Shown here: in pieces, positions 1-64,000 of the stretch
Numbering within the stretch: the first letter of the stretch is position 1
How the letters are laid out: the number at the start of each line of letters is the position of its first letter
NCBI GenBank assembly: GCA_038087875.1
Contig: CM075988.1
Span: 2,666,001-2,730,000 of the forward strand
Reading direction: 5' to 3'
Source of the DNA: Malacoraja senta
Taxonomy: Eukaryota
Length of the DNA stretch: 64,000 nucleotides
Made by a program: the position numbers and the translations under genes
Notes under the pieces: generated by a model
What the model was told of the DNA's origin: nothing
The model's input: the letters and a program-made list of their open reading frames with translations, nothing else
The model's database searches: none

Positions 1-1554
1 GACTGATTCTTCAATAACACCTTTTATATATAGGGTTTGAAACGCAGCTTGAACCTCCATCACTTCTTTTTGTGCAAAGTGGAGAGTTCTGCTAGGAACA
101 TGCTGGACAGGCAAATCATAATTTGGATTGAATTCAATTCGAAATCCTTGTATACTATTCAGAATTACCACATCTGAAGTAATCTTCTTCCAATTGTTAT
201 AGAAGAGATGTAACCTGCCTCCAACTTTTGGACTTAACCCGGTTAGTATGTTCCCATGAGAACCAGGTCCACCTACCTCTTGAGTCATTTGAGTACTCTG
301 AGATCACTGGATTCTCCCGGAAGCACCCCCACTAGTTCTTGCTCCCGCTGCAGGCCGCCAGCTCCGTCCCTGCGTTAATGAGCGACTTGGTCCTGGTCCA
401 AGATCCGTATGATGTCTGAAAGGATACTTCCTCTTTACAGACTTTACAACCATTGATGTTTTCATCAATCCTGTTTTCGCTTCATCTTCCAACTCTTTAA
501 TATGTCTCCCGAGATCCTCTCCAAAGAGTAAGTTGGGTAATTGTACATTACTTGGTTTGCAGAGTGCTGCGAATTTCGGATTCATAGTAGGCCGTATAGC
601 ACCTTTCCTCAGACAATTGATCTCGAAGTGGGTGCTGCATAGCAACCCCAGTGCTTCCTGATGCAACTCCGTCATCTCTTGGCTTTTATCCACTATTTCA
701 ATTCTCGAGTTCTCATATTCATACTCAACTCATATTTTCTTGCATTCTCATCCATCTCCTGCTGTTCCAGCTGATGGGAAGCCAAGTAATTTATTAGGGA
801 GGCCAATTCTTATCCTAATGGCTCTCCTGACCCTGACGGGGCAGCGAATCATACTGCCAGGGGTGGAACATCTGGCAGCTGCCGTTCTTCGCCTTGTACA
901 GCCTCACCGTCAGAGTCGGGGTCTGAAATCTCATGACCCATGGCACGCTCCTCATCCCTGAGGGTGCATTCTATCAGCCCTGTACCAGGAGCTGTTGAGC
1001 TGCTTCCAGCAGCTTGGATTTCAGTACACTCTTACCTGAGTGTGCTTCGCTCCAACAGCCTATGTAGCAGGCTTTCCATTTGGGCAATACGCTTAAAAGC
1101 ATTATCTAGCCCTGGAGCTTCTTCCATTTCCATTTCCTGGGACTCCTCCTCCATGGCCCGTTTCGATTGAACTTGGTCTTGCGCCCGACAGGCGCTGACT
1201 GCCCCAGGTCCACAGTCGCTATGCTCACCGCTGGCGACTGTACCGGGGTTAGAGGCGGTTGGTCGCTAACCGCAGACTCCCGACTTTTCCGACTTTCTGG
1301 CGGCTGAGTCGCTCACCTCTTCCCCCTGCCCGTTTTTTTCCATGGCGTCTGTGAAAAAAATCCCCACAGACCCACAGTAAATGGACCTGAAAATACTGAA
1401 AAAAGTTTTTACTTACCTTGTAGTTAAAAAACTACAAATCCATTAGAGGAGCTCTGCTCCTCACGTCCGTTTGCGTCAAGGCGTCTGACGTAATGACGCG
1501 CAGACGCACTGGTCGGGTTCTTCACGTAGTCACTCACGTGACTCCGAAGTAAAA
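1..1554 (-). mobile_element. DIRS1-like tyrosine-recombinase retrotransposon, 5' part (left ITR, decayed gag-like ORF1, start of RT); continues beyond the window start
   Basis: Minus strand begins ATTTTACTTCGGAGTCACGTGAGTGACTACGTGAAGAAC, matching the ICR of the DIRS copy at about 25790. ORF1 runs from ATG 1343 with several in-frame stops and includes ALGLLCSTHFEINCLRKGAIRPTMNPKFAALC..LLFGEDL. Near 230-1 it encodes VGGRLHLFYNNWKKITSDVVILNSIQGFRIEF..KGVIEES, typical of the N-terminus of DIRS RT. Confidence 0.85.
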
Positions 1555-2237
1555 TCAATTGCCAGTCTATCTTGGCCAATTCACGTCTCATACCCTCAAA
1601 GTTACCTTTCTTTAAGTTCAGGACCCTTGTTTCTGAATTAACAATGTCACTCTCCATCCTAATGAAGAACTCAACCATATTATGGTCACTCTTGCCCAAG
1701 GGGCCACGCACAACAAGTCTGCTAACTAACCCTTCCTCAATACCCAGTCTAGAATAGCCTGCTCTCTCATTGGTTCCTCTACATGTTGGTTGAGAAAACT
1801 ATCCCGCATACATTCCAAGAAATCCTCTTCCTCAGCACCCTTGCCAATTTGATTCACCCAATCTATATGTAGATTGAAGTCACCCATTATAACTGTTTTA
1901 CCTTTGTTGCACGCATTTCTAATTTCCTGTTTGATGCCATCCCCAACTCCACTACTACTACACTAAGCCTGTACACAACTCCCACTAGCGTTTTCTGCCC
2001 CATAGTGTTTCGCAGCTCTACCCATATCGATTCCACATCCTCCAAGCTAATGTCCTTCCTTCCTATTGCGTTAATCTCCTCTCTAACCAGCAACGCTACC
2101 CCACCTCCTTTCCCTTTCTGTCTATCCCTCCTGAATATTGAAAATCCCTGGATGTTCAGCTCCCAGCCTTGGTTACCCTGGAGCCATGTCTCCGTGATCC
2201 CAACTATATCATATTCATTAATAGCTATCTGCACATT
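1555..2237 (-). mobile_element. CR1 LINE fragment, APE endonuclease region
   Basis: YDIVGITETWL, RRDRQKGKGGGVALLV and GKSDHNMVEF motifs; frameshifted; interrupted by the DIRS end. Confidence 0.9.
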
Positions 2238-4025
2238 CACGCGGCGTCGAGATCGAGTGTTCGTGAATTGTGCGCAAGTGCTTTAAATCATTTTGTAAAT
2301 TGTAAAAATAGCTTTTCGTATTGTTGTAGGATCCGGATTTTGTAAATATTCTCTGTATGTAAATAAATTAATAGTTAAGATTTAGATCGTGTTAAGTCCA
2401 CAGACCATCAGCTTGTGCGAGTGTTTACAGATTTAAAACTTGAAGCGAGAGTGTATTTAAGTTAGAAATTTGTAGTGTTTAATTTAGATATTCGTATTTG
2501 TTTAAGATTGTTTGGTAAGAATCTGAATCAGGGTGGTTTGATCAGGGGTTGTACTCCTTCGATCGCTGCGTCGGGGAGGAGTCATCCTGCTGATTGATTG
2601 TGCCACGAGGAGGATTGATTAAAGTGTGGTTTACTGTATGATCATAGTTTTTATTAGGGTGTGTTTTGGGTTCTTGATAATTGGGGGAATATTTTCATTC
2701 TTAGTTATAGTCTTGTTGGCGTGGTTTGGGCTTATTTTTTTGTGCCACCTTAAAGTTAATTAAGAGAGAGAGAGAGGCTGCTGTGTGAGAAACTGCTGCA
2801 TGAGAGACCGCGAGTGGGAGTTAGCCCCTTTGTTTGAAAGTTTGGAATTGAATGCAGCAATTGTGATTTAACTGATAAGAGAGTTGGGAGAGACTGAATA
2901 TGAGCGAGTGGTTTGAATAATTAAACAGGAATGATTGGGAGATAGTTGAAAGAAGGTGATTGCTGGAGTGGGTGTGAATCGTAAAGATCGTTACCCATTG
3001 TGTGGGAGAGATTCCATTGACCTTGGAGTCTGAGAGTAGTGAGAGAAAGAGGTGTTAGTGTCTGGAACCTTTATTTTGCAATTTGTGTTTTGTCCATTGT
3101 TCCGAGAAGGATCGATCAAAATGATTGGAAAGCCTGATAAGGATAATTTGTGGGGAGCTTCCAAATGAAGCAGATAGACTGAGGGGATTATCGGGGAAAT
3201 TAAACGCTCCAGCATTTATGTCTACCTTTGAAAGGTCAACTTTGGTCATTGGGGGAATAAAGTCTTTAATCGGGATAAACTATATAGAGACAATCGTTAG
3301 AAATTATGGGAATAGTGAAGAAGCAAATGAGTTAATTCAGATGAGGAAAGCATTCTTCACTAAAAGAAAAATAAAGAAAGAAATTGTTTTACTATCCACC
3401 CTAAGAATGGCGGCTTGTAAATTGAGAATAGGAGAAGATAGAAATGATTCTTCTCAGGACATTTCAGAGTGGGGACAAGGAAAATTAATAAGCCAACAGC
3501 AGGAGCAGGAACAGAAGCAGGAGAGAGTGTTGTCTTTCGAAAAGGAGACTGCTGAAACGGAAATTAAATCGGGTAAATTGGGTAAGAATGAGAAAGGGTT
3601 TGCACCCCTTGAAGGGAATTATATGCCAAACTGGGCAGAGTTCTTCGGAGTAGATATAGAGCCACAGTGTCCCTCACAGAACTCTCACGTTCCCAATTCG
3701 GGGGAACCGTGCGCAGCTTGTGGGCGGGGCACACAGGAGGAGTCAGTGTTGACTTCGGCTCCTCCACCTAAATTTGAATCTGACGTGGAGGCATCGGGAA
3801 GAGATCTTCTATCTCCTGGGATTGCCCAAGGTTGGAGAATAGTGGGGGGGACCCAGGAGCTAGACGGAAGGCTTCATCAACATGGGTGCTGGGGTTGATG
3901 GGGGAATCCAGTAGTGAAAGAATAAAAGAATCCTTCTTGAGGTACTGGGATAAAACATATAGCCTTTCTGGGGGTGAGAGATAAGGGGAGAATATGGATG
4001 GATTGGTCCGGACATAAATAATATT

Positions 4026-4463
4026 ATGGTGTCCGAACAAGTCACCACAGAAGAGAATTTAGTAAGAACTCCCCGTAGACAATGTGTTTGTAGGGAAATG
4101 CCCGCATCAGGTATAAATGTTCCCCAGACCACAGACACTCAGACATCAAGGCAGCCTGGTTCAACGGCAGCACGAAGATTAGAGATCCGAATAAAAGAGA
4201 TAAGAATGAATGAGGATAATGAGGAAGAGGACATAAAGGCCTGGATAGACCTCCCATTTACAGAACCAACCTTTCCCAGGTTTGGCTGGCGAGGTTGTAG
4301 AGCAATACGGCCCGATCAGTGTTTTAGTTGTGGGGGACTTGGGCGCTGGGGTCGGTCGTGTCCCATGAGAGAATATCATCAGGAGGAAGGGGAGGGGGCA
4401 GAGGAGGAGGCCACTGGGTCACTGAAAATGATGGATTCCAAGTGGGCACCGAGGCTCCTGTGA
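4026..4463 (+). pseudogene. Gag nucleocapsid-like ORF remnant with degenerate CCHC knuckle
   Basis: C-x2-C-x4-(H>R)-x4-C spacing in CFSCGGLGRWGRSC. Confidence 0.45.
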
Positions 4464-5034
4464 CCCTGAAGGTAGAGGATGGGGACACTGGCAGGGGGAT
4501 CAGGGGGAAGGGACATACCAACAGTCCAACCCATTTCGGACGATAGCTAAAATAAAACAATTCCTCCAGATTGATGACCTGGAAAAATCATCCACACATT
4601 CATCTCCTCCCGCCTAGATTACTGCAACTCCCTTTACACTGGCATCAGCCAATCTTCCCTGTCCCGCCTGCAACTGGTCCAAAACGCCGCAGCGAGACTC
4701 CTGACGGGCACCCGAAAAAGGGACCACATCACCCCGATCCTGGCCTCTCTCCACTGGCTCCCTGTGCGGTTCCGTATAAACTTCAAGATCAGCCGACTTG
4801 GGGTTGCTGAACCCTCAGATCGGCCGACTTGGGGTTGCTGAATATCCCACGGTCTAGGCATAAGCTCAGGGGCGACCGCGCCTTTGCGGTTGCAGCCCCT
4901 AGACTGTGGAACAGCATCCCCTTTCCCATCAGAACCGCCCCCTCCATCGACTCTTTTAAGTCAAGACTAAAGACTTATCTATACTCCCAAGCCTTTCCTG
5001 ACATCCTCTGAGTGAGGGCTACATGTACTGTATA

Positions 5035-6651
5035 CAGTGGCTTGCAAAAGTATCCATACCCCTTGAACTTTTCCACATTTTGTCACGTTACAACCACAAA
5101 CGTAAATGTATTTTATTGGGATTTTATGTGATAGACCAACACAAAGTGGTGCATAATTGTGAAGTGGAAGGAAAATGATACATGGTTTTCAAATTTTTTT
5201 ACAAATAAAAAACTGAAAAGTGTCGCGTGCAAAAGTATTCAGCCCCCCTGAGTCAATACTTTGTAGAACCACCTTTCGCTGCAATTACAGCTGCAAGTCT
5301 TTTGGGGTATGTCTCTACCAGCTTTGCACATCTAGAGACTGAAATTTTTGCCCATTCTTCTCTGCAAAATAGCTCAAGCTCAGTCAGATTGGATGGAGAG
5401 CGTCTGTGAACAGCAATTTTCAAGTCTTGCCAGAGATTCTCAATTGGATTTAGGTCTGGACTTTGACTGGGCCATTCTAACACATGAATATGCTTTGATC
5501 TAAACCATTCCATTGTAGCTCTGGCTGTATGTTTAGGGTCGTTGTCCTGCTGGAAGGTGAACCTCCGCCCCAGTTTCAAGTCTTTTGCAGACTCTAACAG
5601 GTTTTCTTCCAAGATTGCCCTGTATTTGGCTCCATCCATCTTCCCATCAACTCTGACCAGCTTCCCTGTCCCTGCTGAAGAAAAGCATCCCCATAGCATG
5701 ATGCTGCCACCACCATGTTTCACAGTGGGGATGGTGTGTTCAGGGTGATGTGCAGTGTTAGGTTTCCGCCACACATAGCGTTTTGCATTTAGGCCAAAAA
5801 CTTCAATTTGGGTCTCATCTGACCAGAGCACCTTCCTCCACATGTTTGCTGTGTCCCCCACATGGCTTGTGGCAAATTGCAAATGGGACTTCTTATGGCT
5901 TTTTTTCAACAATGGTTTTCTTCTTGCCACTCTTCCAAAAAGGCCCAATTTGTGGAGTGCACGACTAATAGTTGTCCTGTGGACAGATTCTCCCACCTGA
6001 GCTGTGGATCTCTGCAGCTCCTCCAGAGTTACCATGGGCCTCTTGGCTGCTTCTCTGATCAATGCTCTCCTTGCCCGGCCTGTCAGTTTAGGTGGACGGC
6101 CATGTCTTGGTAGGTTTGCAGTTGTGCCATACTCTTTCCATTTTCGGATGATGGATTGAACAGTGCTCCGTGAGATGTTCAAAGCTTGGGATATTTTTTT
6201 ATAACCTAACCCTGCTTTACACTTCTCCACAACTTTATCCCTGACCTGTCTGGTGTGTTCCTTGGGCTTCATGATGCTGTTTGTTCACTAATGTTCTCTA
6301 ACAAACCTCTGAGGCCTTCACAGAACAGCTGTATTTCTACTGAGATTAGATTACACACAAGTGGACTCTATTTACTAATTAGGCGACTTCTGAAGGCAAT
6401 TGGTTGCACTGGATTTTATTTAGGGGTATCAGAGTAAAGGGGGCTGAATACTTTTGCACGCGACACTTTTCAGTTTTTTATTTGTAAAAAAATTTGAAAA
6501 CCATGTATCATTTTCCTTCCACTTCACAATTATGCGCCACTTTGTGTTGGTCTATCACATAAAATCCCAATAAAATACATTTACGTTTGTGGTTGTAACG
6601 TGACAAAATGTGGAAAAGTTCAAGGGGTATGAATACTTTTGCAAGCCACTG
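5035..6651 (-). mobile_element. Full-length Tc1/mariner (DD34E, IR/DR type, Passport-like) DNA transposon, 1617 bp
   Basis: 213-bp TIRs at 5035-5247 and 6439-6651 starting CAGTGGCTTGCAAAAGTAT; TA at 5033-5034 and 6652-6653; internal direct repeat TGCAAAAGTATYCA at both ends of each TIR. Confidence 0.97.
5253..6272 (-). CDS. Tc1-family transposase, 339 aa, uninterrupted
   Basis: Paired-like HTH N-terminus with GRPPKL; WSDET, QQDNDPKH and SPDLNPIENLW, with 34 residues between the second D and E; C-terminus KGGSTKY. Confidence 0.97.
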   Translation of the reverse strand: MKPKEHTRQVRDKVVEKCKAGLGYKKISQALNISRSTVQSIIRKWKEYGTTANLPRHGRPPKLTGRARRALIREAAKRPMVTLEELQRSTAQVGESVHRTTISRALHKLGLFGRVARRKPLLKKSHKKSHLQFATSHVGDTANMWRKVLWSDETQIEVFGLNAKRYVWRKPNTAHHPEHTIPTVKHGGGSIMLWGCFSSAGTGKLVRVDGKMDGAKYRAILEENLLESAKDLKLGRRFTFQQDNDPKHTARATMEWFRSKHIHVLEWPSQSPDLNPIENLWQDLKIAVHRRSPSNLTELELFCREEWAKISVSRCAKLVETYPKRLAAVIAAKGGSTKY

Positions 6652-7130
6652 TATATGTATGTAGTTTGTTTTGTTGTGCTATTCTTATAACAAATGTAAA
6701 GCACTTTTGCCAACGAGAGTTGTTTTTTAAATGTGCTATATAAATAAATGTGACTTGACTTGACTAGCTCTGACCTGCCAGTTAGCAGCAATACCTTCTG
6801 ATAGAATTAAAAGGCATCCTCACCTGGCCTGAGAAACAGGAGCATCACCCCTTCCAAATAGGAGAATATACATCGAATCTGACTCAGAGAATTCTCACTA
6901 AAGGAGGAAGTATGGCAAGGAAACATAGTAGCTAGCGTGGGAAGAGATAACAACTGAGGAATGGAAATGGCACTAGGGAGAAAAGAAACAAACTTACTGT
7001 GCAGGAGTAATGGGAGTGGGGAAAAGAAGATATTGAACTAATGTATTGCTGCGTTTTGTGCCTGCAGGACAGTGTGTCAACAAGAGAATATCTGGGGAGT
7101 CTCAGTATCTCCACTCCCTAGTGCCAGACA

Positions 7131-7630
7131 CCATCCACAGAGAATTCCACAGACTCACCACTCTCTGTGAGAAAAAGTGTTTCCTCGTCTCCATTCTAAA
7201 TGGCTTAAACTGTGGCCCCTGGTTCTGGACACCCCCAACATCGGGAACATGTTTCCTGCCTCTAATGTGTCCAAGCCCTTAACATTCTTATATGTTTCAA
7301 TGAGATTCCCTCTCATCCTTCTAAACTTCAGAGTGTACAAGCCCAGCCGCTCCATTCTCTCAGCATATGACAGTCCCGCCATCCCGGGAATTAACCTTGT
7401 ATTCCTATGCTGCACTCCCTCAATAGCAAGAATGTCCTTCCTCAAATTAGGGGACCTAAATTGCACACAATACTTCAGGTGTGGTCTCACTAGGGCTCTG
7501 TACAACTCCAGAAGGACCTCTTTGCTCCTATATTCGATTCCTCTTGTTATAAAGGCCAACATGCCATTCGCTTTCTTCACTGCCTGCTGTACCTGCATGC
7601 TTACTTCACTGCCTGCTGTACCTGCATGCT
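7131..7630 (-). mobile_element. CR1 LINE RT C-terminal fragment
   Basis: VKKANGMLAFI..LYRALVRPHLKYCVQF..RLGLYTLKFRRMRG. Confidence 0.9.
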
Positions 7631-9221
7631 GGATTTTAATTGTTTAACCCTTGATGGTAAAGAGGCTTATATTATCAAGGTGGAAAGAAATTGTCCCTGG
7701 ATTTGGCATATTGATTGGACATAGGATGAAATTAATAGTAAAGGAAATTGATTGTTTAAATTTGAACAGCTGGGAATTCCACAGGAATTGGAAGGGAATT
7801 GTATTATCGGCTACAATGCTGTGGAATGAGAAGAGGAAATGGGCATTGAAATTTGAATAGTAAATTGAAGGCTGAGACTATATTTAGTTAAATTGGAACA
7901 TTTATCATGGTTTGCTTCAAATTAAATTCATGCCTGTATGGGGAATCTGGACCGAACCCAGCTGATTACCTGTCACCAGATATACATAGTAACACCATGT
8001 GAGGATGAAGAAGGATATTTAGTGTCGATCCTAGAATAATAAAGAGTATGTTAGGGAATAGATAGGAATAGGGATATAGTGCAGTATAATAGGTTCAATA
8101 GATAATGGAATAGGGATAGGTTCAAGTGAAATAGGAATAGCGAATATGTGGGAAAGCAGGAATGCATGATGGTAACTTGCATTGTCCCAAGTTTCTTAGG
8201 ATTTTCTACTGTGGAAGGTGATGGAAGACTGGGCGGGAACATGGATCGAGGTAAATCGCGCCCACGAAATTCGGGAGGTGAAGAATCCTCAGACAGGACT
8301 TGTGAAGTCATGCCCATGAAAACTCGGGACGCTTTACAAGATTCTGAGAAGAAACATCATCATCTTGTGTTACTGATAGATGGGAAATGTAAAGCACACT
8401 TATGTATATCTGGTTAGCTGATTATTGAGCCACTTTGGTTATCATTAATGATGGGTTATCATTATGATAAAAGGAAGTAATGTTAATCCTGGCTAAATTG
8501 GAGCAGCTAGGACTTCAAAAGGGGGTTAAGTTTCAAGGTTGCTGGGAGATTTGGTCAAATTGGAATTACTCTCAGCACAGCTGGGACAGGCTGCAAAGAG
8601 GTGCCTGGAGCTTAGATACAATCTGCAAGCAAAGAATGGGTAGCCCTGCAAAACCTGTCAATCTGGTGCAAAATGCATAGAATGGATTGGATGGCTGCAA
8701 ACCAGACATACACCTTGTAAATAGTTGTAAATAACGTTGCAGAGTCTGACTTTGATAAGTTTTGATTGGATGAGGTGTTGAGCCTAGTCTGTGTTTTCTG
8801 TTAATCAGGGTAAATGTTTCCAAGTTGACCATCTCGAAGTATTGAACTGTTGTATCATAGGGTTAGGGGAATGCCTGTTATGTATGGGGTTAATCGATAT
8901 CTGTAATTGGGTGATTAAGAAACCACCCCATGTGGTTTGGCCCTTGAGGTCCCGGGACCTATAAAAGTCCGCGACCACGAGGCTCAGCATCGATCTTCTG
9001 GAAGAGCGCTCAGGACCGGGTACCCTTCTGGAGTGCCTCTGTCTGAGCGAGGGCTAGAGGGCTTGAACAGGCAGACGGAAGGATCAAACCCGCGGTGGGA
9101 TAGATACAGTGTGTGATCTGTGACTCGTTTTTGGTAAAATCAATTTTTTTTGATTCAAGTGCTTGATTCAGTGTTTTTACTGAAATTAGACTGGGGGAAG
9201 CATAGAAACGTGCAATTATCA

Positions 9222-9562
9222 CACTCTGCCTGAAATGCTGTGAAATGGAGTTTGTTGGCTTGCACTCTCCCTGAAATGCTGTGAAATTGAGTTTGGTGGC
9301 CTGCACTCTGCCTGAAATGCTGTGAAATTGAGTTTGGTGGCCTGCACTCTGCCTGAAATGCGGTGAAATTGAGTTTGGTGGCCTGCACTCTGGATGAAAT
9401 GCTGTGAAATTGAGTTTGGCGTCCTGCACTCTGCCTGAAATGCTGTGAAATTGAGTTTGGTGGCCTGCACTCTGGCTGAAATGCTGTGAAATTGAGTTTT
9501 TTGGCCTGCACTGCCTGAAATGCTGTGAAATTGAGTTTGGTGGCCTGCATTCTGCTTGAAAT
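9222..9562. repeat. 41-bp minisatellite, about 8 copies
   Basis: Unit CACTCTGCCTGAAATGCTGTGAAATTGAGTTTGGTGGCCTG at 9222, 9263, 9304 and onward. Confidence 0.95.
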
Positions 9563-9581
9563 GGAATTTCAAGGAATAGCC

Positions 9582-9750
9582 ATGAGTGAACTGCCAGCAA
9601 ACGAGCCCTGAGTGACTGATCTGCCAGCCCGCCAGCCCTGAGTGGCTGAGCTGCCAACCCATCAGCCCTGAGTGACTAAGCTGCCAGCCCACCAGCCCTG
9701 GGTGAATGAGCTGCCAGCCCACCAGCCCTGAGTGACTGAGCTGCAGCCCC
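9582..9750. repeat. 30-bp minisatellite, about 5.5 copies
   Basis: Unit approximately GAGTGACTGAGCTGCCAGCCCACCAGCCCT. Confidence 0.9.
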
Positions 9751-10891
9751 CCAAGGTCAGAGTGAGGGCCATGTGCCTGCTTCTGTCACTGCTGGAACAT
9801 AAGTGCCTCTGTGAGGAGGTGTGTGGCTGAGTTGGATCGAGCGGTTGTGTGTAGATCACGTCAGGAGCGCACTGGAAAGGCTGAGTAAATCAGAGCTCGG
9901 TGTGAGCTTGTTTGAGCATGATTGATCATCACACTCAGTCCCCGGGGATCTCCGTCACTTCATCTGTCTGAAAGGAAAATTCTTTGTGCTGAAGATTCCC
10001 AGACTGATATTTGTCCTCTCTGATTGAAGCAAGCGCTGATTCCTGAACAAATCGCTGCTGGAAGCACCGCTGAGGCTGATGTGGAGTAGCCAATAAATCA
10101 CTGCACAAATTACTCCTCTGCCTCCAGAGTTCAGCTCTTTGCAGGAGGATCAACGCATGGTGTCAACCCGAGGCTGCAATTAATGCATTGCTGGGGCTGC
10201 AGCTCACATTGTGGGCTCATTCATCGGAAACGCAAACATCCGCCCCCCCCCCCCCCCTCACACTGGAGCATTAAACCCGTAGCCCCTGACAGCAGTGACG
10301 CTCACGCATCTCCTGCACGTTGGCATTCATTCACGGGCAGCAATATCTAACATGAAATGGCTGATGTGAGGCATGGAGACTTGGAGCAGTCATCTCCCCC
10401 ACTGTATTTCCCCAGTGAGGAGCAGAACTGAGCATAATAACTCAGTCAGGACACACACACACACAGCCGATCACTAATCACAGTGATGTAAGTGAAATGG
10501 AAGGAGCGTGATAAATGTGTTTGCATTTGAAGCAAACATTGTACTGTATCTGAGATGCTGATCTGACATGTTTGTATAGTGACTTATACTTGCTTATGTA
10601 TAATGACACTTGTACTGAACTGACCTCGGTACATGTGACAAATAAAGTGCCATACATTGGTATGTGAGGGGGTTGAATGTGAGGGGGAGACGATCTCAGC
10701 AGTTGGGCAATAACAGTTCCACTGGGGATGTGCAGGGTGATGGTCGTGGAGAGGTACAAGAAGGTAGGGGCGCAGACAGTGAACCACGATGTCTAGACTC
10801 TTGCTGGCAGCAGTGGTTGGAGCTGGTGGGTGGGAATTTTGAATAAAGGAAAGCAAGTTAATGTGAGGTTAGAACCAATGTGTACTTGTGT

Positions 10892-11099
10892 ATAGGAAGG
10901 AACTGTAGACGCTGGTTTAAATCGAAGACAGGCACAAAATGCTGGAATAACTCAGCGGGACAGGCAGCATCTCTGGAGAGAGGGAATGGGTGACGTTTCG
11001 GGTGGAGACTGAAGGAGGATCTCGACCCGAAAAGTCACCCATCCTTCTCTGTAGAGATGCTTCCTGTCCCGCTGAGTTATTCCAGTGGTTTGTGTCTAT
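10892..11099. mobile_element. Penelope-tail-derived palindromic short element
   Basis: Inverted arms CACAAAATGCTGGAATAACTCAGCGGGACAGG / CCTGTCCCGCTGAGTTATTCCAG, similar to 18191-18316; centre at a degenerate hammerhead core. Confidence 0.8.
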
Positions 11100-11548
11100 T
11101 AATGTGTACTTACGTTTACCATAGAGAGGATGAGCAGAGGAGAATGTAATGGAGGCTAAAGAGACCAGCCTAGACACTGCTGTCTGATTCTAAGGTCATT
11201 GATGCGTGAAGGCCCCAGCGGCGTTAGGTTGAAAATAGACACAAAAAGCTGGAGTAACTCAGTGGGACAGGCAGCATCCCTGGATAGAAGGAATGTGTGA
11301 CGTGACCCTTCTTCAGACGTTAGGTTGGAACTTGACTCTCAGCAACGCTCTGCCCTTTCCCTATGTCCCATGATCACTTTTGTATTACTCCACCTACAGT
11401 GGTGGGTTCGGGACTCCAATGTCCCATGAATGGGCTGATCACTTTGAATATTAAATAACAAATATAAATGATTGTCTTGGCTGGAACAGGTTAAGACATC
11501 AAGTTGAACATGTCAAGTTAAACCTGAAAGTCAATGAGTGATTAATTC

Positions 11549-11816
11549 AGTTTAAAGATACAGTGTGAAAACAGGCCCTTCAGCCCATTGAGTCCGCGCC
11601 GACCCACGATCAGCGTACACTAGTTCTATTATGCAACTAAATGCAATTTGCAGAAACCTTTCGGGTGTAGGAGGAAATCGGAGCACCTAGAGAAAACCTA
11701 TGCGGCCGCAGGCAGAACGTACAAAACTCCGTACAGACAGCGCCCGAAGTCAGGATCGAACCCGGGTCTCTGGCACTGTAAGGCAGCAACTCAACTGCTG
11801 CGCCACCGTGCTGCCC
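11549..11816 (-). mobile_element. tRNA-derived V-SINE (HE1-like)
   Basis: A box TGGCGCAGCAG, B box GGTTCGATCC, V-type core, CR1-like tail GGGCCTGTTT..CTGTATCT. Confidence 0.85.
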
Positions 11817-11887
11817 TGTGACTCTAACCTCAGCCCAACTGACATCCAGTACCACTTGCAAACATCTCCCAATGCCTGGAGCACTGG

Positions 11888-12086
11888 TGGGTTTGGGGGT
11901 CAGTGTGGGGTGGGGATGGGGTCAGTGTGGGGGTGGGGGTGGGGGTCAGTATGTGGGTAATGGGGTCAGTGTGGGGGTGGGGGTCAGTGTGGGGGTGGGG
12001 GTCAGTGTGGGGGTGGGGTGGGGTTAGTGTGGGGGTAATGGGGTCAGTGTGGGGGTAACAGGGTCAGTGTGGGGGTGGGGTCAGTG
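11888..12086 (+). repeat. G-rich tandem repeat (GGGGTCAGTGTGGGGGT)n, G-quadruplex-prone
   Basis: Many G4-G5 runs separated by short loops. Confidence 0.9.
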
Positions 12087-12582
12087 TGAGAAGGGAGATG
12101 GGGGTCTGTCAATCCTCCTTTCATGGTCTCACCAGAGGCTGGGGCAAAGAGTTGAGACCTCACTAGGCTGTCACTGTGTAAGACCCTCCCCATCCGACCT
12201 TCTGGCCACAACCAACATCCCCCAAGCTGCTGCTCTCACGGTGGCTGAGATGCGCGTGGACCTGCTGAGATGTTGTCTGGTCCACTGTTCTCAGATGACT
12301 TTTACTATTACAAGCAGTGAGTTGACTTGGATGTGAGCTGGAGACTGACATCTACACTGGAGATGATCTCGGCAGAGGCTGAGTGCAACGTCCAGTTGGA
12401 ATTACTGGCTTTGCACATGAGGGTTTAGTACAAGACAGAACATGCACGTTGAAGAAAGCAGAATTCATCCTTCATGTATGGAGATGGCTTGCAACTGTTG
12501 GGGTCGGAGAATAGGGAGAACACATCTGGTTTCCACGCAGCACCATTGTTCTCATCCTTGCATTCTCTGCAGATACTTCCTC

Positions 12583-13048
12583 TGTGTGTGTGTGTGGGGG
12601 TGGGGGTGGAGGTGTGTGAGGGGTGCGTGTGTGTGTGTGTGTGGGGGGTGGGTGAGAGTGTTTGTGTGTATGTGGGGGGGGGGGTGGGTGGGGGGATGTT
12701 GTGTGTGTGTGTGTGTGGGGGGGGGGTTGAGCATGTGGGTGGGTGTGTGTGTGTCTTTGTGGGGGGAGGGGTGTTGTGGGTGTGGGTGTGTGTGGGGGGG
12801 TGCGTCGTGTGGGTGGGTGGGGGGGTGTTTGTGTGTGTGTGTGGGGGGGGTGGGGGGATGTTGCGGGTGTTTGTGTGTGGGGGGTGCGTTGAGCTTGTGG
12901 GTGGCTGTGTGTGTGTGGGGGGGTGTTTGTGTCCGCGTGAGTGCATGCTTGCGTGCGTGCGCGTGTGTGTGTGTGTGTGCGTGTGTGCGTGCGCGCGCGT
13001 GTGTGTGTGCGTGTGTGCGTGTGTGCATGCGCGTGCGTGTGTTGTGTG
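12583..13048. repeat. Complex (GT)n/(G)n/(GC)n low-complexity tract
   Basis: Direct reading; source of the spurious His/Thr/Pro and Val/Cys/Gly ORFs. Confidence 0.95.
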
Positions 13049-13854
13049 CCACGTTCCTCCACGCCATGCTGAATGCCACAGTTGTACAACCTGGCCATTC
13101 TGTGGGTCAGGGCTGGTACCAACAGCGGGATACTTCCTTTGCTATCCCAGCTCAGTGAAACACATCCTGAGCTGCAGGAGACTTGGTCAATGTGATATCC
13201 ATGGCTGTTAGCTTTTATTTTTTATCTTCGAGAGGCTCATGGATTTTGTCAGGCTGTTTGGAGAAATCTCCTTTCTTGATAGTGTAACTGTCAGTCCAAA
13301 CACTGTCAAACAATGATCGTTTTTCAGGATTCTGCTGGAATACAAACAGGAGGAAATAATTTATTCCCACAAGCCTATTCAATCTCTGATCGCTACATTT
13401 GATCGATTTGCGCCAACCAAATCTCAAATGCAAAATAAACTTGAGAATCCAGCTGTCCTTTTCATATGTGGGTTAGTTTAACTTCACCAGGGAGTCCTTC
13501 CCTGGTGCCTTCATGTCCTGACCTAACCCTGAGCAGTTCCTCTTTATCCCACCATCCTGAAAACTTTCATTAAATCATCCTTAATTATATTGAAGGGAGT
13601 CCTTCCCTGGTATATGGCATCTCTCCCAACTGTCCAACCCTGTGTGCGGGTATCATTCAGTTAACTTTCCATTATACACCTGCATGGCCAATGTATCTTC
13701 AAGATGGCACCTGACCTGATGTGCTCCAGGTACAGCCAGCAAAATGCCATCTCCTTGCATTGCATTCCCACCATGATTATTTCTGTCCATGAACTCCATT
13801 GGATGTCTCGAAATAAAGATAGAAAAACTCCAGATAGGTTCAACAGTTTTGGGT

Positions 13855-13998
13855 GGGCACGGTGGCACAGGGGTAGAATTGCTACCTTACAGCCGGAGAG
13901 ACTTGGGTTCCATCCTGATTACGGGTGCTGTCTGTACACAGTTTGTATCTGTATCTCTAAACTATCTCTGTATCTATAAACTGTATCTCTAAAACTAA
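13855..13998 (+). mobile_element. V-SINE, internally deleted
   Basis: tRNA-like head joined directly to a CTGTATCTCTAAA tail. Confidence 0.75.
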
Positions 13999-14299
13999 AA
14001 AACGAAAACCATCTTCATTCTATCTATTCTCACCTGGTCCAAACTCTCCCCATCTCCCCATCTCCCCATGCCTTCCCTCACTTCCATCACTTGCCGGCCC
14101 CTGTCGATACATTCTCCCCCTCAATGTCCAGAGCCTTTACACCTCCGTCCCTGAGCAAGGCATGAACCGAGGTCCAACCTGCTCCATCCCCCTGGTTCAC
14201 CTGCCTCACCTTCAGCAGCCCCCCCTCTAACTGACAGTCGATCGAAGGGGTCGCTCTGGGGAGTCTGTGGTTTGAAGTTAATTGTCATCTATTGTCAAC

Positions 14300-14665
14300 A
14301 GATCTTATAGAGGTGTACAAAATCATGAAAGGAATAGATCGGGTAGATGCACAGTCTTTTACCCAGAGCAGGGGAATCGGGGACCAGAGGACATAGGTTC
14401 AAGGTGAAGGGAAAAAGATTTAATAGGAATCCGAGGGGTAGCTTTTTCACACAGAGGGTGGTGGGTGTATTGAACAAGCTGCCAGAGGAGGTAGTTGAGA
14501 CTGGGACTATCCCATCGTTTAAGAAACAGTTGGACAGGTACATGGATAGGACAGGTTTGGAGGGTCATGGACCACGCACAGGCAACTGGGACTAGGGTAG
14601 CTGGGACATTGTTGGCCGGTGTGGGCGAGTTGGGCCGAAGGGCCTGTTTCCACACTGTATCACTC
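14300..14665 (+). mobile_element. CR1 LINE 3' end
   Basis: TRGHRFKVKG..FFTQRVVGVLNKLP..FKKQLDRYM, then tail GGGCCGAAGGGCCTGTTTCC. Confidence 0.9.
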
Positions 14666-14975
14666 TTTGACTTTACTGAGGTATAATGAAAAGCTTATGA
14701 TGCGTGTTAACCAGTCAGCGAAAAGCCAGTACATGATTGCCACTGAGCCATCTACAGTGTAGAGATACATGTTATAGAGAATAACGTGAATAACGTTTAA
14801 TGCAAGATAAAGTACAGTAAAGTCCAATCAAAGATAGTCCGAGGGTCTCCATTCTTTGTTTCAGCCTTACACATCCTGTGCTCACGATTGCCCCAGGAGC
14901 ATTGACTGCCTGGGTTAAACTTCCTCACCAGCATGGAAAATCATTGACACTAATGGGGCATACCACATACCACCA

Positions 14976-16510
14976 GGGGGCGCCGCACGATGGCAGCCTC
15001 GCCAACAGTCTATCTGTTTTTTCTACATTTTTGTTTGTTATTTTTAGTGTGTTTTAAAAGTTTGTGTTAATGTTCTCTGGTTTGTTTTATGTGGGGGATG
15101 GGGGAGGGCGTCTGGGGAAACTTTTTTTCAATCTCTTACCTTGCAGGATTGTTTTCCGGATCGTATCTCCGGTTGCTCTGCGGCCTAACATCATGGAGCT
15201 GTGCGCCTTGCTCGGGACTGACTTTGAGCCATTGGAGCCTGAGATCCCTTGCCTGGGATCGAAGCTAAACCGTGGCCTGCGAATTTCACCATTGAGGAGC
15301 TCGGGTAGAGACCGATGTCGGGAAGCTCCAAACGAAGCAGAAGATTCGACCAGCTCCGACTCGGGGTCCGATCGCTTGGCGCGGGGAGTTGACATCCCCC
15401 TGATGCAAGAGCATCCCCCTGATTGCCCTGACGTGGAGGGTCCGACCACTATATGGGAGCCAAGATTGTCCCGTCAACGGAAGGCTGGAGGCTCCCGATC
15501 ACGGGAGAACAAAGAAGGGAAGAGATTGAACTTTTTTTTCGCCTTCCATCACAGTGAGGAATGCGGAGGAGTCACTGTTGTGGATGTTTATGTCAAAATG
15601 TATTTTGTGTGTTCTGTTGCTTTTTATTAGTATGACTGGAAGTGGCGGCGCTGTTGCACAGCTGCGGCTCGCCTGCAGTTTTCTTTTTGTCCTGTTTTAG
15701 TTACATTTTAGTTTATTGGGTTGTGTATGTGTTGGGGGGGGGGGGTGAAACATGTTTTTTGTCTCTTCCTTCAGGGGAATGCGACTTTTTCTTGTCGTAT
15801 CCCCCTTCTCTGCCTCCGTCTGCGCTGAGGCCAAAATGGCGGAGCTGCCGGCCTCCAACTCCAACTGCGACCGACCGACCTCGAGGCTCCGGAGGCAGAT
15901 CCAGGACTTACCAGCGCGGGGCTGGCCGGCTTTGGGGCTGCGGTGGCGTTCCGGCGGTGGCAACCGAGGATGCTGGTGGCGACCTGAGTCCGGAGGCTCG
16001 GCCGCGGGCCCGGTGGACGACATCGTCGGGAGCTCGCAGGTCACAGGTGGGTGACCTGTTTTTCTGGGGCTCCCGCAATTACAGCTGCGTCCGCTGGACT
16101 GGAGGGCGGCAGCTTCGGCAGCTTCGGCCACCCCGGGCCGCGGAGTTTGAACCGGCCCGTGGCGGACGGAGCACGGGACTGACTTACCATCACCCGGCGG
16201 GGTCACAACATCAGAAGTCTGGATCGCCTCAGCGCAGAGGGAGAACAAAGAGGGAAGAGACAGAGACTTTAAGACTTTTGCCTCCATCACAGTGAAGAGG
16301 TGCCTGGTGAACTCACTGTGGTGGATGTTAATTTGTGTTCATTGTGTGTTTTGTTATTTATTATATGTATGACTGCAGGCAACGAAATTTCGTTCAGACC
16401 GAAAGGTCTGAATGACAATAAAGGAATCTAAGTCTGTATGGCAAATCAAATTCCTCGTATGTTGAAAAACATACTTGGCTAATAAACTATGATTATTATC
16501 ATGATTTTGA
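14976..16510 (+). mobile_element. CpG-rich non-autonomous retroposon with Rex1/Babar-type tail, interrupted near its 3' end by a related element
   Basis: Shares the CCTTCCATCACAGTGAGG..TCACTGTTGTGGATG hairpin module; tail resumes at about 16433 and ends AATAAAC plus a short repeat. Confidence 0.65.
15638..16430 (+). mobile_element. About 800-bp CpG-rich non-autonomous retroposon (copy 1)
   Basis: Highly similar to 55337-56194; starts GGAAGTGGCGG; ends TTCAGACC-GAAA-GGTCTGAA stem-loop plus TGACAATAAA. Confidence 0.85.
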
Positions 16511-16769
16511 TTGACGTGATCCTGGACCGTGACCTCGGCTGCCCTCCCCACAGATGCTGTCTCACCAACATGCCTTGTTACTATTTCCCACCTCCACCGT
16601 CAGCAGTATTTTGCTTTTGCAAGTCATTGAGGAGGCAGTAGTGGCTTCACCAACTGTTAGCTGTCATATTTTCCATGTGGGGTGGGACATGGCGTCCCTA
16701 CGTCAACAGGCTGGAGTTATCAGTGCAGTCCTGTGTGTGGATTGATGTTAGGTGTGTGGACAGGTGTTT

Positions 16770-17068
16770 GGTTTAGTTTGAAGATACAGCACTGAAACAG
16801 GCCCTTTGGCCCACCGAGTCCGCGCCAATGAACCATCACCCGTGCACTAGTTCTACCCTACACACACAAGGGACAATTTACAGAAGCCAATTAACCTACA
16901 AACTGACACATCTTTGGAGTGTGGGAGGAAACCGGAGCACCTGGAAAAAAACCACGTGGGTCACAGGGAGAATGTACAATCTCCGTACAGACAGCACCCA
17001 TGGTCAGTCTTGAACATGGGTCTCACCATGTGCTGGTGTAAGGCAGCAACTCTACCGCTGCACCACCT
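16770..17068 (-). mobile_element. V-SINE (HE1-like)
   Basis: Same head, core and tail as the other copies. Confidence 0.85.
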
Positions 17069-17619
17069 GTGGGGGGAGGGAGGTTTAATGGGAATGTGGG
17101 GAGAATAAAAAGGGATTACAGTAGCACTGTTGCAAATGGCAAATGGGTGGTCTATGGTGGGTCGCAGGGACTGTTTCTGCACTGTGTAATTGACTATAAA
17201 GGGCTGCGAGCTCTGACTGCAGAAGAGACAGCGACATCCAACAACAGCCTGGTTACTGTGCTGATGATCTGTGCTTCAGAGCTAATCTGCTTCGAGCCAA
17301 GGTGAGCAGAACAGCTGCATGACTGGCAACTTACCAACCGTGGATGATTGCCCAGTCTGGGCCTAGTTGGGACTAATTCCATCCAAATCGATTACTGCCT
17401 CATCAATCTACTCCCAGTCCTCAGCCAGGGTTTGGATGGCGTTTGCAGAGTTATCAAGATCCACAGACTCGCCAACAACCTGCTCATCAGAGCTCATTTG
17501 TGTTGTACCAAGGACTCTCTAGCCCAGGACTCATTCTGGCCTCGGTACAAATCTAGACAAAGGATTGAATTCTAGTGCCAACACGAGAGTGCTGTTATTA
17601 AGGCATATTTAGTGTGATA

Positions 17620-17938
17620 TTTAGTTTAGTTTAGTTTATTTTATTTTAGAGATACAATGCAGAAACAGGCCCTTTGCCCCACCGAGTCTGCACCGACCAG
17701 CGATCCCCGCACATTAACACTATCCTACACACACTAGGGACAATTTACAATTACACCAAGCCAATTAACCTACAAACTTGCGCGTCTTTGCAGTGTGGGT
17801 GGAAACCGAGGATCTTGGAGAAAACCCACGCAGGTCACAAGGAGAACGTACAAACCCCGTACAGACGGTACCCATGGTCAGGATCGAACCCGGGTCTCTG
17901 GCGCTGTGAGGCAAAAACTCTACTGCTGCACCACCATG
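17620..17938 (-). mobile_element. V-SINE (HE1-like)
   Basis: B box GGTTCGATCC, (CTAAA)n tail. Confidence 0.88.
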
Positions 17939-18283
17939 TCACTCGTATCAAGGAGCTTGCTGGTAAACTGGATAATGCCTTTTACAAAGGGATTGTTTAT
18001 GGTTGTTGGAGATTCATCGGCTTATCCTCAGGATATCACTGAAGGAGATCCAGCAGAGACGATGGCCTCCTATGACATAGCCATTTTATGGAGATTTTGT
18101 GCCTGCCCGGGGATGTCCAAGATCATTAATAACTTGGATGTGAGGCAGGAGTCATGATCTTCATGAAGATCACTAAAGAGGCAGAGTTTTAAAGAAGGAA
18201 CTGCAGATGCTGGAAAATCGAAGGTACACAAAAATGCTGGAGAAACTCAGCGGGTGCAGCAGCATCTATGGAGCGAAGGAAAT

Positions 18284-18320
18284 AGGTAACGTTTCGGGCC
18301 GAAACCCTTCTTCAGACTGA
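18284..18320 (-). ncRNA. Minimal type I hammerhead ribozyme motif
   Basis: CUGAAGA core, one extra A, stem II GGG/CCC, GAAA, palindromic AACGUU helix III; helix I is only about 2 bp. Confidence 0.65.
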
Positions 18321-18431
18321 TAGGGGGTGGGGAGAAGAAAGGAAAAAAGGAAAAGGCGGAGGAGGAGCCCGAGGGCTGGGGGAGGGGAGGAGACAACCAG
18401 ATGGCTGATGAAGGGGAGGGGACAGCCAGAG

Positions 18432-21209
18432 CTAGCAGAATTGGGAGAATTCAACGTTCAGGCCACCAGGATGTAGACTGCCCAAGCGGAATATGAGGTG
18501 CATTTCCTCCAATTTACGGTGTTGCTCGCTGTGGCCATGGAGGAGACCCAGGACAGAGAGGTCAGATACGGAATGGGAGGGGGAGTTGAAGTGCTGAGCC
18601 ACCGGGAGTTCAGGTTGGTTATTGCGGACCGACCGGAGGTGTTCGGCGAAACGATCGCCAAGCCTCCGCTTGGTCTCACCGATGTAGATCAGCTGGCATC
18701 TAGAGCAGCAAATGCAATAGATGAGGTTGGAGGAGATGCAGGTGAACCTCTGTCGCACCTGGAACGACTGCTTGGGTCCTTGAATGGAGTGGAGGGGGGA
18801 AGTGAAGGGACAAGTGTTGCATCTCTTGCGGTTGCAAGGGAAAGTACCAGGGGAGGGGGTGGTATGGGAGGGAAGGGAAGAATTGACAAGGGAGTTACGG
18901 AGGGAGCGGTCTTTGCGGAAGGCAGACATAGGGGGAGATGGGAAGATGTGGCGAGTGGTGGGGTCACGTTGGAGGTGGCGAAACTGACGGAGGATCACTT
19001 GTTGTATGTGACGGCTGGTGGGGTGAAAGGTGAGGACTAGGGGGACTCTGCCTTTGTTGTGAGTGGGGGGATGGGGAGAGAGAGCAGTGTTGCGGGGTAT
19101 GGCAGAGACCCTGGTGCGAGCCTCATCTATGGTGGAGGAGGGGAACCCCCGTTCCCTGAAGAATGAGGACATTTCAGATGCCCTGGTGTGGAACGCCTCA
19201 TCCTGGGAGCAGATGCGGCGTAGACGGAGGAATTGGGAGTGGGGGATGGAGTCCTTACAGGAAGCAGGGTGGGAAGAAGTGTAGTCCAGATAGCCATGGG
19301 AGTCGGTAGGTTTGTAGTGGATGTCGGTAAGGAGTCTATCACCTGCGATGGAGATAGTGAGGTCAAGGAATGGTAGGGAAGTGTCGGAAATGGTCCAGGT
19401 GTATTTGAGTGCCGGATGGAAGTTGGTGGTGAAGCGGATGAAGTCAGTCAGTTGTGTGTGGGTGCAGGATGTGGCACCAAAACAATCATCGATGTAGCGG
19501 AGGTAGAGGTCGGGGATGGGGCCCTGGTACGCATTGAACAAGGATTGTTCTACGTACCCGACAAAGAGGCAGGCGTAGCTGGGGCCCATGCGTGTGCCCA
19601 TAGCTACGCCTTGTATTTGGAGGAAATGGGAGGAGTCAAATGAAAAGTTATTAAGTGTAAGTACCAGCTCCGCTAGGCGGAGGAGGGTGTCAGTGGCCGG
19701 GTATAGATTGCTTCTACGGTCGAGGAAAAAACGGAGGGCTTTGAGACCATCCTGGTGGGGGATGGAGGTGTACAGTGACTGGACGTCCATGGTGAAGATG
19801 AGGGGGTGATGGCCTAGAGAGTGGAATGCGCGGAGATGACGGAGAGTGTCTGAGGTGTCTTGAACATAGGTGGGGAGGGATTTAACCAAGGGGGATAGTA
19901 TGGCGTCGAGGTAGGTGGAGATGAGTTCGGTGGGGCAAGAACAGGCAGAGACAATGGGTCTACCGGGACAGTCAGGTTTGTGGATTTTGGGGAGAAGGTA
20001 AAAGCGGGCTGTGCGGGGCTGGGGAACGATGAGGTTGGAGGCTCGTTCGGGCAGGGCGTGGGAGTGGATGAAGTTGGTGATGGTGCTGGAGATGGTGGCC
20101 TGGTGCTCGTCAGTGGGGTCATGGTCCAGGGGTAAGTAGGAAGAGGTGTCCGAGAGTTGGCGCGTGGCCTCAGCTTTGTAGAGGTCGACGCGCCAGACTA
20201 CCACGGCACCTCCCTTGTCGGCGGGTTTGATAACCCAATCTAGGTTGTTGCGGAGTGAGTCGATGGCAGTGCGTTCAAGGGGGGAGAGATTGGAGTGAGA
20301 CAGGGGAGTGGAGAAGTTGAGGCGGTTGATGTCACGGCGGCAGTTTTTAATAAAGAGTTCTAAAGCCGGAAGGCTACGAGGGGGGTTCCATGAGGATGGG
20401 GTGCGTTGGAGACGGGAAAAGGGGTCATCAGTGGGGAGCGAGGACTCCTTCCCATGGAAGTGAGCTGTGAGGCGGAGGCGACGGTAGAAGCGTTCCAAGT
20501 CATGGAGGGCACGGAACTCATTGAGATGGGGACGGAGGGGGACAAAGGTATGACCTCTGCTGAGGACAGACCGTTCGATGTCGGAGAGGGGGAGGTCGGG
20601 GGGGATGGTGAACACCCGGCAGGGATGGGGGTTGGGGCCGGAGGAAGGCAGGTGGGTGGAATGGGGACGGGGTGATGTGTGGTGGGGGGGTGGTGGGTGG
20701 TCAGGGGGTGGGGGGGTGAGAGGGCAGTGGTGTGGGTGTGGAAGAGAAGTGGTCCCATAGTTGGAGAGGGATGGGGAAGAATCAGTGGAACTGCCACTGA
20801 GATAACCAGGGCTAGGCAGACTAGCGCTAGGACCCAGTGGAGTCAAACCCAGGAGAGTGGGAGTGAGCAGCGTGGAGGCTTCAGGCCCAGTACAGAGTCC
20901 AGTTTGCAGGTAAGGCGACGGCTGCGGGCTGCTGGAGGGAGGTGCAGTGGCGAGGGTCAGCGGACCCGACGGTCGGGGTCCGTGGGCAGTGTAGTCGGGG
21001 TCGGTGGGGCTGGAGGGCGTTGCAGTGGCGAGGGTCGGCGGACCCGATGGTCGGGGTCCGTGGGCAGTAGAGTCGGGGTCCACGGGCGATGCGTGGGAGG
21101 TCCCGGTAGGCGGATGGTCGGTGGGGCGGCGCGGTTCGACCAGCCCGGTGAGGCGACGGGGTGAATAGGGTGCGGTGCGGCGGCCAAGTTCGTGGAGCCC
21201 CGGTCCCAT
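18432..21209 (-). CDS. Penelope-type reverse transcriptase plus GIY-YIG endonuclease, 925-codon open frame (start codon uncertain)
   Basis: IKPADKGGAVV, FYLLPKIHK..PGRPIVS, TMDVQSLYTSIP, QGVAMGTRMGPSYA, YLRYIDD, PFLDL, CNRKRCNTC linker, NLIYCI..IYIGETKRRL..RFAEH. Confidence 0.92.
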   Translation of the reverse strand: MGPGLHELGRRTAPYSPRRLTGLVEPRRPTDHPPTGTSHASPVDPDSTAHGPRPSGPPTLATATPSSPTDPDYTAHGPRPSGPLTLATAPPSSSPQPSPYLQTGLCTGPEASTLLTPTLLGLTPLGPSASLPSPGYLSGSSTDSSPSLSNYGTTSLPHPHHCPLTPPPPDHPPPPHHTSPRPHSTHLPSSGPNPHPCRVFTIPPDLPLSDIERSVLSRGHTFVPLRPHLNEFRALHDLERFYRRLRLTAHFHGKESSLPTDDPFSRLQRTPSSWNPPRSLPALELFIKNCRRDINRLNFSTPLSHSNLSPLERTAIDSLRNNLDWVIKPADKGGAVVVWRVDLYKAEATRQLSDTSSYLPLDHDPTDEHQATISSTITNFIHSHALPERASNLIVPQPRTARFYLLPKIHKPDCPGRPIVSACSCPTELISTYLDAILSPLVKSLPTYVQDTSDTLRHLRAFHSLGHHPLIFTMDVQSLYTSIPHQDGLKALRFFLDRRSNLYPATDTLLRLAELVLTLNNFSFDSSHFLQIQGVAMGTRMGPSYACLFVGYVEQSLFNAYQGPIPDLYLRYIDDCFGATSCTHTQLTDFIRFTTNFHPALKYTWTISDTSLPFLDLTISIAGDRLLTDIHYKPTDSHGYLDYTSSHPASCKDSIPHSQFLRLRRICSQDEAFHTRASEMSSFFRERGFPSSTIDEARTRVSAIPRNTALSPHPPTHNKGRVPLVLTFHPTSRHIQQVILRQFRHLQRDPTTRHIFPSPPMSAFRKDRSLRNSLVNSSLPSHTTPSPGTFPCNRKRCNTCPFTSPLHSIQGPKQSFQVRQRFTCISSNLIYCICCSRCQLIYIGETKRRLGDRFAEHLRSVRNNQPELPVAQHFNSPSHSVSDLSVLGLLHGHSEQHRKLEEMHLIFRLGSLHPGGLNVEFSQFC

Positions 21210-21554
21210 GTGGTGACTGGCTGAGAGTGACTCATCATGTGGGAGATGTACAGGCCCTCTATGCTATTGATTATTATTGCCATGTGTGCTGCCAAACATG
21301 AGTACAACCAGCCATACTCAAGTACAGCATGTAGTGCAGAGAGAAAAATGCCAGAGGGCAGAATATAGTGTTGCCGCTACAGAGAAACTGCAGGTAAAAA
21401 AGTGCAAGGGCTGCAGTGAGATAGGTTGGGAGATTGGAGTTATACTCATGACTAACAAAAGGTCCATTGAAGAATCTGATAACAAATGTAAGGAGCCATT
21501 CCTGTATCTGGTGGTACGTGCTTTCAAGGTTTTGTATCATCAGCCTGACGGGAG

Positions 21555-21835
21555 ATTGGAGGCGGGAACGATAAAGGCGTGAGTGGTCCTAGATATATTT
21601 TGACTGCTTTCCAGAGACAGTGTGAGGTGTAGATGGAGTCAATGGTGGTGATTCTGGTCTGTGTGATGGATTGGGCTGCATCCACAACTCTGCCATTTCT
21701 CACATGTTTGGGTAGAGCAGTTGCCATGCCAGGCTATGACGCATCCCAATAGGATGCACTCGACGGCACTTCTGTTGAAATGAGTAAGCGTTTTTGGAGA
21801 CACACCAAACTTCCTCCGTCTTCGAAGGAAAGTGA
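21555..21835 (-). mobile_element. Rex1/Babar LINE RT C-terminal fragment
   Basis: RVVDAAQSITQTRITTIDSIYTSHCL. Confidence 0.75.
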
Positions 21836-21979
21836 AGGACCAGGACCCTGATCATTTGTAGGAGGAGCCACCATCCCGGCAGAAGGTTCTTGAGCAGAAA
21901 CCCGACTCCATATCCCCTGATTTGCCCTGGGCTCCTTTATTGCCAGAGGGTGAGAGTCCTATCCCTGATGTTCCCAACA

Positions 21980-22545
21980 ACTCTCACCAACTTCTACAGA
22001 TGAGCCATAGAAAGCATTTTTTGAGGATGCATCACAGCTTGGTTTGGGAACAGCTCCATCCAAGACCGCAAGAAATTGCAGCAAAGTGTGGATGCAGCCC
22101 AGACCTTCACACAAACCAACCTCCCTTCCATTGACTCCATCTACACCTCACGCTGCCGTGGCAAGGCCAGCAGCATAATCAAGGACAAGTCGCACCCTGG
22201 CCACTCCCTCTTCTACCCTCTTCCATCGAGCAAGAGGGACAGGAGTGTGAAAACGCACACATCCAGATTCAGGGACAGTTTCTTCCCAGCTGTTATCAGG
22301 CAACTGAACCATCCTACCACAACCAGAGAGCAGTGCTGAACTACTATCTACCTCTTTGGTGACCCTCGAACTATCCTTGATCAGACTTTACTGGCTTAAC
22401 CTTGCATAAACGTTATTCCCTTATCATGTATCTATACACTGTAAATGCCTCGATTGTAATCATATATTTCTTTCAGCTGACTGGATAGCACGCAATTAGA
22501 ACATTTCACTGTACCTCGGTACACGTGACAATAAACTGAACTGAT
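21980..22545 (+). mobile_element. Rex1/Babar LINE 3' end with stem-loop tail
   Basis: SIIKDKSHPGHSLFYPLPS..RDSFFPAVIRQLN; tail TTCACTGTACCTCGGTACACGTGACAATAAA(CTGAA)n. Confidence 0.85.
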
Positions 22546-23139
22546 GATTAGCTGAGTGACAGTCTCCCAGGAGAGCCACAGCTGCAATGAGCGAGCACTT
22601 CAACTTGCTGATGGCTGCGGTGGTCTGGGGCATTGAAGGTCCTGGTTCCAAGCCAAGGGATCAGCTTCTCTCGTTGGACCCATTGCTGGGGGTACAGCAG
22701 GAGCTTCCCACACCCCGTGTAATGGGAGGGGGGGGGGGGGGCGTGGTGGGATTCACCTTCATGGCTGGAGTCTGCTGGGCCTGGGCGAGGGAAGTAGTCC
22801 AGCCACAAACACAGGCTGGTAAAGCTGCCTGACGGAGTGGCCAGGGCATGGGTCCATGCAGGGTCCCCGCTGGGTCTTCACCTATTGTCTCCCAAGGGGT
22901 TTGAGATGGGACTTCCCTTCTCCCAGCCGAGCTGTCCGTACAAGGCTGAGAGGTGGGAGCTCCATCTGCCAGACCGCTGCCTTTGGTTAAAGATGGACCA
23001 CTCTCAGGCCTTCCAGTAACTCCTCAAGTGATGAGCCGCCTCTCTGGTACGCAGCAAAGGTCAGATTGCATTCCGTCACGGGTGGTAAGTGTTGAGTGGC
23101 ATTTACGTGGAACACACGTCCCGAAAGACCACTCACAAT

Positions 23140-24910
23140 CATAGAATCATACAGTCATAATGTCAGACCAGACCAGGCCCTTCAGCCTAACTCATCCATG
23201 CCGACCATCTGCACTAATCCCATTTGCCCACGTTTGGTCCATATCCCTCTCAACCTTTCCTATGTATGTACCTGTCCAAGTGTCTTTTAAATGTTGTTAT
23301 AGTACCTGCATCAACTACCTCCGCTGGCAGCTCATTCAATATACCCACCACAATCTGTTTGAAAAGGTTGCCCCTCAGATCTTGCTTCTCACCTTCTATG
23401 TAGAAACATAGAAACATTGGAAATATACGTGCAGTAGTAGGCCATTTAGCCCCTCGAGCCAGCACTACCATTCAATATGATCATGGCTGATCATCCAGAA
23501 TCAGTACCCCGTTCCTGCTTTCTCCCCATATCCCTTGATTCCATTAGTCCTGAGAGCTATATCTAACTCTCTCTTGAATACATGCAGTGAATTGACATCC
23601 ACTGCATTCCACAGATTCACAACCCTCTGGGTGAAAAGGTTTTTTCTCATCTCAGTCCTAAATGGCCTACCCCTTATTCTTAAACTGTGACCCCCTGGTT
23701 CTGGACTCCACCAACATCAGGAACATTTTTCCTGCATCTAGCCTGTCCAATCCCTTAATAATTTTACATGTTTCTATAAGATCCCCCTCATCCTTCTAAA
23801 TTTCAGTGAATACAAGCCCAGTCGACCCATTCTTTCATCATATGTCAGTCCCGCCATCCTGGGAATTAACTTGGTGAACCTACGCTGCACTCCCTCAATA
23901 GCAGGAATGTCCTTCCTCAAATTAGGAGACCAAAACGGCACACAATACTCCAGGTGCGGTCTCACCAGGGCCCTGTACAATTGCAGTAGGACCTCCTTGC
24001 TCCTATACTCAAAGGAAGAAGATTGGACTTTATTGCCTTCCATCACAGTGAGGAATGTGGGGAATCCGCTGTGGTGGATGTTTATGTTAACTTTTATGTA
24101 GTTGTGTGTCTTGTTGCTTATTTTTTAGTATGGCTGTATGGTAATTCTAATATCACTGTACCTTGGTACACGTGAAAATAAAAGACATTTGAAAGCTTTA
24201 AAATCCTCTTGTTATGAAGGCCAACATGCCATTACCTTTCTTCACTGCCTGCTGTACCTGCATGCTTACTTTCAGTGACTGACATACAAACACACCCAGG
24301 TCTCGTTGTACCTCCCCTTCACCTAATCTGACACCATTCAGATAATAATCTGCCTTCTTGTTCTTGCCACCAAAGTGGATAACCTCACATTTATCCACAT
24401 TATACTGCATCTGCCATGCATCTGCCCACTCACCCAACCTATCCAAATCACCCTGCAGCCTCATAGTATCCTCTTCGCAGCTCACACTACCACCGAGTTT
24501 TGTGTCATCCAAAACCTGGAGATGTTACATTTAATTCCTTCGTCTAAATAGTTAATATATATTGTAAATAACTGGGATCCCAGCACTGAGCCTTAAGGCA
24601 CCCCACTCGTCACTGCCAGCCATTCTGAAAAGGACCTGTTCATTTCTGCTCTTTGCTTCCACTACCCCGGATAAGAGACGCTACTCCCCTCATGGTCTTT
24701 TAAACATCTATAAGACCATTCTCATCCTCCTGCACTCCAAGGAATAAAACCCTAGCCTGCCCAACCTCTCCCTATAATTCAGGCCCTCGAGTCCTGGCAA
24801 CACCCTGGTAAATCTTCTCTGTTCTTTTTCGAGCTTAATGCCATCTTTCCTATTGCAGGGTGACCAAAACTGAACGTACCTCAAATGCGGCTTCACCACG
24901 TCTTGTACAA
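23140..24910 (-). mobile_element. Cluster of CR1 LINE 3' fragments
   Basis: DDTKLGG..LQGDLDRL..DKCEVIHFG and LVRPHLEYC motifs; at least three pieces; one is split by the 24012-24195 insertion. Confidence 0.88.
24012..24195 (+). mobile_element. Short 3' fragment of the hairpin-core/Rex-tail element, inserted in CR1
   Basis: CCTTCCATCACAGTGAGG..GCTGTGGTGGATG plus TCACTGTACCTTGGTACACGTGA tail; CR1 continues on both sides. Confidence 0.75.
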
Positions 24911-25489
24911 TAATTAAGAGAGTCTCCCCTCAGCCCCTCTGATCTGCATTACCATTGCATAATCCTTCAGTATCAACGATCTGGAGCAACTAGCTGGAAG
25001 CTGCAGCAGCAAGAGTGGGGCCAGGGAGGGGGAATCTGCAGTGGAAGACCATGCTTCTCACTCCACATGCATTCCACCATTTGCAAAGGGAGAGGCAAGA
25101 GTGTGGTAACACCCATGTCACTATGCTGCTGCTGCTGCTGCAAGGCCACACTGATCATCACATGTTGTGATTTCTCCTCCAAGTCAAGTCCAGTCGAGTT
25201 TATACCACTGGGCGGGCCGCTGCAGCAGAAGCCGAGGCTGGAGCTTCGTGGGTCGGAGCCCGCGGCCGACAGAGTCGATGGCCCCTGGGTCGGTGTCACA
25301 GAGGCGTCCGGAGAGGACCCAGCGGTGATCGTGGGGAGGTCGGTGCGGCGGTCGATGATGGCGCCGACTGACGGACGAGGACGGACACGTGGGAGTGAGG
25401 ACGCTGCTGCCGGGGGAAAGAGCGAAGGAGGACCCAGCGGGGGGATTTTCTGTAACTTTGTAAGCGCTCTTTATGTGGTGACTAGCTAA

Positions 25490-27092
25490 GAATAGTAAGA
25501 TTAAACAAGAACTTACCAGTTTGAAGTTTGATCTTTATTTTATGAGGAGTTACGATGAGCGATTACGTGAAGAACCCCATCAGTCGGCATGCGCGTCAAT
25601 CTTCAAAGCAGCGGTGTGAAATCACAGATAAAACGTAACTGAAGTAACATAGTAAGACTATAAAACAGACCTTCCAGTTGACCTTTATAATATTGAGGGC
25701 CGGGAGCGGTGGGCATGTAATCGCTCATCGTAACTCCTCATAAAATAAAGATCAAACTTCAAACTGGTAAGTTCTATTTTAATCTTACTATTTTACTTCG
25801 GAGTCACGTGAGTGATTCCGTGAAGAATTCAAAGCTCTGAGATTTCATGCCGTAGATACGAATCACACTGCATCAGTTGACTCAGGAGGAGTGAATAATG
25901 AGCAATACAATGAAACATGGTACAGATTAACATGTTGCTTTAATTCACAAACTAATAAAGAAAAATACAATAGCGACCCCTCTGTCCCAGGGGAAGCTAG
26001 GAAACATAACTTAAAATAGAATGGGCGAACACCCCGGTTTTGATAAGTGGTTTATTATAATACCGGTGAAAAGTCAGTTCATTTGACCATCCTGTGGCTG
26101 CGAGGATATGGTCTAGAGGGACGTCCATTGCCCTTGCTGCTGACGTTGATGCCGCCCTGGTGGAGTGAGATTTAAAATTGTCAGTATTAACTCCTGCAAA
26201 ACCAAATACTTGTTTCAGCCATCTTGAGATGGTCTGGACGGACACTTTCCCATGTGGCATTTTGTGGCTAACAAACAATTGTACTTCCGATCCTCTGAGG
26301 TGCTTGGCGACCTCAATATAAGACCGCAAGTGTGCCACCACACACAGTCGTAAATCTGTGGGATATGGTGACAGTAGAAGCTTGACTCCTGACACCCCTG
26401 GTCTGCTCTGTTTTATGAGATCATATATGTAGAACAGAACGTCATTCCCAGACGACACCATCCTGTCCAGTCGCAACTTCTGCAGAGTCTGAACCCTTTG
26501 CGCTGACACCAGCGCCATGAGCATGACCAACTTCAAGGTAATCTTTACCAAAGACAAGGAATTGGCTGGACCCCACTGACGAAGCAGCGTGAGTACCACA
26601 CTCACATCCTAGATTTCTGTATATCTAGGCCTGGGGGGATTGGAATTAAAAACACCCTTCATAAATCGAGATATTAACGGAAGAGATCCTACAGACTGTA
26701 GTTCTGACCCCAAACATAAATACGACGACAGAGCACTCCTGGCAGTTTTGATGGCACTATAACTTAAACCCTCATCAAAATACAATTTGGAGAGAAACTG
26801 TGACACATCTGGGATGGAAGCTGTGTGGTAAGTAATGTTCCCTTTTAAGCAAAACGCCTCCCACTTCCTGACATGAGAGAGGTACTGCTTTTTTGTACTA
26901 TCCCTCCAGGATGATGTGATGATATCCACGGTGCCATTGGATAATCCCAGACCCAGGTATGGCCTCCTTAAACCCTGCAAATTAACAAATTAATACGATC
27001 ATACAACGTGTGTTGATCTCCAGTCACAGGGTTTACCAATAGGTTATGACATTTTGGAACCACCATAATTGGCTGAGTTATAATGTCCGAAA
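25490..27092 (-). mobile_element. DIRS1-like retrotransposon, 3' part (end of pol, tyrosine recombinase, ICR, right ITR)
   Basis: YR frame; about 80-bp inverted repeat between 25490-25568 and 25716-25792; the ICR continues into a sequence matching the left end at 1518-1554. Confidence 0.92.
25997..26980 (-). pseudogene. Tyrosine recombinase with a single in-frame stop (TAG at 26609-26611)
   Basis: PRYTEI*DVSVVL; SAQR, SHSTR, TGWS and FHRYY catalytic R-H-R-W-Y motifs are present. Confidence 0.9.
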
Positions 27093-28082
27093 TGACCATA
27101 TAACCATTTAACCATATAACCGTTACAGCACGGAAACAGGCCATCTCGGCCCTTCAAGTCCGTGCCGAACATTTTTTTTATTTTTTATTTTTTTATTTTT
27201 TTAAATAAATACTTCCCCCTAGTCCCATCTACCTGCACTCAGACCATAACCCTCCATTCCTTTCCCGTCCATATACCCATCCAATCTATTTTTAAAGGAT
27301 AAAATCGAACCAGCCTCCACCACTTGCACTGGAAGCTCATTCCACACAGCTACCACTCTCTGAGTAAAGAAGTTCCCCCTAATGTTACCCCTAAACTTCT
27401 CAAGTCATGTCCCCTTGTTTGAATCTTCCCTACTCTCAATGGAAAAAGCTTATCCACGTCTACTCTGTCTAACCCACTCATAATTTTAAAGACCTCTATC
27501 AAGTCCCCTCTTAACCTTCTGCGCTCCAAAGAATAAAGACCTAACTTGTTCAACCTTTCTCTGTAACTTAGTTGCTGAAACCCAGGCAACATTCTAGTAA
27601 ATCTCCTCTGTAATCTCTCTATTTTGTTGACATCCTTCCTATAATTAGGCGACCAAAATTGTACTCCAGAATTGGCCTCACCAATGTCTTGTACAATTTT
27701 AACATTACATCCCAACTTCTATATTCAATGCTCTGATTTATAAAGGCCAGCACACCAAAAGCTTTCTTTACTACCCTATCTACATGAGATTCCACCTTCA
27801 GGGAACTATGCACAGTTATTCCTAGATCCCTCTGTTCAACTGCATTCCTCAATTCTCTACCATTTACCATGTACGTCCTATTTTGATTTGTCCTGCCGAG
27901 ATATAGTACCTCACATTTATCAGCATTAAACTCCATCTGCCATCTTTCAGCCCACTCTTCCAAATGGCCTAAATCTCCCTGTAGACTTTGAAAATCTACT
28001 TCATTATCCACCACACCACCTATCTTAGTATTATCTGCATACTTACTAATCCAATTTTCCACACCATCATCCAGATCATTGG
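27093..28082 (-). mobile_element. CR1 LINE 3' portion with RT (YADN) and (TTATATGG)n tail
   Basis: ISKYADNTKIGG..FNADKCEVL..LVRPILEY..RRRLRGDLIEVFKI. Confidence 0.92.
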
Positions 28083-28356
28083 GCTTGAAGTAGAAGGTTT
28101 CAGTCCATCAGCAGGTGGGGCCTGGCAGCATTAGTGCAGCCTGCATGCTGCAGGACAGAGCGGGGGTCTGGGGCCGAGGCAGCTGCCGAGAGAGTCATCT
28201 CGAGGGCAGAGCCTACTGGAGCTGCTTCACATCCATCTACCTGTCCAGGTGCAGCCACCTGCGACAACACTGGGGGGCAGTGGTGAGCATGAATCCCTGT
28301 AATGGGACAGACCCGCCTACACACTGAGGACACATCTTGCGTGGCATGAAATTAAG

Positions 28357-29470
28357 TGATAGGAGCAGGAATAGGCCATTCTGCACCTCAAGTCTACACC
28401 GCCATTCAATCGTGACTGATCTATCTCTCCCTCCTAACCCCATTTTCTCCCCATAATCTCTGACACCCGCACTAATGAATGAATGAATTAATAAGTTTAT
28501 AGACCAAGTATGTACACATACATGACATTTGCCTTGGAAGTAACATCACGACAAACAATATACAATTAAGAATACAACATAAAACATTAAAGCATTAAGA
28601 ATAAAACATTATAGTTTAAACATGTGAATGAAATGAAATACCAGAGCAAAAGGAGGCTACAGACTTTTGGTTATTGAGTAGAGCTACGACTCGTGGAAGA
28701 AGATGGCTTCTGAATAGCCTCTCCACCTCCTCAATTTCTATTGTTCGTGATGGAGATGTGGCCAGACTGATGTTGGGCAGCAAGGAAGGTGTGGGTAGTG
28801 GACGAGGGCTCAGACTTTGCAGACTGAAGTCAAGCTGTAAGTGGGTGTTAAGTGATGATTGGAGAGGGCTGGGTGGAGAAGGGTCCCGTCTTTGCAGACT
28901 GGAGTCAAGCTGTGAGTAGGTGTGAAGTGGTGATTGGGGAGGGCGGGGGGGGGGGGGATGGAGGGGAGGAGAGGGTACCAGGGTTTCTGTTCATCGAACC
29001 TGCAGTAGAACTCGTTCAGTTCATTGGTCAGCTGACAATTGTCCAAGGAGTGGGGGGGGGGGGGGTTCCCTCTTGTAGCTGGTGATTTCTTACAAGAGTC
29101 ATTAGCTGAGAACTAGCTCCTCAACTTCTCAGAGTACCTTTCAAGCATAAATGTGAGATAATCAAGAATCTATCTATCTCCGCCTTAAAAATATCCATTG
29201 GCCTCCACAGTCTTCTGTGGCAAAGAATTCCACAGATTCACCACCCACTCTAAAGAAATTCCCCCTCATCACCTTCCTAAATGAACGTCCTTTAATTCTG
29301 AGGCTACGACCTCCAGTCCTAGACTCTCCCACTAGTGGAAACATCCTCTCCACATCCACTCTATCAAAGCCTTTCACTATTTGGTAAGTTTCAATGATGT
29401 GTCCCCTCATCCTTTTAAACTCCAGCGAGTACAGGCCCAGTGCTGTCAAAAGCTCATCATATGTTAACCC
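28357..29470 (-). mobile_element. CR1 3' end (28357-28475 and 29160-29470) split by a Rex1/Babar-derived piece (about 28476-29150)
   Basis: CR1 tail and LGLYSLEFKRMRG; the internal piece encodes QLTNELNEFYCRF. Confidence 0.65.
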
Positions 29471-30029
29471 AATTCTCCTACAACTCCTCCATTACCATCC
29501 CCCAAATCCTCAATCCCCTGGCCACCCATTTCCTCCTCCTGACCTGGATCAGTTTTTTCTTCTCCCCCATCCCCACCCAGGCTGGAATCCCCAGTCCCTG
29601 AGCCTCCAGCTGCTCACTAACCATTCTCCCCCTTCCAGCTCCACCTGCACAAGGTGTCTGTCCCAGCTCACGCCGAGCCCACTATCACCAGCTGACAGGG
29701 TTCCTGCCCACCCTGTGCTAACTTGCCCGGGACTACTATCAGCCCCAGGACTACCAGCCCTTCCCCATCATTCAAACCTTGGGCTCCAGAGATATGGTCC
29801 AAAGATATGAATGCCAAAGAAAGAGGGACACAGCCAGGTAGATGGTCGGAGATTTTCCCCTTCTAGATAATGGAGGGCAGTGATTGAGAGCGGATCTGAT
29901 GAGGAATTTTCTCACCCGGTGTGTTTGGAATCCAGAACGTGTTTAGTTAAGTTTAGTTTAGAGATAGTTTAGAGATACAGCGTGGAAATCGAACCCCATA
30001 CACTAACACTATCCTATCGCAATATGGGC

Positions 30030-31750
30030 TGAAAAGATGAAGTACGAAGGGAAGCTGGCCAGGAATATAAAGAAGGACAGTAAAAGCTTCTTTAGATATG
30101 CTAAGGGAATAAGAGTAGCAAAGTCAAATGTGGGTCCCTTGAAGGCAGACACGGGTGAAATTATTATGGGGAACAAGGAAATGGCAGAAGAGTTGAACAG
30201 GTACTTCGGATCTGTCTTCACTAAGGAAGACACAAACAAACTCCCAGAAGTACTGGAGGACAGAGGATCTAAGGGGGTCGAGGAACTGAAAGAAATTTTC
30301 ATTTGGTGAGAAATAGTATTGGGTAGGTTGATAAATCCCCAGGGCCTGGTGGACTGCATCCCAGGGTCCCCAGGGAGGTGGCTCTAGAAATAGTGGACGC
30401 ATTGGTGATCATTTTCCAATGTTCAATAGATTCAGGATCAGTTCTTGTGGATTGGAGAATAGCTAATGTTATCCCACTTTTCAAGAAAGGAGACGAGAGA
30501 GAAAACAGGGAATTACAGACCAGTTAGCCTGAATTCGGTGGTGGGAAAGATGCTGGAGTCAATTATTAAAGAGGTAATAATGGGGCATTTGGATAGCAGT
30601 AAAAGGATTAGTCCAAGTCAGCATGGATTTATGAAAGGAAAATCATGCTTGACTAATCTTCTGGAATTTTTTGAGGATGTGACAAGTAAAATGGATGAAG
30701 GGGAGCCAGTGGATGTAGTGAATCTAGACTTTCAGAAAGCCTTTGATAAGGTCCCGCACGGGAGACTGGTGACTAAAATTAGAGCACATGGTATTGGGGG
30801 TAGGGTGTTGACGTGGATAGAAAATTGGTTGGCAGACAGGAAGCAAAGAGTAGGAGTGAACGGGTCCTTTTCAGAATGGCAGGCAGTGGCGAGTGGAGTG
30901 CCGCAAGGCTGGATGTTGGGGCCGCAACTGTTTACCATATATATTAATGATTTGGAAGAGGGAATTAGGAGCAACACTAGTAAGCTTGCGGATGACACAA
31001 AGCTGGCTGGCAGTGTGAACTGTGAAGAGGATGTTAGGAGGTTGCAGGGTGACCTGGACAGGTTGAGTGAATGGGCAGTTGCGTGGCAGATGCAGTATAA
31101 TATAGATAAATGTGAGGTTATCCACTTTGGTAGCAAAAACAAGGGGGCAGATTATTATCTCAATGGGGTTAGGTTAGGTAAGGGGGAGGTACAGCGAGCC
31201 CTGGGTGACCTTGTTGGCATGCAGGTACAGCAGGCAGAGAAGAAAGCTAATGGAATGTTGGCCTTCATAACAAGAGGATTTCTGTATAGGAGTAGAGAAG
31301 TTCTTCTGCAGTTGTATAGGGTTCTGGTGAGACCACATCTGGAATATTGCGTACTGTTTTGGTCTCCTAATTTGAGGAAGGACATCCATGTGATTGAGGC
31401 ATTGCAGCGTAGGTTCACGAGATTGATCCCTGGGATGGCGGGACTGTCATATGAGGAAAGATTGAAAAGACTAGGCTTGTATTCACTGGAGTTTAGAAGG
31501 ATGAGGGGGGGTCGTAGAGACACATATAAAATTATAAAAGGACTGGACAAGCTAGATGCAGGAAAAATCACTGGATGGATTTAAGGGAGAGTTAGAGCTC
31601 TAGGGGCCAGTGGAATCAAGGGATATGGGGAGAAGGCAGGCACGTGTTATTGATTGGGGACGATCAGCCATGATCGCAATGAATGGCAGTTCTGGCTCGA
31701 AGGGCCGAATGGCCTCCTCCGGCACCTATTTTCTATGTTTCTATGTTTCC
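30030..31750 (+). mobile_element. CR1 LINE, 5'-truncated, RT domain largely open (30466-31584)
   Basis: NYRPVSL, QHGFMKGKSCLTNL, DFQKAFDKVPH, GVPQG, LADDTK; (TTTCTATG)n tail. Confidence 0.95.
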
Positions 31751-31756
31751 TACAGA

Positions 31757-31956
31757 CATTGGGAACAATTTACAATTTTACGGAAGCCAATTAGCCTGCA
31801 AACCTGCACTTCTTTGGAGTGTGGGAGGAAATCGGAGACACCTGGAGAAAACCCTCGTGCTCACGGGGAGAACATACAAGCAGCACCCATAGTCAGGATT
31901 GAACCAGCGCCTCTGGCGCTGTAAGGCAGCAACTCTACCGCTGCGCCACTGTGCCG
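31757..31956 (-). mobile_element. V-SINE (HE1-like)
   Basis: A box TGGCGCAGCGG, V-type core. Confidence 0.8.
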
Positions 31957-33194
31957 CCTCTGCATGTTGTCTGAGAGGAAGGTAGATGTAGACTGCAACA
32001 TCATTTGAGAAACATCTGATCACCAAGGCATGGAAAGTCACAGACCGAGCACTGGTAAATGTGATTAATGCAGATGGACGGCATGGATGTGCAGGGCTGA
32101 ATGGCCTGTTTCCTAGCTCTCTGACTTTCCGAGGTTGTGGGGCTGGTGGGAAGTGTGTAATGTGGGTGTGTAAGGAGCTCTGTAGCTCAGCATTTCATGA
32201 GGTGTAATCAGTGCGTGCTGTGGTGCTATAAACAGACGCCATATCATGTGTACAATAGCTATGTACAAAATGGGCAAGTGTGAAATGGGCAGGTAGTGCA
32301 AGGGTGAGTTTACATGAGGTGGGGCAGGTAGTAATGATGGAAGGGTTCCTTCGCTCCATAGATGCTGCCTCACCCGCTGAGTTTCTCCAGCATTTTTGTC
32401 TACCAGGTGTTTATTGATGTGAAGATGGGATGTGTGAGCTGGGGCATGTAAACTGCAGGAGCAGATCTGTAAGCATTATAGTGTACAACAGCGTAGAGTC
32501 AAACCGGCCGGTACAGTGAGCGGAGTTTAATGGATGCGTGTGACAGACTGAACATGAAACGGACAATTCACCTGCACATGAGATTTATCCCCACCTGGGT
32601 TAGTTTCTTTCCTTCTCTCCCAGTCACTGCCTGAACTAACAAGCCCTCTCATCTCCACAGTCAGTCTCTACAGTAACATTCCCTCTCATCTCCACAGATT
32701 TACTCCTATGGTTGAAGCAGCCAGGTTGGGAATTATTTCCCTGAAAGTTGCCTCTTCGGTATTTTGAGGCTGAAAGCTGACTGACTGTCCTGTCATCGCC
32801 CTGGGTCTGTTCACACCTTCAACTCTGATCCTATCCCCCCCCCCCAATGTTTAAGGATCTGCCACAGGTCCGGGGAGGACCAAACCATGGTCAGCTCATC
32901 TGTAGGCTGGGCTCTGTTGAACTGCCCTGACCATTCCCCCTCTCTCTCCATCCGTCCCCTACCACCAGCCGTCCTGAATCGCTATCTACTTCACTGGAGA
33001 CCCTCGGACTATCTTTGATTGGACTTTACTGGTTCTAAACGTTATTCACGTTCTTCCCTTTATCATGTATCCATACACTGTTGATGACTCGATTGTAATC
33101 ATGTATTGTCTTTCTGTTGACTGGTTAGCATGCAACAAAAGCTTTTCACCTCGGTTCACGTGACAATAAACTAAATTAAACCCTAGTCGGCCTT

Positions 33195-33482
33195 CTAGTT
33201 TCACTGTTTGTATCCACTCGTTATCGCCTCCTCCACAGCCAACAATGGACCATTGTGGGCTCCACCATTCCTTGATCATCGTTGCTGGCTTTGATTTGTT
33301 CTTTTTACATTCATTTGTTCTTGTACCTTTTCATTCATTTGTTCTTTGTACCTTTTCATACCTCCAGTTTCCCCTTCCCCTGACTCCCAGTCTGAAGAAG
33401 GGAGTCGACCCAAGACGTCGCCAATTCCTTTTCACAAGAGATGCTGCCTGACCCGCTGAGTTACTCCAGCACTTTTTGTCTA
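33195..33482 (+). mobile_element. Penelope-tail-derived element with degenerate hammerhead
   Basis: CTGAAGAAGGGAGTCGACCC..GATGCTGCCTGACCCGCTGAGTTACTCCAGCA. Confidence 0.7.
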
Positions 33483-34860
33483 ACTTCCACTTCCAGTATG
33501 TTGGGTGGATGAAGTTACCTCTGGTGGTGGTATTTCATCCCATCTTCACATAGATGGTGGTTCTGGCCGGGGCACTGATCTCGGAAAGCATGTCCAGCGC
33601 TCGTGGTGCCCTATATAACCCCACGTAGACATATTGGAGTCTTGACTGAGTCAAGACACTGGGACACATCTGTATTTATGATTCACCTTCTCGTGTTTCC
33701 TGGAAACATCCCAAAGCACCTCCCACATACAGATTACAGTGCAGTGTCTGATCAAAGGCTATCTGCGGAGGAAGCTGTGAAATCAGAGAACGAGTTGGAG
33801 TTTCAAGTGGAGAACTTGAAAAGCCTTTCACAAAAGAGTGGTGTATAGGAAGGAACTGCAGATACTGGTTTAAACCGACGATAGACACAAAATGCTGGAA
33901 TATCTCAGCGGGACAGGCAGCACCCCTGGATAGAAGGAATGGGTGAGGTATCCACTGTGAATGGCTCGATTCTAATGCATCGTCTTTCCGTTGGCTGGTT
34001 TGCACGCAACAAAAGCTTTTCACTGCACCTTGGTACACATGACAATAGTGACAATACTCTGGCTATCTCGCTTCCTGCAAACTGTGCTAACTGGAGGCTG
34101 TTCACAGAGTCGGGGTCAATGGTCATACTGTCCCAGTAACAATCCCTCTCACCTCCACAGTCAGTGTTGAGAGTAACAATCTCTCTCACCTCCAATGGTG
34201 GTAAGGAGATGTTGAGGAAAAGGATGAGACTGAGACATCAGCAGCCTGAAGCATTGGCTGTTTTCCTCCTCACAAGCGCGTAACATTGCAAGCGATTGCT
34301 GCAAATCTTATTTCTGATTTCGGGCAATTGCAGTGTTTCTGTCTCAGAGAAAATAAATCTGGAAAGAACACTGTCCATTTCTACCAGCTGGTGTCATCTG
34401 AGGCAACAAAGTAGGACAGACGTGGTTACAATGCTGGGTACCTAGCAGGTAACCTGGAAAACATGCCCAAAGAACTGCAGAAGCTGGTTAATACATGAAA
34501 GGACACAAAGTGCTGGAGTAACTCAGAGGGTCAGACAGCATCTCTGGTTAACGTGGATAGGTGATGTTTTGGGTCGAGAGCCTTCTTACCAAGGAGATGC
34601 AAAGTGATGAATATTTTCAACATAGTCTTTGACTTACACTTTAGGAATAAGTGTTCTTTATTGGCTCGAGTCTGCACAAGGCTTCAAACACCAGAAATGC
34701 TTTGGAAGCTTGAAGAATTTTCATAAATGCATTTCTTTCTGAGAATGCATTTGACATCAGGGGATGTTGGGCAGGGCAGGGCTGGAGGAACAGCATCTTC
34801 AGAACATTGAATAGCTAAAGGAGCTACATGGCCAGAAGTCCCACACTGCTGATGGACTCT

Positions 34861-35270
34861 GCACCTGTCCATCTGTCTGATCTGGAAGTCCCTGGATGGA
34901 GTCAAAGGAGGAGGTATAGGGACATGTGTTAAATCTCCTGAGGTTGCAGGGGAAAGTAGCTGGGGAGGGGGTGGTTTGGGTGGGAAAGGACGAGTTAACC
35001 AGGGAGTTGTGGGGAGAGTGGTCTCTGTGGAATGCTTAGGGGAAGGGAAGATGTGCATCTATATCCCCCCACCCTCTGGCTTTACATTTCACTCTTTCTC
35101 CTTTTCTGAAATCCTTTTGTCCCTTTGTTCTGCCCCCCACCTCTTTTCCAGCATCCCCCCCCCTACAACAATCAGTGTGAAGAAGGGTTCTGACCTGAAA
35201 CATCGCCTGTCTATTCCTTGCACAGATGCTGCCTGACCCGCTGAGTTACTATAGAACTTTGTGTTTTGCT
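34861..35270. mobile_element. Decayed Penelope fragment: minus-strand EN-linker piece joined to a plus-strand tail
   Basis: 34890-35055 resembles 18780-18950; tail GTGAAGAAGGG..GATGCTGCCTGACCCGCTGAGTTAC is in the opposite orientation. Confidence 0.65.
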
Positions 35271-35504
35271 CTTTATTTCTGTGTTTTTCCTGTTTCCTCC
35301 CAGGAATCGATCAAATTCCCTTTAAATATCCCTGACAGACTACATCTCCCACTGGGATCATCACAGTTCCCGAGCACAATGACAACAAAGCCCATTAAAA
35401 TGTCTTTCCTCACACTGCTTGTACCTTTTGCCCATCACTTTGAATTCATTGACCTGTCCATCTCTTCCTGTTCTCTGTGATTTAAAGTTAATTCACAGTT
35501 TAAT

Positions 35505-35815
35505 TTGGTTTAGTTTAGAGATCCAGCACGGAAACAAGCTCTTTGGCCCACCGAGTCCGCACCGATCAGCGATCACCCCGTACACTCGCACTATCCTACA
35601 CACGCTAGGGACAATATCGAATCTTTACTAAAGCCAATTAACCTACAAAGCTGTATGTCTTTGGAGTGCGGTAGGGAACCGGAGCACCCGGAGAAAACCT
35701 ATGCAGGTCACAGGGAGAACTAATACAAACTCCGTACAGACAGCACCCCGTAGTCAGGATTTAACCCGAGTTTCTGCCGCTGTAAGGCAGCAATTCTACC
35801 GCTGCGCCGCCGTGT
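35505..35815 (-). mobile_element. V-SINE (HE1-like)
   Basis: Full head, core and tail. Confidence 0.87.
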
Positions 35816-36922
35816 CGTGCCACTCACTTTGCATCTTTCTCCACGGATGCTGCCTGTTCCGCTGATTTACTCCAGCATTAGCTGCCTGCGAAGTATTACC
35901 AGCATTTGTTGTTTTTGTTTCAGGTTTCCATTTTATTGATTTTCAATATCTCTCTGCACTCTCTCAAGTTTCAAGTTTCAAGTTTATTTTATTCGTCACA
36001 CACACATACGAGATGTGCAGTGAAATGAAAAGTGGCAATGCTCGCGAATTGTGCAAAAAACAGACAAACAAACTACAAACAGAATGGAACGGAAACACAT
36101 ATTCACATATTACATATTTGTGGGAGGGAGGGAAGAAAAAGGAAAAAAAACAGCAATTTAAAAAAAGACACCACACAACAGTAAATTGGTTCAGTAAAGT
36201 TGGTCCCTGGAGAGATAGGAGATAGAGATCAGACGTCCCTATGTCTCCTGAAGCAACTGTCCAACACTGGAACCAGGCCTCATTACGCAAGCCTCATGAT
36301 CAGCGGCTCAGTGACCAACTCAATCCTACTGATGCTTTGAACGTGAGACACAAACCGTCTCCCTCATGGGATTAGATGATTGCGGTGAACTGGGCGTTCC
36401 CTTCCTATTCGGCTGGGTCCTGTGCGCATCACCCTGACTCCACTATAGCCCCCTGCCCAGATTCCAGGCTCAGTAGCGCCAGGTTATTCACCAGGGCTAC
36501 CCACAGAGTTCCCTTCCTCCAGCCAGCATCAACCAGCCAACGGTCCATCAGAGCACATGGCACCCTGAGATGGACTTGTGCCTCCAGAGATGGGCTCGCA
36601 AATATTTTATGCAGGTGTGAAAATAACTCTGTGCCTTTGTACTCTTCTTGCTTATGCCTCTCTATGAATCCCAGGATCCCACATGTAACAACTCTCAATG
36701 TTTCCCAATAATGCTGAAGATTTCTATGCATCCATGTCCAGCTCCCCCTGCTCAAGCACATCCTTTGAAACCCACCATTGCAGCCTACAGCCCTTTCTTC
36801 TGACATAAAGGAATTTCCTCTTTCCCTGTCACGGGCCCACTGGTCCAGCCACCTACATCGTCTTGCTGCTTATCACTGCATCCCCACTCTTTATTCACCT
36901 CCACGTCTAGTGTGTCTGGGAA

Positions 36923-38745
36923 TGTTAAAACAAATGTAGGTTCCTTGCAGTCAGAAACAGGTGAATTGATCATGGGAACAAGGACATGGCAGACCAATTG
37001 AATAAATACTTTGGTTCTGTCTTCACTAAGGAAGACATAAATAATCTGCCGGAAATAGCAGGGGACCGCGGGTCAAATGAGATAGAGGAACTGAGAGAAA
37101 TCCAGTGGTGTTAGGTAAATTGAATGGATTAAAGGCAGATAAATCCCCAGGGCCAGATAGGCTGCATCCCAGAGTACTTAAGGAAGTAGCCCCAGTAATA
37201 GTGGATGCATTATTGATAATTTTTCAAAACTCCTTAGATTCTGTAGTAGTTCCTGAGGATTGGAGGGTAGCTAATGTAACCCCCCCTTTTTAAAAAGGGA
37301 GGGAGAGAGAAAACAGGGAATTACAGACCACTTAGTCTAACATCGGTAGTGGGGAAACTGCTAGAGTCAGTTATTAAAGATGGGATAGCAGCACATTTGG
37401 AAAGTGGTGAAATCATTGGGCAAAGTCAGCATGGATTTACGAAAGGTAAATCATGTCTGACGAATCTTATAGAATTTTTCGAGGATGCAACGTAGAGTGG
37501 ATAAGGGAGAACCAGTGGATGTGTTATATCTGGACTTTCAGAAGGCTTTCGACAAGGTCCCACATAAGAGATTAGTATACAAACTTAAAGCACACGGTAT
37601 TGGGGGTTCAGTATTAATGTGGATAGAGAACTGGCTGGCAAACAGGAAGCAAAGAGTAGGAGTAAATGATCCTTTTCAGAATGGCAGGCAGTGACTAGTG
37701 GGGTACTGCAAGGCTCAGTGCTGGGACCCCAGCTATTTACAATATATATTAATGATTTGGACGAGGGAATTGAATGCAACATCTCCAAGTTTGCGGATGA
37801 CACGAAGCTGGGAGGGCAGTGTTAGCTGTGAGGGAGGATGCTAGGAGGCTGCAAGGTGACTTGGATAGGCTGGGTGAGTGGGCAAATGCATTGCAGATGC
37901 AGTATTGCAGATGCAGTATAATGTGGATAAATGTGAGGTTATCCACTTTGGTGGCAAAAACAGGAAAGTAGACTATTATCTAAATGGTGGCCGATTAGAA
38001 AAAGGGGAGATGCAACGAGACCTGGTTGTCATGGTACACCAGTTATTGAAAGTAGGCATGCAGGTGCAGCAGGCAGTGAAGAAAGCGAATGGTATGTTAG
38101 CATTCATAGCAAAAGGATTTGAGTATAGGAGCAGGGAGGTTCTACTGCAGTTGTACAGGGTCTTGGTGAGACCACACCTGGAGTATTGCGTACAGTTTTG
38201 GTCTTCAAATCTGAGGAAAGACATTCTTGCCATAGAGGGAGTACAGAGAAGGTTCACCAGATTGATTCCTGGGATGTCAGGACTTTCATATGAAGAAAGA
38301 CTGGATAGACTCGGCTTGTACTCGCTAGAATTTAGAAGATTGAGGGGGGATCTTATAGAAACTTACAAAATTCTTAAGGGGTTGGACAGGCTAGATGCAG
38401 GAAGATTGTTCCCGATGTTGGGGAAGTCCAGGACAAGGGGTCACAGTTTAAGGATTAAGGGGAAATCCTTTAGGACTGAGATGAGAAAAACATTTTTCAC
38501 ACAGAGAGTGGTGAATCTCTGGAACTCTCTGCCACAGAAGGTAGTTGAGGCCAGTTCATTGGCTATATTTAAGAGGGAGTTAGATGTGGCCCTTGTGGCT
38601 AAAGGGATCAGGGGGTATGGAGAGAAGGCAGGTACAGGATACTGAGTTGGATGATCAGCCATGATCATATTGAATGGCGGTGCAGGCTCGAAGGGCCGAA
38701 TGGCCTACTCCTGCACCTATTTTGTATGTTTCTATGTTTCTATGT
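36923..38745 (+). mobile_element. CR1 LINE, 5'-truncated, frameshifted RT
   Basis: KSPGPDRLHPRVLKE, DFQKAFDKVPH, FADD, full C-terminus and (TTTCTATG)n tail. Confidence 0.95.
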
Positions 38746-39239
38746 TACCCTCTGTGTTCTTGGTCATACGGGGTCCCCCTTTATTTGGTGCCTGCCTCCA
38801 TGTAATAAACACTACCCATCCATTATTAATGCTAACTACAAACCCATGCTGTGAGTGCGTACAATTCCTATTCCAAACACGTCCCATTAACACATTCCTG
38901 CATTCACAGAACCTTGGCCTCTGCGACACTGAGGAACACAAACAGTGAAGTGGGGAACTGGGAATTTACCTGGCCCTGTTTTGGAAATAATTGCAGGCAT
39001 GTTTTAATATGATTTATATCCTGCATCAGAGCAGGAAATGAACAGTCTGCTTCATTACACAGTGCAAGTCGTGACATGAAGAGCTGACAATAAAATGTGA
39101 AAGTCACCCATCTCCTGTCACATTCTCTGAATATTCATTACCATCAGGACGTGTGTTGTCAGAATCCCATTATGTCTTTGGGCCGGCGTCTCAGCTGCTG
39201 CACCCTCGGCAATCTCGTCTCCGGCAAGGAGGCTGGGCA

Positions 39240-39600
39240 GTACGGGGTCATGCCCTGGCCCCAGGAGATGGGTACGTCACCGGGACCCCAGGGTGTGGGT
39301 ACATTACTGGGGACTCAGGGGGTGGCTAAACACCGGACCTCAGGGGTTGGGTAGGTTACTGGGGACCCAGGGGCTGATTACATTACAGAGACAGACCCCA
39401 AGGGGGTGGGTATGTTACCATGACCCCCAGAGGGCTGGGTTAACATCGGACTGCCAGGGCTCTATACATTATTAGGACACCAGGGGGTGAGTACTTTACT
39501 TGTGACTTAGGGGGCTTGGAATGTTACTGGATCCCTAGGGGCTGTATACATTATCGGGACCCCAGGGGGTGGGTATGTTACGGGGATCTCAGGATCCTGT
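39240..39600. repeat. Degenerate tandem repeat of about 28-30 bp
   Basis: Recurrent GGGACCCCAGGGG..GGGTACRTTAC units. Confidence 0.7.
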
Positions 39601-40399
39601 GCGTGTTACCAGGAGCTCCAGCCCTTCTCCTCCTGCATGTTTGATGAATCTGCTGATGTTAACCTGCAATCAGTCGGTGGGTGGACAGGAGAGTTTTTGT
39701 TGTGGTTGTGACCTGTGACCTTCTAACTACAGTCTTTCAGCCGCAGATATGGGCCTACCCCTCACCAGGGCCTTCATCACAGTCCTAGTCTTGGGGAACG
39801 AATGCAACTAATGTTGACCCTTCTAGTGTGGTCAGTGATTACCCCCACATGGCACCATATGGGACCTGCGCTAGAAACCCAGTGATGGGCACCAATTGGA
39901 GGCAGATGGTTTCCTCGTTGGGCAAGCCTGCCTCAACCATCCACATGGTAGTGAGGTCCAGGGGTAAAACGGTGCAACCATCACAACCACGTCCCCTCCA
40001 CGACAATCCAACAGGCCTTGAGGTGAAGTCAGCAACGGGTTGACACACCTCAAATTCCCAAGCAAGCAGGTCTTCATAAAGACCAGTTCCTTCCACCTTC
40101 CAGTGATTCCAACGGTACGTTCTCCACCCAAAGTGTTCTGATTGTCTACATTGTCGATGCCTCTTGTAACTTTATGTAATTCTATCTGGTCTCCCCTCAG
40201 CATCTGATGTTCCAAAGGGAACAATCCAAATTTGTCTAATCTCTCTTTATAATTAATCCTCCCTAATGCAGGCAGCATCACTCTTTCCAAAGCCTCCACT
40301 TCCTTCCTGTAATGGGGCGACCAGGCCAGAGCTTTAGCCGATCTTTGTTGTTGGTCTTCCTCCTCTTAGCAGTTCCTCCTCTTTATACCAGGGTTGCAG

Positions 40400-41215
40400 T
40401 TTTTTTTTTTTCATACAAAAAGCTTTTATTCAGAACAAACAAAAATACAAAGTAGTAACACGATCAAAGAATGCCGATATTGGCATTTTACAAACAAAGT
40501 TATCAAATTAATATATTAAAATTTTTATCAACAATACATTCGACCTCCCGCGGTGACCAGCGTTCACGGAAGGCCTCCAGAATCCTCGTGGACACCGCGT
40601 GATCCCTCTCCAGGGACACGCGGGCACGGACGTAACCCCGGAAAAGGGGCAGGTAGCCGACCGCTGTGCGGCCGTGGACTGCCCGCTGCCTTGACCCGCG
40701 AATGGCGGGTGCCCAAAAAACAATAGCGTCCGGCTAAAATAGAGCCAAAACTTGAGGAGCAGCCCCTTCAGATACTCGAACAGGGGCTGGAACCTCGAAC
40801 ACTCCATGTAGACGTGGAACATGGTCTCTTCCTCGCCGCAGAAGTGACAGGCGGTGGTCGAGGAAGAGACCGTGTTCTCTTCCTCATCCGCTTTGTGCAA
40901 CACTCTCCACCCCAGGTCCCCAATGTAAAGGGGGAGGACTCCCTTGTAGAGAGACCTCCACAGGGGACCGCTCCCTCGTCAGGTGGTAACACAGACCGCC
41001 AGGGTGTGTCTGGACGGAAGACGAGGGCAAGGAAGTGGAGAGTGTGCAAGAGCAGCCTGTACAACACGCGCCTCTCTGCATCACAGAACCGCACGCTGGG
41101 CATCTCGGAATGGCGGCTCATGTTGCGTGGGGTCGGCTCTCGGGGAGGGAACCAGGGTTGCAGTAGGAGTGAGTGGTTCAGCGATGGTCGGTCGCAAGAC
41201 TGGAAGCTTTCAAAG
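40400..41215 (-). mobile_element. Tx1/L1-clade LINE 3' end with CCHC zinc finger and poly(A)
   Basis: CHFCGEEETMFHVYMEC (C-x2-C-x7-H-x4-C); AATAAA and A-tail at about 40400-40430. Confidence 0.8.
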
Positions 41216-42748
41216 CAACGGAGTGGAAGGAGTTTGTCGATGACCTTGCTTGCACTCACATTGTGTGATGATGACAATGTGTCCCCGTTGACAATGAAGA
41301 CAGCAGTCATCTGTGTACACGTCCTTATCTAGACACTGTCTGACTCAACTGATATTTCAAGAAGGGATGGAATGGAAATGCTGTTATACTCTGGTGGTGA
41401 TTGTGCCGACTGGAAACTGTCTGTGCTGTCTCCTGCGGCACTTCCTGCAGGGAAGGGGCGAGGGTGTAAGACCATCCAGCGATCGTGAAGTCCACATCTA
41501 TCAAATGTTTCACTAAGGTTGACAGAACAGCACATCCTGTACCTCCCCTGGATCCTTCCAGCTTCCCACATCTATCCAGATGTGTGCCTCCTCACTACAG
41601 GACCTTCACCAACCCTGTCCTCCCCTGGATCCACCCTCTTCACCCAACCACCAAATCCTTACCTCAACTTTTGCCCTATCCTTGCCCTCAGCCATCACCC
41701 CAAACCTTGGCTCCTCACACACTACCCCTTCACTCCCCTCAACCCGTCCCACACGCACTACTCCATCCTGTAACTCAACCCTTCACTCATTCCTCAAACC
41801 ATTCCCTCATCCCTCAGCCCATCCCCTGAACCCAACATCTCACCCTGACCAGGTCCCTCCACTCACCTTGACCATTGCTCACCCTCAACACCCTCTTCCC
41901 TCAACACACAACCTCTCGCTCACCCTTCCCTTCCCTAGTAAGCTTCCCTACACATCCTGCACCAACCCAAATTAAGGTAACATCTAACAACCCCCCCCTT
42001 CCCTTCCCCTTCCTCCCCCCCCTCCCCACCCCAACATAAATCAATACCAATACCATCAGCACACAAGCTCTATCAGGACCAAAGAACAGGAAGGCAGCAT
42101 CCGTGGAGAGAGAAGCATCAGAGGGAAATCAGATACTTGGCAAAGTGATAAACTAGATGCAAAGAACGAGGAAAGGGTAAAACAAAAATGTAAGATAGGA
42201 GAGGGCGGAGGGCAGGAGTGGCGTCATTCTCGGTAGGGTGACAGTGCAAGGCAAGGGTGGGTGGTGGAGGGGTGGTGACGGATGTGATGAAACAAGTGTT
42301 CCATGCAGGAGAGCTACAGGTGGGAGAGTGACCTGAAGGAAATATCCAGATGCTGAAAATCTGATACTTTTAACTATGAAGGTAACTATTAACCAAATGC
42401 TGACACCCAGTGAAGGGTGGGAGGAAGATCTATTTCCTCTACTCTACATGAACCCGAAGAAGGGTCCCAACCCGAAACGTCACCTATCCACGTTCTCCAG
42501 AGATTCTGCCTGACCCGCTGAGTTACTCCAGCACTGTGAGGTTTTTTCTACGTAACCCCTTTCTCCTGAGAAAGTTAACTTTCCTTTTTACTGCACAATT
42601 AACGGCACACTGAAGAAAAGCTGTTCCCAATAAAAGCAGGGCCAATTTTTAAGTGGAGTGTAGTGGGTGGAGGAGTTGGGCAGCAGCTGTGGCCATAAAA
42701 CCTGTCTCACGTGTACAGCTGTGTAGCGACCAGCCTGACTGACAGAGG

Positions 42749-43530
42749 CAGGGGTGGAAATCCTGGGGGGTACAGGGGGGATACGCCCCCCCCCCAGCTT
42801 TGAGAGGTGGGGGACGACCCCCCCCCCCCCCATGTTTTGTCATCCGGACTTTATCAGCTGCAGGGGCCTTTCGCGGGCCTTTCAACGCACGTCGTGGCAT
42901 AAAATCAAACTGCTGCATCGAGGTTCCCCATGTTGAAGCCTCCGCCGGCCGATGAAAGACCCCATGAGCGGGCCGATTCAAGCCCACGGCCGAAGCCTCG
43001 CATGCATCTCACTCTCTCCTCCAGCCCAGCGCGCCGCTTGACTCGGGGGTGATTCGGTACATCGTGGAGTCGGTGCCCGATGAGCAGAGGGAACCGGGAC
43101 TGGGTCACCACCAGGGATGCGGTTCTCTATCTGGAAGACGGAGGGTCTGCTGCGGCTGCTGGCAGGTACACAGAGAGAGAGAGAGGCCACTCGTCCTGCG
43201 CGTTGCTGCTGCCTCACAGTGCCAGGGACACGGGTTTAGATCCTGGCTCCGGGCGCTGTCTGTACGGAGTCTTTTTCTCCCCACTAGCGCCTTGTCTGAT
43301 GTTGATCTCACCCTTGTTGCTGAACAGACCGAGCACCAGCACCGAGTGCTCGCTCCGCCACCTCTCTCGCTTAAGTTTATTTTGACAGTGGGTCTCCACA
43401 GGGCCCACGGCTGAAGCCTCCGAAGCCTCGCGCGTGTGTGTGTGAGTGTGCGCATGCGCATGCGCGAGCGGCCGCCAAGAAATTGTGTCCCCCGGTCCCC
43501 CCCATGTTTTGATAGCGATTTCCGTGCCTG
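42749..43530. mobile_element. Non-autonomous hAT-type DNA transposon, 782 bp
   Basis: 8-bp TSD GACAGAGG at 42741-42748 and 43531-43538; imperfect 14-bp TIRs CAGGGGTGGAAATC / GATTTCCGTGCCTG (11/14); no transposase. Confidence 0.85.
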
Positions 43531-43671
43531 GACAGAGGAAGTCTCCAATCACCCCCACTCTGCCTGGGAATAACAAGTCAGCCCATGTTAGCTGGTAAGA
43601 TATCACAATGGCTACATTACTGGGAAACCTCGTCCATTGATGCTGCATCAACTCTCTGTGTCCCACCTCCT

Positions 43672-44258
43672 ACAAATACAATACAAATACAAATTGACTT
43701 TATTGTCATTCAAACAAACAGGTTTGAATGAAATTTCGTTCCCTGCAGTCATAACAGTAAAATAAACTTCCCACACAATGAGCACAGTTTCACACTAACA
43801 TCACTCACAGTGAACCTCACTGTGATGGAAGGCAAAGTCTTATCTCTTCCCTGTTTGAGGCGATCGAGGCTCTTGATGTTAAAGCCCTCGGCGGGCGTTG
43901 GTAAGTCCTGCTTAAGCCGCACCGGGCGATGTAATGCCCTGCGACGGGCCGATTCAAACCCTGCGATTCGGGACGGGCAAAGTTGCCATTGCAGGAGCTC
44001 CCGTAAATCGGTCTCCCACCAGGGACCTGAAAGCTCCGCAGTCGGGTTGCCGCCGCGCCATCACAGCCTCCGAGTCAGCCAGTTCCGTGATGGTAAGTGA
44101 GTCCAATGGTAAGTGAGTAGGTGAGTCTGCAGGCTCTGCGACTGGAGCCCTCAGGTCGATTCCGGTGGAGGCTGCCAGCTCCACGATGTTAGGCCCCCAG
44201 CGAAATGGAGACACGACAAGGAAAAGGTCTCCGTTCAAGGAAGAGATTAAAAAGTTTA
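43672..44258 (-). mobile_element. CpG-rich non-autonomous retroposon related to 15638-16430
   Basis: Shared modules GGCCTAACATCGTGGAGCTG, GCCTTCCATCACAGTGAGG and TATGACTGCAGG..AATTTC..GAATGACAATAAAG; (TATTTG)n tail. Confidence 0.75.
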
Positions 44259-44260
44259 AA

Positions 44261-44825
44261 AGCGGATGCAACAGATGAGGTTGGAGGAGGACACAAGCAG
44301 TCGTTCCAGGTGCGACAGAGGTTCACCTGCACCTCCTCCAACCTCATCTATTGCATCCGCTGCTCTAGATGTCAGCTGATCTACATCGGTGAGACCAAGC
44401 GTAGGCTTGGCGATTGTTTCGCCGAACACCTCCGCTCGGTCCGCATTAACCAACCTGATCTCCCTGTGGCTCAGCACTTCAACTCCCCCTCCCATTCCGA
44501 ATCTGACCGTTCTGTCATGGGCCTCCTCCATGGCCAGAGTGAGCACCACTGGAAACTTGAGGAGCAGCACCTCATATTCCACTTGGGCAGTCTGTATCCC
44601 GGTGGCCTGAACATTGACTACGCCAATTTCCGGTAGCCCTTGCTGTCTCCTCCCCTTCCCAGCTCTCCCTCAGCCCTCTGGCTCCTCCTCTTCTTTTCTT
44701 CTTCCCGCACCCCCACCCCACCCTGCATCAGTCCGAAGAAGGGTTTCGGCCCGAAACGTTGCCTATTTCCTTCGCTCCATAGATGCTGCCGCACCCGCTG
44801 AGTTTCTCCAGCAATTTTGTCTACC
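44261..44825 (+). mobile_element. 5'-truncated Penelope copy (GIY-YIG plus tail) with a 30-bp inverted 5' segment
   Basis: KQSFQVRQRFTC..IYIGETKRRLGD, nearly identical to the C-terminus of the 18432-21209 ORF; 44261-44290 is the reverse complement of 44332-44361 (1 mismatch). Confidence 0.92.
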
Positions 44826-46002
44826 CAACACGTTGTCTGTCCATTCCCACCACAGAGGTTGCCTGACCCGCTGAGTTCCTCCAGCACTTTGTGTTTCATT
44901 CTGTCTACCCTAACTGTGCCTCTAATCATTTTTTGTCAACTTCTATCAGGACTTCCCTCAACCTTTTATCTACCAGCAAAAACAATCCAAGTTTGTCCAA
45001 TCTTTCCTTTTCGCTAACACCCTCTAATCACGTAAACCTCTTCTGCACCCTACCCAAATCCTCCACATCTTTCCTGCAATGTGGTGACCAGAACTGCATA
45101 CAGTATCTGCACATGTACAGCAGCAGATTGCCTGACTCTTATACTCAATCACAGCTGCCCCCACTGAGGTAGTCCGGGGACTGAACAATCTGCTCACATT
45201 ACAATTCACTCCGTATGCTCATTTACCTTTTTTTTTTTTACTGCATATCAATAAAGTTAATCAGCAAAAGTTAACAATCTGAAAATAGTAAAATAATTTA
45301 AGATCAATGATGAAATGATCTTGGATCAAAAAAACAGGCTGTTATTGAGTCTGCAGAACTGACAGGAGTTTTAATAATGGTTTCAAACCAATGATACTGT
45401 CTGACATATGCAAACATGATTGATAATCACCATTTAAAATGAAGAATCTGCTCTTTGATTCCATTATTTGAAGCAGGGATGTACTGTAGTTGCCTTGGAA
45501 CCTGTGTAGAGAGGGTTCACTGGGCTGGTTGCTGGGATGAATAGAGTTGTACCACAAAAAGACTGAGTGAAATAGGTGGAGACTGACTGGGGTGAGAAGG
45601 CTGGAGACTGGAGTTAGTAGACTGGGCACTGTGGAGTGAGAGGGCTGGAGACTGATCGGAAGGCTGGAAGCTGAATCCCCCTGAGATACACATGTTCTCA
45701 GATAGAGAGCAACCAGGGATGCTGAGAGTCCACACTGGCCATTGATCACCCGTTCACACTAGTTCTCTGTTTTCTACCTACTCCCAAGTCATCCCTCCCC
45801 CTCAGCCTTTCCCTCAGCCCCAACCCTTCTATTAACTTTTCACCCACCTTGTCCTTCCTGACTCCTGACCTTTTCTCGCCCTGACTCTTCTATCCCTCAC
45901 CTCACACTCACCTTTCAAACTTTTCCTCTCTTCTGCCTCTTGCATCAATCAACAAACTATCAGCCCCTAACCCATTCCTGTTGGAGACAGGTAGCTCACA
46001 TC

Positions 46003-46243
46003 TGTTCTACGTTATCCCACTTTCTCAGCCACTCCCTGCGTACCAGGGCCAATTTACAGAGGGCCAATTAACCTACAAACCCGCACGTCTTTGAGATATT
46101 GGAGGTAACTAGAGCACCCGGAGGAAACACACGCGGTCACAGGGAGAACGTGCAAACTCCACACAGACAGTACCCAAGGTCAGGATCAAAGTCGGGTCTC
46201 TGGCGCTGTGAGTCAACAGTTCTACCACCTGCGCTACTGTGTC
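46003..46243 (-). mobile_element. V-SINE (HE1-like)
   Basis: Head and core similarity. Confidence 0.8.
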
Positions 46244-46373
46244 ATCATAATACATTCACATTACAACTCACTCTACACTATCATCTTCCTTTTTCCTGTT
46301 GAAAGGTGGAGTGGGACCAAGAACTGGCATGGTCTACTCCTTCTCCAATTTCTCACGCTCTAATTAAAAGAGA

Positions 46374-46557
46374 GACACAAGGTGCAGGAGTAACTCAGCG
46401 GGCAGGCAGCATCCCCAGATAACATGGACAGGTGACGTTTCGGGTTGAGACCCTTTTCAGACTACAGTGCAGTTTGAAGAAGGATCTCAACCCGAAACGT
46501 CACCGATCCATGTCCTCCAGTGATGCTGCCTGACCTGCTGAGTTACTCCAGCACTTT
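46374..46557. mobile_element. Penelope-tail-derived palindromic short element with head-to-head hammerhead remnants
   Basis: Arms about 46379-46463 and 46471-46557 with a 7-nt spacer. Confidence 0.85.
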
Positions 46558-46647
46558 CATTAAATGACTAAAAACTCCAGTTAGTGGTTGTCAATGCTTA
46601 AAGCTGCATACTTCTTCTGCAGGGCCTGACAGAAAGTTCTGATTTAA

Positions 46648-46912
46648 TTTAGTTTAGTTTAGGGATACAATGTGGAAACAGGCCCTTCGAACCACCGAGT
46701 CCGCACCGATCGACGACCACCGTGTACTTACACTATCCTATACACACGAGGGACAATTTAAAATGTGGGAGGAAACCTGAGTACACAGGGAAAACCCACG
46801 CAGGTCACAGGGAGAGCGTATAAACTCCGTACAGGCAGCACCCGTAGTCAGGATCGAACTTGGGTCTCTGGCGCTGTAAGGCAGCAACTCTACCGCTGCG
46901 TCACCATGCCGC
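46648..46912 (-). mobile_element. V-SINE (HE1-like)
   Basis: B box GTTCGATCC, (CTAAA)n tail. Confidence 0.85.
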
Positions 46913-47142
46913 CCCAAGTGGCCGTTCATGGCCGCCACATGGGGAAGCTGTGACCCTGCACCACACCTGTCACGAACGATTCTCCAGCCCTGCATCCTGA
47001 CCTATTCCAGTCGTCTCATTCACTCGAGCCCAGGAAATGAAACTGGAGATTGCCAGACCTTTAGCCTCTATCCCCGAGACAACAGCAATGCCCAATACCC
47101 CAAAACATTGAACATTGAACACCCATCCCCACTGCCTCCCAG

Positions 47143-47310
47143 TGACATTGAGGGGGAGGTTGTTGTCTTGGCACCAGGTTACCAGGTTCTCTATTTCCTT
47201 CCTGTACTCCGTCTCGTCATTATTTGATATCCGGCCCACTACGGTGGTGTCATCTGCAAAATTGTAAATTCATTGGATTGGTATTTGGCTGCGCGGTCAT
47301 GAATGTGTAA
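47143..47310 (-). mobile_element. Rex1/Babar RT core fragment
   Basis: FADDTTVVGRISNNDETEYRKEIENLVTWCQDNNLPLNV. Confidence 0.8.
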
Positions 47311-47542
47311 GGAGTATAATAGGAGTATAGTAGACTATATCTACCTTAGAAGCAGCACTCATCCAGTAACTGCTACTGGGCAATGTTATGTGTGGGATGG
47401 CCATTGCATAAAACCAATGACACAGATCAATGAGGGCACAAGGAGACCCTTCAGCCCAAGGTAGGAACAAGCCAGCCAGTCCCACACTACCGCCCTTCCC
47501 CAGAACCCTGCAAATTATTTCCTTTCATTTACTTACCCACTT

Positions 47543-47906
47543 ACTTATAAAATTCCTAGAGGATTGGACAGGGTAGATGCAGGAAAATTGTTCCAGATGT
47601 TGGGGGAGTCCAGAACTAGGGGTTACAGTTTAAGAATAAGGGGTAGGCCATTTAGGACCGGGATGAGGGGAAAAAACCTTTTCACCCAGAGAATTGTGAA
47701 TCTGTGGAATTCTCTGCCACAGAAGGCAGTGGAGTATAATTTACTGGATGTTTTCAAGAGAGAGTTAGATTTACTTCTTAGGGCTAAGGGAATCGAGGGA
47801 TATGGGGAAAAAGCCGGAACAGGGTACTGACTTTGGATGATCAGCCATGATCATATTGAATGGCTCGGGGCCGAATGGCCTAGTCCTGCACCTATTTTCT
47901 ATGTTT
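47543..47906 (+). mobile_element. CR1 LINE 3' end
   Basis: SRTRGYSLRIRG..FTQRIVNLWNSLP plus CR1 tail. Confidence 0.9.
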
Positions 47907-48232
47907 CCTTTTGAACACTGCAGTTGAATCTTCCCATGCTGGACTGTACACTCCATGCCCCAAACACACTTCATTAAATACATTCATATTTATTCATACT
48001 AGAGACAATCACTTTCATTCTCACTCCTCTTTTTCTTGACCCCCTTTGCCAATAGGAGAAGCTTCTCTCTATCTACACTGTCAATGCTCTTGATAATTGT
48101 AGCATTTCTATCCGATTTTCTTACGTCCATATTTAGGATCAAGAATCAATCCCAATGTCTCTAGTAAATCCATGTACGTAAAGTCCCTCATGCCTGGAAT
48201 CACTGGGATTCACCTCTTCTGCCCATTGTCAC

Positions 48233-48540
48233 AGAAACATTGAAAATAGGTGCAGGAGCAGGCCATTCGGCCCTTCGATCCAGCACCGCCATTCAATATG
48301 ATCATGGCTGATCATCTAAAATCAGTACCTCATTCCTGCTTTCTCCCCATATCCCTTGATTCCATTAGCCCTAAGAGCTATATCTAACTCTCTCTTGGAA
48401 ACATCCAGTGAATTGGCATCCACTGCCTTCTGTGGCAGAGAATTCTACAGATTCACAACTCTCTGGGTGAAAAAGTTTTTCCTTATCTCGGTCCTAAATG
48501 GCCTACCCCTTATTCTTAAGCTGTGACTGCTGGTTCTGGT
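48233..48540 (-). mobile_element. CR1 LINE 3' end
   Basis: HSLRIRGRPFRTEIRKNFFTQRVVNL plus tail. Confidence 0.88.
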
Positions 48541-50836
48541 CATAGCCTTCACATCTTTCACAGAGCCCCAAGTAGGGGCTCTACACCTCGTTCTGTAGCC
48601 TGTTGGCTTCACTCTGTTGGCTTCACGCTCGGATCTTGTGCAGGAGGACCTGACCTGGTTTGGGAATATGTTTGAGAGCAGGCAGTAAGCCTTTGGAGCA
48701 GTGTTCCTCACGGAGGAGCTGTCACCCAAGGTTAGGGCAGGCTTGGATGGAATTTCCAAACTGGCAGATGACAATTACTACAGGGGTGGGAGATTGCAAC
48801 CTTCCCTGTTCCGACGAATGCAATCAACCTGACGTGCACAATCAAGTAAGTACAATTACTACTACGCTCCCTTTCAATCCAATCTTGATTACTATAGGAC
48901 ACCTTATCAAATGCCTTCTGGAACCTCGTGAGCACCACATCAACCCCATTCCCCTCATCCATATTTCTGTTACTTCTTCCAAAAGAATAAATCAAATTTA
49001 GTAGACATGAATTGCTTTTAACTTCTAGAGTTATAGTAATACAGCATAGAAACAGGTCATTCGGCTGATCAAGATGCCCCATCTACGCTAGTCCCACCTG
49101 CCAGTGTTTGGCCCATATCCCTCTCAACCTTTATCTTGCATGATCTGTTTATTTACTACCAACACATCATTCAATAATGTCATTGACAGTAAATCCTTTT
49201 CAACGTAGTTTTAATCAGAAATCTTAAAGAAAGATATGACCATTCTTCATCGATCGTACCTCAGAGCAGTCTGATTTGAAGCACTTCCCCACATTTAACC
49301 ATTCACTAAAGAATCAAGCACTTCCTTCTGTGACGGGTGTCAGAGGTTATGGGGAGAAGGCAAGATAATAGGGGTTGGAGGGAGAAATAGATCAGCCATG
49401 ATTGAATGGCAGAGTAGACTTGATGGGCCGAATGGCCTAATTCTACGCCTATCACTTATGATCTTATGACTACAGCTTAATCCAATTGAAGACACAAAGT
49501 GCTGGAGTAACTCAGTGTGCCAGGATTATATCATATCCATGCTGACTTTCTCTAATTGCCCCGTGTTGGTACAAGCGACTGCTAATTCTGTTCTGATTAT
49601 TTCTTTCTCCACTTTAGGGATAATCTGACTGGGTTGATCGTTACACCCTTTGTTGAATAAGGGTGCAACAGTGCAATGTTCCAGTCCTGGGCTATCACTC
49701 CTGAATTTATGGGTGTTCAGGATAATTTGGTCAGAACCACTGCCATTTCTTCCCTTGCTCCTCTCAGCAGTGTAGGACACATCCCATCCAGACTGGACAC
49801 GTCCATTCTAAGTGCTCCTGGACTAGCCTTTCTAATGGAACCTATTGGTTTTAAATGATGTGGGATCTCAGCTGCCTCTTCCTTTGCTTTGACCCCAGCA
49901 ACATCTGTGGTGGACACCACGTTGAAATCTCTAATGAAGGGTGCAATGCGAACACTGTGAAAAGAATAATGGAACTGAGCAGAGATAGACACAAAATGCT
50001 GGAGCAATTCAGTGGGTCAGGCAGCATCTCTGGAGAACATGGATAGGTGCCGTTTTGGGTCGTGATTGTAGCAAGGAGAGTGGGGTATACCCATGCCTGG
50101 AGTGAGGTGAGGGGGTCCAAGGCCTCCAGCAGACTGAGGACTCGCTCATCGAGGATGAAGGACCTGCCCGGTAGTCCCGGCTCGCCGACCGCAGACTCCG
50201 ACTCGGCCCGGAGACACCGGCGTCGACATGACCCGTGCCGCGGAGAGCGAGGAAGGACATCTGAGCAACCAGCGAGAGCGAGAAAGGCCATCGGTGAATG
50301 AAGGGGGACCTGGTGGCGGGGGGAGCTGCCGAGAACAAAGTGGGACTGGCGAGGGAGGGGGGAGGGAGGCTTGCAGTCATGTGCAGCGGCAGGCAGTAGA
50401 GAGGACTGTTCCGTGAACTTTTGTAACTTTGTCAGTGCCAAAACGTGCCGACTCTTGTGTACCGCCTCGGTGAGGTCTGCTGTTTTATTTTACTGGGTTG
50501 TATGCAAAACAAAGCAGTTCACTGTACCAAGACACATGTGACAATAAAGTATCATTGAATCAAATCATTGAATCATTGAAAAATACTGGAAGCGTAAAAT
50601 CAGCATCTGCAGTTTTTTCTCACAATTGGATTGAGCCGACTCAGTGTGAAACATATTTGACTAATATACTGATGTTCTTTGAGGATGTGACTGACAGAAT
50701 AGATAGGGAGGAGCCAGTGAATCTGCTGTAGATAGTTATATAGCATGGAAACAGGCCTTTAAGCCCAACTCATCCATGTTGACCAAATGTTGTTATTGGA
50801 CCTGACACAACCATTTCTTTCGGCGGCTCTTTAGTC

Positions 50837-51318
50837 TTTAGACTTTAGAGATATAGCGTGGAAACAGGCAGTTTGGCCCACCGAATCTGCGCTGACCAGC
50901 AATCATTCCATACACTGGGGTCAAGGAAGGAGTGTTCATGTCACGGCCCTGTTTCCACCAATCTTTCCACCACCACGCACAAGAAGCACAAGAAGCACAA
51001 GACAGACACCATTGTATGCAGATGCCGAGAAGTGTGTCCAGCTTTGGCTGAACAACTTGTAATCTTGTGTGTGGACTCAATAAGAAGAAGATCCCATACA
51101 CTAGTGCTCTCATACACACTAGGAACAATTTACAAATTACAGAAGCCAATTAATCTACAAACCTGTACATCTTTGGAGTGCGGGAGGAAACTGGAGCACC
51201 TGGGGAAAACCCACGCGGTCACAGGGACAACATACAAACTCCGTACAGAGAGCACCCGTAATCAGAATCAAACCCGGGTCTCTGGTGCTGTGAGCCAGCA
51301 ACTCTACCGCCGCGCCAC
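50837..51318 (-). mobile_element. V-SINE interrupted by a 177-bp insertion
   Basis: Tail at 50837-50916, body at 51094-51318. Confidence 0.85.
50917..51093 (+). mobile_element. Short retroposed fragment with (AAG)n tail, probably an RTE-clade LINE 3' end
   Basis: 9-bp TSD CCATACACT at 50908-50916 and 51094-51102; ends TAAGAAGAAGA. Confidence 0.6.
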
Positions 51319-53204
51319 TAAGTCTGTTCTATATACCCACTACCGCTTTTATCCCCTCTCATCTTAAACCTATGCTAGTTCTTGATTCCCCTACCCAGGA
51401 TAAAATATTATATGCATTCACAGTGCATATTCACAGCGCTGGTAGGACTGCTGCCTCACAGCACCAGAGAGCATCAGATGTTGTCTGTGTGGAGTTTGCA
51501 TGTTCTCCCTGTGTGGATGTCCTCCAGGTGCTCTGGTTGCCCCCACATCCCAAAGATGTGCAGGTTTGTAGGTTCATCTGCATCTGCAAAATGCCAATTG
51601 TACGTTGTAAATTCTCACTTGTACATTGAAGGCCATGTGTCGTACTTACATGGTCCAGTTCATGCCTGTGACAGTGGAAGTGGCACATTGATGTTAGCCG
51701 CTCCTGTGTCAATAGACCCAGAAATGTCTGGTGTGGTTTCAAGTTGGCGTCTGTTCCACACGGGAATGAGAGCTGACACTATCTGCCTTACAATGGCAGT
51801 TCTGCAAAAAAAAAACTGATATTAAAAATATCCAGTTTCTGGGGACTCTTGACTTTTAATGACTATAAATCTCTTGAGCTGAAGCCATCTGGTCTTGTCT
51901 CGTTTGCTCCTGTATGAACAATAAATCCATATAATATCCAAGAGGTAATAATCCAGATTGAAATTGCCAGAATGTTTCAAAACTGAAATGGAAAGATTGA
52001 AGTGTTGCCTTTCCAGTGTCTGTGCTTTAATTTAAGGACTTTAAAATCATCTCTTTCATCCTGCAAACCAATATTCCTTCCTAGATAGTACCAGAGAAGG
52101 GATGTAATTAAGCTGTCAGCTGCAAACGCTTCAGAAATATCTGCTATCTGCCATCGCAGAATGATAGAAATGTACAGCACAGACACTGGCCCTTTGGCCC
52201 ACTTCCTCCATGCTGACCACAATTTACATCTATGCTAATAAAGAGCGAGGGGGGGAAGAACAATGGAAATGGGGACCCGGCGTGGGGGGGGGGGGGGACG
52301 CTGTGGGGGAGGGGGGGTGGGGAGAACAAAGGAGGAGCCGGCGTACTTTGTAACTTTGTCAGCAACTTAGATGGCCGCTATTTGTATACATTGGGAATGC
52401 AAGCAAAGAATTTCACTGTGCCTAGTCACAAGTGACAATAAAGTAATGTATTCCATCCCATTCCATCCTATTTGCCTGCATCTGGTCCATATTCCTCAAT
52501 GCCCCTCAGTTTTAAAAATGGCTTGGCATCATGTTTGGCACAGACTTTGTGGGCCGAGGGGCCACAATGTGTGCTGTACTGTTCTATGTTCTATGCTGCC
52601 TGTATAATGATGAGATTGCAATGGAATCATTGGACAGTGAATGTATCGCAGTCCCTACACACCCCCACCTCCCCCCACACCACTAATCGTAACCACTAGT
52701 CAGTAGTGTTTCCTTTGTCACACATACAACTACTGCACAGTGAAATTATTTTTGCATATATTACACATGTGGGCTCCAACATTATTGGTGCCATCATTCA
52801 AAGTCCAAAGTCCAGTCGGCTTGTGTGCTCGATGTGCTGGAGCAGTTCCCGCGAACCGACGTCCCTCTCCTCTGCTCGTCCGGCCATCTTTGTGTGCTGG
52901 GGGCGCCTCCTGCAGCCGACCATGAAGGTGCTGGTTCACCCTCCTACCGGCCTGCGCTCCTGACGGTTGACGTCTCCAGCTCCCTCCCGGTTGCGCCATC
53001 TTCCAAGCCTTCAAGCGGGTTTCCGATCCTGTCAACTGCTGAGCCCTCGGGCGAGCTCCCGCGAGCCTTTTAGCGAGTTCGGGTCCCACCGGAGACCACG
53101 GCAGGCGGGCCGGGCCTACTGAGGTCGGTCTGCTGTGGGTGAGTCAGGCTGATTGCCAGTCGCTGCAGCAGAGTGGCAACATGACTTCATGACTCTTGAT
53201 TCTG

Positions 53205-53590
53205 GTTAGTTTTGTTTATTGTCATGTGTATCGAGGTACAGTGAAAAGTTTTTGTTGCGTGCTATCCAGTCGGCAGTCACTGGTCCTGAACCTGGAGGTG
53301 TGTGTTTTCACACTTCTGTACCTTGTGTCTGATGGGAGAGGGGAGAAGAGGGAGTGGCCAGGGTGCGACTTGTCCTTGATTATGCTGCTGGCCTTGCTGA
53401 GGCAGTGTGAGGTAACAGAAGGGAGGTTGGTTTGTGTGATGGTCAGGGCTGCGTCCACAATTCGCTGCATTTTTGTGTGCTCTCGGATGGAGATGTTCAC
53501 CAACCAAGCTGTGATGCATCCTGATAAAATGCTTTCCATGGTGCATCTCCAGCAGTTGGTGAGAGTTGTAGGGGCCATGTCAAGCTTCGT
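53205..53590 (-). mobile_element. Rex1/Babar LINE 3' fragment
   Basis: LTNCWRCTMESILSGCITAW..SIIKDKSHPGHSLFSPLPS. Confidence 0.85.
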
Positions 53591-54949
53591 TATGTTAAGT
53601 CAAGTTAAGTAACAAGTTTACATGTCAGGTCGGGGGGAGTTCCCCCTGCCACTGGTACCATGTAATCCCGTGCTACCTGCTCCATGGTCGGATAGTCGGC
53701 GACTAAATCGTCTCCCCCACCTGGTGTGCCAGGTGCGGAGGGGGGCTGTGGACCCCCAGCAGGACCAAAAACAAGACCAGTCAAAAGGGCGGATGAGCTT
53801 CTAGCGAGCCAACAGCCATCCACACTTCAGTAGAAGTTGCGATTACTGTCGTACATAGCATGGTAAGGAATGATGATAAAGCACACAAACCAAAATCCTA
53901 TACTTCCAGCAGCGGAAGTCTGCAGGAACTGGAGGGCAGAGATGTGTGGTGCGTCCGTCACTGTTCCCGTCAGAAACCAGCACCACTGCGACGCCAATGT
54001 TTTCAACGATGATGAATGAAGTTAAGTAAAGCTAATTAGTTGGGATGACGTTACAGCTGTACAACACAGGGGTGAAACTGAAGGATATGATTAAGCTCAT
54101 GACTATGCAGAAAAGTTTCACAGATTTAGCTAGGACTGAAGGGCTTGAGTTATAATGAGAGACTGGATAGGCTGGGACACATTTCCCTGGAATGAGATGT
54201 GGTGTGGGTGAATTTTTAGAAGTTTATAAAATCATGAGGGGTATAGATAAGTTAGATGGTCACAGTCTTTTATCAAGGGTATGGAGTCTGAAACAATAGG
54301 GCATAGATTTAAGGTGACAGAAGAAAGATTTAAAGGGGACCCTAGGGGTAGGGTTTTTATGCATTGGTTGGTGTGTATGCGGGGCGAGATACCAGAGGAA
54401 GTGGGTAGGGGAAAGGTACAAGTGCAAAGTTTGAAAGACATTTGGACAGGATCATCGATGGGAAAGGTTGAGTGGAATATGGGCAAATGTAGGTAGTAAG
54501 GAAGACACCTTGGTCAGCAGGAACGGGTTGGACCGAAGGGCCTCTTTCTGTGCTCTATAACTACATTCTATTGACAACACTGATGTAGAGACCATCCTTA
54601 CCAATTCTGGAGATGTTTGTGTAGATTACAGAGAAAATAATTGAAGTTTGTCCAACCTCTCCTGGTAGCTAATACCCACTAATCCAGCCAGCATTCTCGT
54701 AAACTGTAGACAAAATAAACCACAGATGCCGGCTCTCAAAAAGAGACATAAAGTGCCTGGGCAACTCAGCAGGTCAAGCAGAATCTCTGGGGAACGTGGA
54801 TAGGTGATGCTTTGGGTCGGGCCCCTTTTTCAACTTTCTGATAAACCTCTTTTGCCCCAAAGCCTCGACATCCTTCCTGCAATGGGGTGACCAGAACTGC
54901 ACACTTTACTCCAAATGTGGCCTGATGGCCTGACCCTTAACACTGGTGT

Positions 54950-56540
54950 ATAGAAGGATCTTGGAATCTAAGTCCGCAGCTCACTAAAGATGTTAACACA
55001 AGTAGATAGGGTGATTAAGAAGGCATATGGTATGCTTGCCTTCATTGCTAGGGGCATTGAGCCTAAGGGTTAGAAAGTAATCATGCAGCTCTATAGGACC
55101 TTGGTTAGGCCGCAATGGGAATATAATATGCAGTTCTGGTTGCCCATTACATGAAAGATGTGGAAGCTTTGGAGAGGGTGCAGAGAAGGTTTACCAGAAT
55201 GCTGCTGGATTGAAGGGTTTCTACTGCAGGGATAGGTTGGAGAGGCTTGGCTTGCTTTCTCTGGAATGTCGGAGGTTAAGGAGAGACTTGATAGAAGTAT
55301 ATAAAATGATGAGAGGCATAGACAGTGTAAACAGCCGGAAGTGGCGGTGCTGTCGTACAGCTGCGGCTCGCCTGCAGTCCGTCTGTTTTTACTTTTTTTG
55401 TTGTTTTCTTTTGTCCTGTTTTAGTTAAATTTTAGTTTATTGGGTTGTGTATGTGTGGGGTGGGTGGGTGAAACATGATTTTTGTCTCTTCCTTCGGGGG
55501 AATGCGACTTTTTCTTGTCGTATCCCCCTTCTCTGCCTCCGTCTGCGCCGAGGCCTAATGGCGGAGCTGCCGGCCTCCAACTCCAAGTGCGACCGACCGA
55601 CCTCGAGGCTCCGGAGGCAGAGCCAGGACTTACCAGCGCGGGGCTGGCCTGCTTCTGGGCTGCGGTGGCGTTCCGGTGGTGGCGACCGAGGACACTGGTG
55701 GCGACCTGAATCCGGAGGCTCGGCCGCGGGCCCGGTGGACGACATCGTCGGGAGCTCGCAGGTCACAGGTGGGTGACCAGTTTTCTGGAGCTCCCGCAAC
55801 TACAGCTGCGTCCGCTGGACTGGAGGGCGGCAGCTTCGGCAGCTTCGGCCACCCCGGGCCGCGGAGTTTGAACCGGCCCGTCACGGAGCTCGGATTCAGC
55901 CGCGGGATTGACTTACCATCACCCGGCGGGGTCACAACATCAGAAGCCTGGATCGCCTCAGCGCAGAGGAAGAACGAAGCGGGAAGAGACAGAGACTTTA
56001 AGACTTTTGCCTCCATCACAGTGAGGAGGTGCCTGGTGAACTCACTGTGGTGGATGTTAATTTGTGTTTATTGTGTTTTTTGTTATTTATTATTATATGT
56101 ATGACTGCAGGCAATGAAATTTCGTTCAGACCGAAAGGTCTGAATGACAAATAAAGGAATCTCTAATCTCTAATCTCTAATCTCTAATCTCTAAATCAGC
56201 CAGAACCGTTTTCCCAGATTGGAAATGTCCAACACTAGAGGGCAGAGCTATAATGTGAGCGAGGGAACGTTTCGTGGAGATGTGCAGGGCAAGTGTTTTT
56301 ACAGAGTGGTGGGGGCCTGGAACGCATTGCCTGGGGTGGTGGTGGGGGCCTGGAACGCATTGCCTGGGATGGTGGTGGAGGCGGATATGATAGTGGCGTT
56401 TAGTAGGTGTAAGGAAATCCAGGGAATAGTGGGATATGGATCATGTGTAGGCAGGGAAGATCAGTTCGGCTTGGCATCACGTTCGGCATCAACATTGTGG
56501 GCCAAGGGGCCCGTTTCTGTGCTGTACTGTTATATGTTCT
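54950..56540 (+). mobile_element. Older CR1 3' fragment interrupted by 55337-56194
   Basis: LERLGLLSLECRRLRRDLIEVYKMMRG before the insertion; SNTRGQS..RVVGAWNALP after it. Confidence 0.8.
55337..56194 (+). mobile_element. About 850-bp CpG-rich non-autonomous retroposon (copy 2) with (CTCTAAT)n tail
   Basis: Highly similar to 15638-16430; CAGCC on both flanks is a possible TSD. Confidence 0.88.
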
Positions 56541-56679
56541 ATGCATCCAGTCCAATAAAGCTGCAAAATGACTTCCTTACACTTATATTCGAAGCCTCAT
56601 AACAATTTTGCCATACATTAGTACATTTTCAAATGCATGCAGATATTTAAAATCTTCATAAAATACTGCATGTAAAATA

Positions 56680-57010
56680 GGGCTGCACAGTGGTGCAGCG
56701 GTAGAGTTGCTGCCTTACAGCGTCAGAGACCCAGGTTCGATCCTGACTATTGGTGATGTCTGTACGGAGTTTGTATGTTCTTCTCGTCACCTGTGTTTGT
56801 TTTCTCCGGGTGCTCTGGTTTCCTCCCACACTCCAAAAGATGCATAGGTTTGTAGGTTGATTGGCTTTGGTAAAATTGTAAATTGTCCCTATTGTGTGTA
56901 GGATGGTGTTAGCATATGGAGATCGCTGGATGGCGCAGACTCGCTGGGCCGAAGGGTCTATTTGCATGTTTTATCTTTAAACTAAACAAAACTAAAGTTT
57001 AAACTAAACT
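56680..57010 (+). mobile_element. V-SINE (HE1-like)
   Basis: A box TGGTGCAGCGG, B box GGTTCGATCC, (CTAAA)n tail. Confidence 0.88.
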
Positions 57011-57564
57011 TGGGCATAAGATGCTAACTGATGAATTTGAGTTCAAACATGGTTCAGATTCAAATCCTCCTCATTCTGCTCGCTGTGTGCATCTGGCATG
57101 AAATTAGATTATGCCGTCACCATTTTTTATCCATCACAAAAAAAAGAAACTGCTCATATTTTGTTTCAGGTGACGTTAATTTGTGAGACTCTGTGAGGGC
57201 GGCAAAAAGAGATGTCACACTGTTGGGGTCAATTGGTCTCATTATTCAACCAGGCTGCGGGGAATTTCCGCTCGGTGTAAACATGCTAGAAAGCAGTTTA
57301 CTCTCCATGAAATGACCAACATTTAACATCCTCTGCCTGTTCCAAAAACGAGGCGGATGGATGATTTGATTTGGAACAATTATTGCCGATTTGTGTGCAG
57401 AAACAGCAGGCCATGTACAGGTACGTGACTACGGTAATACAGCAACTATAGACTGGGAATTAATATTGCCATGTTCCCCTGTGGTGATGCCAATTTTAAT
57501 TCCTGGCCAATTATAGTAATTGCATCCTTGTTTAAGGCCTGCAGAGTACAAAGGAGAAATCAGT

Positions 57565-57996
57565 GATAGACACAAAAACCTGGAGTAATTCAGCAGGACA
57601 CATGGCAGCATCTCCGGAGAAAAGGAATGGGTGATGTTTCGGGTTGAGACCCTTCTTCAGTGTTGGCAATGAAGAATAGAATGGATATTAAAAAGGGAGT
57701 GCAGTTGTTCAATCTGGGAAACAAGGCAGATACTGGAAACATGAGATACAATTACAGATAGTAAATGTGTAAATTAAAAAGGGTGCCATTTCTGAGGTTG
57801 AGATGCAAGGAACTGCAAATGATGATCTCCAAAAATAACACAGAGCTGGAGTAACTCAGCAGTTTAGGCAGCATATCTGGAATTCATAGATAGGTGATAT
57901 TTTAAGTCGGGTCCTAAGAAGGGTTCTGACTGGAAATGTCATCTATCAACATCTTCCAGAGATCTGCTTGACCTGCTGAGTTACTCCAGCACTCTG
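57565..57996. mobile_element. Two Penelope-tail derivatives: single arm at 57565-57661, palindrome at about 57805-57996
   Basis: Minus strand 57630-57660 reads CTGAAGAAGGGTCTCAACCCGAAACATCAC; the second element has inverted arms. Confidence 0.75.
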
Positions 57997-58984
57997 GGCT
58001 TTCTTTATTTCCCAATTAAATCTGTTTCTGTTTCATTGGAAGAGTTTATCTTCCAGAAGCAATGTCTTACTAACAAGCCTGAAACTTCAAAGGAGACGGT
58101 GCATTTGGATTGCAATTTGCAAAGAGGCCTGTGATATGCACTCCTCACACAACACAGCTCCCGTCCCTGCCTGCCTGAACTGCCTGCCACCACAACACAG
58201 GGACATAGATAAGGGGCTCATTTGCAGCAGAGCTGAGTGCAGTGGAAACTGACACGAGATTATTTAGTATTATCACAAAATGGAAATAGAATGAATGAAA
58301 TTCCCCTCCACTTGTCAGATGACATTTCCAAGGTTGAGGCTGACAGTTAGAACATGAAGATTGGTATCGATGGCTCAGAACAAAACCAGGTAAGTGGAAT
58401 TATGAAGCAGGATATTTGTAGGAAGGAACTGCAGATGCTGTTTTGATTTGTTCTTCTTCTTGCTCTAGAGCTTTTTCCAAATTATACTTTATGGCTCCAA
58501 GAAGTCAGTGGTGTTCACATAGTGATTGTTCAGTCGGACATGGCTGAGTCCGTGGATACAACCAGCCGCATCCTTTGTCATGACACCACTCTCAACTGTC
58601 TGAGCAAACCTCATGAGTTCTTGATTTTACTCCAGCTTTTTGTGTCTATCTAAGAAGCAAGCTAGCTTGATTGGACTTGTGGGAGATGCTCCCAGTCCCA
58701 TCCCTCTACAGTCAGCCTGCTGGCTGATTTGGACCCACTGGGTTGTATGAGGGGATTGAGACACACCATAATCAAAGGGAACTAAAGGTCAGAACAACAC
58801 TGAAAATAAAAGATCATTTTCATTTTTATTAGATAATGAAAATCTGGGGGGATTGTTTGGGTGCTTAATCTGCGATTGGACAGGATACAGCGGGAAATAC
58901 TTTATTCACACAAGGTCAAGGGACATTACAACCAGTGACCTGCATGTGATGTGTGGCATGGCCCGGATGGTTGGGATTATAAGG

Positions 58985-59297
58985 TCACAAGGTCATACAT
59001 GATAGGAGCAAAATTAGGCCATTTGGCCCATCAAGTCTGCCATTCAATCATGGCTGATCTATCTCTCCCTCCTAACCCCATTCTCCTGCCTTCTCCCCAT
59101 AGCTTCTGACACGCGTACTAATCAAGAATCTATCTCTGCCTTAAAAAATATCCATTAACTTGGCCTCCACAGCCTTCTGTGGCAAAGAATTCCACTGATT
59201 CACCACCCTCTGACTAAAGAAATTGCTCCTCATCTCCTTCCTAAAGGAACATCCTTTAATTCTGAGCCTATTACCTCTGGTCCTAGACTCTCCCACT
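58985..59297 (-). mobile_element. CR1 LINE 3' end
   Basis: ESRTRGNRLRIKG..FFSQRVVNQWNSLP plus tail. Confidence 0.88.
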
Positions 59298-60021
59298 GAT
59301 GATAGATGATGATAGATGCCGTCATCTTGTGGCAGCATTTTCCTGATATCACGATGAAGTGTGTAATGTTGGAAGGCAGCGAGCACACACCCAACCTGCA
59401 CGCACGACAAAGTGATGATGAGAAATAACTGGTCCATCAGTGATGGTGGCTGAGGGGCGATTATTGGTCAGGATGGCAGCAAGTACTCATCTCCACTCCT
59501 TAACTGAACACTACAGCACCCTGTATATGTACCTCGGCCCTCTCTTACCCAAAGGTGTAGTCTTGATCTTCCAACCTACCTCATTGTGGACCTTGCACTT
59601 TAAAAAAAATATTTTCACTAACTGCAATGTGGTAACACAATATTCTGCACTCTGGTATTTTTGCTCTATGCACTACTTTTGTACTTGTGCTTTGCTTGAT
59701 TGTACGTATGTATAGTATGATATAACTGAATATAAAGTGTTTCACTGTATCTGGGTACAGGGGACAATAATAAATAAATAAAATTAAGTATGGCAGGCAA
59801 TGAAAATCGGTTGCAGGAGCACTACAGGCACATAGTCTCAGACACACTCAAAAAACATGTGCACAAATTGCACAGAAATTCTACAAGTGTAAAAAAAGCC
59901 TGCAAAGAAAGGCCTTTAGTGCAAAGATATACAATTAGTACACGTTCAAGGTGGTGCAAGAGTTGGTCTGTAGTGTTCCATTGCTCAGGTGGCATTTGGG
60001 TTGTGTGGGTCGGTTCAAGTA

Positions 60022-60335
60022 TGGCACGGTGGCACAGCAGTAGAGTTGCTGCCTTACAGCGCCAGAGACCCGGGTTTGATCCTAACTACGGATGCCGTCT
60101 GCACGGAGTTTGTACGTTCTCCCCTTGACCTGCGTGAGTTTTTTCCAAGATCTTCGGTTTTTCTACCACACTACAAAGACGTACAGGTTTGTAGGTTAAT
60201 TGGCTTGGTATAAATGTAAATTGTATTATTATTATTATTACAGTGTGTGTAGGATAGCATTGCAGGGATCGCTGGTCGGTGCGATTTCGGTGGGGCGAAG
60301 GACCTGTTTCCGCACTGTATCTCTAAACAAAACGA
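60022..60335 (+). mobile_element. V-SINE (HE1-like)
   Basis: Full head, core and tail. Confidence 0.87.
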
Positions 60336-60856
60336 AAAAAAAACCTAAACCTGGGTGTAGGAAGGAAGCTGTTCCTGAAGCTGATGGTGAAGGACCTCAA
60401 GCTTCTGTATCTCCTGCTCGATGGAAGCAATGGGAAGAGGGGGTAGTGGGGATCCCTGATAATATATATTGCCTTCTTGAGGCAGCATCTTCCTGAGACC
60501 ACAATGACGTGTGAAGCTGGGAGAGTGTTGGTTTGGATCCTGGGAGTGGAGGCATCAGCATTGTTGTTCCAGGTGTGGAATAGTGCAGCCCGCTCCAGTA
60601 GGATGCTGCAACTCAGGCTGGCCATCAGTGGCCAACTCAGCAGTGACCAAGCTGAAGTCTGAGCTTCAGGCACCACTGTAGCACCAGCCCCATTGGCCAT
60701 GCTTGTGGCTGTTCATAAGTTCATAAGTTCCGGGAGCAGAATTAGGCCATTCGGCCCATCGTCTACTCTGCCATTAAATCATGACTGATCTTTCTTTCTC
60801 TCTCAAACCCATTCTCCTGCTTTCTCCCCATAATCCCTGACACCCTTACTAAGTGT

Positions 60857-61187
60857 GGCACGGTCTGGCCATCCGCGAGTCACGGCGCCAGGCGGAAGAG
60901 GGCTCTGCCCGAGCCGGCTGCCTGCCCCTTTTCCGGGGATACATCCGCGCCCGGTGGGGTTAGAAAGGGAATATGCCCTGTCCACGGGCACCATGTGGGA
61001 TTTCCTGGACTGCTGAGCACCGCAGAGGGTTGAATGCATCCTCAATAAGGATTGTAACATAGCTGTATAGTAGTTTATTTTGGTTATTTGTTTGTATTGT
61101 ATTATGGTGGTGGGTTCTGGTTTGTTTTATTGTAGTGTAAATATTATTGTTTAATAATTGAATACAATTTTTGATAAATTAAAAAAA
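60857..61187 (+). mobile_element. Tx1-like LINE 3' fragment
   Basis: CCTGCCCCTTTTCCGGGG..CCGCGCCCG homologous to minus-strand 40520-40700; ends in an A-tail. Confidence 0.65.
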
Positions 61188-61190
61188 GAG

Positions 61191-61499
61191 TGGCACAGTG
61201 GCAAAGTGTTAGAGTTGCTGCCTTACAGCGCCAGACACTTGGGTTTGATCCTGACAACAGGTATTGTCCGCACAGTGTTTGCATGTTCTCCTCGTGGCCT
61301 ATGTTGGTTTTCTCCGGAACCTCCGGTTTCCTCCCACACTCCAAAGATGTACAGGTTTGTAGGCTAATTGGCTTGGTATAATTGTAAATTGTCCCAAGTG
61401 TGTGTAGGATACTGTAAGTGTGCAGGGATCGCTGGTTGGCGCGGACTCGGTGGGCGGAAGGGCCTGTTTCCGCGCTGTATCTCCACACTAAACTAAACT
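61191..61499 (+). mobile_element. V-SINE (HE1-like)
   Basis: Full head, core and tail. Confidence 0.87.
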
Positions 61500-61894
61500 T
61501 ATTCATAAGTTGTTCACCCTTCAACGTTGCCGATCAATGTTACAGGGCCTGCAGCAGCCATTGTGTTTGGCTGCTGATCATCAGATGCCAATAGCCTGTT
61601 GTATGTGGCCCGGGTATTCCAGGAGCTCGCACAGTGGTGTGGCCGGGGGAGACGAAGGAGTGTGGAGAGTGAAACAAGCTTCGAAACAGGAGATAGACAG
61701 AAAATGCTGCAGTAACTCAACAGGTCGGGCAGCATCTCTGGAGAAAAAGTAAAGCTGACATGTCAGGTCAGAACCCTTCTTCAAATCAGGAGAAGTCAGT
61801 GGTCTAAGAAGGAAAAGTTGGACCTTGTGGCCCAGAGAACACTCAGTTTGCTATCTTTGTTGTGGAGGATCAATTATCTAAAATAGCTGGAGCA

Positions 61895-62392
61895 AGTTCA
61901 CAAGTTATAGGAGTAGAATTAGGCCAATCGGCCCACCAAGTCCACTCCGCCATTTCATCATGGCTGATTTCTCCCTCCTAATCCCATTTTCCTGCCTTCT
62001 CCCCATAGCCCTTGGCACCCGTTCTAATCAAGAATTTGTCTATCTCTGCCTTAAAAATATCCACTGAAATGGCCTCCACAGATGATTTCCACAGATTAAC
62101 TACCCTCTGACTAAAGTTGTTCCTCCTCACCTCCTTTCTAAAAGAACGCCCATTAATTCTGAGGCTATAACCTCTGGTCATAGTTTCTCCCACCATCCTT
62201 TCCACATCTATGCCTTTCATTATTCTGTAAGTTTCAATGAGGTCCCTCCCTCAACTTTCTAAACTCCAGCGAGCAGAGGCCCAGTGCTATCAAACGCTCA
62301 TCATATGATAACCCACTCATTCCAGGAATCATTCTTGCTAACCTCCTCTGGACCCTCTCAGAGGCAGCACATCCTTCCTCAGATATCGGGCC
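61895..62392 (-). mobile_element. CR1 LINE 3' fragment
   Basis: TRGYSLRINGRSFRKEVRRNNFSQRVVNLW plus tail. Confidence 0.85.
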
Positions 62393-62627
62393 GTTATGGG
62401 AACGTTAACTAATTTTTGTTCAATGACCAGGTAATATTTCTTGAATAACAGGCATGTGATGTGATGTGATGTGATGTTGCCCATTGTGTGATATGCTGAA
62501 TGAATCAGGGACATCAAAATAAAAAGACCCGAAAAATATAATAACCAATCCAAAATAAAAGCAAAAGATGATTCCACAGCATAAATTGTCCACCTTTGTA
62601 TTGCTGATTTCATAGTCCAACTGCAAG

Positions 62628-62895
62628 ATGGCGCAGGGGTAGGGCTTCTGCCTTACAATGTAGAGACTGAGCTTCGATGTTGACCATGGGTGCTATCTGT
62701 GTGGAGTTTGCCCGTTCTCCCAATTGACCATGTGGGTTTTCTCCGGGTGCTCCAGTTTCCTCTCACACTCCAAAAATGTGCAGGTTTGCAGGTTAATTTG
62801 CTTCGGTAAAAATGTAAGTTGTCCCTAGTGTGTAGGCTGGTCAGTGCAGACTCGGTGGCCCGAAGGGCCTGCTTTCATGCTGTGTCTCCAAAGTA
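62628..62895 (+). mobile_element. V-SINE (diverged)
   Basis: TGGCGCAGGGG head, GTGGAGTTTG..TTCTCC core, GGCCCGAAGGGCCTG tail. Confidence 0.78.
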
Positions 62896-63083
62896 AATTC
62901 CAGTAAAGTCTGTTGTTCCAAGCTGCTGGTATTTTTTACCATAAAATCAATCGATCATTTGATGAACTCGTGAGTTGATTTTACCCAGCCTTGACAGTGG
63001 CAGACTTTACACTTCCCTCTCCTCCTGGGTCCCACAGAGCATCCATGATCAATGTCATCACTTCCGCATCAGAGGAAGGAGGG

Positions 63084-64000
63084 GGGAGGCTGGTTTGCGT
63101 GATGGACGGGACCACATCCACAACTCTCTGTAGTGTCCTGGGGACTTGGCAGAGTGTTACCAAACCAAGCAGCGGTGCATCCCAATAGGATGCTTTCTAT
63201 GGTGTAGAATCTAGTAAGAGTTATTGGAGATAAGCCAAACCCCTCATTCTTCTGAGGAAGTAGATGTATTAATGTGCTTGCTTTGCCATAGCTTCAATGT
63301 GAAGATGGCACCAAGACAGGCCACTCTCTGCGTCCTGGTCCCAGACGTGGATCTGCAAGCACTCAATGCAATCACCCCTCTCCTCTAAGCCTCTTCTCCA
63401 ACAACAGCATTTCTTATTTTATCTGTAGACTATGGACGGCTCAAATATATAGTCTTTCTGCTGACTGGAGAGCACGCAACAAAAAAACTTATCACTGTAC
63501 CTCATTACACGCAACACTAAATGAAACTAAATGAAACTAAACGAAACTAAATGAAACTAAACAAAATGAAACTGAACTAAACTGAACTAAACTAAACTAA
63601 ACTAATGTGGTTGGTCCAGGACAAATTGTTGGTGATATTTACACATAGGAGCTTAAGGCTCTCAACCATCTTCACTTCTGTACTTTTGAGAAGAGCAAAT
63701 GGGAAGATACAGAGTGCAGAATATAGTTCTCAGAATTGAAGCACACCAGTTCCAGAGACAAAATCCAATGACCGCAATGGGACAGAGGTGAATCGGACAG
63801 TACCTTAGCTGATAGAAGGGCCACTCAGAAGCCTGAGACCGGAGGGGAAGAGGCTCTTCCTGAGTCTGATGGTGCACACTTTCTAGCTTCTGTACCTTCT
63901 GCCTGATGGAAGTGGGGAGAAGAAGAAATAACAAGTCTTTATTGTGTTAGCAGCTTTCCTGAGGCAGCGTGTTGTGCAGATGGAATCAGTAGTGGGGAGT
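63084..64000 (-). mobile_element. Fragmented Rex1/Babar LINE pieces with an inserted plus-strand Rex-type tail and (CTAAA)n microsatellite at 63517-63604
   Basis: TLQRVVDVVPSITQTSLP at about 63084-63135; second Rex-like segment at 63830-64000. Confidence 0.65.

Follow-up and report, generated by a model that had tools for sequence, protein, structure and literature searches.

Passport (PPTN), from plaice, and ZB are Tc1 transposons that were found to be natively active (PMC2651795, PMC7913693). Active ZB copies have terminal inverted repeats (TIRs) that are 100% identical and are more than 99% identical to one another (PMC7913693). Passport-like elements of Xenopus and trout were named Eagle and Glan, and the hosts given for these in the available text include no cartilaginous fish (PMC2651795). 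A ZB-like DD34E Tc1 was reported from one chondrichthyan species, with at least 100 full copies, 10-99 of which are intact (PMC9777934). Tc1/mariner is the most commonly transferred type of element in vertebrates, and Tc1 elements have frequently been transferred between ray-finned fishes (~94% of 975 vertebrate events), with no cartilaginous fishes named in the text searched (PMC7070016). TcMar elements amount to 3.28% in skates, where three rounds were described, 2.30% in rays, and 0.14% in sharks; the word "horizontal" does not occur in the available text of that study (PMC12361510). Another paper covers transfers of the CR1 group, which have no bearing on the Tc1 described here (PMC13343379). 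Tc1 transfers among fishes, natively active vertebrate Tc1s, and the TcMar expansions of skates and rays are, therefore, already published. In the literature searched, which left most subscription journals outside its scope, no Passport-like family was described in elasmobranchs or as shared by them with bony vertebrates. The part of this work that is modestly new is the likely transfer between elasmobranchs and bony vertebrates.

The window, meaning the whole 64-kb stretch of DNA that was analyzed, contains a Tc1 element at 5035-6651. Taken as a whole, the evidence makes it likely that this is a complete, probably inactive copy of a Passport-like IR/DR Tc1 family that is likely high-copy, likely entered elasmobranchs horizontally, and would have multiplied through cut-and-paste transposition at TA sites. 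By inspection, the element is 1617 bp long, starts with CAGTG, and ends with CACTG. It lies on the minus strand, with the 3' TIR at 5035-5247 and the 5' TIR at 6439-6651. The TIRs are 213 bp each and 99.06% identical, with exactly two mismatches, at 5054/6632 and 5150/6536. Each TIR contains two direct repeats (DRs), one outer and one inner, that are spaced 185 bp apart and 75-86% alike (outer ~5037-5064 and inner ~5222-5251 in the 3' TIR; inner ~6437-6464 and outer ~6622-6649 in the 5' TIR), which is the structure of the IR/DR group, with TIRs of ~200-250 bp. An AATAAA is found within the 3' TIR on the minus strand (5112-5117). A minus-strand spacer of 166 bp (6273-6438) runs from the 5' TIR to the ATG and likely holds the promoter and the 5' UTR. 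TA is present directly outside both ends, at 5033-5034 on the 3' side and 6652-6653 on the 5' side, and the computed chance of TA at both ends is ~0.002. Sleeping Beauty (SB) prefers AT-rich targets, and the TATA/TATA context of the element agrees with that preference. The initial annotation had described a complete element with 213-bp TIRs differing at about two positions, IR/DR architecture, a TA duplication, and an open 339-aa DD34E frame, all of which was reproduced.

A search for sequencing runs sharing words with the element listed 24 runs from 14 studies with 10 organism labels (4 runs were unlabelled), which hold 60-82% of the element's exact 31-mers. Contigs of four of the 24 runs were aligned to positions 3400-8200 at 85% likeness and scored in 30 bins; the other 20 runs enter the analysis through their share of words alone. 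In run X21, seven contigs join 5027 to 6652, giving L2 copies without the Tc1, and one contig joins 4505 to 6767, giving the outer repeat without the L2. Since the X21 contigs join across the Tc1 and across the whole L2, the Tc1 is the youngest layer of a nest: it sits in the 3' UTR of an L2 that itself sits in an older low-copy repeat. The L2 is a 3' piece of a LINE on the plus strand (4506-6766), delimited by its translation at 4578-4841 and by the contig joints; it had no Pfam match, and we take it to be L2-type from its translation. The empty-site contigs of X21 were also considered as proof of insertion polymorphism, and this was rejected because the flank is a repeat and other copies of it may supply such contigs. 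No second copy of the element was found in the 64-kb window with blastn and tblastn.

The transposase is encoded by a stop-free minus-strand ORF at 5253-6272. Pfam matches above the cut-offs were obtained for HTH_SB, HTH_Tnp_Tc3_2, and DDE_3. As in other DD34E/Tc1 proteins, a single ORF of about 340 aa encodes two N-terminal HTH domains, in a paired-like HTH region, and a GRPR-like linker, here GRPPK at residue 58. The catalytic triad is D152, D243, and E278, with 34 residues separating the last two. Residues 112-339 aligned without gaps to the catalytic domain of SB100X (PDB 5cr4; E=1.5e-88) and, therefore, the fold of the transposase is already fixed. The exact window protein was absent from the protein collection searched.

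The nearest full-length proteins, P0128, P0129, P0130, and P0134, are 97.1-97.6% identical in amino acids to the window transposase. The best copies of the catfishes Pangasianodon and Pangasius come next (90-94%), followed by transposases of tilapia, Xenopus, tonguefish, and piranha (88-90%). The plaice Passport records CAB51372.1 (P0183), CAC28060.1, and CAB51371.1 (P0190) are 85.3-85.8% identical. A quick maximum-likelihood tree, built from a choice of 40 rows, groups the window protein with P0128, P0129, P0130, and P0134 (support 97), and this cluster adjoins the pangasiid copies. It is nested among elements of Xenopus, tilapia, and salmonids (SH-aLRT 94), with Passport just outside, and the window protein and Passport both lie within one clade of 30 of the 40 rows (support 97). 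Because of these identities and this tree position, the element is Passport-like, grouping with Passport at 85.8% identity (above 80%), and is not Passport itself, for which 98-99% identity to plaice PPTN would be expected. The initial annotation was, thus, right about the Passport-like IR/DR DD34E type and overstated the case in calling the protein very close to Passport, given 97.6% to the nearest copy and 90-94% to the best pangasiid copies. No named chondrichthyan transposase was present among the homologue matches listed or among the 120 shorter relatives listed, and the evidence for the family in elasmobranchs comes from the window and from the sequencing runs.

The comparison with described families is consistent with this placement. 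Passport shares the 339-aa DD34E transposase, the IR/DR ends, and the TA target, and 19 of the element's first 21 bases match the Passport ITR primer (PMC2651795). DNA identity among flatfish Passport copies is 98-99% (PMC2651795), whereas the window element is 85.5-85.8% identical to Passport in amino acids, and Passport branches outside the subgroup that holds the window element. The Eagle/Glan subfamily was described from Xenopus tropicalis, salmonids, and others; the element groups with transposases of Xenopus, tilapia, piranha, tonguefish, and Oncorhynchus (82-90%) but in its own cluster near the pangasiid copies. With the names Eagle and Glan assigned here by host species, the element is probably on the Eagle/Glan side of the Passport-like group. 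SB100X has the same IR/DR architecture but belongs to a separate subfamily and was reconstructed and engineered. The chondrichthyan ZB-like Tc1 is likewise young, about 1.6 kb long, and targeted to TA, but at 1612 bp, with 340 aa and TIRs of 201-203 bp, it differs from the window element (1617 bp, 339 aa, 213 bp) and, compared by description, is a different family (PMC9777934). The Group 1 Tc1 of lampreys and teleosts also shows 95-99% identity over a deep vertebrate split and was interpreted as horizontally transferred; it is of the DTSsa1 type and was PCR-negative in the cartilaginous fishes tested (PMC3516227).

The window transposase differs from P0128, which was used as a stand-in for the progenitor, at eight residues: 18, 109, 112, 130, 155, 171, 233, and 304. 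All eight are a single base from the family residue. Two of them, TTG for Ser109 and CAT for Arg130, are of the CpG-decay type, as is the TIR change at 5150. Residue frequencies were taken from a redundant set of 203 homologues, each 250-400 aa long. In this set, the window residues Cys18 (2/190), Leu109 (3/202), Phe112 (5/201), and Arg304 (3/188) are rare, and decayed homologues often have His130 (41). Pro171, found in seven of eight pangasiid rows, may be ancestral rather than private to the window copy, so that the private amino-acid changes number seven or eight. The family base at position 5575 (residue 233) accounts for 99.9-100% of the depth in runs X21, X1, and X17, compared to only about half of the depth in run X20. 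The terminal branch of the window protein is 0.024 from the node supported at 97, compared to branch lengths of 0 for P0128 and P0129.

One of these changes is at codon 155 (5808-5810, minus strand), which reads CAA for Gln. Of 200 ungapped homologues, 198 have Lys at this site and none has Gln; within this family, Gln155 is a lesion of the window copy on the evidence of the aligned relatives, which have Lys. The initial annotation had pointed to DETQIEVF in place of DETKIELF, the form found in SB, as a possible impairment; the motif was read correctly and the worry was upheld. Residue 155 lies three past the first catalytic Asp, at the position of Mos1 W159, where Tc1-like proteins carry a conserved Lys (PMC5481204). 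The W159A change nearly abolishes excision and strand transfer by Mos1, and neighboring Trp residues may fill the role of W159 in Tc1s (PMC5481204). Since a nearby Trp may take over this role, the harm done by K155Q is a prediction and some activity could persist. No published test of a K-to-Q change at this site, or of the equivalent lysine of SB, was found in the literature. On present comparisons, K155Q is predicted to impair catalysis.

A second predicted weakness is in the outer DR of the 3' TIR, where position 5054 is a derived change and the AAGTATTC core reads AAGTATCC. This position belongs to the core common to all four direct repeats. The change is unique among six aligned TIR ends, the other five of which have T at the matching base, and it is predicted to weaken transposase binding at one end.

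The age of the copy was estimated from its divergence. A divergence of ~0.5-1% gives 1.5-3.3 Myr at 3.1e-9 per year, which is the mean rate of vertebrates (PMC7070016). The epaulette shark has a very low mutation rate, 7e-10 per base per generation (PMC10587355), and at this rate the age would be 7-15 million generations. The copy is, therefore, at least ~1.5 Myr old and, at shark rates, could be tens of Myr old. The word "recent" in the initial annotation is to be taken with care.

Several readings of the window copy itself were weighed. That it is autonomous and currently mobile, like native Passport or ZB, is improbable, although the ORF is open, the DD34E triad is intact, the TIRs are 99% identical, a TA duplication is present, and Passport and ZB show that native activity occurs (PMC2651795, PMC7913693). 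Passport has been shown to be active, whereas the window copy carries K155Q, judged here by sequence, together with six or seven further private changes and the derived base in the outer DR core. It has two TIR mismatches and stands ~1% from its family, in contrast to the identical TIRs and >99% mutual identity of active ZB copies (PMC7913693). The best of the listed runs holds only 82% of the element's words. The open ORF is also less telling than it appears, since at 1% divergence the chance of an ORF staying open is 0.22-0.43 (assumed indel ratios 0.15-0.05) and 22-43% of such copies would be expected to keep one. An open ORF could instead mean that the gene was domesticated by the host and kept by selection. 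This is very improbable: both TIRs and the target-site duplication are retained, the element sits in a repeat nest in which no host gene was found among 121 frames scanned, the changes hit conserved residues, and divergence at amino-acid-changing sites (1.0%, 8/787) is not below the 0.47% per TIR arm (2/426; P=0.19). Thus, "possibly still mobile" was not supported for the window copy, which is probably dead, to judge from its sequence. Most likely it is a relic, although its mobilization in trans by other copies might be feasible if the altered end can still be used. The full-length proteins P0130 and P0134 retain Lys155 and each differ from P0129 by one residue; given these near-identical proteins, a related host may have younger copies. 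That the family as a whole is active at present is nevertheless doubtful.

The four aligned runs differ in what they share with the window. Runs X21, X1, and X17 (organisms J, A, and F) have depth in 30 of 30 bins and, therefore, carry the host CR1, the L2, and the outer repeat. Their summed Tc1 depth relative to the outer flank is ~670 (X21), ~7300 (X1), and ~1300 (X17), which is not a copy number but suggests that the Tc1 family is high-copy. Run X20 (organism I, 1,973 million letters) has depth in only 12 of 30 bins, 11 over the Tc1 and one with a trace of 0.83. It has no depth over CR1, where X21, X1, and X17 have 0.9-16 million. The 107,076 contigs aligned from X20 include 23,280 with a likeness of 99% or more and 46,357 with one of 95-99% (65% at 95% or more), and the run holds 60% of the element's exact 31-mers. 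Differences from the element were seen at 54 places in 1617 bp, which is no strict bound because the list is incomplete, and which includes related subfamilies. Contamination of X20 with host DNA was rejected, since CR1 would then come at several times the Tc1 depth.

In X20, L2 sequence with 85% or more likeness to that of the host amounts to a trace at most. Since the organism of X20 shares the Tc1 closely, lacks this CR1, and has no more than that trace of L2, the Tc1 is far more conserved than the surrounding repeats. Of 320 aligned columns, 10 distinguish the pangasiid majority sequence from P0128 (~97% identical). An organism with the Tc1 at ~97-98% and its other repeats more than 15% away presents the pattern of horizontal transfer. 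Transfer had been proposed in the initial annotation, and both the X20 pattern and the closeness of the pangasiid majority to P0128 speak for it. We consider it likely that the Tc1 family was shared horizontally with a non-elasmobranch lineage.

Two other explanations would do without transfer. The family could have descended vertically from the ancestor of cartilaginous and bony fishes and look young because sharks and rays evolve slowly. The low epaulette shark rate (PMC10587355) fits this, and the Passport paper took the distribution of Eagle and Glan as vertical (PMC2651795). However, the close Tc1 of X20 comes without CR1 depth and with L2 in trace amount at most, and the family protein is ~97% identical to the catfish majority, compared to 53-55% for CR1 proteins of bony vertebrates. 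The neighbors in the tree (catfish, piranha, tonguefish, tilapia, Xenopus, and bichir) are out of the order of host phylogeny, and TcMar content is 0.14% in sharks and 0.03% in chimaera against the 3.28% of skates (PMC12361510). Vertical descent is, on balance, quite improbable. It is harder still to credit that teleost DNA was misassembled into, or contaminated, a cartilaginous-fish assembly. The close named relatives among the matches listed are all bony vertebrates, one of them a lizard, as contamination would predict; against it, the junctions are clean, the TA duplication lies within a host-type L2, and three runs with three organism labels combine the host repeats with deep Tc1 coverage. 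A hint in the same direction, and no more than a hint, comes from ENA records that include both Tc1 copies close to the consensus and CR1 pieces sharing ~94% identity with those of the window. Horizontal transfer is, therefore, the preferred reading. A more specific version, in which a teleost-type Passport/Eagle Tc1 recently entered batoids or other elasmobranchs, drove part of the TcMar expansion, and is still mobile through the near-consensus copies P0128, P0129, P0130, and P0134, is unlikely.

Carriers and wider relatives were also looked for. Among viral contigs, 15 pattern matches gave 0 confirmed cases, and no viral carrier was seen. In metagenome contigs, 244 matches gave 42 loci, none of the window Tc1 family and none with the host CR1 or L2; the best long DNA matches were 84-91%. 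A neighboring Eagle-like subfamily (90% clusters of P0004, P0008, P0142, and P0404) occurs in the lizard Phrynocephalus forsythii as well as in Xenopus tropicalis, tilapias, bichir, and mrigal carp. This distribution suggests that additional transfers took place in a group that the Passport paper regarded as vertically inherited. One fish-type Tc1 transposase, P0056 (67% to the query), is labelled "IS630 family transposase [Escherichia coli]" in NCBI and is probably host contamination of a bacterial record.

The established biology of IR/DR Tc1 elements, as worked out for Sleeping Beauty, is the basis of the mechanism proposed for this element. The transposase would bind, through its HTH domains, all four direct repeats, an outer and an inner one in each 213-bp TIR, and would pair the ends. 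The D152-D243-E278 center would then cut, and the element would insert at a TA, which would be duplicated. The family's history would have been entry by transfer, a burst of copies, and then neutral decay. The progenitor of the window copy presumably inserted into the 3' UTR of an L2 that was already inside the older repeat, after which the copy may have drifted neutrally by ~0.5-1%, its ORF still open by chance.

A transferred family would supply one cause for the TcMar expansions of skates and rays. If the family were still mobile, it would be a natively active DNA transposon of cartilaginous fishes and a ready transgenesis tool for skates. The gain in tools would be small, since Passport, ZB, and SB exist, and the window copy would be the wrong one to test. 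Shared and unshared insertions could be used as dated markers in a lineage with a slow clock. More generally, the current activity of an element of sharks or rays cannot be read from an open ORF and 99% identical TIRs.

Almost all of the window consists of repeats. Pfam searches of 121 further frames revealed no host gene, only an endonuclease, a tyrosine-recombinase piece, and a faint DnaJ-X match, and Rfam gave 0 matches in the window. The CR1 of the window best matches named elasmobranch proteins (Leucoraja 83.5%, Hypanus 82.8%, and Chiloscyllium 79% in amino acids), followed by chimaera (68%) and turtle, frog, and teleost proteins (53-55%), in agreement with the cartilaginous-fish host that had been proposed. 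By these matches the host is very likely an elasmobranch, with the skate (Leucoraja) and the ray (Hypanus) matched too evenly to choose between them. Two CR1 copies, at 30125-31564 and 36931-38403, are 77% alike, and an open RT frame of 373 aa in the former shares 92% identity with the ENA protein P0197. The surrounding elements had been described as mostly decayed; not all of them are, since a 943-aa RT frame on the minus strand is open at 18435-21263. This frame has a weak RVT_1 match and a C-terminal GIY-YIG-like stretch; it looks like a Penelope-like retroelement, and with its frame intact it is possibly also young. Two adjoining minus-strand frames at 26000-26989 match Phage_integrase and Phage_int_SAM_4 and are presumably the tyrosine recombinase of a DIRS/Ngaro-type retroelement.

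The outer repeat (~2240-4505 and 6767-9200) is decayed and low in copy number; it is inserted in a CR1 and in turn contains the L2 and the Tc1. It is present in X21, X1, and X17 and absent from X20, and one X21 contig joins 3824 to 8062. Long frames are found at 3125-4463, with no Pfam match in the frames scanned. By resemblance, we assume a zinc-knuckle-like motif there (3125-4463) and a short env-like stretch at ~8600-8700; paired LTRs of this repeat were looked for and none were found. A dispersed SINE-like repeat of ~300 bp, with no Rfam match, has at least 10 copies that are 65-82% alike, at 11538-11816, 16764-17071, 17620-17941, 35488-35817, 46634-46914, 56674-57008, 60022-60350, 61182-61511, and others. 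A pair of ~800-bp sequences without a Pfam match, at 15638-16429 and 55337-56162, is 90.6% alike and represents a younger repeat. Tandem arrays with units of 41 bp (8.4 copies) and 30 bp (5.7 copies) are located at 9222-9753.

Follow-up and report, generated by a model that had tools for sequence, protein, structure and literature searches.

Short Penelope-like insertions in a Malacoraja senta contig often share a 5′ boundary beside a predicted hammerhead motif

A unit of about 100 nt recurs, alone or as head-to-head pairs, in a 64,000-nt stretch of Malacoraja senta DNA (contig CM075988.1, positions 2,666,001 to 2,730,000; hereafter the window, from whose first letter all positions are counted). 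What are these copies, and what fixes the end at which so many of them begin? The original prediction had named 16 sites and had taken them for short derivatives of a Penelope tail. A profile of the unit, trained on 16 of the arms that were then scored, matched all 16 sites and gave 24 matches at E ≤ 1 in the window, 22 of them above 20 bits; in 20 block-shuffled windows and the reversed one, no match scored higher than 7.6 bits. The 18100–18700 tail, used alone as a blastn query, matched 15 of the 16 sites and missed the copy named at 44860, the extent of which is 44830–44897. Copies at 35834 and 49489, together with a tail-only piece at 58422–58440, extend the earlier list. The existence of short Penelope-tail derivatives, both solitary and head-to-head, is thus confirmed, and the 22 arms of about 100 nt occupy about 3% of the window. 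Fourteen of them end at +88 to +100 and five at +124 to +136, with the other three in between; the two 3′ ends, about 35 nt apart, correspond to the absence or presence of a tail. These arms are best read as decaying, short 3′-end (pseudo-LTR) insertions of a Penelope-like element.

The reference unit, of subfamily A, lies at 18191–18318 on the minus strand. It starts at A18318 (+1), contains a hammerhead motif, and has its proximal end near +96 and a tail reaching +128. Upstream it adjoins a subfamily-specific, pyrimidine-rich 3′ UTR (18319–18431, minus strand); the corresponding sequences of other subfamilies appear as loose contig ends behind 18320 and 18321. Beyond this UTR, on the same strand, lies an open frame of 943 aa from stop to stop (18432–21263) that encodes a reverse transcriptase (RT), a CX2-5CxxC linker and, at its C-terminus, a GIY-YIG-type endonuclease. 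Its RVT_1 match (28 bits) was under the Pfam cut-off, and it carries the motifs DKG, YIDD, CNRKRCNTC (aa 810) and YIG (aa 860–862). The top named match was from Chiloscyllium punctatum (68% identity); 652 homologues were found among 8000 candidates scored, some of them with PF01541. Homology begins near aa 190–217, and a profile search of the window found no unit match near 21263, where a pseudo-LTR on the 5′ side of the frame would lie; the parent copy is likely to be 5′-truncated. As judged from its sequence, the parent qualifies as an endonuclease-bearing Penelope-like element, with RT and endonuclease in one frame, and its linker ahead of the endonuclease places it in the Neptune/Nematis type, which PMC8557442 defines by this linker. 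The predicted Penelope origin of the short units is supported. A coding role for the unit, as the N-terminus of the frame, was rejected, since it did not match the N-termini of homologues; the best blastx hit (E 0.035) lay away from any N-terminus.

By the definition of PMC4209133, the unit contains a predicted minimal type I hammerhead motif at 18287–18316 (minus strand), composed of CUGAAGA at 18315–18309, stem II and GAAACGUU, with a predicted cut between 18288 and 18287. The full set of elements (CUGANGA, stem II, GAAA, the palindromic N15.2–N16.2 and UH) was complete in only one of the 22 arms, the 18191 copy; the other 21 cores were broken, in agreement with the earlier remark that most cores carry substitutions. 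Helix I consisted of 2 contiguous bp in all five copies checked, short of the 4–5 bp of the published motif, and of 3–7 bp in 102 of 124 metagenome cores. Our ribozyme assignment is a motif call, because Rfam returned no hammerhead match: nothing reached the gathering score, and at E ≤ 10 there were three chance matches around the unit.

We then located the 5′ starts of the arms, curated by hand from alignments, relative to the core. Breakpoints in the window were not uniform: of the 22 arms, 10 have their start no more than 8 nt from AGTCTGAAG, a rate about 17-fold that of the background, which bears out the claim that many copies begin at one place. Counted from A18318, these starts occupy +7 to −1, where 0.55 were expected; the hot spot received 10 events in 82 nt at risk, as compared with 10 in 1481 elsewhere (binomial P = 1.8e-8; 4.7e-7 after a 26-fold correction for window choice; 1.3e-5 with only the seven boundaries fixed by a duplication or an opposite arm). 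They are scattered over +1 to +7 rather than confined to one base. Altogether, 17 of the 22 arms start at or downstream of −1, and five extend upstream. The hot spot lies just before the ribozyme motif and about 30 nt upstream of the predicted cut. The region of the cut itself received 2 events in 188 nt at risk, and the start rate over +27 to +36 (0.0106 per nt) was close to the background (0.007). Thus, the proposal that the ribozyme region bounds the unit holds in that a non-uniform 5′ boundary lies at the edge of the ribozyme, but not in the sense of an excess at the cut site.

Contigs from public sequencing runs gave a sharper picture of the same boundary. Among the 24 rows listed of 3,921 loose-end rows, two of the four runs had ends with unique flanks at 18317–18318 (minus strand), the AG of TCAGTCTGAAG, where arms of the window also start: 221 contig ends behind 18317 in run X1 and 183 behind 18318 in run X2, these two runs being from one study that is possibly the source of the window DNA itself. 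Among the rows listed, such ends were about as numerous as those at the true 3′ end, 18192 (230 in X1). None from runs X3 (79 contigs placed) and X6 (94,291 placed) was among the 24 listed of the 3,921. The flanks at the hot-spot ends were AT-rich and agreed poorly with one another (0.32–0.33). In other Penelope families, from metagenomes, the pile-up was broader: starts were enriched about 4-fold at 3–28 nt upstream of the core, a value that is understated, since matches among several of the palindromic loci caused these to be scored as long; some loci may also be one insertion counted twice. Depth over the unit was several-fold that over the frame, but we set it aside as a measure of copy number, since other subfamilies map only over the unit. 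Base-change tallies, from runs with no record of being RNA, were likewise set aside as signs of editing.

The solitary arms illustrate the range of starts. Near the hot spot, the subfamily B arm at 11232–11318 (minus strand) starts at +2, has an internal deletion and is abutted at both ends by an exact 10-bp duplication, and the subfamily C arm at 42456–42546 (plus) starts at +4 to +6 between the copies of a decayed 12–13-bp duplication (p 0.064). A decayed arm at 61690–61785 (minus) starts near +5, with a decayed 14-bp duplication overlapping its start (p 0.018). The starts of three further minus-strand arms were placed by homology only: a tailed subfamily C arm at 34468–34587 (+7), a decayed arm at 54715–54834 (+5) and a subfamily B arm at 57535–57660 (+4), the last two with decayed tails identified by eye. 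Two arms start near the predicted cut, namely the tailed subfamily B arm at 33841–33949 (minus; +27 to +31) and the short arm at 44830–44897 (plus; +27), a separate insertion at the 3′ end of another copy, with a 16–17-bp duplication (p 0.0097). Starts lie further downstream in the short young subfamily A arm at 32346–32404 (plus; +38), which has a weak duplication of about 20 bp (p 0.058), and in the short decayed arm at 35834–35889 (plus; near +48). Very short remnants are found at 49484–49524 (minus) and at the tail-only fragment 58422–58440 (minus; 19/19 identical).

Other arms run upstream past the unit. The one at 33340–33500 (plus) continues into the pyrimidine-rich UTR of a second subfamily, matching the loose consensus behind 18320, and that at 35060–35266 (plus) extends for about 110 nt into a third UTR type, matching the consensus behind 18321; both upstream limits are approximate. 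The latter stands head-to-head with a decayed fragment of a Penelope frame (34793–35055, minus). An arm at 49983–50090 (minus), delimited by eye and approximately, has lost the 5′ half of the ribozyme and kept upstream UTR letters. A 5′-truncated subfamily A copy retaining the end of the frame (44261–44826, plus) bears an inverted duplicate at its 5′ junction.

Three head-to-head pairs had been described as inverted dimers centred on the ribozyme core. The dimers are real, with Watson-Crick pairs in 68/79, 73/87 and 54/70 aligned columns, longest perfect runs of 23, 20 and 18, and RNA fold z-scores of −17.2, −17.8 and −9.6; their centres, however, are at the 5′ edge of the hammerhead or stem II and not at the catalytic site. 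In the pair at 10888–11100 (subfamily B), the tailed left arm starts near +16 and the untailed right arm at +1 to +4, and an exact 11-bp duplication flanks the pair (10877–10887 and 11101–11111). The pair at 57806–58001 (subfamily C) is built likewise, its tailed left arm starting near +16 and its untailed right arm at +5 to +7. Both arms of the pair at 46372–46558 (subfamily C) start at AGT across a 7-nt spacer, and neither is tailed. Two of the three pairs are thus asymmetric, with a tail of about 35 nt on one arm, the later-starting one. Inverted pairs were also present at 18 metagenome loci of other Penelope families; exactly one arm had the longer 3′ end in all 11 pairs that could be measured, and that arm had less upstream sequence in 7 of the 11. 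Copying one arm off the other could not produce this last configuration. The arms within the window pairs were 0.84, 0.80 and 0.73 identical, no more similar than subfamily mates; homogenisation between arms was rejected, since another copy was equally close or closer for five of the six. In all three pairs both arms belong to one subfamily (chance P about 0.06). The Dicer or ADAR role suggested earlier for the hairpins is speculative. At the 5′ junction of the 44261 copy, a 30-nt inverted duplicate (44261–44290 versus 44332–44361, 97%) looks like a fold-back; hence, not every pair need consist of twin cDNAs.

A search for target duplications, comparing 18 insertions with 3000 random pairs, found four at p < 0.02 and four at p 0.058–0.066, with none at the other ten. 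Their lengths (10, 11, 12–13, 14, 16–17 and about 20 bp) are variable and support insertion of the retrotransposon type. The single non-autonomous family that had been proposed finds no clear support: the short arms fall into at least three Penelope subfamilies, each with both short members and longer ones extending into the 3′ UTR. A tree built from 20 arms (two of the 22, 35834 and 49489, were too short to include) left 12 of its 17 forks open; subfamily A was recovered (100/99) and contained long and short copies.

We propose, giving it about an even chance, that the arms are insertion by-products of at least three Neptune/Nematis-type Penelope subfamilies and that the 5′ pile-up reflects RT running off the 5′ end of the RNA. 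The transcript would likely start at the A of TCAGT (+1), a predicted RNA start. In a lizard relative, the enzyme initiates at two sites within the RNA, and both strands of the target are extended (PMC11167929); our two arm 3′ ends agree with these start sites. A transcript beginning at +1 would carry priming sites 96–130 nt from its own 5′ end. Priming there would give a mini-cDNA ending at +1, and priming at the downstream copy would give ordinary, longer truncations. Most pairs would then likely be two cDNAs, one per start site, joined by microhomology, with some fold-backs among them. In favour of the proposal, the Penelope promoters of D. virilis are located within the pseudo-LTR (PMC2377424). 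Against it, the D. virilis start lies upstream by 46 nt plus a 75-nt intron, and what abuts helix I is the end of that intron (PMC4209133, PMC2377424). The initiator match was also weak: BBCA+1BW was full in the copy at 33388 and 5/6 in the A and C types, and the 3′ end holds nine such hexamers within 612 nt. The whole combination, in which transcription starts at the 5′ edge of the hammerhead, every messenger yields strong-stop-like minis, these propagate, and the same start fixes the 5′ ends of full-length copies, seems doubtful to us. If it were true, a very large number of minis would have been inserted, either alone or as twins, and, with a downstream promoter and priming signal, they could be the smallest non-autonomous elements driven by Penelope.

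The same by-products could have acquired their boundary from a roadblock to reverse transcription on a longer RNA, such as a protein bound to the pyrimidine tract and AG that lie upstream, the border of a folded RNP domain or G-rich nascent cDNA. We regard this as rather unlikely. A pyrimidine-rich tract does begin just upstream of the unit in all three UTR types, +6 to +13 are predicted to pair with the tail end in the reference unit, and both the spread of starts over +1 to +7 and the broader pile-up in other families suit a block; yet a block by stem II should arrest the enzyme 3′ of the stem, around +24, where starts show no enrichment, the contig ends listed fall on two adjacent bases, and 5 of the 15 arms reaching +7 go past the site. 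Alternatively, in a SINE-like version of the proposed non-autonomous family, the minis could propagate themselves, solo units being transcribed and re-copied with internal priming that needs no defined 3′ end. Short arms do outnumber long ones, putative non-autonomous Penelope-like elements are described for an alga (PMC8557442), and retrozymes derived from pseudo-LTRs exist in vertebrates. Self-propagation is nevertheless unlikely: the short arms are not one clade (in the weakly resolved tree, subfamily A mixes long and short), the contig rows listed include many long copies with B- and C-type UTRs (256 and 242 in X1), and a solo copy whose first base is +1 lacks the sequence that precedes the start.

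That the boundary is a 3′ splice acceptor (CAG/TCTGAAG) and the copies stem from spliced RNA, after the manner of the D. virilis intron that ends at helix I (PMC4209133), is improbable. In its favour, the A, B and C types all have CAG ahead of the core, behind pyrimidine-rich tracts. The last letters of a spliced upstream exon are frequently G or AG, so that spliced ends could also fall at +1/+2. The low agreement of the AT-rich upstream flanks, however, means that they share no exon, the duplications abutting the units at 11236, 42456 and 61691 leave no space for exon sequence, and a strict acceptor pattern missed the site, with two donor-like motifs in about 1.1 kb. A retrozyme-like origin, in which self-cleavage sets the unit and linear or circular products are reverse transcribed, can appeal to the intact core of a young copy and to the two arms starting at +27 to +31 (33843 and 44830), but we find it highly improbable given the near-background start rate and 2-bp helix I described above; moreover, the lizard element inserted in vitro without cleavage, with no RNA reads ending at the cut (PMC11167929). 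Head-to-tail tandem units were absent from the window, where the sole adjacent same-strand arms (44726 and 44830) differ in subfamily and are separated by a target duplication. A MITE is defined by terminal inverted repeats that are symmetric, together with a duplication of constant length that fits a transposase. The three palindromes and an intact Tc1-type element in the window might suggest mobilisation by a DNA transposase, yet this has next to no probability: the duplications vary, without a fixed TA or 8-bp length, the paired arms are asymmetric, most copies are single-armed, and the unit has no match in the Tc1 element (5031–6655). The predicted MITE-like or retrozyme-like reading thus fails on both counts.

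A tail carried by one arm of an inverted pair belongs to the published anatomy of Penelope, and the palindromes match the described arrangement of inverted pseudo-LTR and tail. Endonuclease-bearing Penelope-like elements (PMC3846280, PMC8557442) share strong truncation at the 5′ end, an inverted copy placed head-to-head, palindromic junctions, an optional 30–40-bp tail at one end only and short, variable target duplications; in contrast, both arms here measure about 100 nt and one 8-nt window holds most of the 5′ ends, a fixed boundary that the available parts of these papers do not describe. The minimal hammerheads of metazoan Penelope-like elements (PMC4209133) share the extra base before stem II, the G-C closing pair and the palindromic ACGU replacing helix III, and are mainly single motifs from truncated elements with some opposite-strand pairs, but they have a helix I of 4–5 bp; the 2 bp found here are as reported for D. 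virilis, with a stem II of about 4 bp and 21 of 22 cores broken. Poseidon from Anolis carolinensis (PAc; PMC11167929) shares the pseudo-LTR hammerhead and two 3′ ends bounding the tail, extends both target strands and dispenses with cleavage in vitro; it belongs to Penelope/Poseidon and its frame starts at stem II, whereas our element has the CX2-5CxxC linker and a unit unmatched to homologue N-termini. Non-LTR retrozymes (PMC7229834; bioRxiv 10.64898/2026.07.22.740005) are likewise non-coding, stem from Penelope terminal sequence and carry a type I hammerhead motif, with dispersed monomers among them; the present unit differs in forming no head-to-tail arrays in the window and, as far as its sequence indicates, in not being bounded by the cut site. 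It might appear in the family table of the preprint, where one cartilaginous fish is represented, and Repbase or Dfam may already contain a curated entry for the family.

The sharp start is the one new, testable detail. Recurring in hundreds of contigs, it offers a fossil read-out of the RNA template that separates an end at the ribozyme cut from an RNA start or block, and speaks against cleavage having a part in these insertions. That the tail sits, as a rule, on one arm, often the shorter, favours two cDNAs made independently for each insertion. In annotations, the unit is to be filed as a Penelope end, and not as a MITE, a SINE or an active ribozyme. Scanning viral and metagenome contigs for the downstream motif returned 0 stretches in either set, and the core motif scan gave 1 viral and 123 metagenome loci, all of them other Penelope families.

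Using a profile built from 16 arms, the ~100-nt Penelope 3′-end copies that resemble 18191–18318 (−), we obtained 24 hits in the window, and 22 arms scored above 20 bits, whereas the 21 control windows reached 7.6 bits at most. All 16 sites named in the original prediction were recovered, together with further arms at 35834 and 49489. The three inverted dimers that it described, P1 (10888–11100), P2 (46372–46558) and P3 (57806–58001), stood as well, with 68, 73 and 54 Watson-Crick pairs (fold z = -17.2, -17.8 and -9.6, respectively), as did its statement that most ribozyme cores are altered, the core being intact in only 1 of the 22 arms. In a tree of 20 arms, which is weak in that 12 of its 17 forks are open, arms 18191, 44726 and 32346 form a young, starred clade (A); clade B is weaker, and the arms left over, a loose group, were labelled C. 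At 44814–44914, a short arm of another subfamily, with a 16–17 bp target duplication, directly adjoins the 3′ terminus of a copy from clade A; targeting of Penelope ends is possible.

The parent element is represented by an open frame of 943 aa (18432–21263, −). It carries RT motifs and a CX2-5CxxC linker, and a YIG endonuclease motif lies at its C terminus. Among named relatives, the closest comes from a shark, Chiloscyllium punctatum (68% identity), so that the DNA is probably that of a cartilaginous fish. The linker assigns this element to Neptune or Nematis as these are described in PMC8557442. Homology with relatives begins only at about residue 190–217, and the profile search of the window found no unit on the 5′ side of the frame; this copy is therefore likely 5′-truncated.

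We numbered the unit from A18318 of TCAGTCTGAAG as +1. Type I hammerheads are cut after GAAACGUH, which places the predicted cut between +31 and +32. The 5′ starts, curated by hand, clustered elsewhere: 10 events were at +7..-1 (82 nt at risk), as compared with 7 at +60..+8 (989 nt), 3 at -2..-151 (492 nt) and 2 around the predicted cut (188 nt). The excess at +7..-1 (P 1.8e-8; 4.7e-7 after correction for window choice) is one that homology lost against an unknown upstream sequence could imitate. Of the 10 boundaries, 7 are pinned down by the opposite arm or a target duplication; restricted to that subset, in which the duplication of arm 42456 is weak (p 0.064), the test gives P 1.3e-5. The upstream limits of arms 33388, 35171 and 49985 are approximate.

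Contigs from four public sequencing runs were aligned to 18130–19330; two of these runs, X1 and X2, belong to one study that may be the window's own source. In X1, at least 221 contigs stop matching the reference behind 18317 and continue in long AT-rich sequences that do not resemble one another, and at least 230 depart at the 3′ end, 18192. In X2, the divergence lies behind 18318 for at least 183 contigs. The contig ends behind 18320 and 18321 carry UTRs of other subfamilies, matching copies 33388 and 35171 by eye. Among the rows listed (24 of 3,921), no contig ended at the predicted cut, and none from the other two runs, X3 and X6, ended at 18317/18318. Joints from 18319 to 18288/18289 are also listed for X1 and X6, two organisms; these may reflect either inverted junctions or a second, tandem copy of the 31-nt hammerhead core, and in the latter case a dimeric ribozyme might be possible.

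A hammerhead motif scan of viral and metagenome contigs yielded 124 loci with 126 distinct cores, all from other Penelope families (protein match in 44 loci). Among the 77 cores with close relatives, the interval 0–30 nt upstream of the core collected 18 ends over 1,967 nt at risk, and the interval at 30–250 nt likewise 18, over 7,654 nt, an approximately 4-fold excess in the nearer interval (P 7.5e-5). A pile-up of ends directly before the hammerhead thus seems to be a common trait of these families, but blunter than in the window. One locus (L001, 1001–1028), a Penelope ORF end with hammerhead, lies on a contig whose title names a bacterial MAG and is likely animal DNA in that assembly.

The 3′ ends of the arms fell at +88..+100 in 14 of 22 cases and at +124..+136 in 5; the second end is that of an optional tail of ~35 nt. 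In PMC11167929, such a tail is tied to two internal reverse-transcription start sites, and the enzyme cuts and extends both strands, ribozyme cleavage being dispensable in vitro. For the 3′ half of the unit (18191–18270), folding predicts a long stem whose partner strand is in the tail; the end of the tail may also pair with +6..+13 (z -2.3), a candidate protein-binding fold.

Penelope ends that stand alone or inverted and carry minimal hammerheads are already known. PMC3846280 and PMC8557442 describe copies inverted head to head, whose junctions are palindromic and which have a tail on one side; PMC4209133 describes opposite-strand hammerhead pairs, and PMC8969392, PMC5753468 and PMC6765202 give general Penelope background only. 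In a mostly open-access literature, outside Repbase and Dfam, we came across no account of a 5′ boundary fixed at the hammerhead edge or of the unit in cartilaginous fish. The arms are real and mainly ordinary Penelope debris, plus one sharp, testable feature.

We favour, at about an even chance, run-off of reverse transcription at the 5′ end of the RNA, which would fix the arm start near +1, because it accounts for a position upstream of the cut, for abutting duplications, for no shared upstream exon and for a boundary that recurs in three subfamilies. The putative start matches the initiator consensus BBCA+1BW (PMC5287114) weakly. For D. virilis Penelope, PMC2377424 describes an internal promoter whose downstream element includes ACGT; by analogy, the hammerhead's ACGT at +27..+30 may be its counterpart, which is only a lead. 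A roadblock to reverse transcription at the same boundary is unlikely, and self-propagation of the minis somewhat more so. A splice acceptor at the boundary is improbable, kept alive by the D. virilis start lying further upstream and by an intron that ends at helix I.

The two families originally proposed fared worse. Retrozymes, defined in PMC7229834 and bioRxiv 10.64898/2026.07.22.740005 as tandem units each with a complete hammerhead, are very improbable as cleavage-defined units: they fail their tests, with just those 2 starts around the cut and none of the listed contig ends there. Of 18 insertions, 4 had clear target duplications (11, 10, 16–17 and 14 bp), 4 had weak ones and 10 had none; this variable length fits target-primed insertion rather than a DNA transposase and contradicts a MITE-like origin, to which, its tests having failed, we give almost no credence.

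Inverted arms occurred upstream of 24 of the 109 metagenome cores with sufficient upstream sequence (18 loci) and downstream of 0 of 113. Eleven of the 18 loci were measurable, five lacking a reference for one arm, one (L058) having a single reference and one (L024) being cut by the contig end. All 11 pairs have the longer 3′ end on exactly one arm, which in 7 is the arm with less upstream sequence, the same pattern as in P1 and P3. Since a tail missing from one arm cannot appear in a copy made from it, origin from two cDNAs is the simpler account; alternatively, P1 and P3 could owe their asymmetry to a subsequent deletion in the middle of a perfect hairpin. At the P1 junction (GAGAC/TGAAG), a cDNA end at +1 would pair with AGAC in stem II. 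Paired arms are no closer to each other than to subfamily mates, and thus show no sign of hairpin maintenance. At 44261–44361, a young Penelope copy bears at its 5′ truncation, within the ORF, a 30-nt inverted duplicate (44261–44290, 97%), which fits cDNA fold-back on a 3-nt microhomology; inversion is therefore not limited to the ribozyme. Four metagenome loci of other families (L062, L029, L123 and L040) are tight hammerhead-centred palindromes, with 19–31 nt between cores; their junctions fall upstream of the core, where the sequence is self-complementary over a short stretch.

The window also contains a Tc1/Sleeping Beauty-type element (5031–6655) that looks young, with an open 343-aa transposase (5253–6284, −) and 224-nt terminal inverted repeats that are 98% alike. 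Two open frames occupy 3125–4463 (+), the first without a Pfam match and the second with a Cys-rich knuckle-like motif. A tyrosine-recombinase fragment (25997–26608, −) adjoins a 79-nt inverted repeat pair (25491–25569 and 25714–25792, 96%), so that 25491–26608 is perhaps a DIRS-type element. Nested inverted repeats of 193, 64 and 40 nt (86–93% complementary) lie at 47610–48539.

Follow-up and report, generated by a model that had tools for sequence, protein, structure and literature searches.

Identity, boundaries and age of the element

The 64-kb stretch of DNA analyzed here (the window) very probably contains, at a likelihood that we place near 85%, a recent 5′-truncated copy of a Neptune-type Penelope-like element (PLE) of the canonical, endonuclease-positive kind, inserted in the genome of what is probably a cartilaginous fish, with the reverse transcriptase (RT) and the nuclease nearly intact. 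The copy spans 3,015 bp (18192 to 21206) on the reverse strand, as do all of its features described below, and its limits were drawn from the loose ends of family contigs and from flanking contigs of single-copy depth. At the 3′ end, family contigs run into unrelated flanks behind 18192 (at least 220 in X1, at least 46 in X15, at least 23 in X16, and at least 1 in X3, where X15 and X16 are contigs under other organism labels whose RNA origin is a guess), and the coordinate of 18191 given in the original prediction is amended to 18192. The 5′ boundary is based on at least 10 short loose ends (median of 16 letters) from run X1 alone, and the letters behind 21206 agree with one another at 0.87 and are unlike the window. 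Contigs of single-copy depth cross both flanks (18000 to 18211 and 21203 to 21535), the latter without differences to the window. Since the family contigs are loose behind 21206, diverging from the window at 21207 onward, and a single-copy contig covers 21203 to 21535, the element stops at 21206, and the ATG at 21209 to 21207, which had been taken as the start of a 925-codon element frame, belongs to the host flank and is in frame by chance.

The window copy is not full length, as it is without the N-terminal domain and the 5′ pLTR and its ATG is flank derived; neither an upstream (5′) pLTR nor a partial tandem was matched to it within the 64-kb window. Lacking both an upstream pLTR and the N-terminal helical domain, it is most likely dead. 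No target-site duplication was found in the 40-nt flanks, where the longest common word is 5 nt and lies away from the junctions, and the PLE insertion marks that are present comprise the tail, three head-to-head pairs, and one 5′ inversion. The family is large, and its coverage drops steeply from 3′ to 5′: summed contig depth, read for shape only and not as copy number, falls from 11.4 million at the tail to 0.18 million near 21100 and to 30 in the unique flank. The family is also common to several organisms, very abundant, and young.

Two further pieces of the same family were identified on the forward strand. An older and shorter copy (44266 to 44825) has the endonuclease (EN) and the pLTR, no tail, a 24-nt 5′ inversion, and a U4 to C change, and was recognized by 85% identity over 558 nt together with a 24-nt opposite-strand match, while a 59-nt end fragment (32346 to 32404) is 95% identical. 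The window copy itself is young, as originally predicted, differing from the family contig pieces at 22 of 2,579 nt (0.85%). Its retention of CpGs, likewise pointed out beforehand, was confirmed by an observed/expected ratio of 0.73 in the element vs 0.44 in the remaining window, and 7 of 217 conserved protein columns are changed, vs 3 to 30 in relatives.

Open frame, enzymatic domains, and clade

The open frame (18432 to 21263) comprises 943 codons from stop to stop, or 925 when counted from the ATG at 21209, and follows the domain order of endonuclease-positive PLEs, with RT, linker, and C-terminal GIY-YIG nuclease in a single frame. The domain motifs named in the original prediction were located in this unbroken frame (YIDD at 19496, CxxxxCxxC at 18836, and LIY..CxxC..YIG at 18725 to 18678), and Pfam returned two matches below the gathering cut-off, RVT_1 at E 2e-6 and GIY-YIG at E 1.5e-3. 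The stretch that would have joined the lost N-terminal domain to the RT is a linker remnant rich in Pro, Ser, and Thr (20640 to 21206; P 24%, S 14%, T 14%), which carries a 78-nt tandem duplication (21080 to 21009 and 21002 to 20931, 92% identical); residues 1 to 192 of the protein have a pLDDT below 50 in the structure model. The telomerase-like RT (18860 to 20640, boundaries approximate) was delineated by RVT_1, invariant columns, and fold matches, and includes a DKG motif, YIDD (19496 to 19485), and a thumb. Telomerase RTs take the first eight places among the Foldseek matches of the protein model (E 1e-10 to 1e-9, identity 10-13%), and a PDB sequence search gave 0 matches with the protein and 3 insignificant ones with the profile. 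While DKG is invariant, the GxKF/Y motif reads GHTF in the window copy vs a consensus of GLKF; the His, at about 20552 to 20550, is one of the seven deviating columns and replaces a Leu conserved in 58 of 59 relatives. Downstream, a zinc-finger-like CX4CxxC linker (18810 to 18836; C791, C796, and C799 nearly invariant) precedes the GIY-YIG endonuclease with its CCHH motif (18435 to 18730), assigned by the Pfam match and by conserved residues. Nearly invariant EN residues are Y830, C834, C837, Y841, G843, R852, H856, H872, E901, and N917, so that CCHH and the catalytic R, H, E, and N (C834, C837, H856, H872, R852, E901, and N917) are retained. The TAG stop (18434 to 18432) is followed by a pyrimidine-rich 3′ UTR (18320 to 18431).

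The missing N-terminal part of the protein was examined through its relatives, of which 59 of 89 aligned have more than 80 residues upstream of the RT start, and these upstream parts hold a common domain. In the closest full-length relative, P0125 (XP_072440417.1) of the shark Chiloscyllium punctatum (67% over 518 aa), the N-terminal domain occupies residues 1 to 162 (E 1.5e-33) and is followed by a Pro/Thr linker and the RT. This domain of about 160 residues is absent from the window copy, and the relatives' N-terminal domain found no match in the six frames of 20601 to 27000; an N-terminus match at 11309 to 11205 was rejected as chance (tblastn, E 0.008 among 59 queries, carrying a stop). 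P0125 and P0015 (XP_072420898.1), both from C. punctatum and annotated as "uncharacterized protein," are the closest named proteins (64-68% identical), and a quick 34-row tree restricted to the nearest kin groups the C. punctatum proteins and the window protein in a single clade (SH-aLRT 99). P0125 retains the N-terminal domain and its annotated C-terminus departs past the RT, whereas the window copy has the opposite half.

Motifs and elimination, rather than a tree with named references, point to a Neptune-type element. The CX4CxxC at 18836 to 18810 corresponds to the CX2-5CxxC mark of Neptune between RT and EN, a mark shared with Nematis (PMC8557442), and only Neptune and Poseidon have been found in vertebrates (Li, Clavereau and Pollet 2026, 10.64898/2026.07.22.740005). 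Other clades were rejected in turn: Penelope/Poseidon is defined without the Cys linker that is present here, Naiad and Chlamys would have an N-terminal GIY-YIG where the EN is C-terminal here, and the Hydra clade would lack CCHH and carry DKT and CxCX5C where CCHH and DKG were found. The combination of RT, then C-terminal GIY-YIG, CX2-5CxxC, CCHH, DKG, and pLTR hammerhead is that of endonuclease-positive Neptune PLEs (PMC8557442 after Arkhipova 2006), and Table S1 and Fig. S3 of PMC4209133 give the same motif layout for Acropora digitifera Neptune (CUGAnGAA, 4-bp helix II, 4-nt loop, and CGUC). Unlike Neptune, the window copy has no 5′ pLTR, no N-terminal domain, a long Pro/Ser/Thr linker, a helix I of 2 rather than 3 bp, His for Leu in the GxKF/Y-region motif, and no (TA)n target. 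IMG/VR held no relative of the window protein, and a metagenome search returned 30 distant loci, few of which extend beyond the EN; the one hammerhead-like match among them lies on the opposite strand of its locus (L023), and none lies behind the EN domain.

The hammerhead motif

A minimal type-I hammerhead (18286 to 18317) was identified by a strict descriptor and by the published consensus, with C3 at 18315, 116 nt past the stop, and the motif reads as it was first written. The descriptor matched once in the window, compared with a mean of 0.065 over 200 dinucleotide shuffles, and Rfam gave no hammerhead match at E<=5, as minimal hammerheads evidently score below its model. A helix I of 2 bp (18317-16 with 18287-86) encloses CUGAAGA (18315 to 18309), an extra A (18308), helix II (18307-04 with 18299-96, UUCG loop), GAAA (18295 to 18292), and a palindromic ACGU (18292 to 18289), and the predicted cut falls after GUU (18288|18287). 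The PLE minimal consensus given in Fig. S3 of PMC4209133 (CUGANGAH G..C GAAAN palindrome NUH) is matched at CUGANGAH, G10.1-C11.1, GAAAN, the palindrome, and NUH, in agreement with the claim of a PLE minimal hammerhead with palindromic helix III and a cut after GUU. The extra nucleotide after A9, which had been singled out, is indeed present (A 18308), but as the base before G10.1 that belongs to this same consensus it is no oddity. According to PMC4209133, PLE minimal hammerheads also share the loopless form of helix III, include examples with a 2-bp helix I, and occur mostly as single copies from truncated elements with some opposite-strand pairs; the window motif differs in a helix II shorter than most and in a competing hairpin in its family, and the Fig. 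S3 rows compared include no cartilaginous fish. By its sequence, the hammerhead is genuine and inherited and belongs to the PLE minimal class, and as a standard, already known part of PLEs it is an ordinary find.

The motif is less favorable as a fold. Helix I pairs in 62% of cells across 15 window copies and over 2 bp only, and covariation in the hammerhead helices was not detected, with 0 double-sided changes in these 15 mostly decayed copies and 453 of 500 shuffles pairing equally well. The excess core conservation that had been anticipated was not seen among the window copies, where 90 of 110 core cells are kept vs 402 of 449 downstream, although dead copies make this a weak test. In the monomer, helix II has a pairing probability of about 0, the hammerhead helices reach -4.2 vs -9.4 kcal/mol for the best fold, and in the window copy's family a competing 6-bp hairpin sequesters GAAA. 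Between this family and a sister family described below, three differences fall inside the motif (loop II, U-G vs U-A in helix II, and U vs C at the cut site), all tolerated and too few to prove selection. PMC4209133 reports that minimal hammerheads cleave poorly, dimers included, and PMC11167929 that an Anolis PLE hammerhead requires protein for cleavage and is dispensable for insertion in vitro. The window hammerhead would most likely cleave slowly and only when helped, by a second pLTR or by the element's own protein.

Copy ends and the start and stop of reverse transcription

The ends of inserted copies are probably set by something other than cleavage. Short copies tend to begin just ahead of the hammerhead and not at its predicted cut: among 20 usable window copies, which exclude that at 44820 because its alignment had shifted to the adjacent copy, four start at 18317 to 18319 and none at 18287 (nearest 18281 and 18294), and at least 17 contigs in X15 have unrelated flanks behind 18318. 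Loose ends at 18281 were rejected as a boundary, as this is the point where the two families diverge. The preferred start coincides with TCAGTCT (18314 to 18320), in which, by the general consensus sequences, A 18318 is initiator-like and CAG (18319 to 18317) is a possible 3′ splice site, both with putative functions. Behind the hammerhead, the conserved downstream part of the pLTR (18222 to 18285), with a hairpin of 18267-60 and 18239-32, is where the short copies are best preserved (402 of 449 non-CpG cells). Copies then end in two classes 30 nt apart: at 18192, or at 18221 to 18222 in X15 and X16, with the window copies at 32346 and 44735 ending at the base that matches 18223. The resulting optional 30-nt tail (18192 to 18221) and the hammerhead-bearing pLTR conform to the PLE pattern of a pLTR with an optional 30-40-nt tail, the tail being described in PMC8557442, PMC3846280, and PMC11167929.

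A comparable known system is PAc, a Poseidon element from Anolis carolinensis (Frangieh et al. 2024, PMC11167929), which has an optional tail, explained by two reverse-transcription start sites inside the RNA, as well as AT-rich targets and a pLTR hammerhead. PAc is of the Poseidon clade and its ORF begins inside the hammerhead, whereas an ORF start in the pLTR found no support in the window element: the candidate at ATG 18265 to 18263 (24 open codons) reached p=0.066 against P0125 and p<0.05 in 2 of 34 full-length relatives, and stop codons occur in that frame in 3 of 5 sister-family tails.

We tentatively propose, at less than even odds, that the hammerhead-headed unit of 97-127 nt (18318 to 18222 or 18192) may be a run-off product, like strong-stop cDNA. 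Transcription would start from the initiator-like A 18318 in an upstream pLTR, and the RT would begin about 100-130 nt further on at either tail site, run off the 5′ end of the RNA, and insert the product; head-to-head pairs starting at 18318 would follow from this. Each of the two 3′ ends is preceded, at a distance of 10-13 nt, by 8 nt that could pair with 18267-18260, and by analogy with telomerase this pairing could possibly act as a template-boundary helix. If this run-off reading is true, the uncut RNA is the template, and Penelope ends amount, in cartilaginous fish, to a repeat on the scale of SINEs, with 22 copies in the 64-kb window.

It is rather doubtful that cleavage is instead needed, with the hammerhead acting as a two-pLTR dimer in a tandem transcript that excises the unit RNA and sets the copy ends. 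The palindromic ACGU could pair between two molecules, and a dimer model with low dimer activity and the retention of the motif across PLE clades are published (PMC4209133), but the loose ends listed, like the window copies, include no 5′ end at 18287, and the modelled dimer helices reach -13.3 vs -24.7 kcal/mol for the best dimer fold. Moreover, PMC11167929 reports that Anolis ribozyme mutants insert normally and that no RNA-seq reads end at the cut.

We also regard it as unlikely that the motif is non-functional as a ribozyme in this family and is retained in the pLTR for a role in promoter activity, splicing, or protein binding. The short helix I, the hairpin competing for GAAA, and the lack of covariation would fit, as would the initiator-like and splice-like sites that, by the general consensus, overlap both motif edges. 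The D. virilis intron end that abuts helix I (PMC4209133) points the same way. Against it, the core nucleotides are identical in both families despite 13 other downstream differences, a 2-bp helix I has published PLE precedents, and a related PLE hammerhead cleaves once given protein (PMC11167929).

As annotation, the element brings a Neptune-type family from cartilaginous fish into a class whose hammerheads have been known since 2014. It is of practical use for testing what the PLE hammerhead is for and how PLE reverse transcription starts and stops, since the youth, abundance, and spread of the family among organisms allow a great many copy ends to be mapped. In the literature searched, the sole biochemically studied full-length PLE protein found was of Poseidon type, and no Neptune-type report was found.

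Short copies and the sister family

The window contains 22 tail-like copies, of which 19 belong to a sister family; at 16 diagnostic positions, the majority sequence of 11 short copies departs from the two long copies. One short copy adjoins an RT fragment that is 77% (DNA) and 67% (protein) identical to the window copy, and several others extend into pyrimidine-rich UTR or RT sequence. The many 90-130-nt copies in the window are mostly ends of the sister family and arose through the same mechanism. They resemble non-LTR retrozymes, which 10.64898/2026.07.22.740005 describes as short non-coding hammerhead units akin to PLE pLTRs and as present in the sole chondrichthyan sampled. Retrozymes, however, are by definition arranged head to tail with two or more complete hammerheads, whereas the short copies in the window occur singly or in head-to-head pairs and have mostly decayed, and neither unit of the sole head-to-tail pair (44735/44820) has an intact core.

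Intact masters of the window copy's family elsewhere might still act in trans on the short hammerhead-headed unit of the sister family and mobilize it in a SINE-like manner, although we consider this improbable. Both families share the downstream hairpin region, the mobilizing family is young and abundant, trans mobilization of pLTRs is published (PMC3846280), and a case has been made for retrozymes as non-autonomous PLE derivatives (10.64898/2026.07.22.740005). On the other hand, both core halves are kept in only 2 of 15 aligned copies (the window copy and one short copy), CpG decay has left 62 of 88 CpG cells in the short copies, and the copies reaching UTR or RT sequence are as plain truncations of sister elements would be.

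That the window copy is itself a complete autonomous element, whose 925-residue protein mobilizes the short copies, is highly improbable: the unbroken frame, in-frame ATG, retained catalytic residues, and possible trans mobilization of pLTRs in Adineta (PMC3846280) speak for it, but the truncated copy, with its flank-derived ATG, its missing N-terminal domain and 5′ pLTR, and its His at the Leu position, could probably not supply enzyme, and 19 of the 22 short matches belong to another, decayed family with an RT fragment of its own. As a gauge of selection on the ORF that carries little information, the codons that differ between the two long window copies comprise 11 silent and 21 replacement changes, the second copy being decayed.

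A truncated Neptune-type element

The main copy, a Penelope-like element (PLE) at 18192-21206 on the minus strand, carries a minus-strand open frame (18432-21263) of 943 codons from stop to stop, or 925 from the ATG at 21209. The domains claimed in the original prediction, a YIDD reverse transcriptase (RT; at 19496), a CxxxxCxxC linker (18836) and a GIY-YIG nuclease (LIY..CxxC..YIG, 18725-18678), were each located in this frame, and the claimed CpG retention is reflected in an observed/expected ratio of 0.73 vs 0.44 elsewhere in the window. Two Pfam models match the frame below their cut-offs, RVT_1 at E 2e-6 and GIY-YIG at E 1.5e-3. Among 59 relatives, 217 columns are conserved at a level of 80% or more; the main copy departs at 7 of these and the relatives at 3-30, and the sole harmful-looking deviation among the seven is a His replacing a Leu kept in 58 of the 59 relatives.

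By its motifs and by elimination, the main copy is classed as a Neptune-type PLE. Under the definitions in PMC8557442, the zinc finger in the RT-EN linker rules out the Penelope/Poseidon clade, the C-terminal nuclease rules out Naiad, and the presence of CCHH and DKG rules out Hydra. The linker zinc finger is common to Nematis and the main copy, but Neptune and Poseidon are the only PLE clades reported in a 31-vertebrate survey (10.64898/2026.07.22.740005). A quick 34-row tree joins the main copy to a pair of proteins from Chiloscyllium punctatum with an SH-aLRT of 99, which makes a cartilaginous fish the probable host. The known arrangement was recognized correctly at the outset, with two corrections: the element lacks its 5′ part, and most of the short copies in the window belong to a sister family.

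The 5′ truncation is evident from sequencing run X1, in which at least 10 contigs continue behind 21206 in loose letters (contig ends departing from the window) that are unlike the window and agree with one another at 0.87, and one contig of depth 35 matches 21203-21535 exactly. These contigs fix the 5′ boundary at 21206 and therefore place the ATG (21209-21207) in the host flank, so the 925-codon frame stands as unbroken but owes its start codon to the host. A by-eye reading of 30 loose letters in the ORF frame found no stop codon. Scoring of 8,000 candidates yielded 1,008 relatives; among the 120 listed, most span no more than about 80% of the query, and none convincingly covers the N-terminus of the main copy. 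In an AlphaFold model built with 60 sequences, confidence is high beginning at residue 193 and the part ahead of it is disordered; the model's best 8 fold matches are telomerase RTs. When 89 relatives are aligned beginning at the RT, 59 show more than 80 residues ahead of it, and these upstream parts have in common a domain of ~160 residues, for which a six-frame search of 20601-27000 gave no match. The shark protein XP_072440417.1 (C. punctatum, 1,194 residues; 67% RT identity with the window protein) carries this domain at 1-162 (E 1.5e-33), followed by a Pro/Thr linker and the RT, and the start of the window frame falls within a linker of this type. Neither a target duplication at the main copy nor, upstream of it, a further terminal repeat (pLTR) was found in the window. 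In PMC11167929, an N-terminal helix of the Anolis PLE is a predicted dimer interface, and by analogy the lost domain may have had a similar role.

Abundance, age and 3′ ends

In X1, 185,705 contigs match the element at ≥88%, and summed depth, which is no copy number, is ~60-fold lower at 21100 than at the tail, as 5′ truncation predicts. The view of a young copy is upheld by the CpG content of the frame and by run X3, where 22 of 2,579 nt differ from the window over 8 pieces among the matches listed. At least 40% of sampled element words are present under six organism labels. The X3 pieces, found under another organism label, are 99% identical over 18271-21074, at low depth and with flanks absent; their depth falls 3′-to-5′, as in X1, and the element words are almost absent from three runs guessed to be RNA under the same label. 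Trace host DNA is a likelier source of these pieces than horizontal transfer.

Each of the four runs shows a sharp 3′ end at 18192, and two of them also contain a second class of ends at 18221-18222. These ends correspond to the optional tail of 30 nt described for PLEs (PMC8557442 and PMC3846280), which in the Anolis PLE reflects two internal reverse-transcription start sites (PMC11167929).

The tail hammerhead

The hammerhead motif predicted about 115 nt past the stop is present letter for letter, at 116 nt. A strict descriptor search, proposed along with it, matches the motif once in the window, against 0.065 matches per shuffled window (200 shuffles); an Rfam search of the window did not report it. 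It agrees at all positions with the PLE minimal consensus in PMC4209133, where the Fig. S3 rows examined include no cartilaginous fish. Cleavage would fall at 18288|18287.

Several features count against spontaneous activity, namely a helix I of 2 bp and a helix II pairing probability near 0 in local folds; helices I and II together reach -4.2 kcal/mol vs -9.4 kcal/mol for the best local fold, and a competing 6-bp hairpin could sequester GAAA. Across 15 window copies, no double-sided helix changes occur and pairing is no better than in shuffles (453/500). The excess core conservation expected of a functional motif was not seen among 11 short window copies, which keep 90/110 core cells vs 402/449 downstream and 62/88 at CpG; the core there is in neutral decay. 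A comparison of the two families finds 3 of the motif's 32 positions changed, each at a tolerated place, vs 13 downstream differences, a pattern that would speak for function, with differences too few for proof. Among published relatives, cleavage is slight even as dimers (PMC4209133), occurs in 1 of 9 Xenopus dimers (10.64898/2026.07.22.740005), and in the Anolis PLE requires protein, the ribozyme being dispensable for in vitro insertion (PMC11167929).

Two further ribozyme-like matches were observed. A metagenomic locus holding a distant relative carries at 1615 (minus strand) a minimal hammerhead that fits the consensus and has a 7-bp helix II, the related RT fragment lying on the other strand, and a weak Rfam CPEB3 match at 50905-50968 (27.5 bits, gathering 35; E 0.004), within a SINE copy, is probably due to chance.

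Origin of the short copies

An iterated profile of the 90-nt end finds 22 pLTR-end copies in the window (10928-61782; one per 2.9 kb) vs 0 in the reversed window, of which one passes the strict hammerhead descriptor. Only three (18313, 44735, 32346) belong to the family of the main copy; the other 19 are of the sister family, whose cut site reads GUC and whose loop is CUCG. The original suggestion that the main family could supply their enzyme is weakened: help in trans is possible, as PMC3846280 supports, but is not needed, since the sister-family pLTR at 35179 is joined to an inverted RT-thumb/linker fragment (34888-35267) that is 77% identical in DNA to the main copy, which indicates that the sister family had its own enzyme. 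Three head-to-head pairs (six copies; about 11010, 46465 and 57915) and a 24-nt 5′ inversion in the 44.3-kb copy are among the insertion marks described for PLEs in PMC4209133, PMC8557442 and PMC3846280. At 44735-44897, the 3′ end of a second long copy passes straight into the interior of a sister-family end, which either a template jump or integration into an older pLTR would explain.

Among 20 usable window copies, none starts at the hammerhead cut and four start at 18317-18319; in run X15, at least 17 contigs have unrelated flanks behind 18318, the A of TCAGTCT. We take TCAGTCT to agree with the initiator consensus, and its AG after a pyrimidine tract presumably resembles a 3′ splice site as well. 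Because the copies have no upstream exon in common, a transcript start at 18318 fits the cluster better than splicing. Both are known from D. virilis Penelope, whose pLTR holds an internal promoter and which has an intron ending at helix I (PMC4209133 and PMC2377424). Given a start at 18318, transcripts would begin in an upstream pLTR, reverse transcription would begin at its tail sites, and the enzyme would run off the RNA 5′ end after 97-127 nt, leaving a short copy. We hold this model tentatively, at a probability of roughly 0.3; no statement of it was found in the literature searched, most subscription papers and Repbase lying outside its reach. The stretch 18267-18260 could pair with 18239-18232 or 18212-18205, which sit 10 and 13 nt ahead of the two 3′ ends. 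A pyrimidine tract, a TAG (18268-18266) and then an ATG lie at 18290-18263 (minus strand), by consensus presumably a second possible 3′ splice site, whose branch-point-like A we would place at 18287, the first base past the predicted cut.

Other repeats in the window

A Tc1/mariner element of Sleeping Beauty type (5031-6655) has inverted ends of 224 nt that are 98% complementary and a transposase frame of 343 codons that is open (5253-6284, minus strand); it looks recent. A 203-codon frame at 25997-26608 (minus strand) matches tyrosine recombinases (Phage_integrase E 1.7e-7) and is, we assume, probably a DIRS-type retrotransposon fragment, while LINE RT fragments at 30463-31584 (RVT_1 E 2.6e-32), 37878-38645, 7155-7643 and 27619-28107 are presumably CR1-like. 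SINE copies of ~300 nt, which we take to be HE1-like, occur at 11724, 16877, 17751, 31777, 35624, 46054, 46822, 51136, 56674, 60013 and 61182. Adjoining tandem arrays with units of 41 and 30 nt occupy 9181-9792, and another repeat family comprises two CpG-rich stretches, related to each other and alike in their open frames (15636-16295 and 55559-56104).
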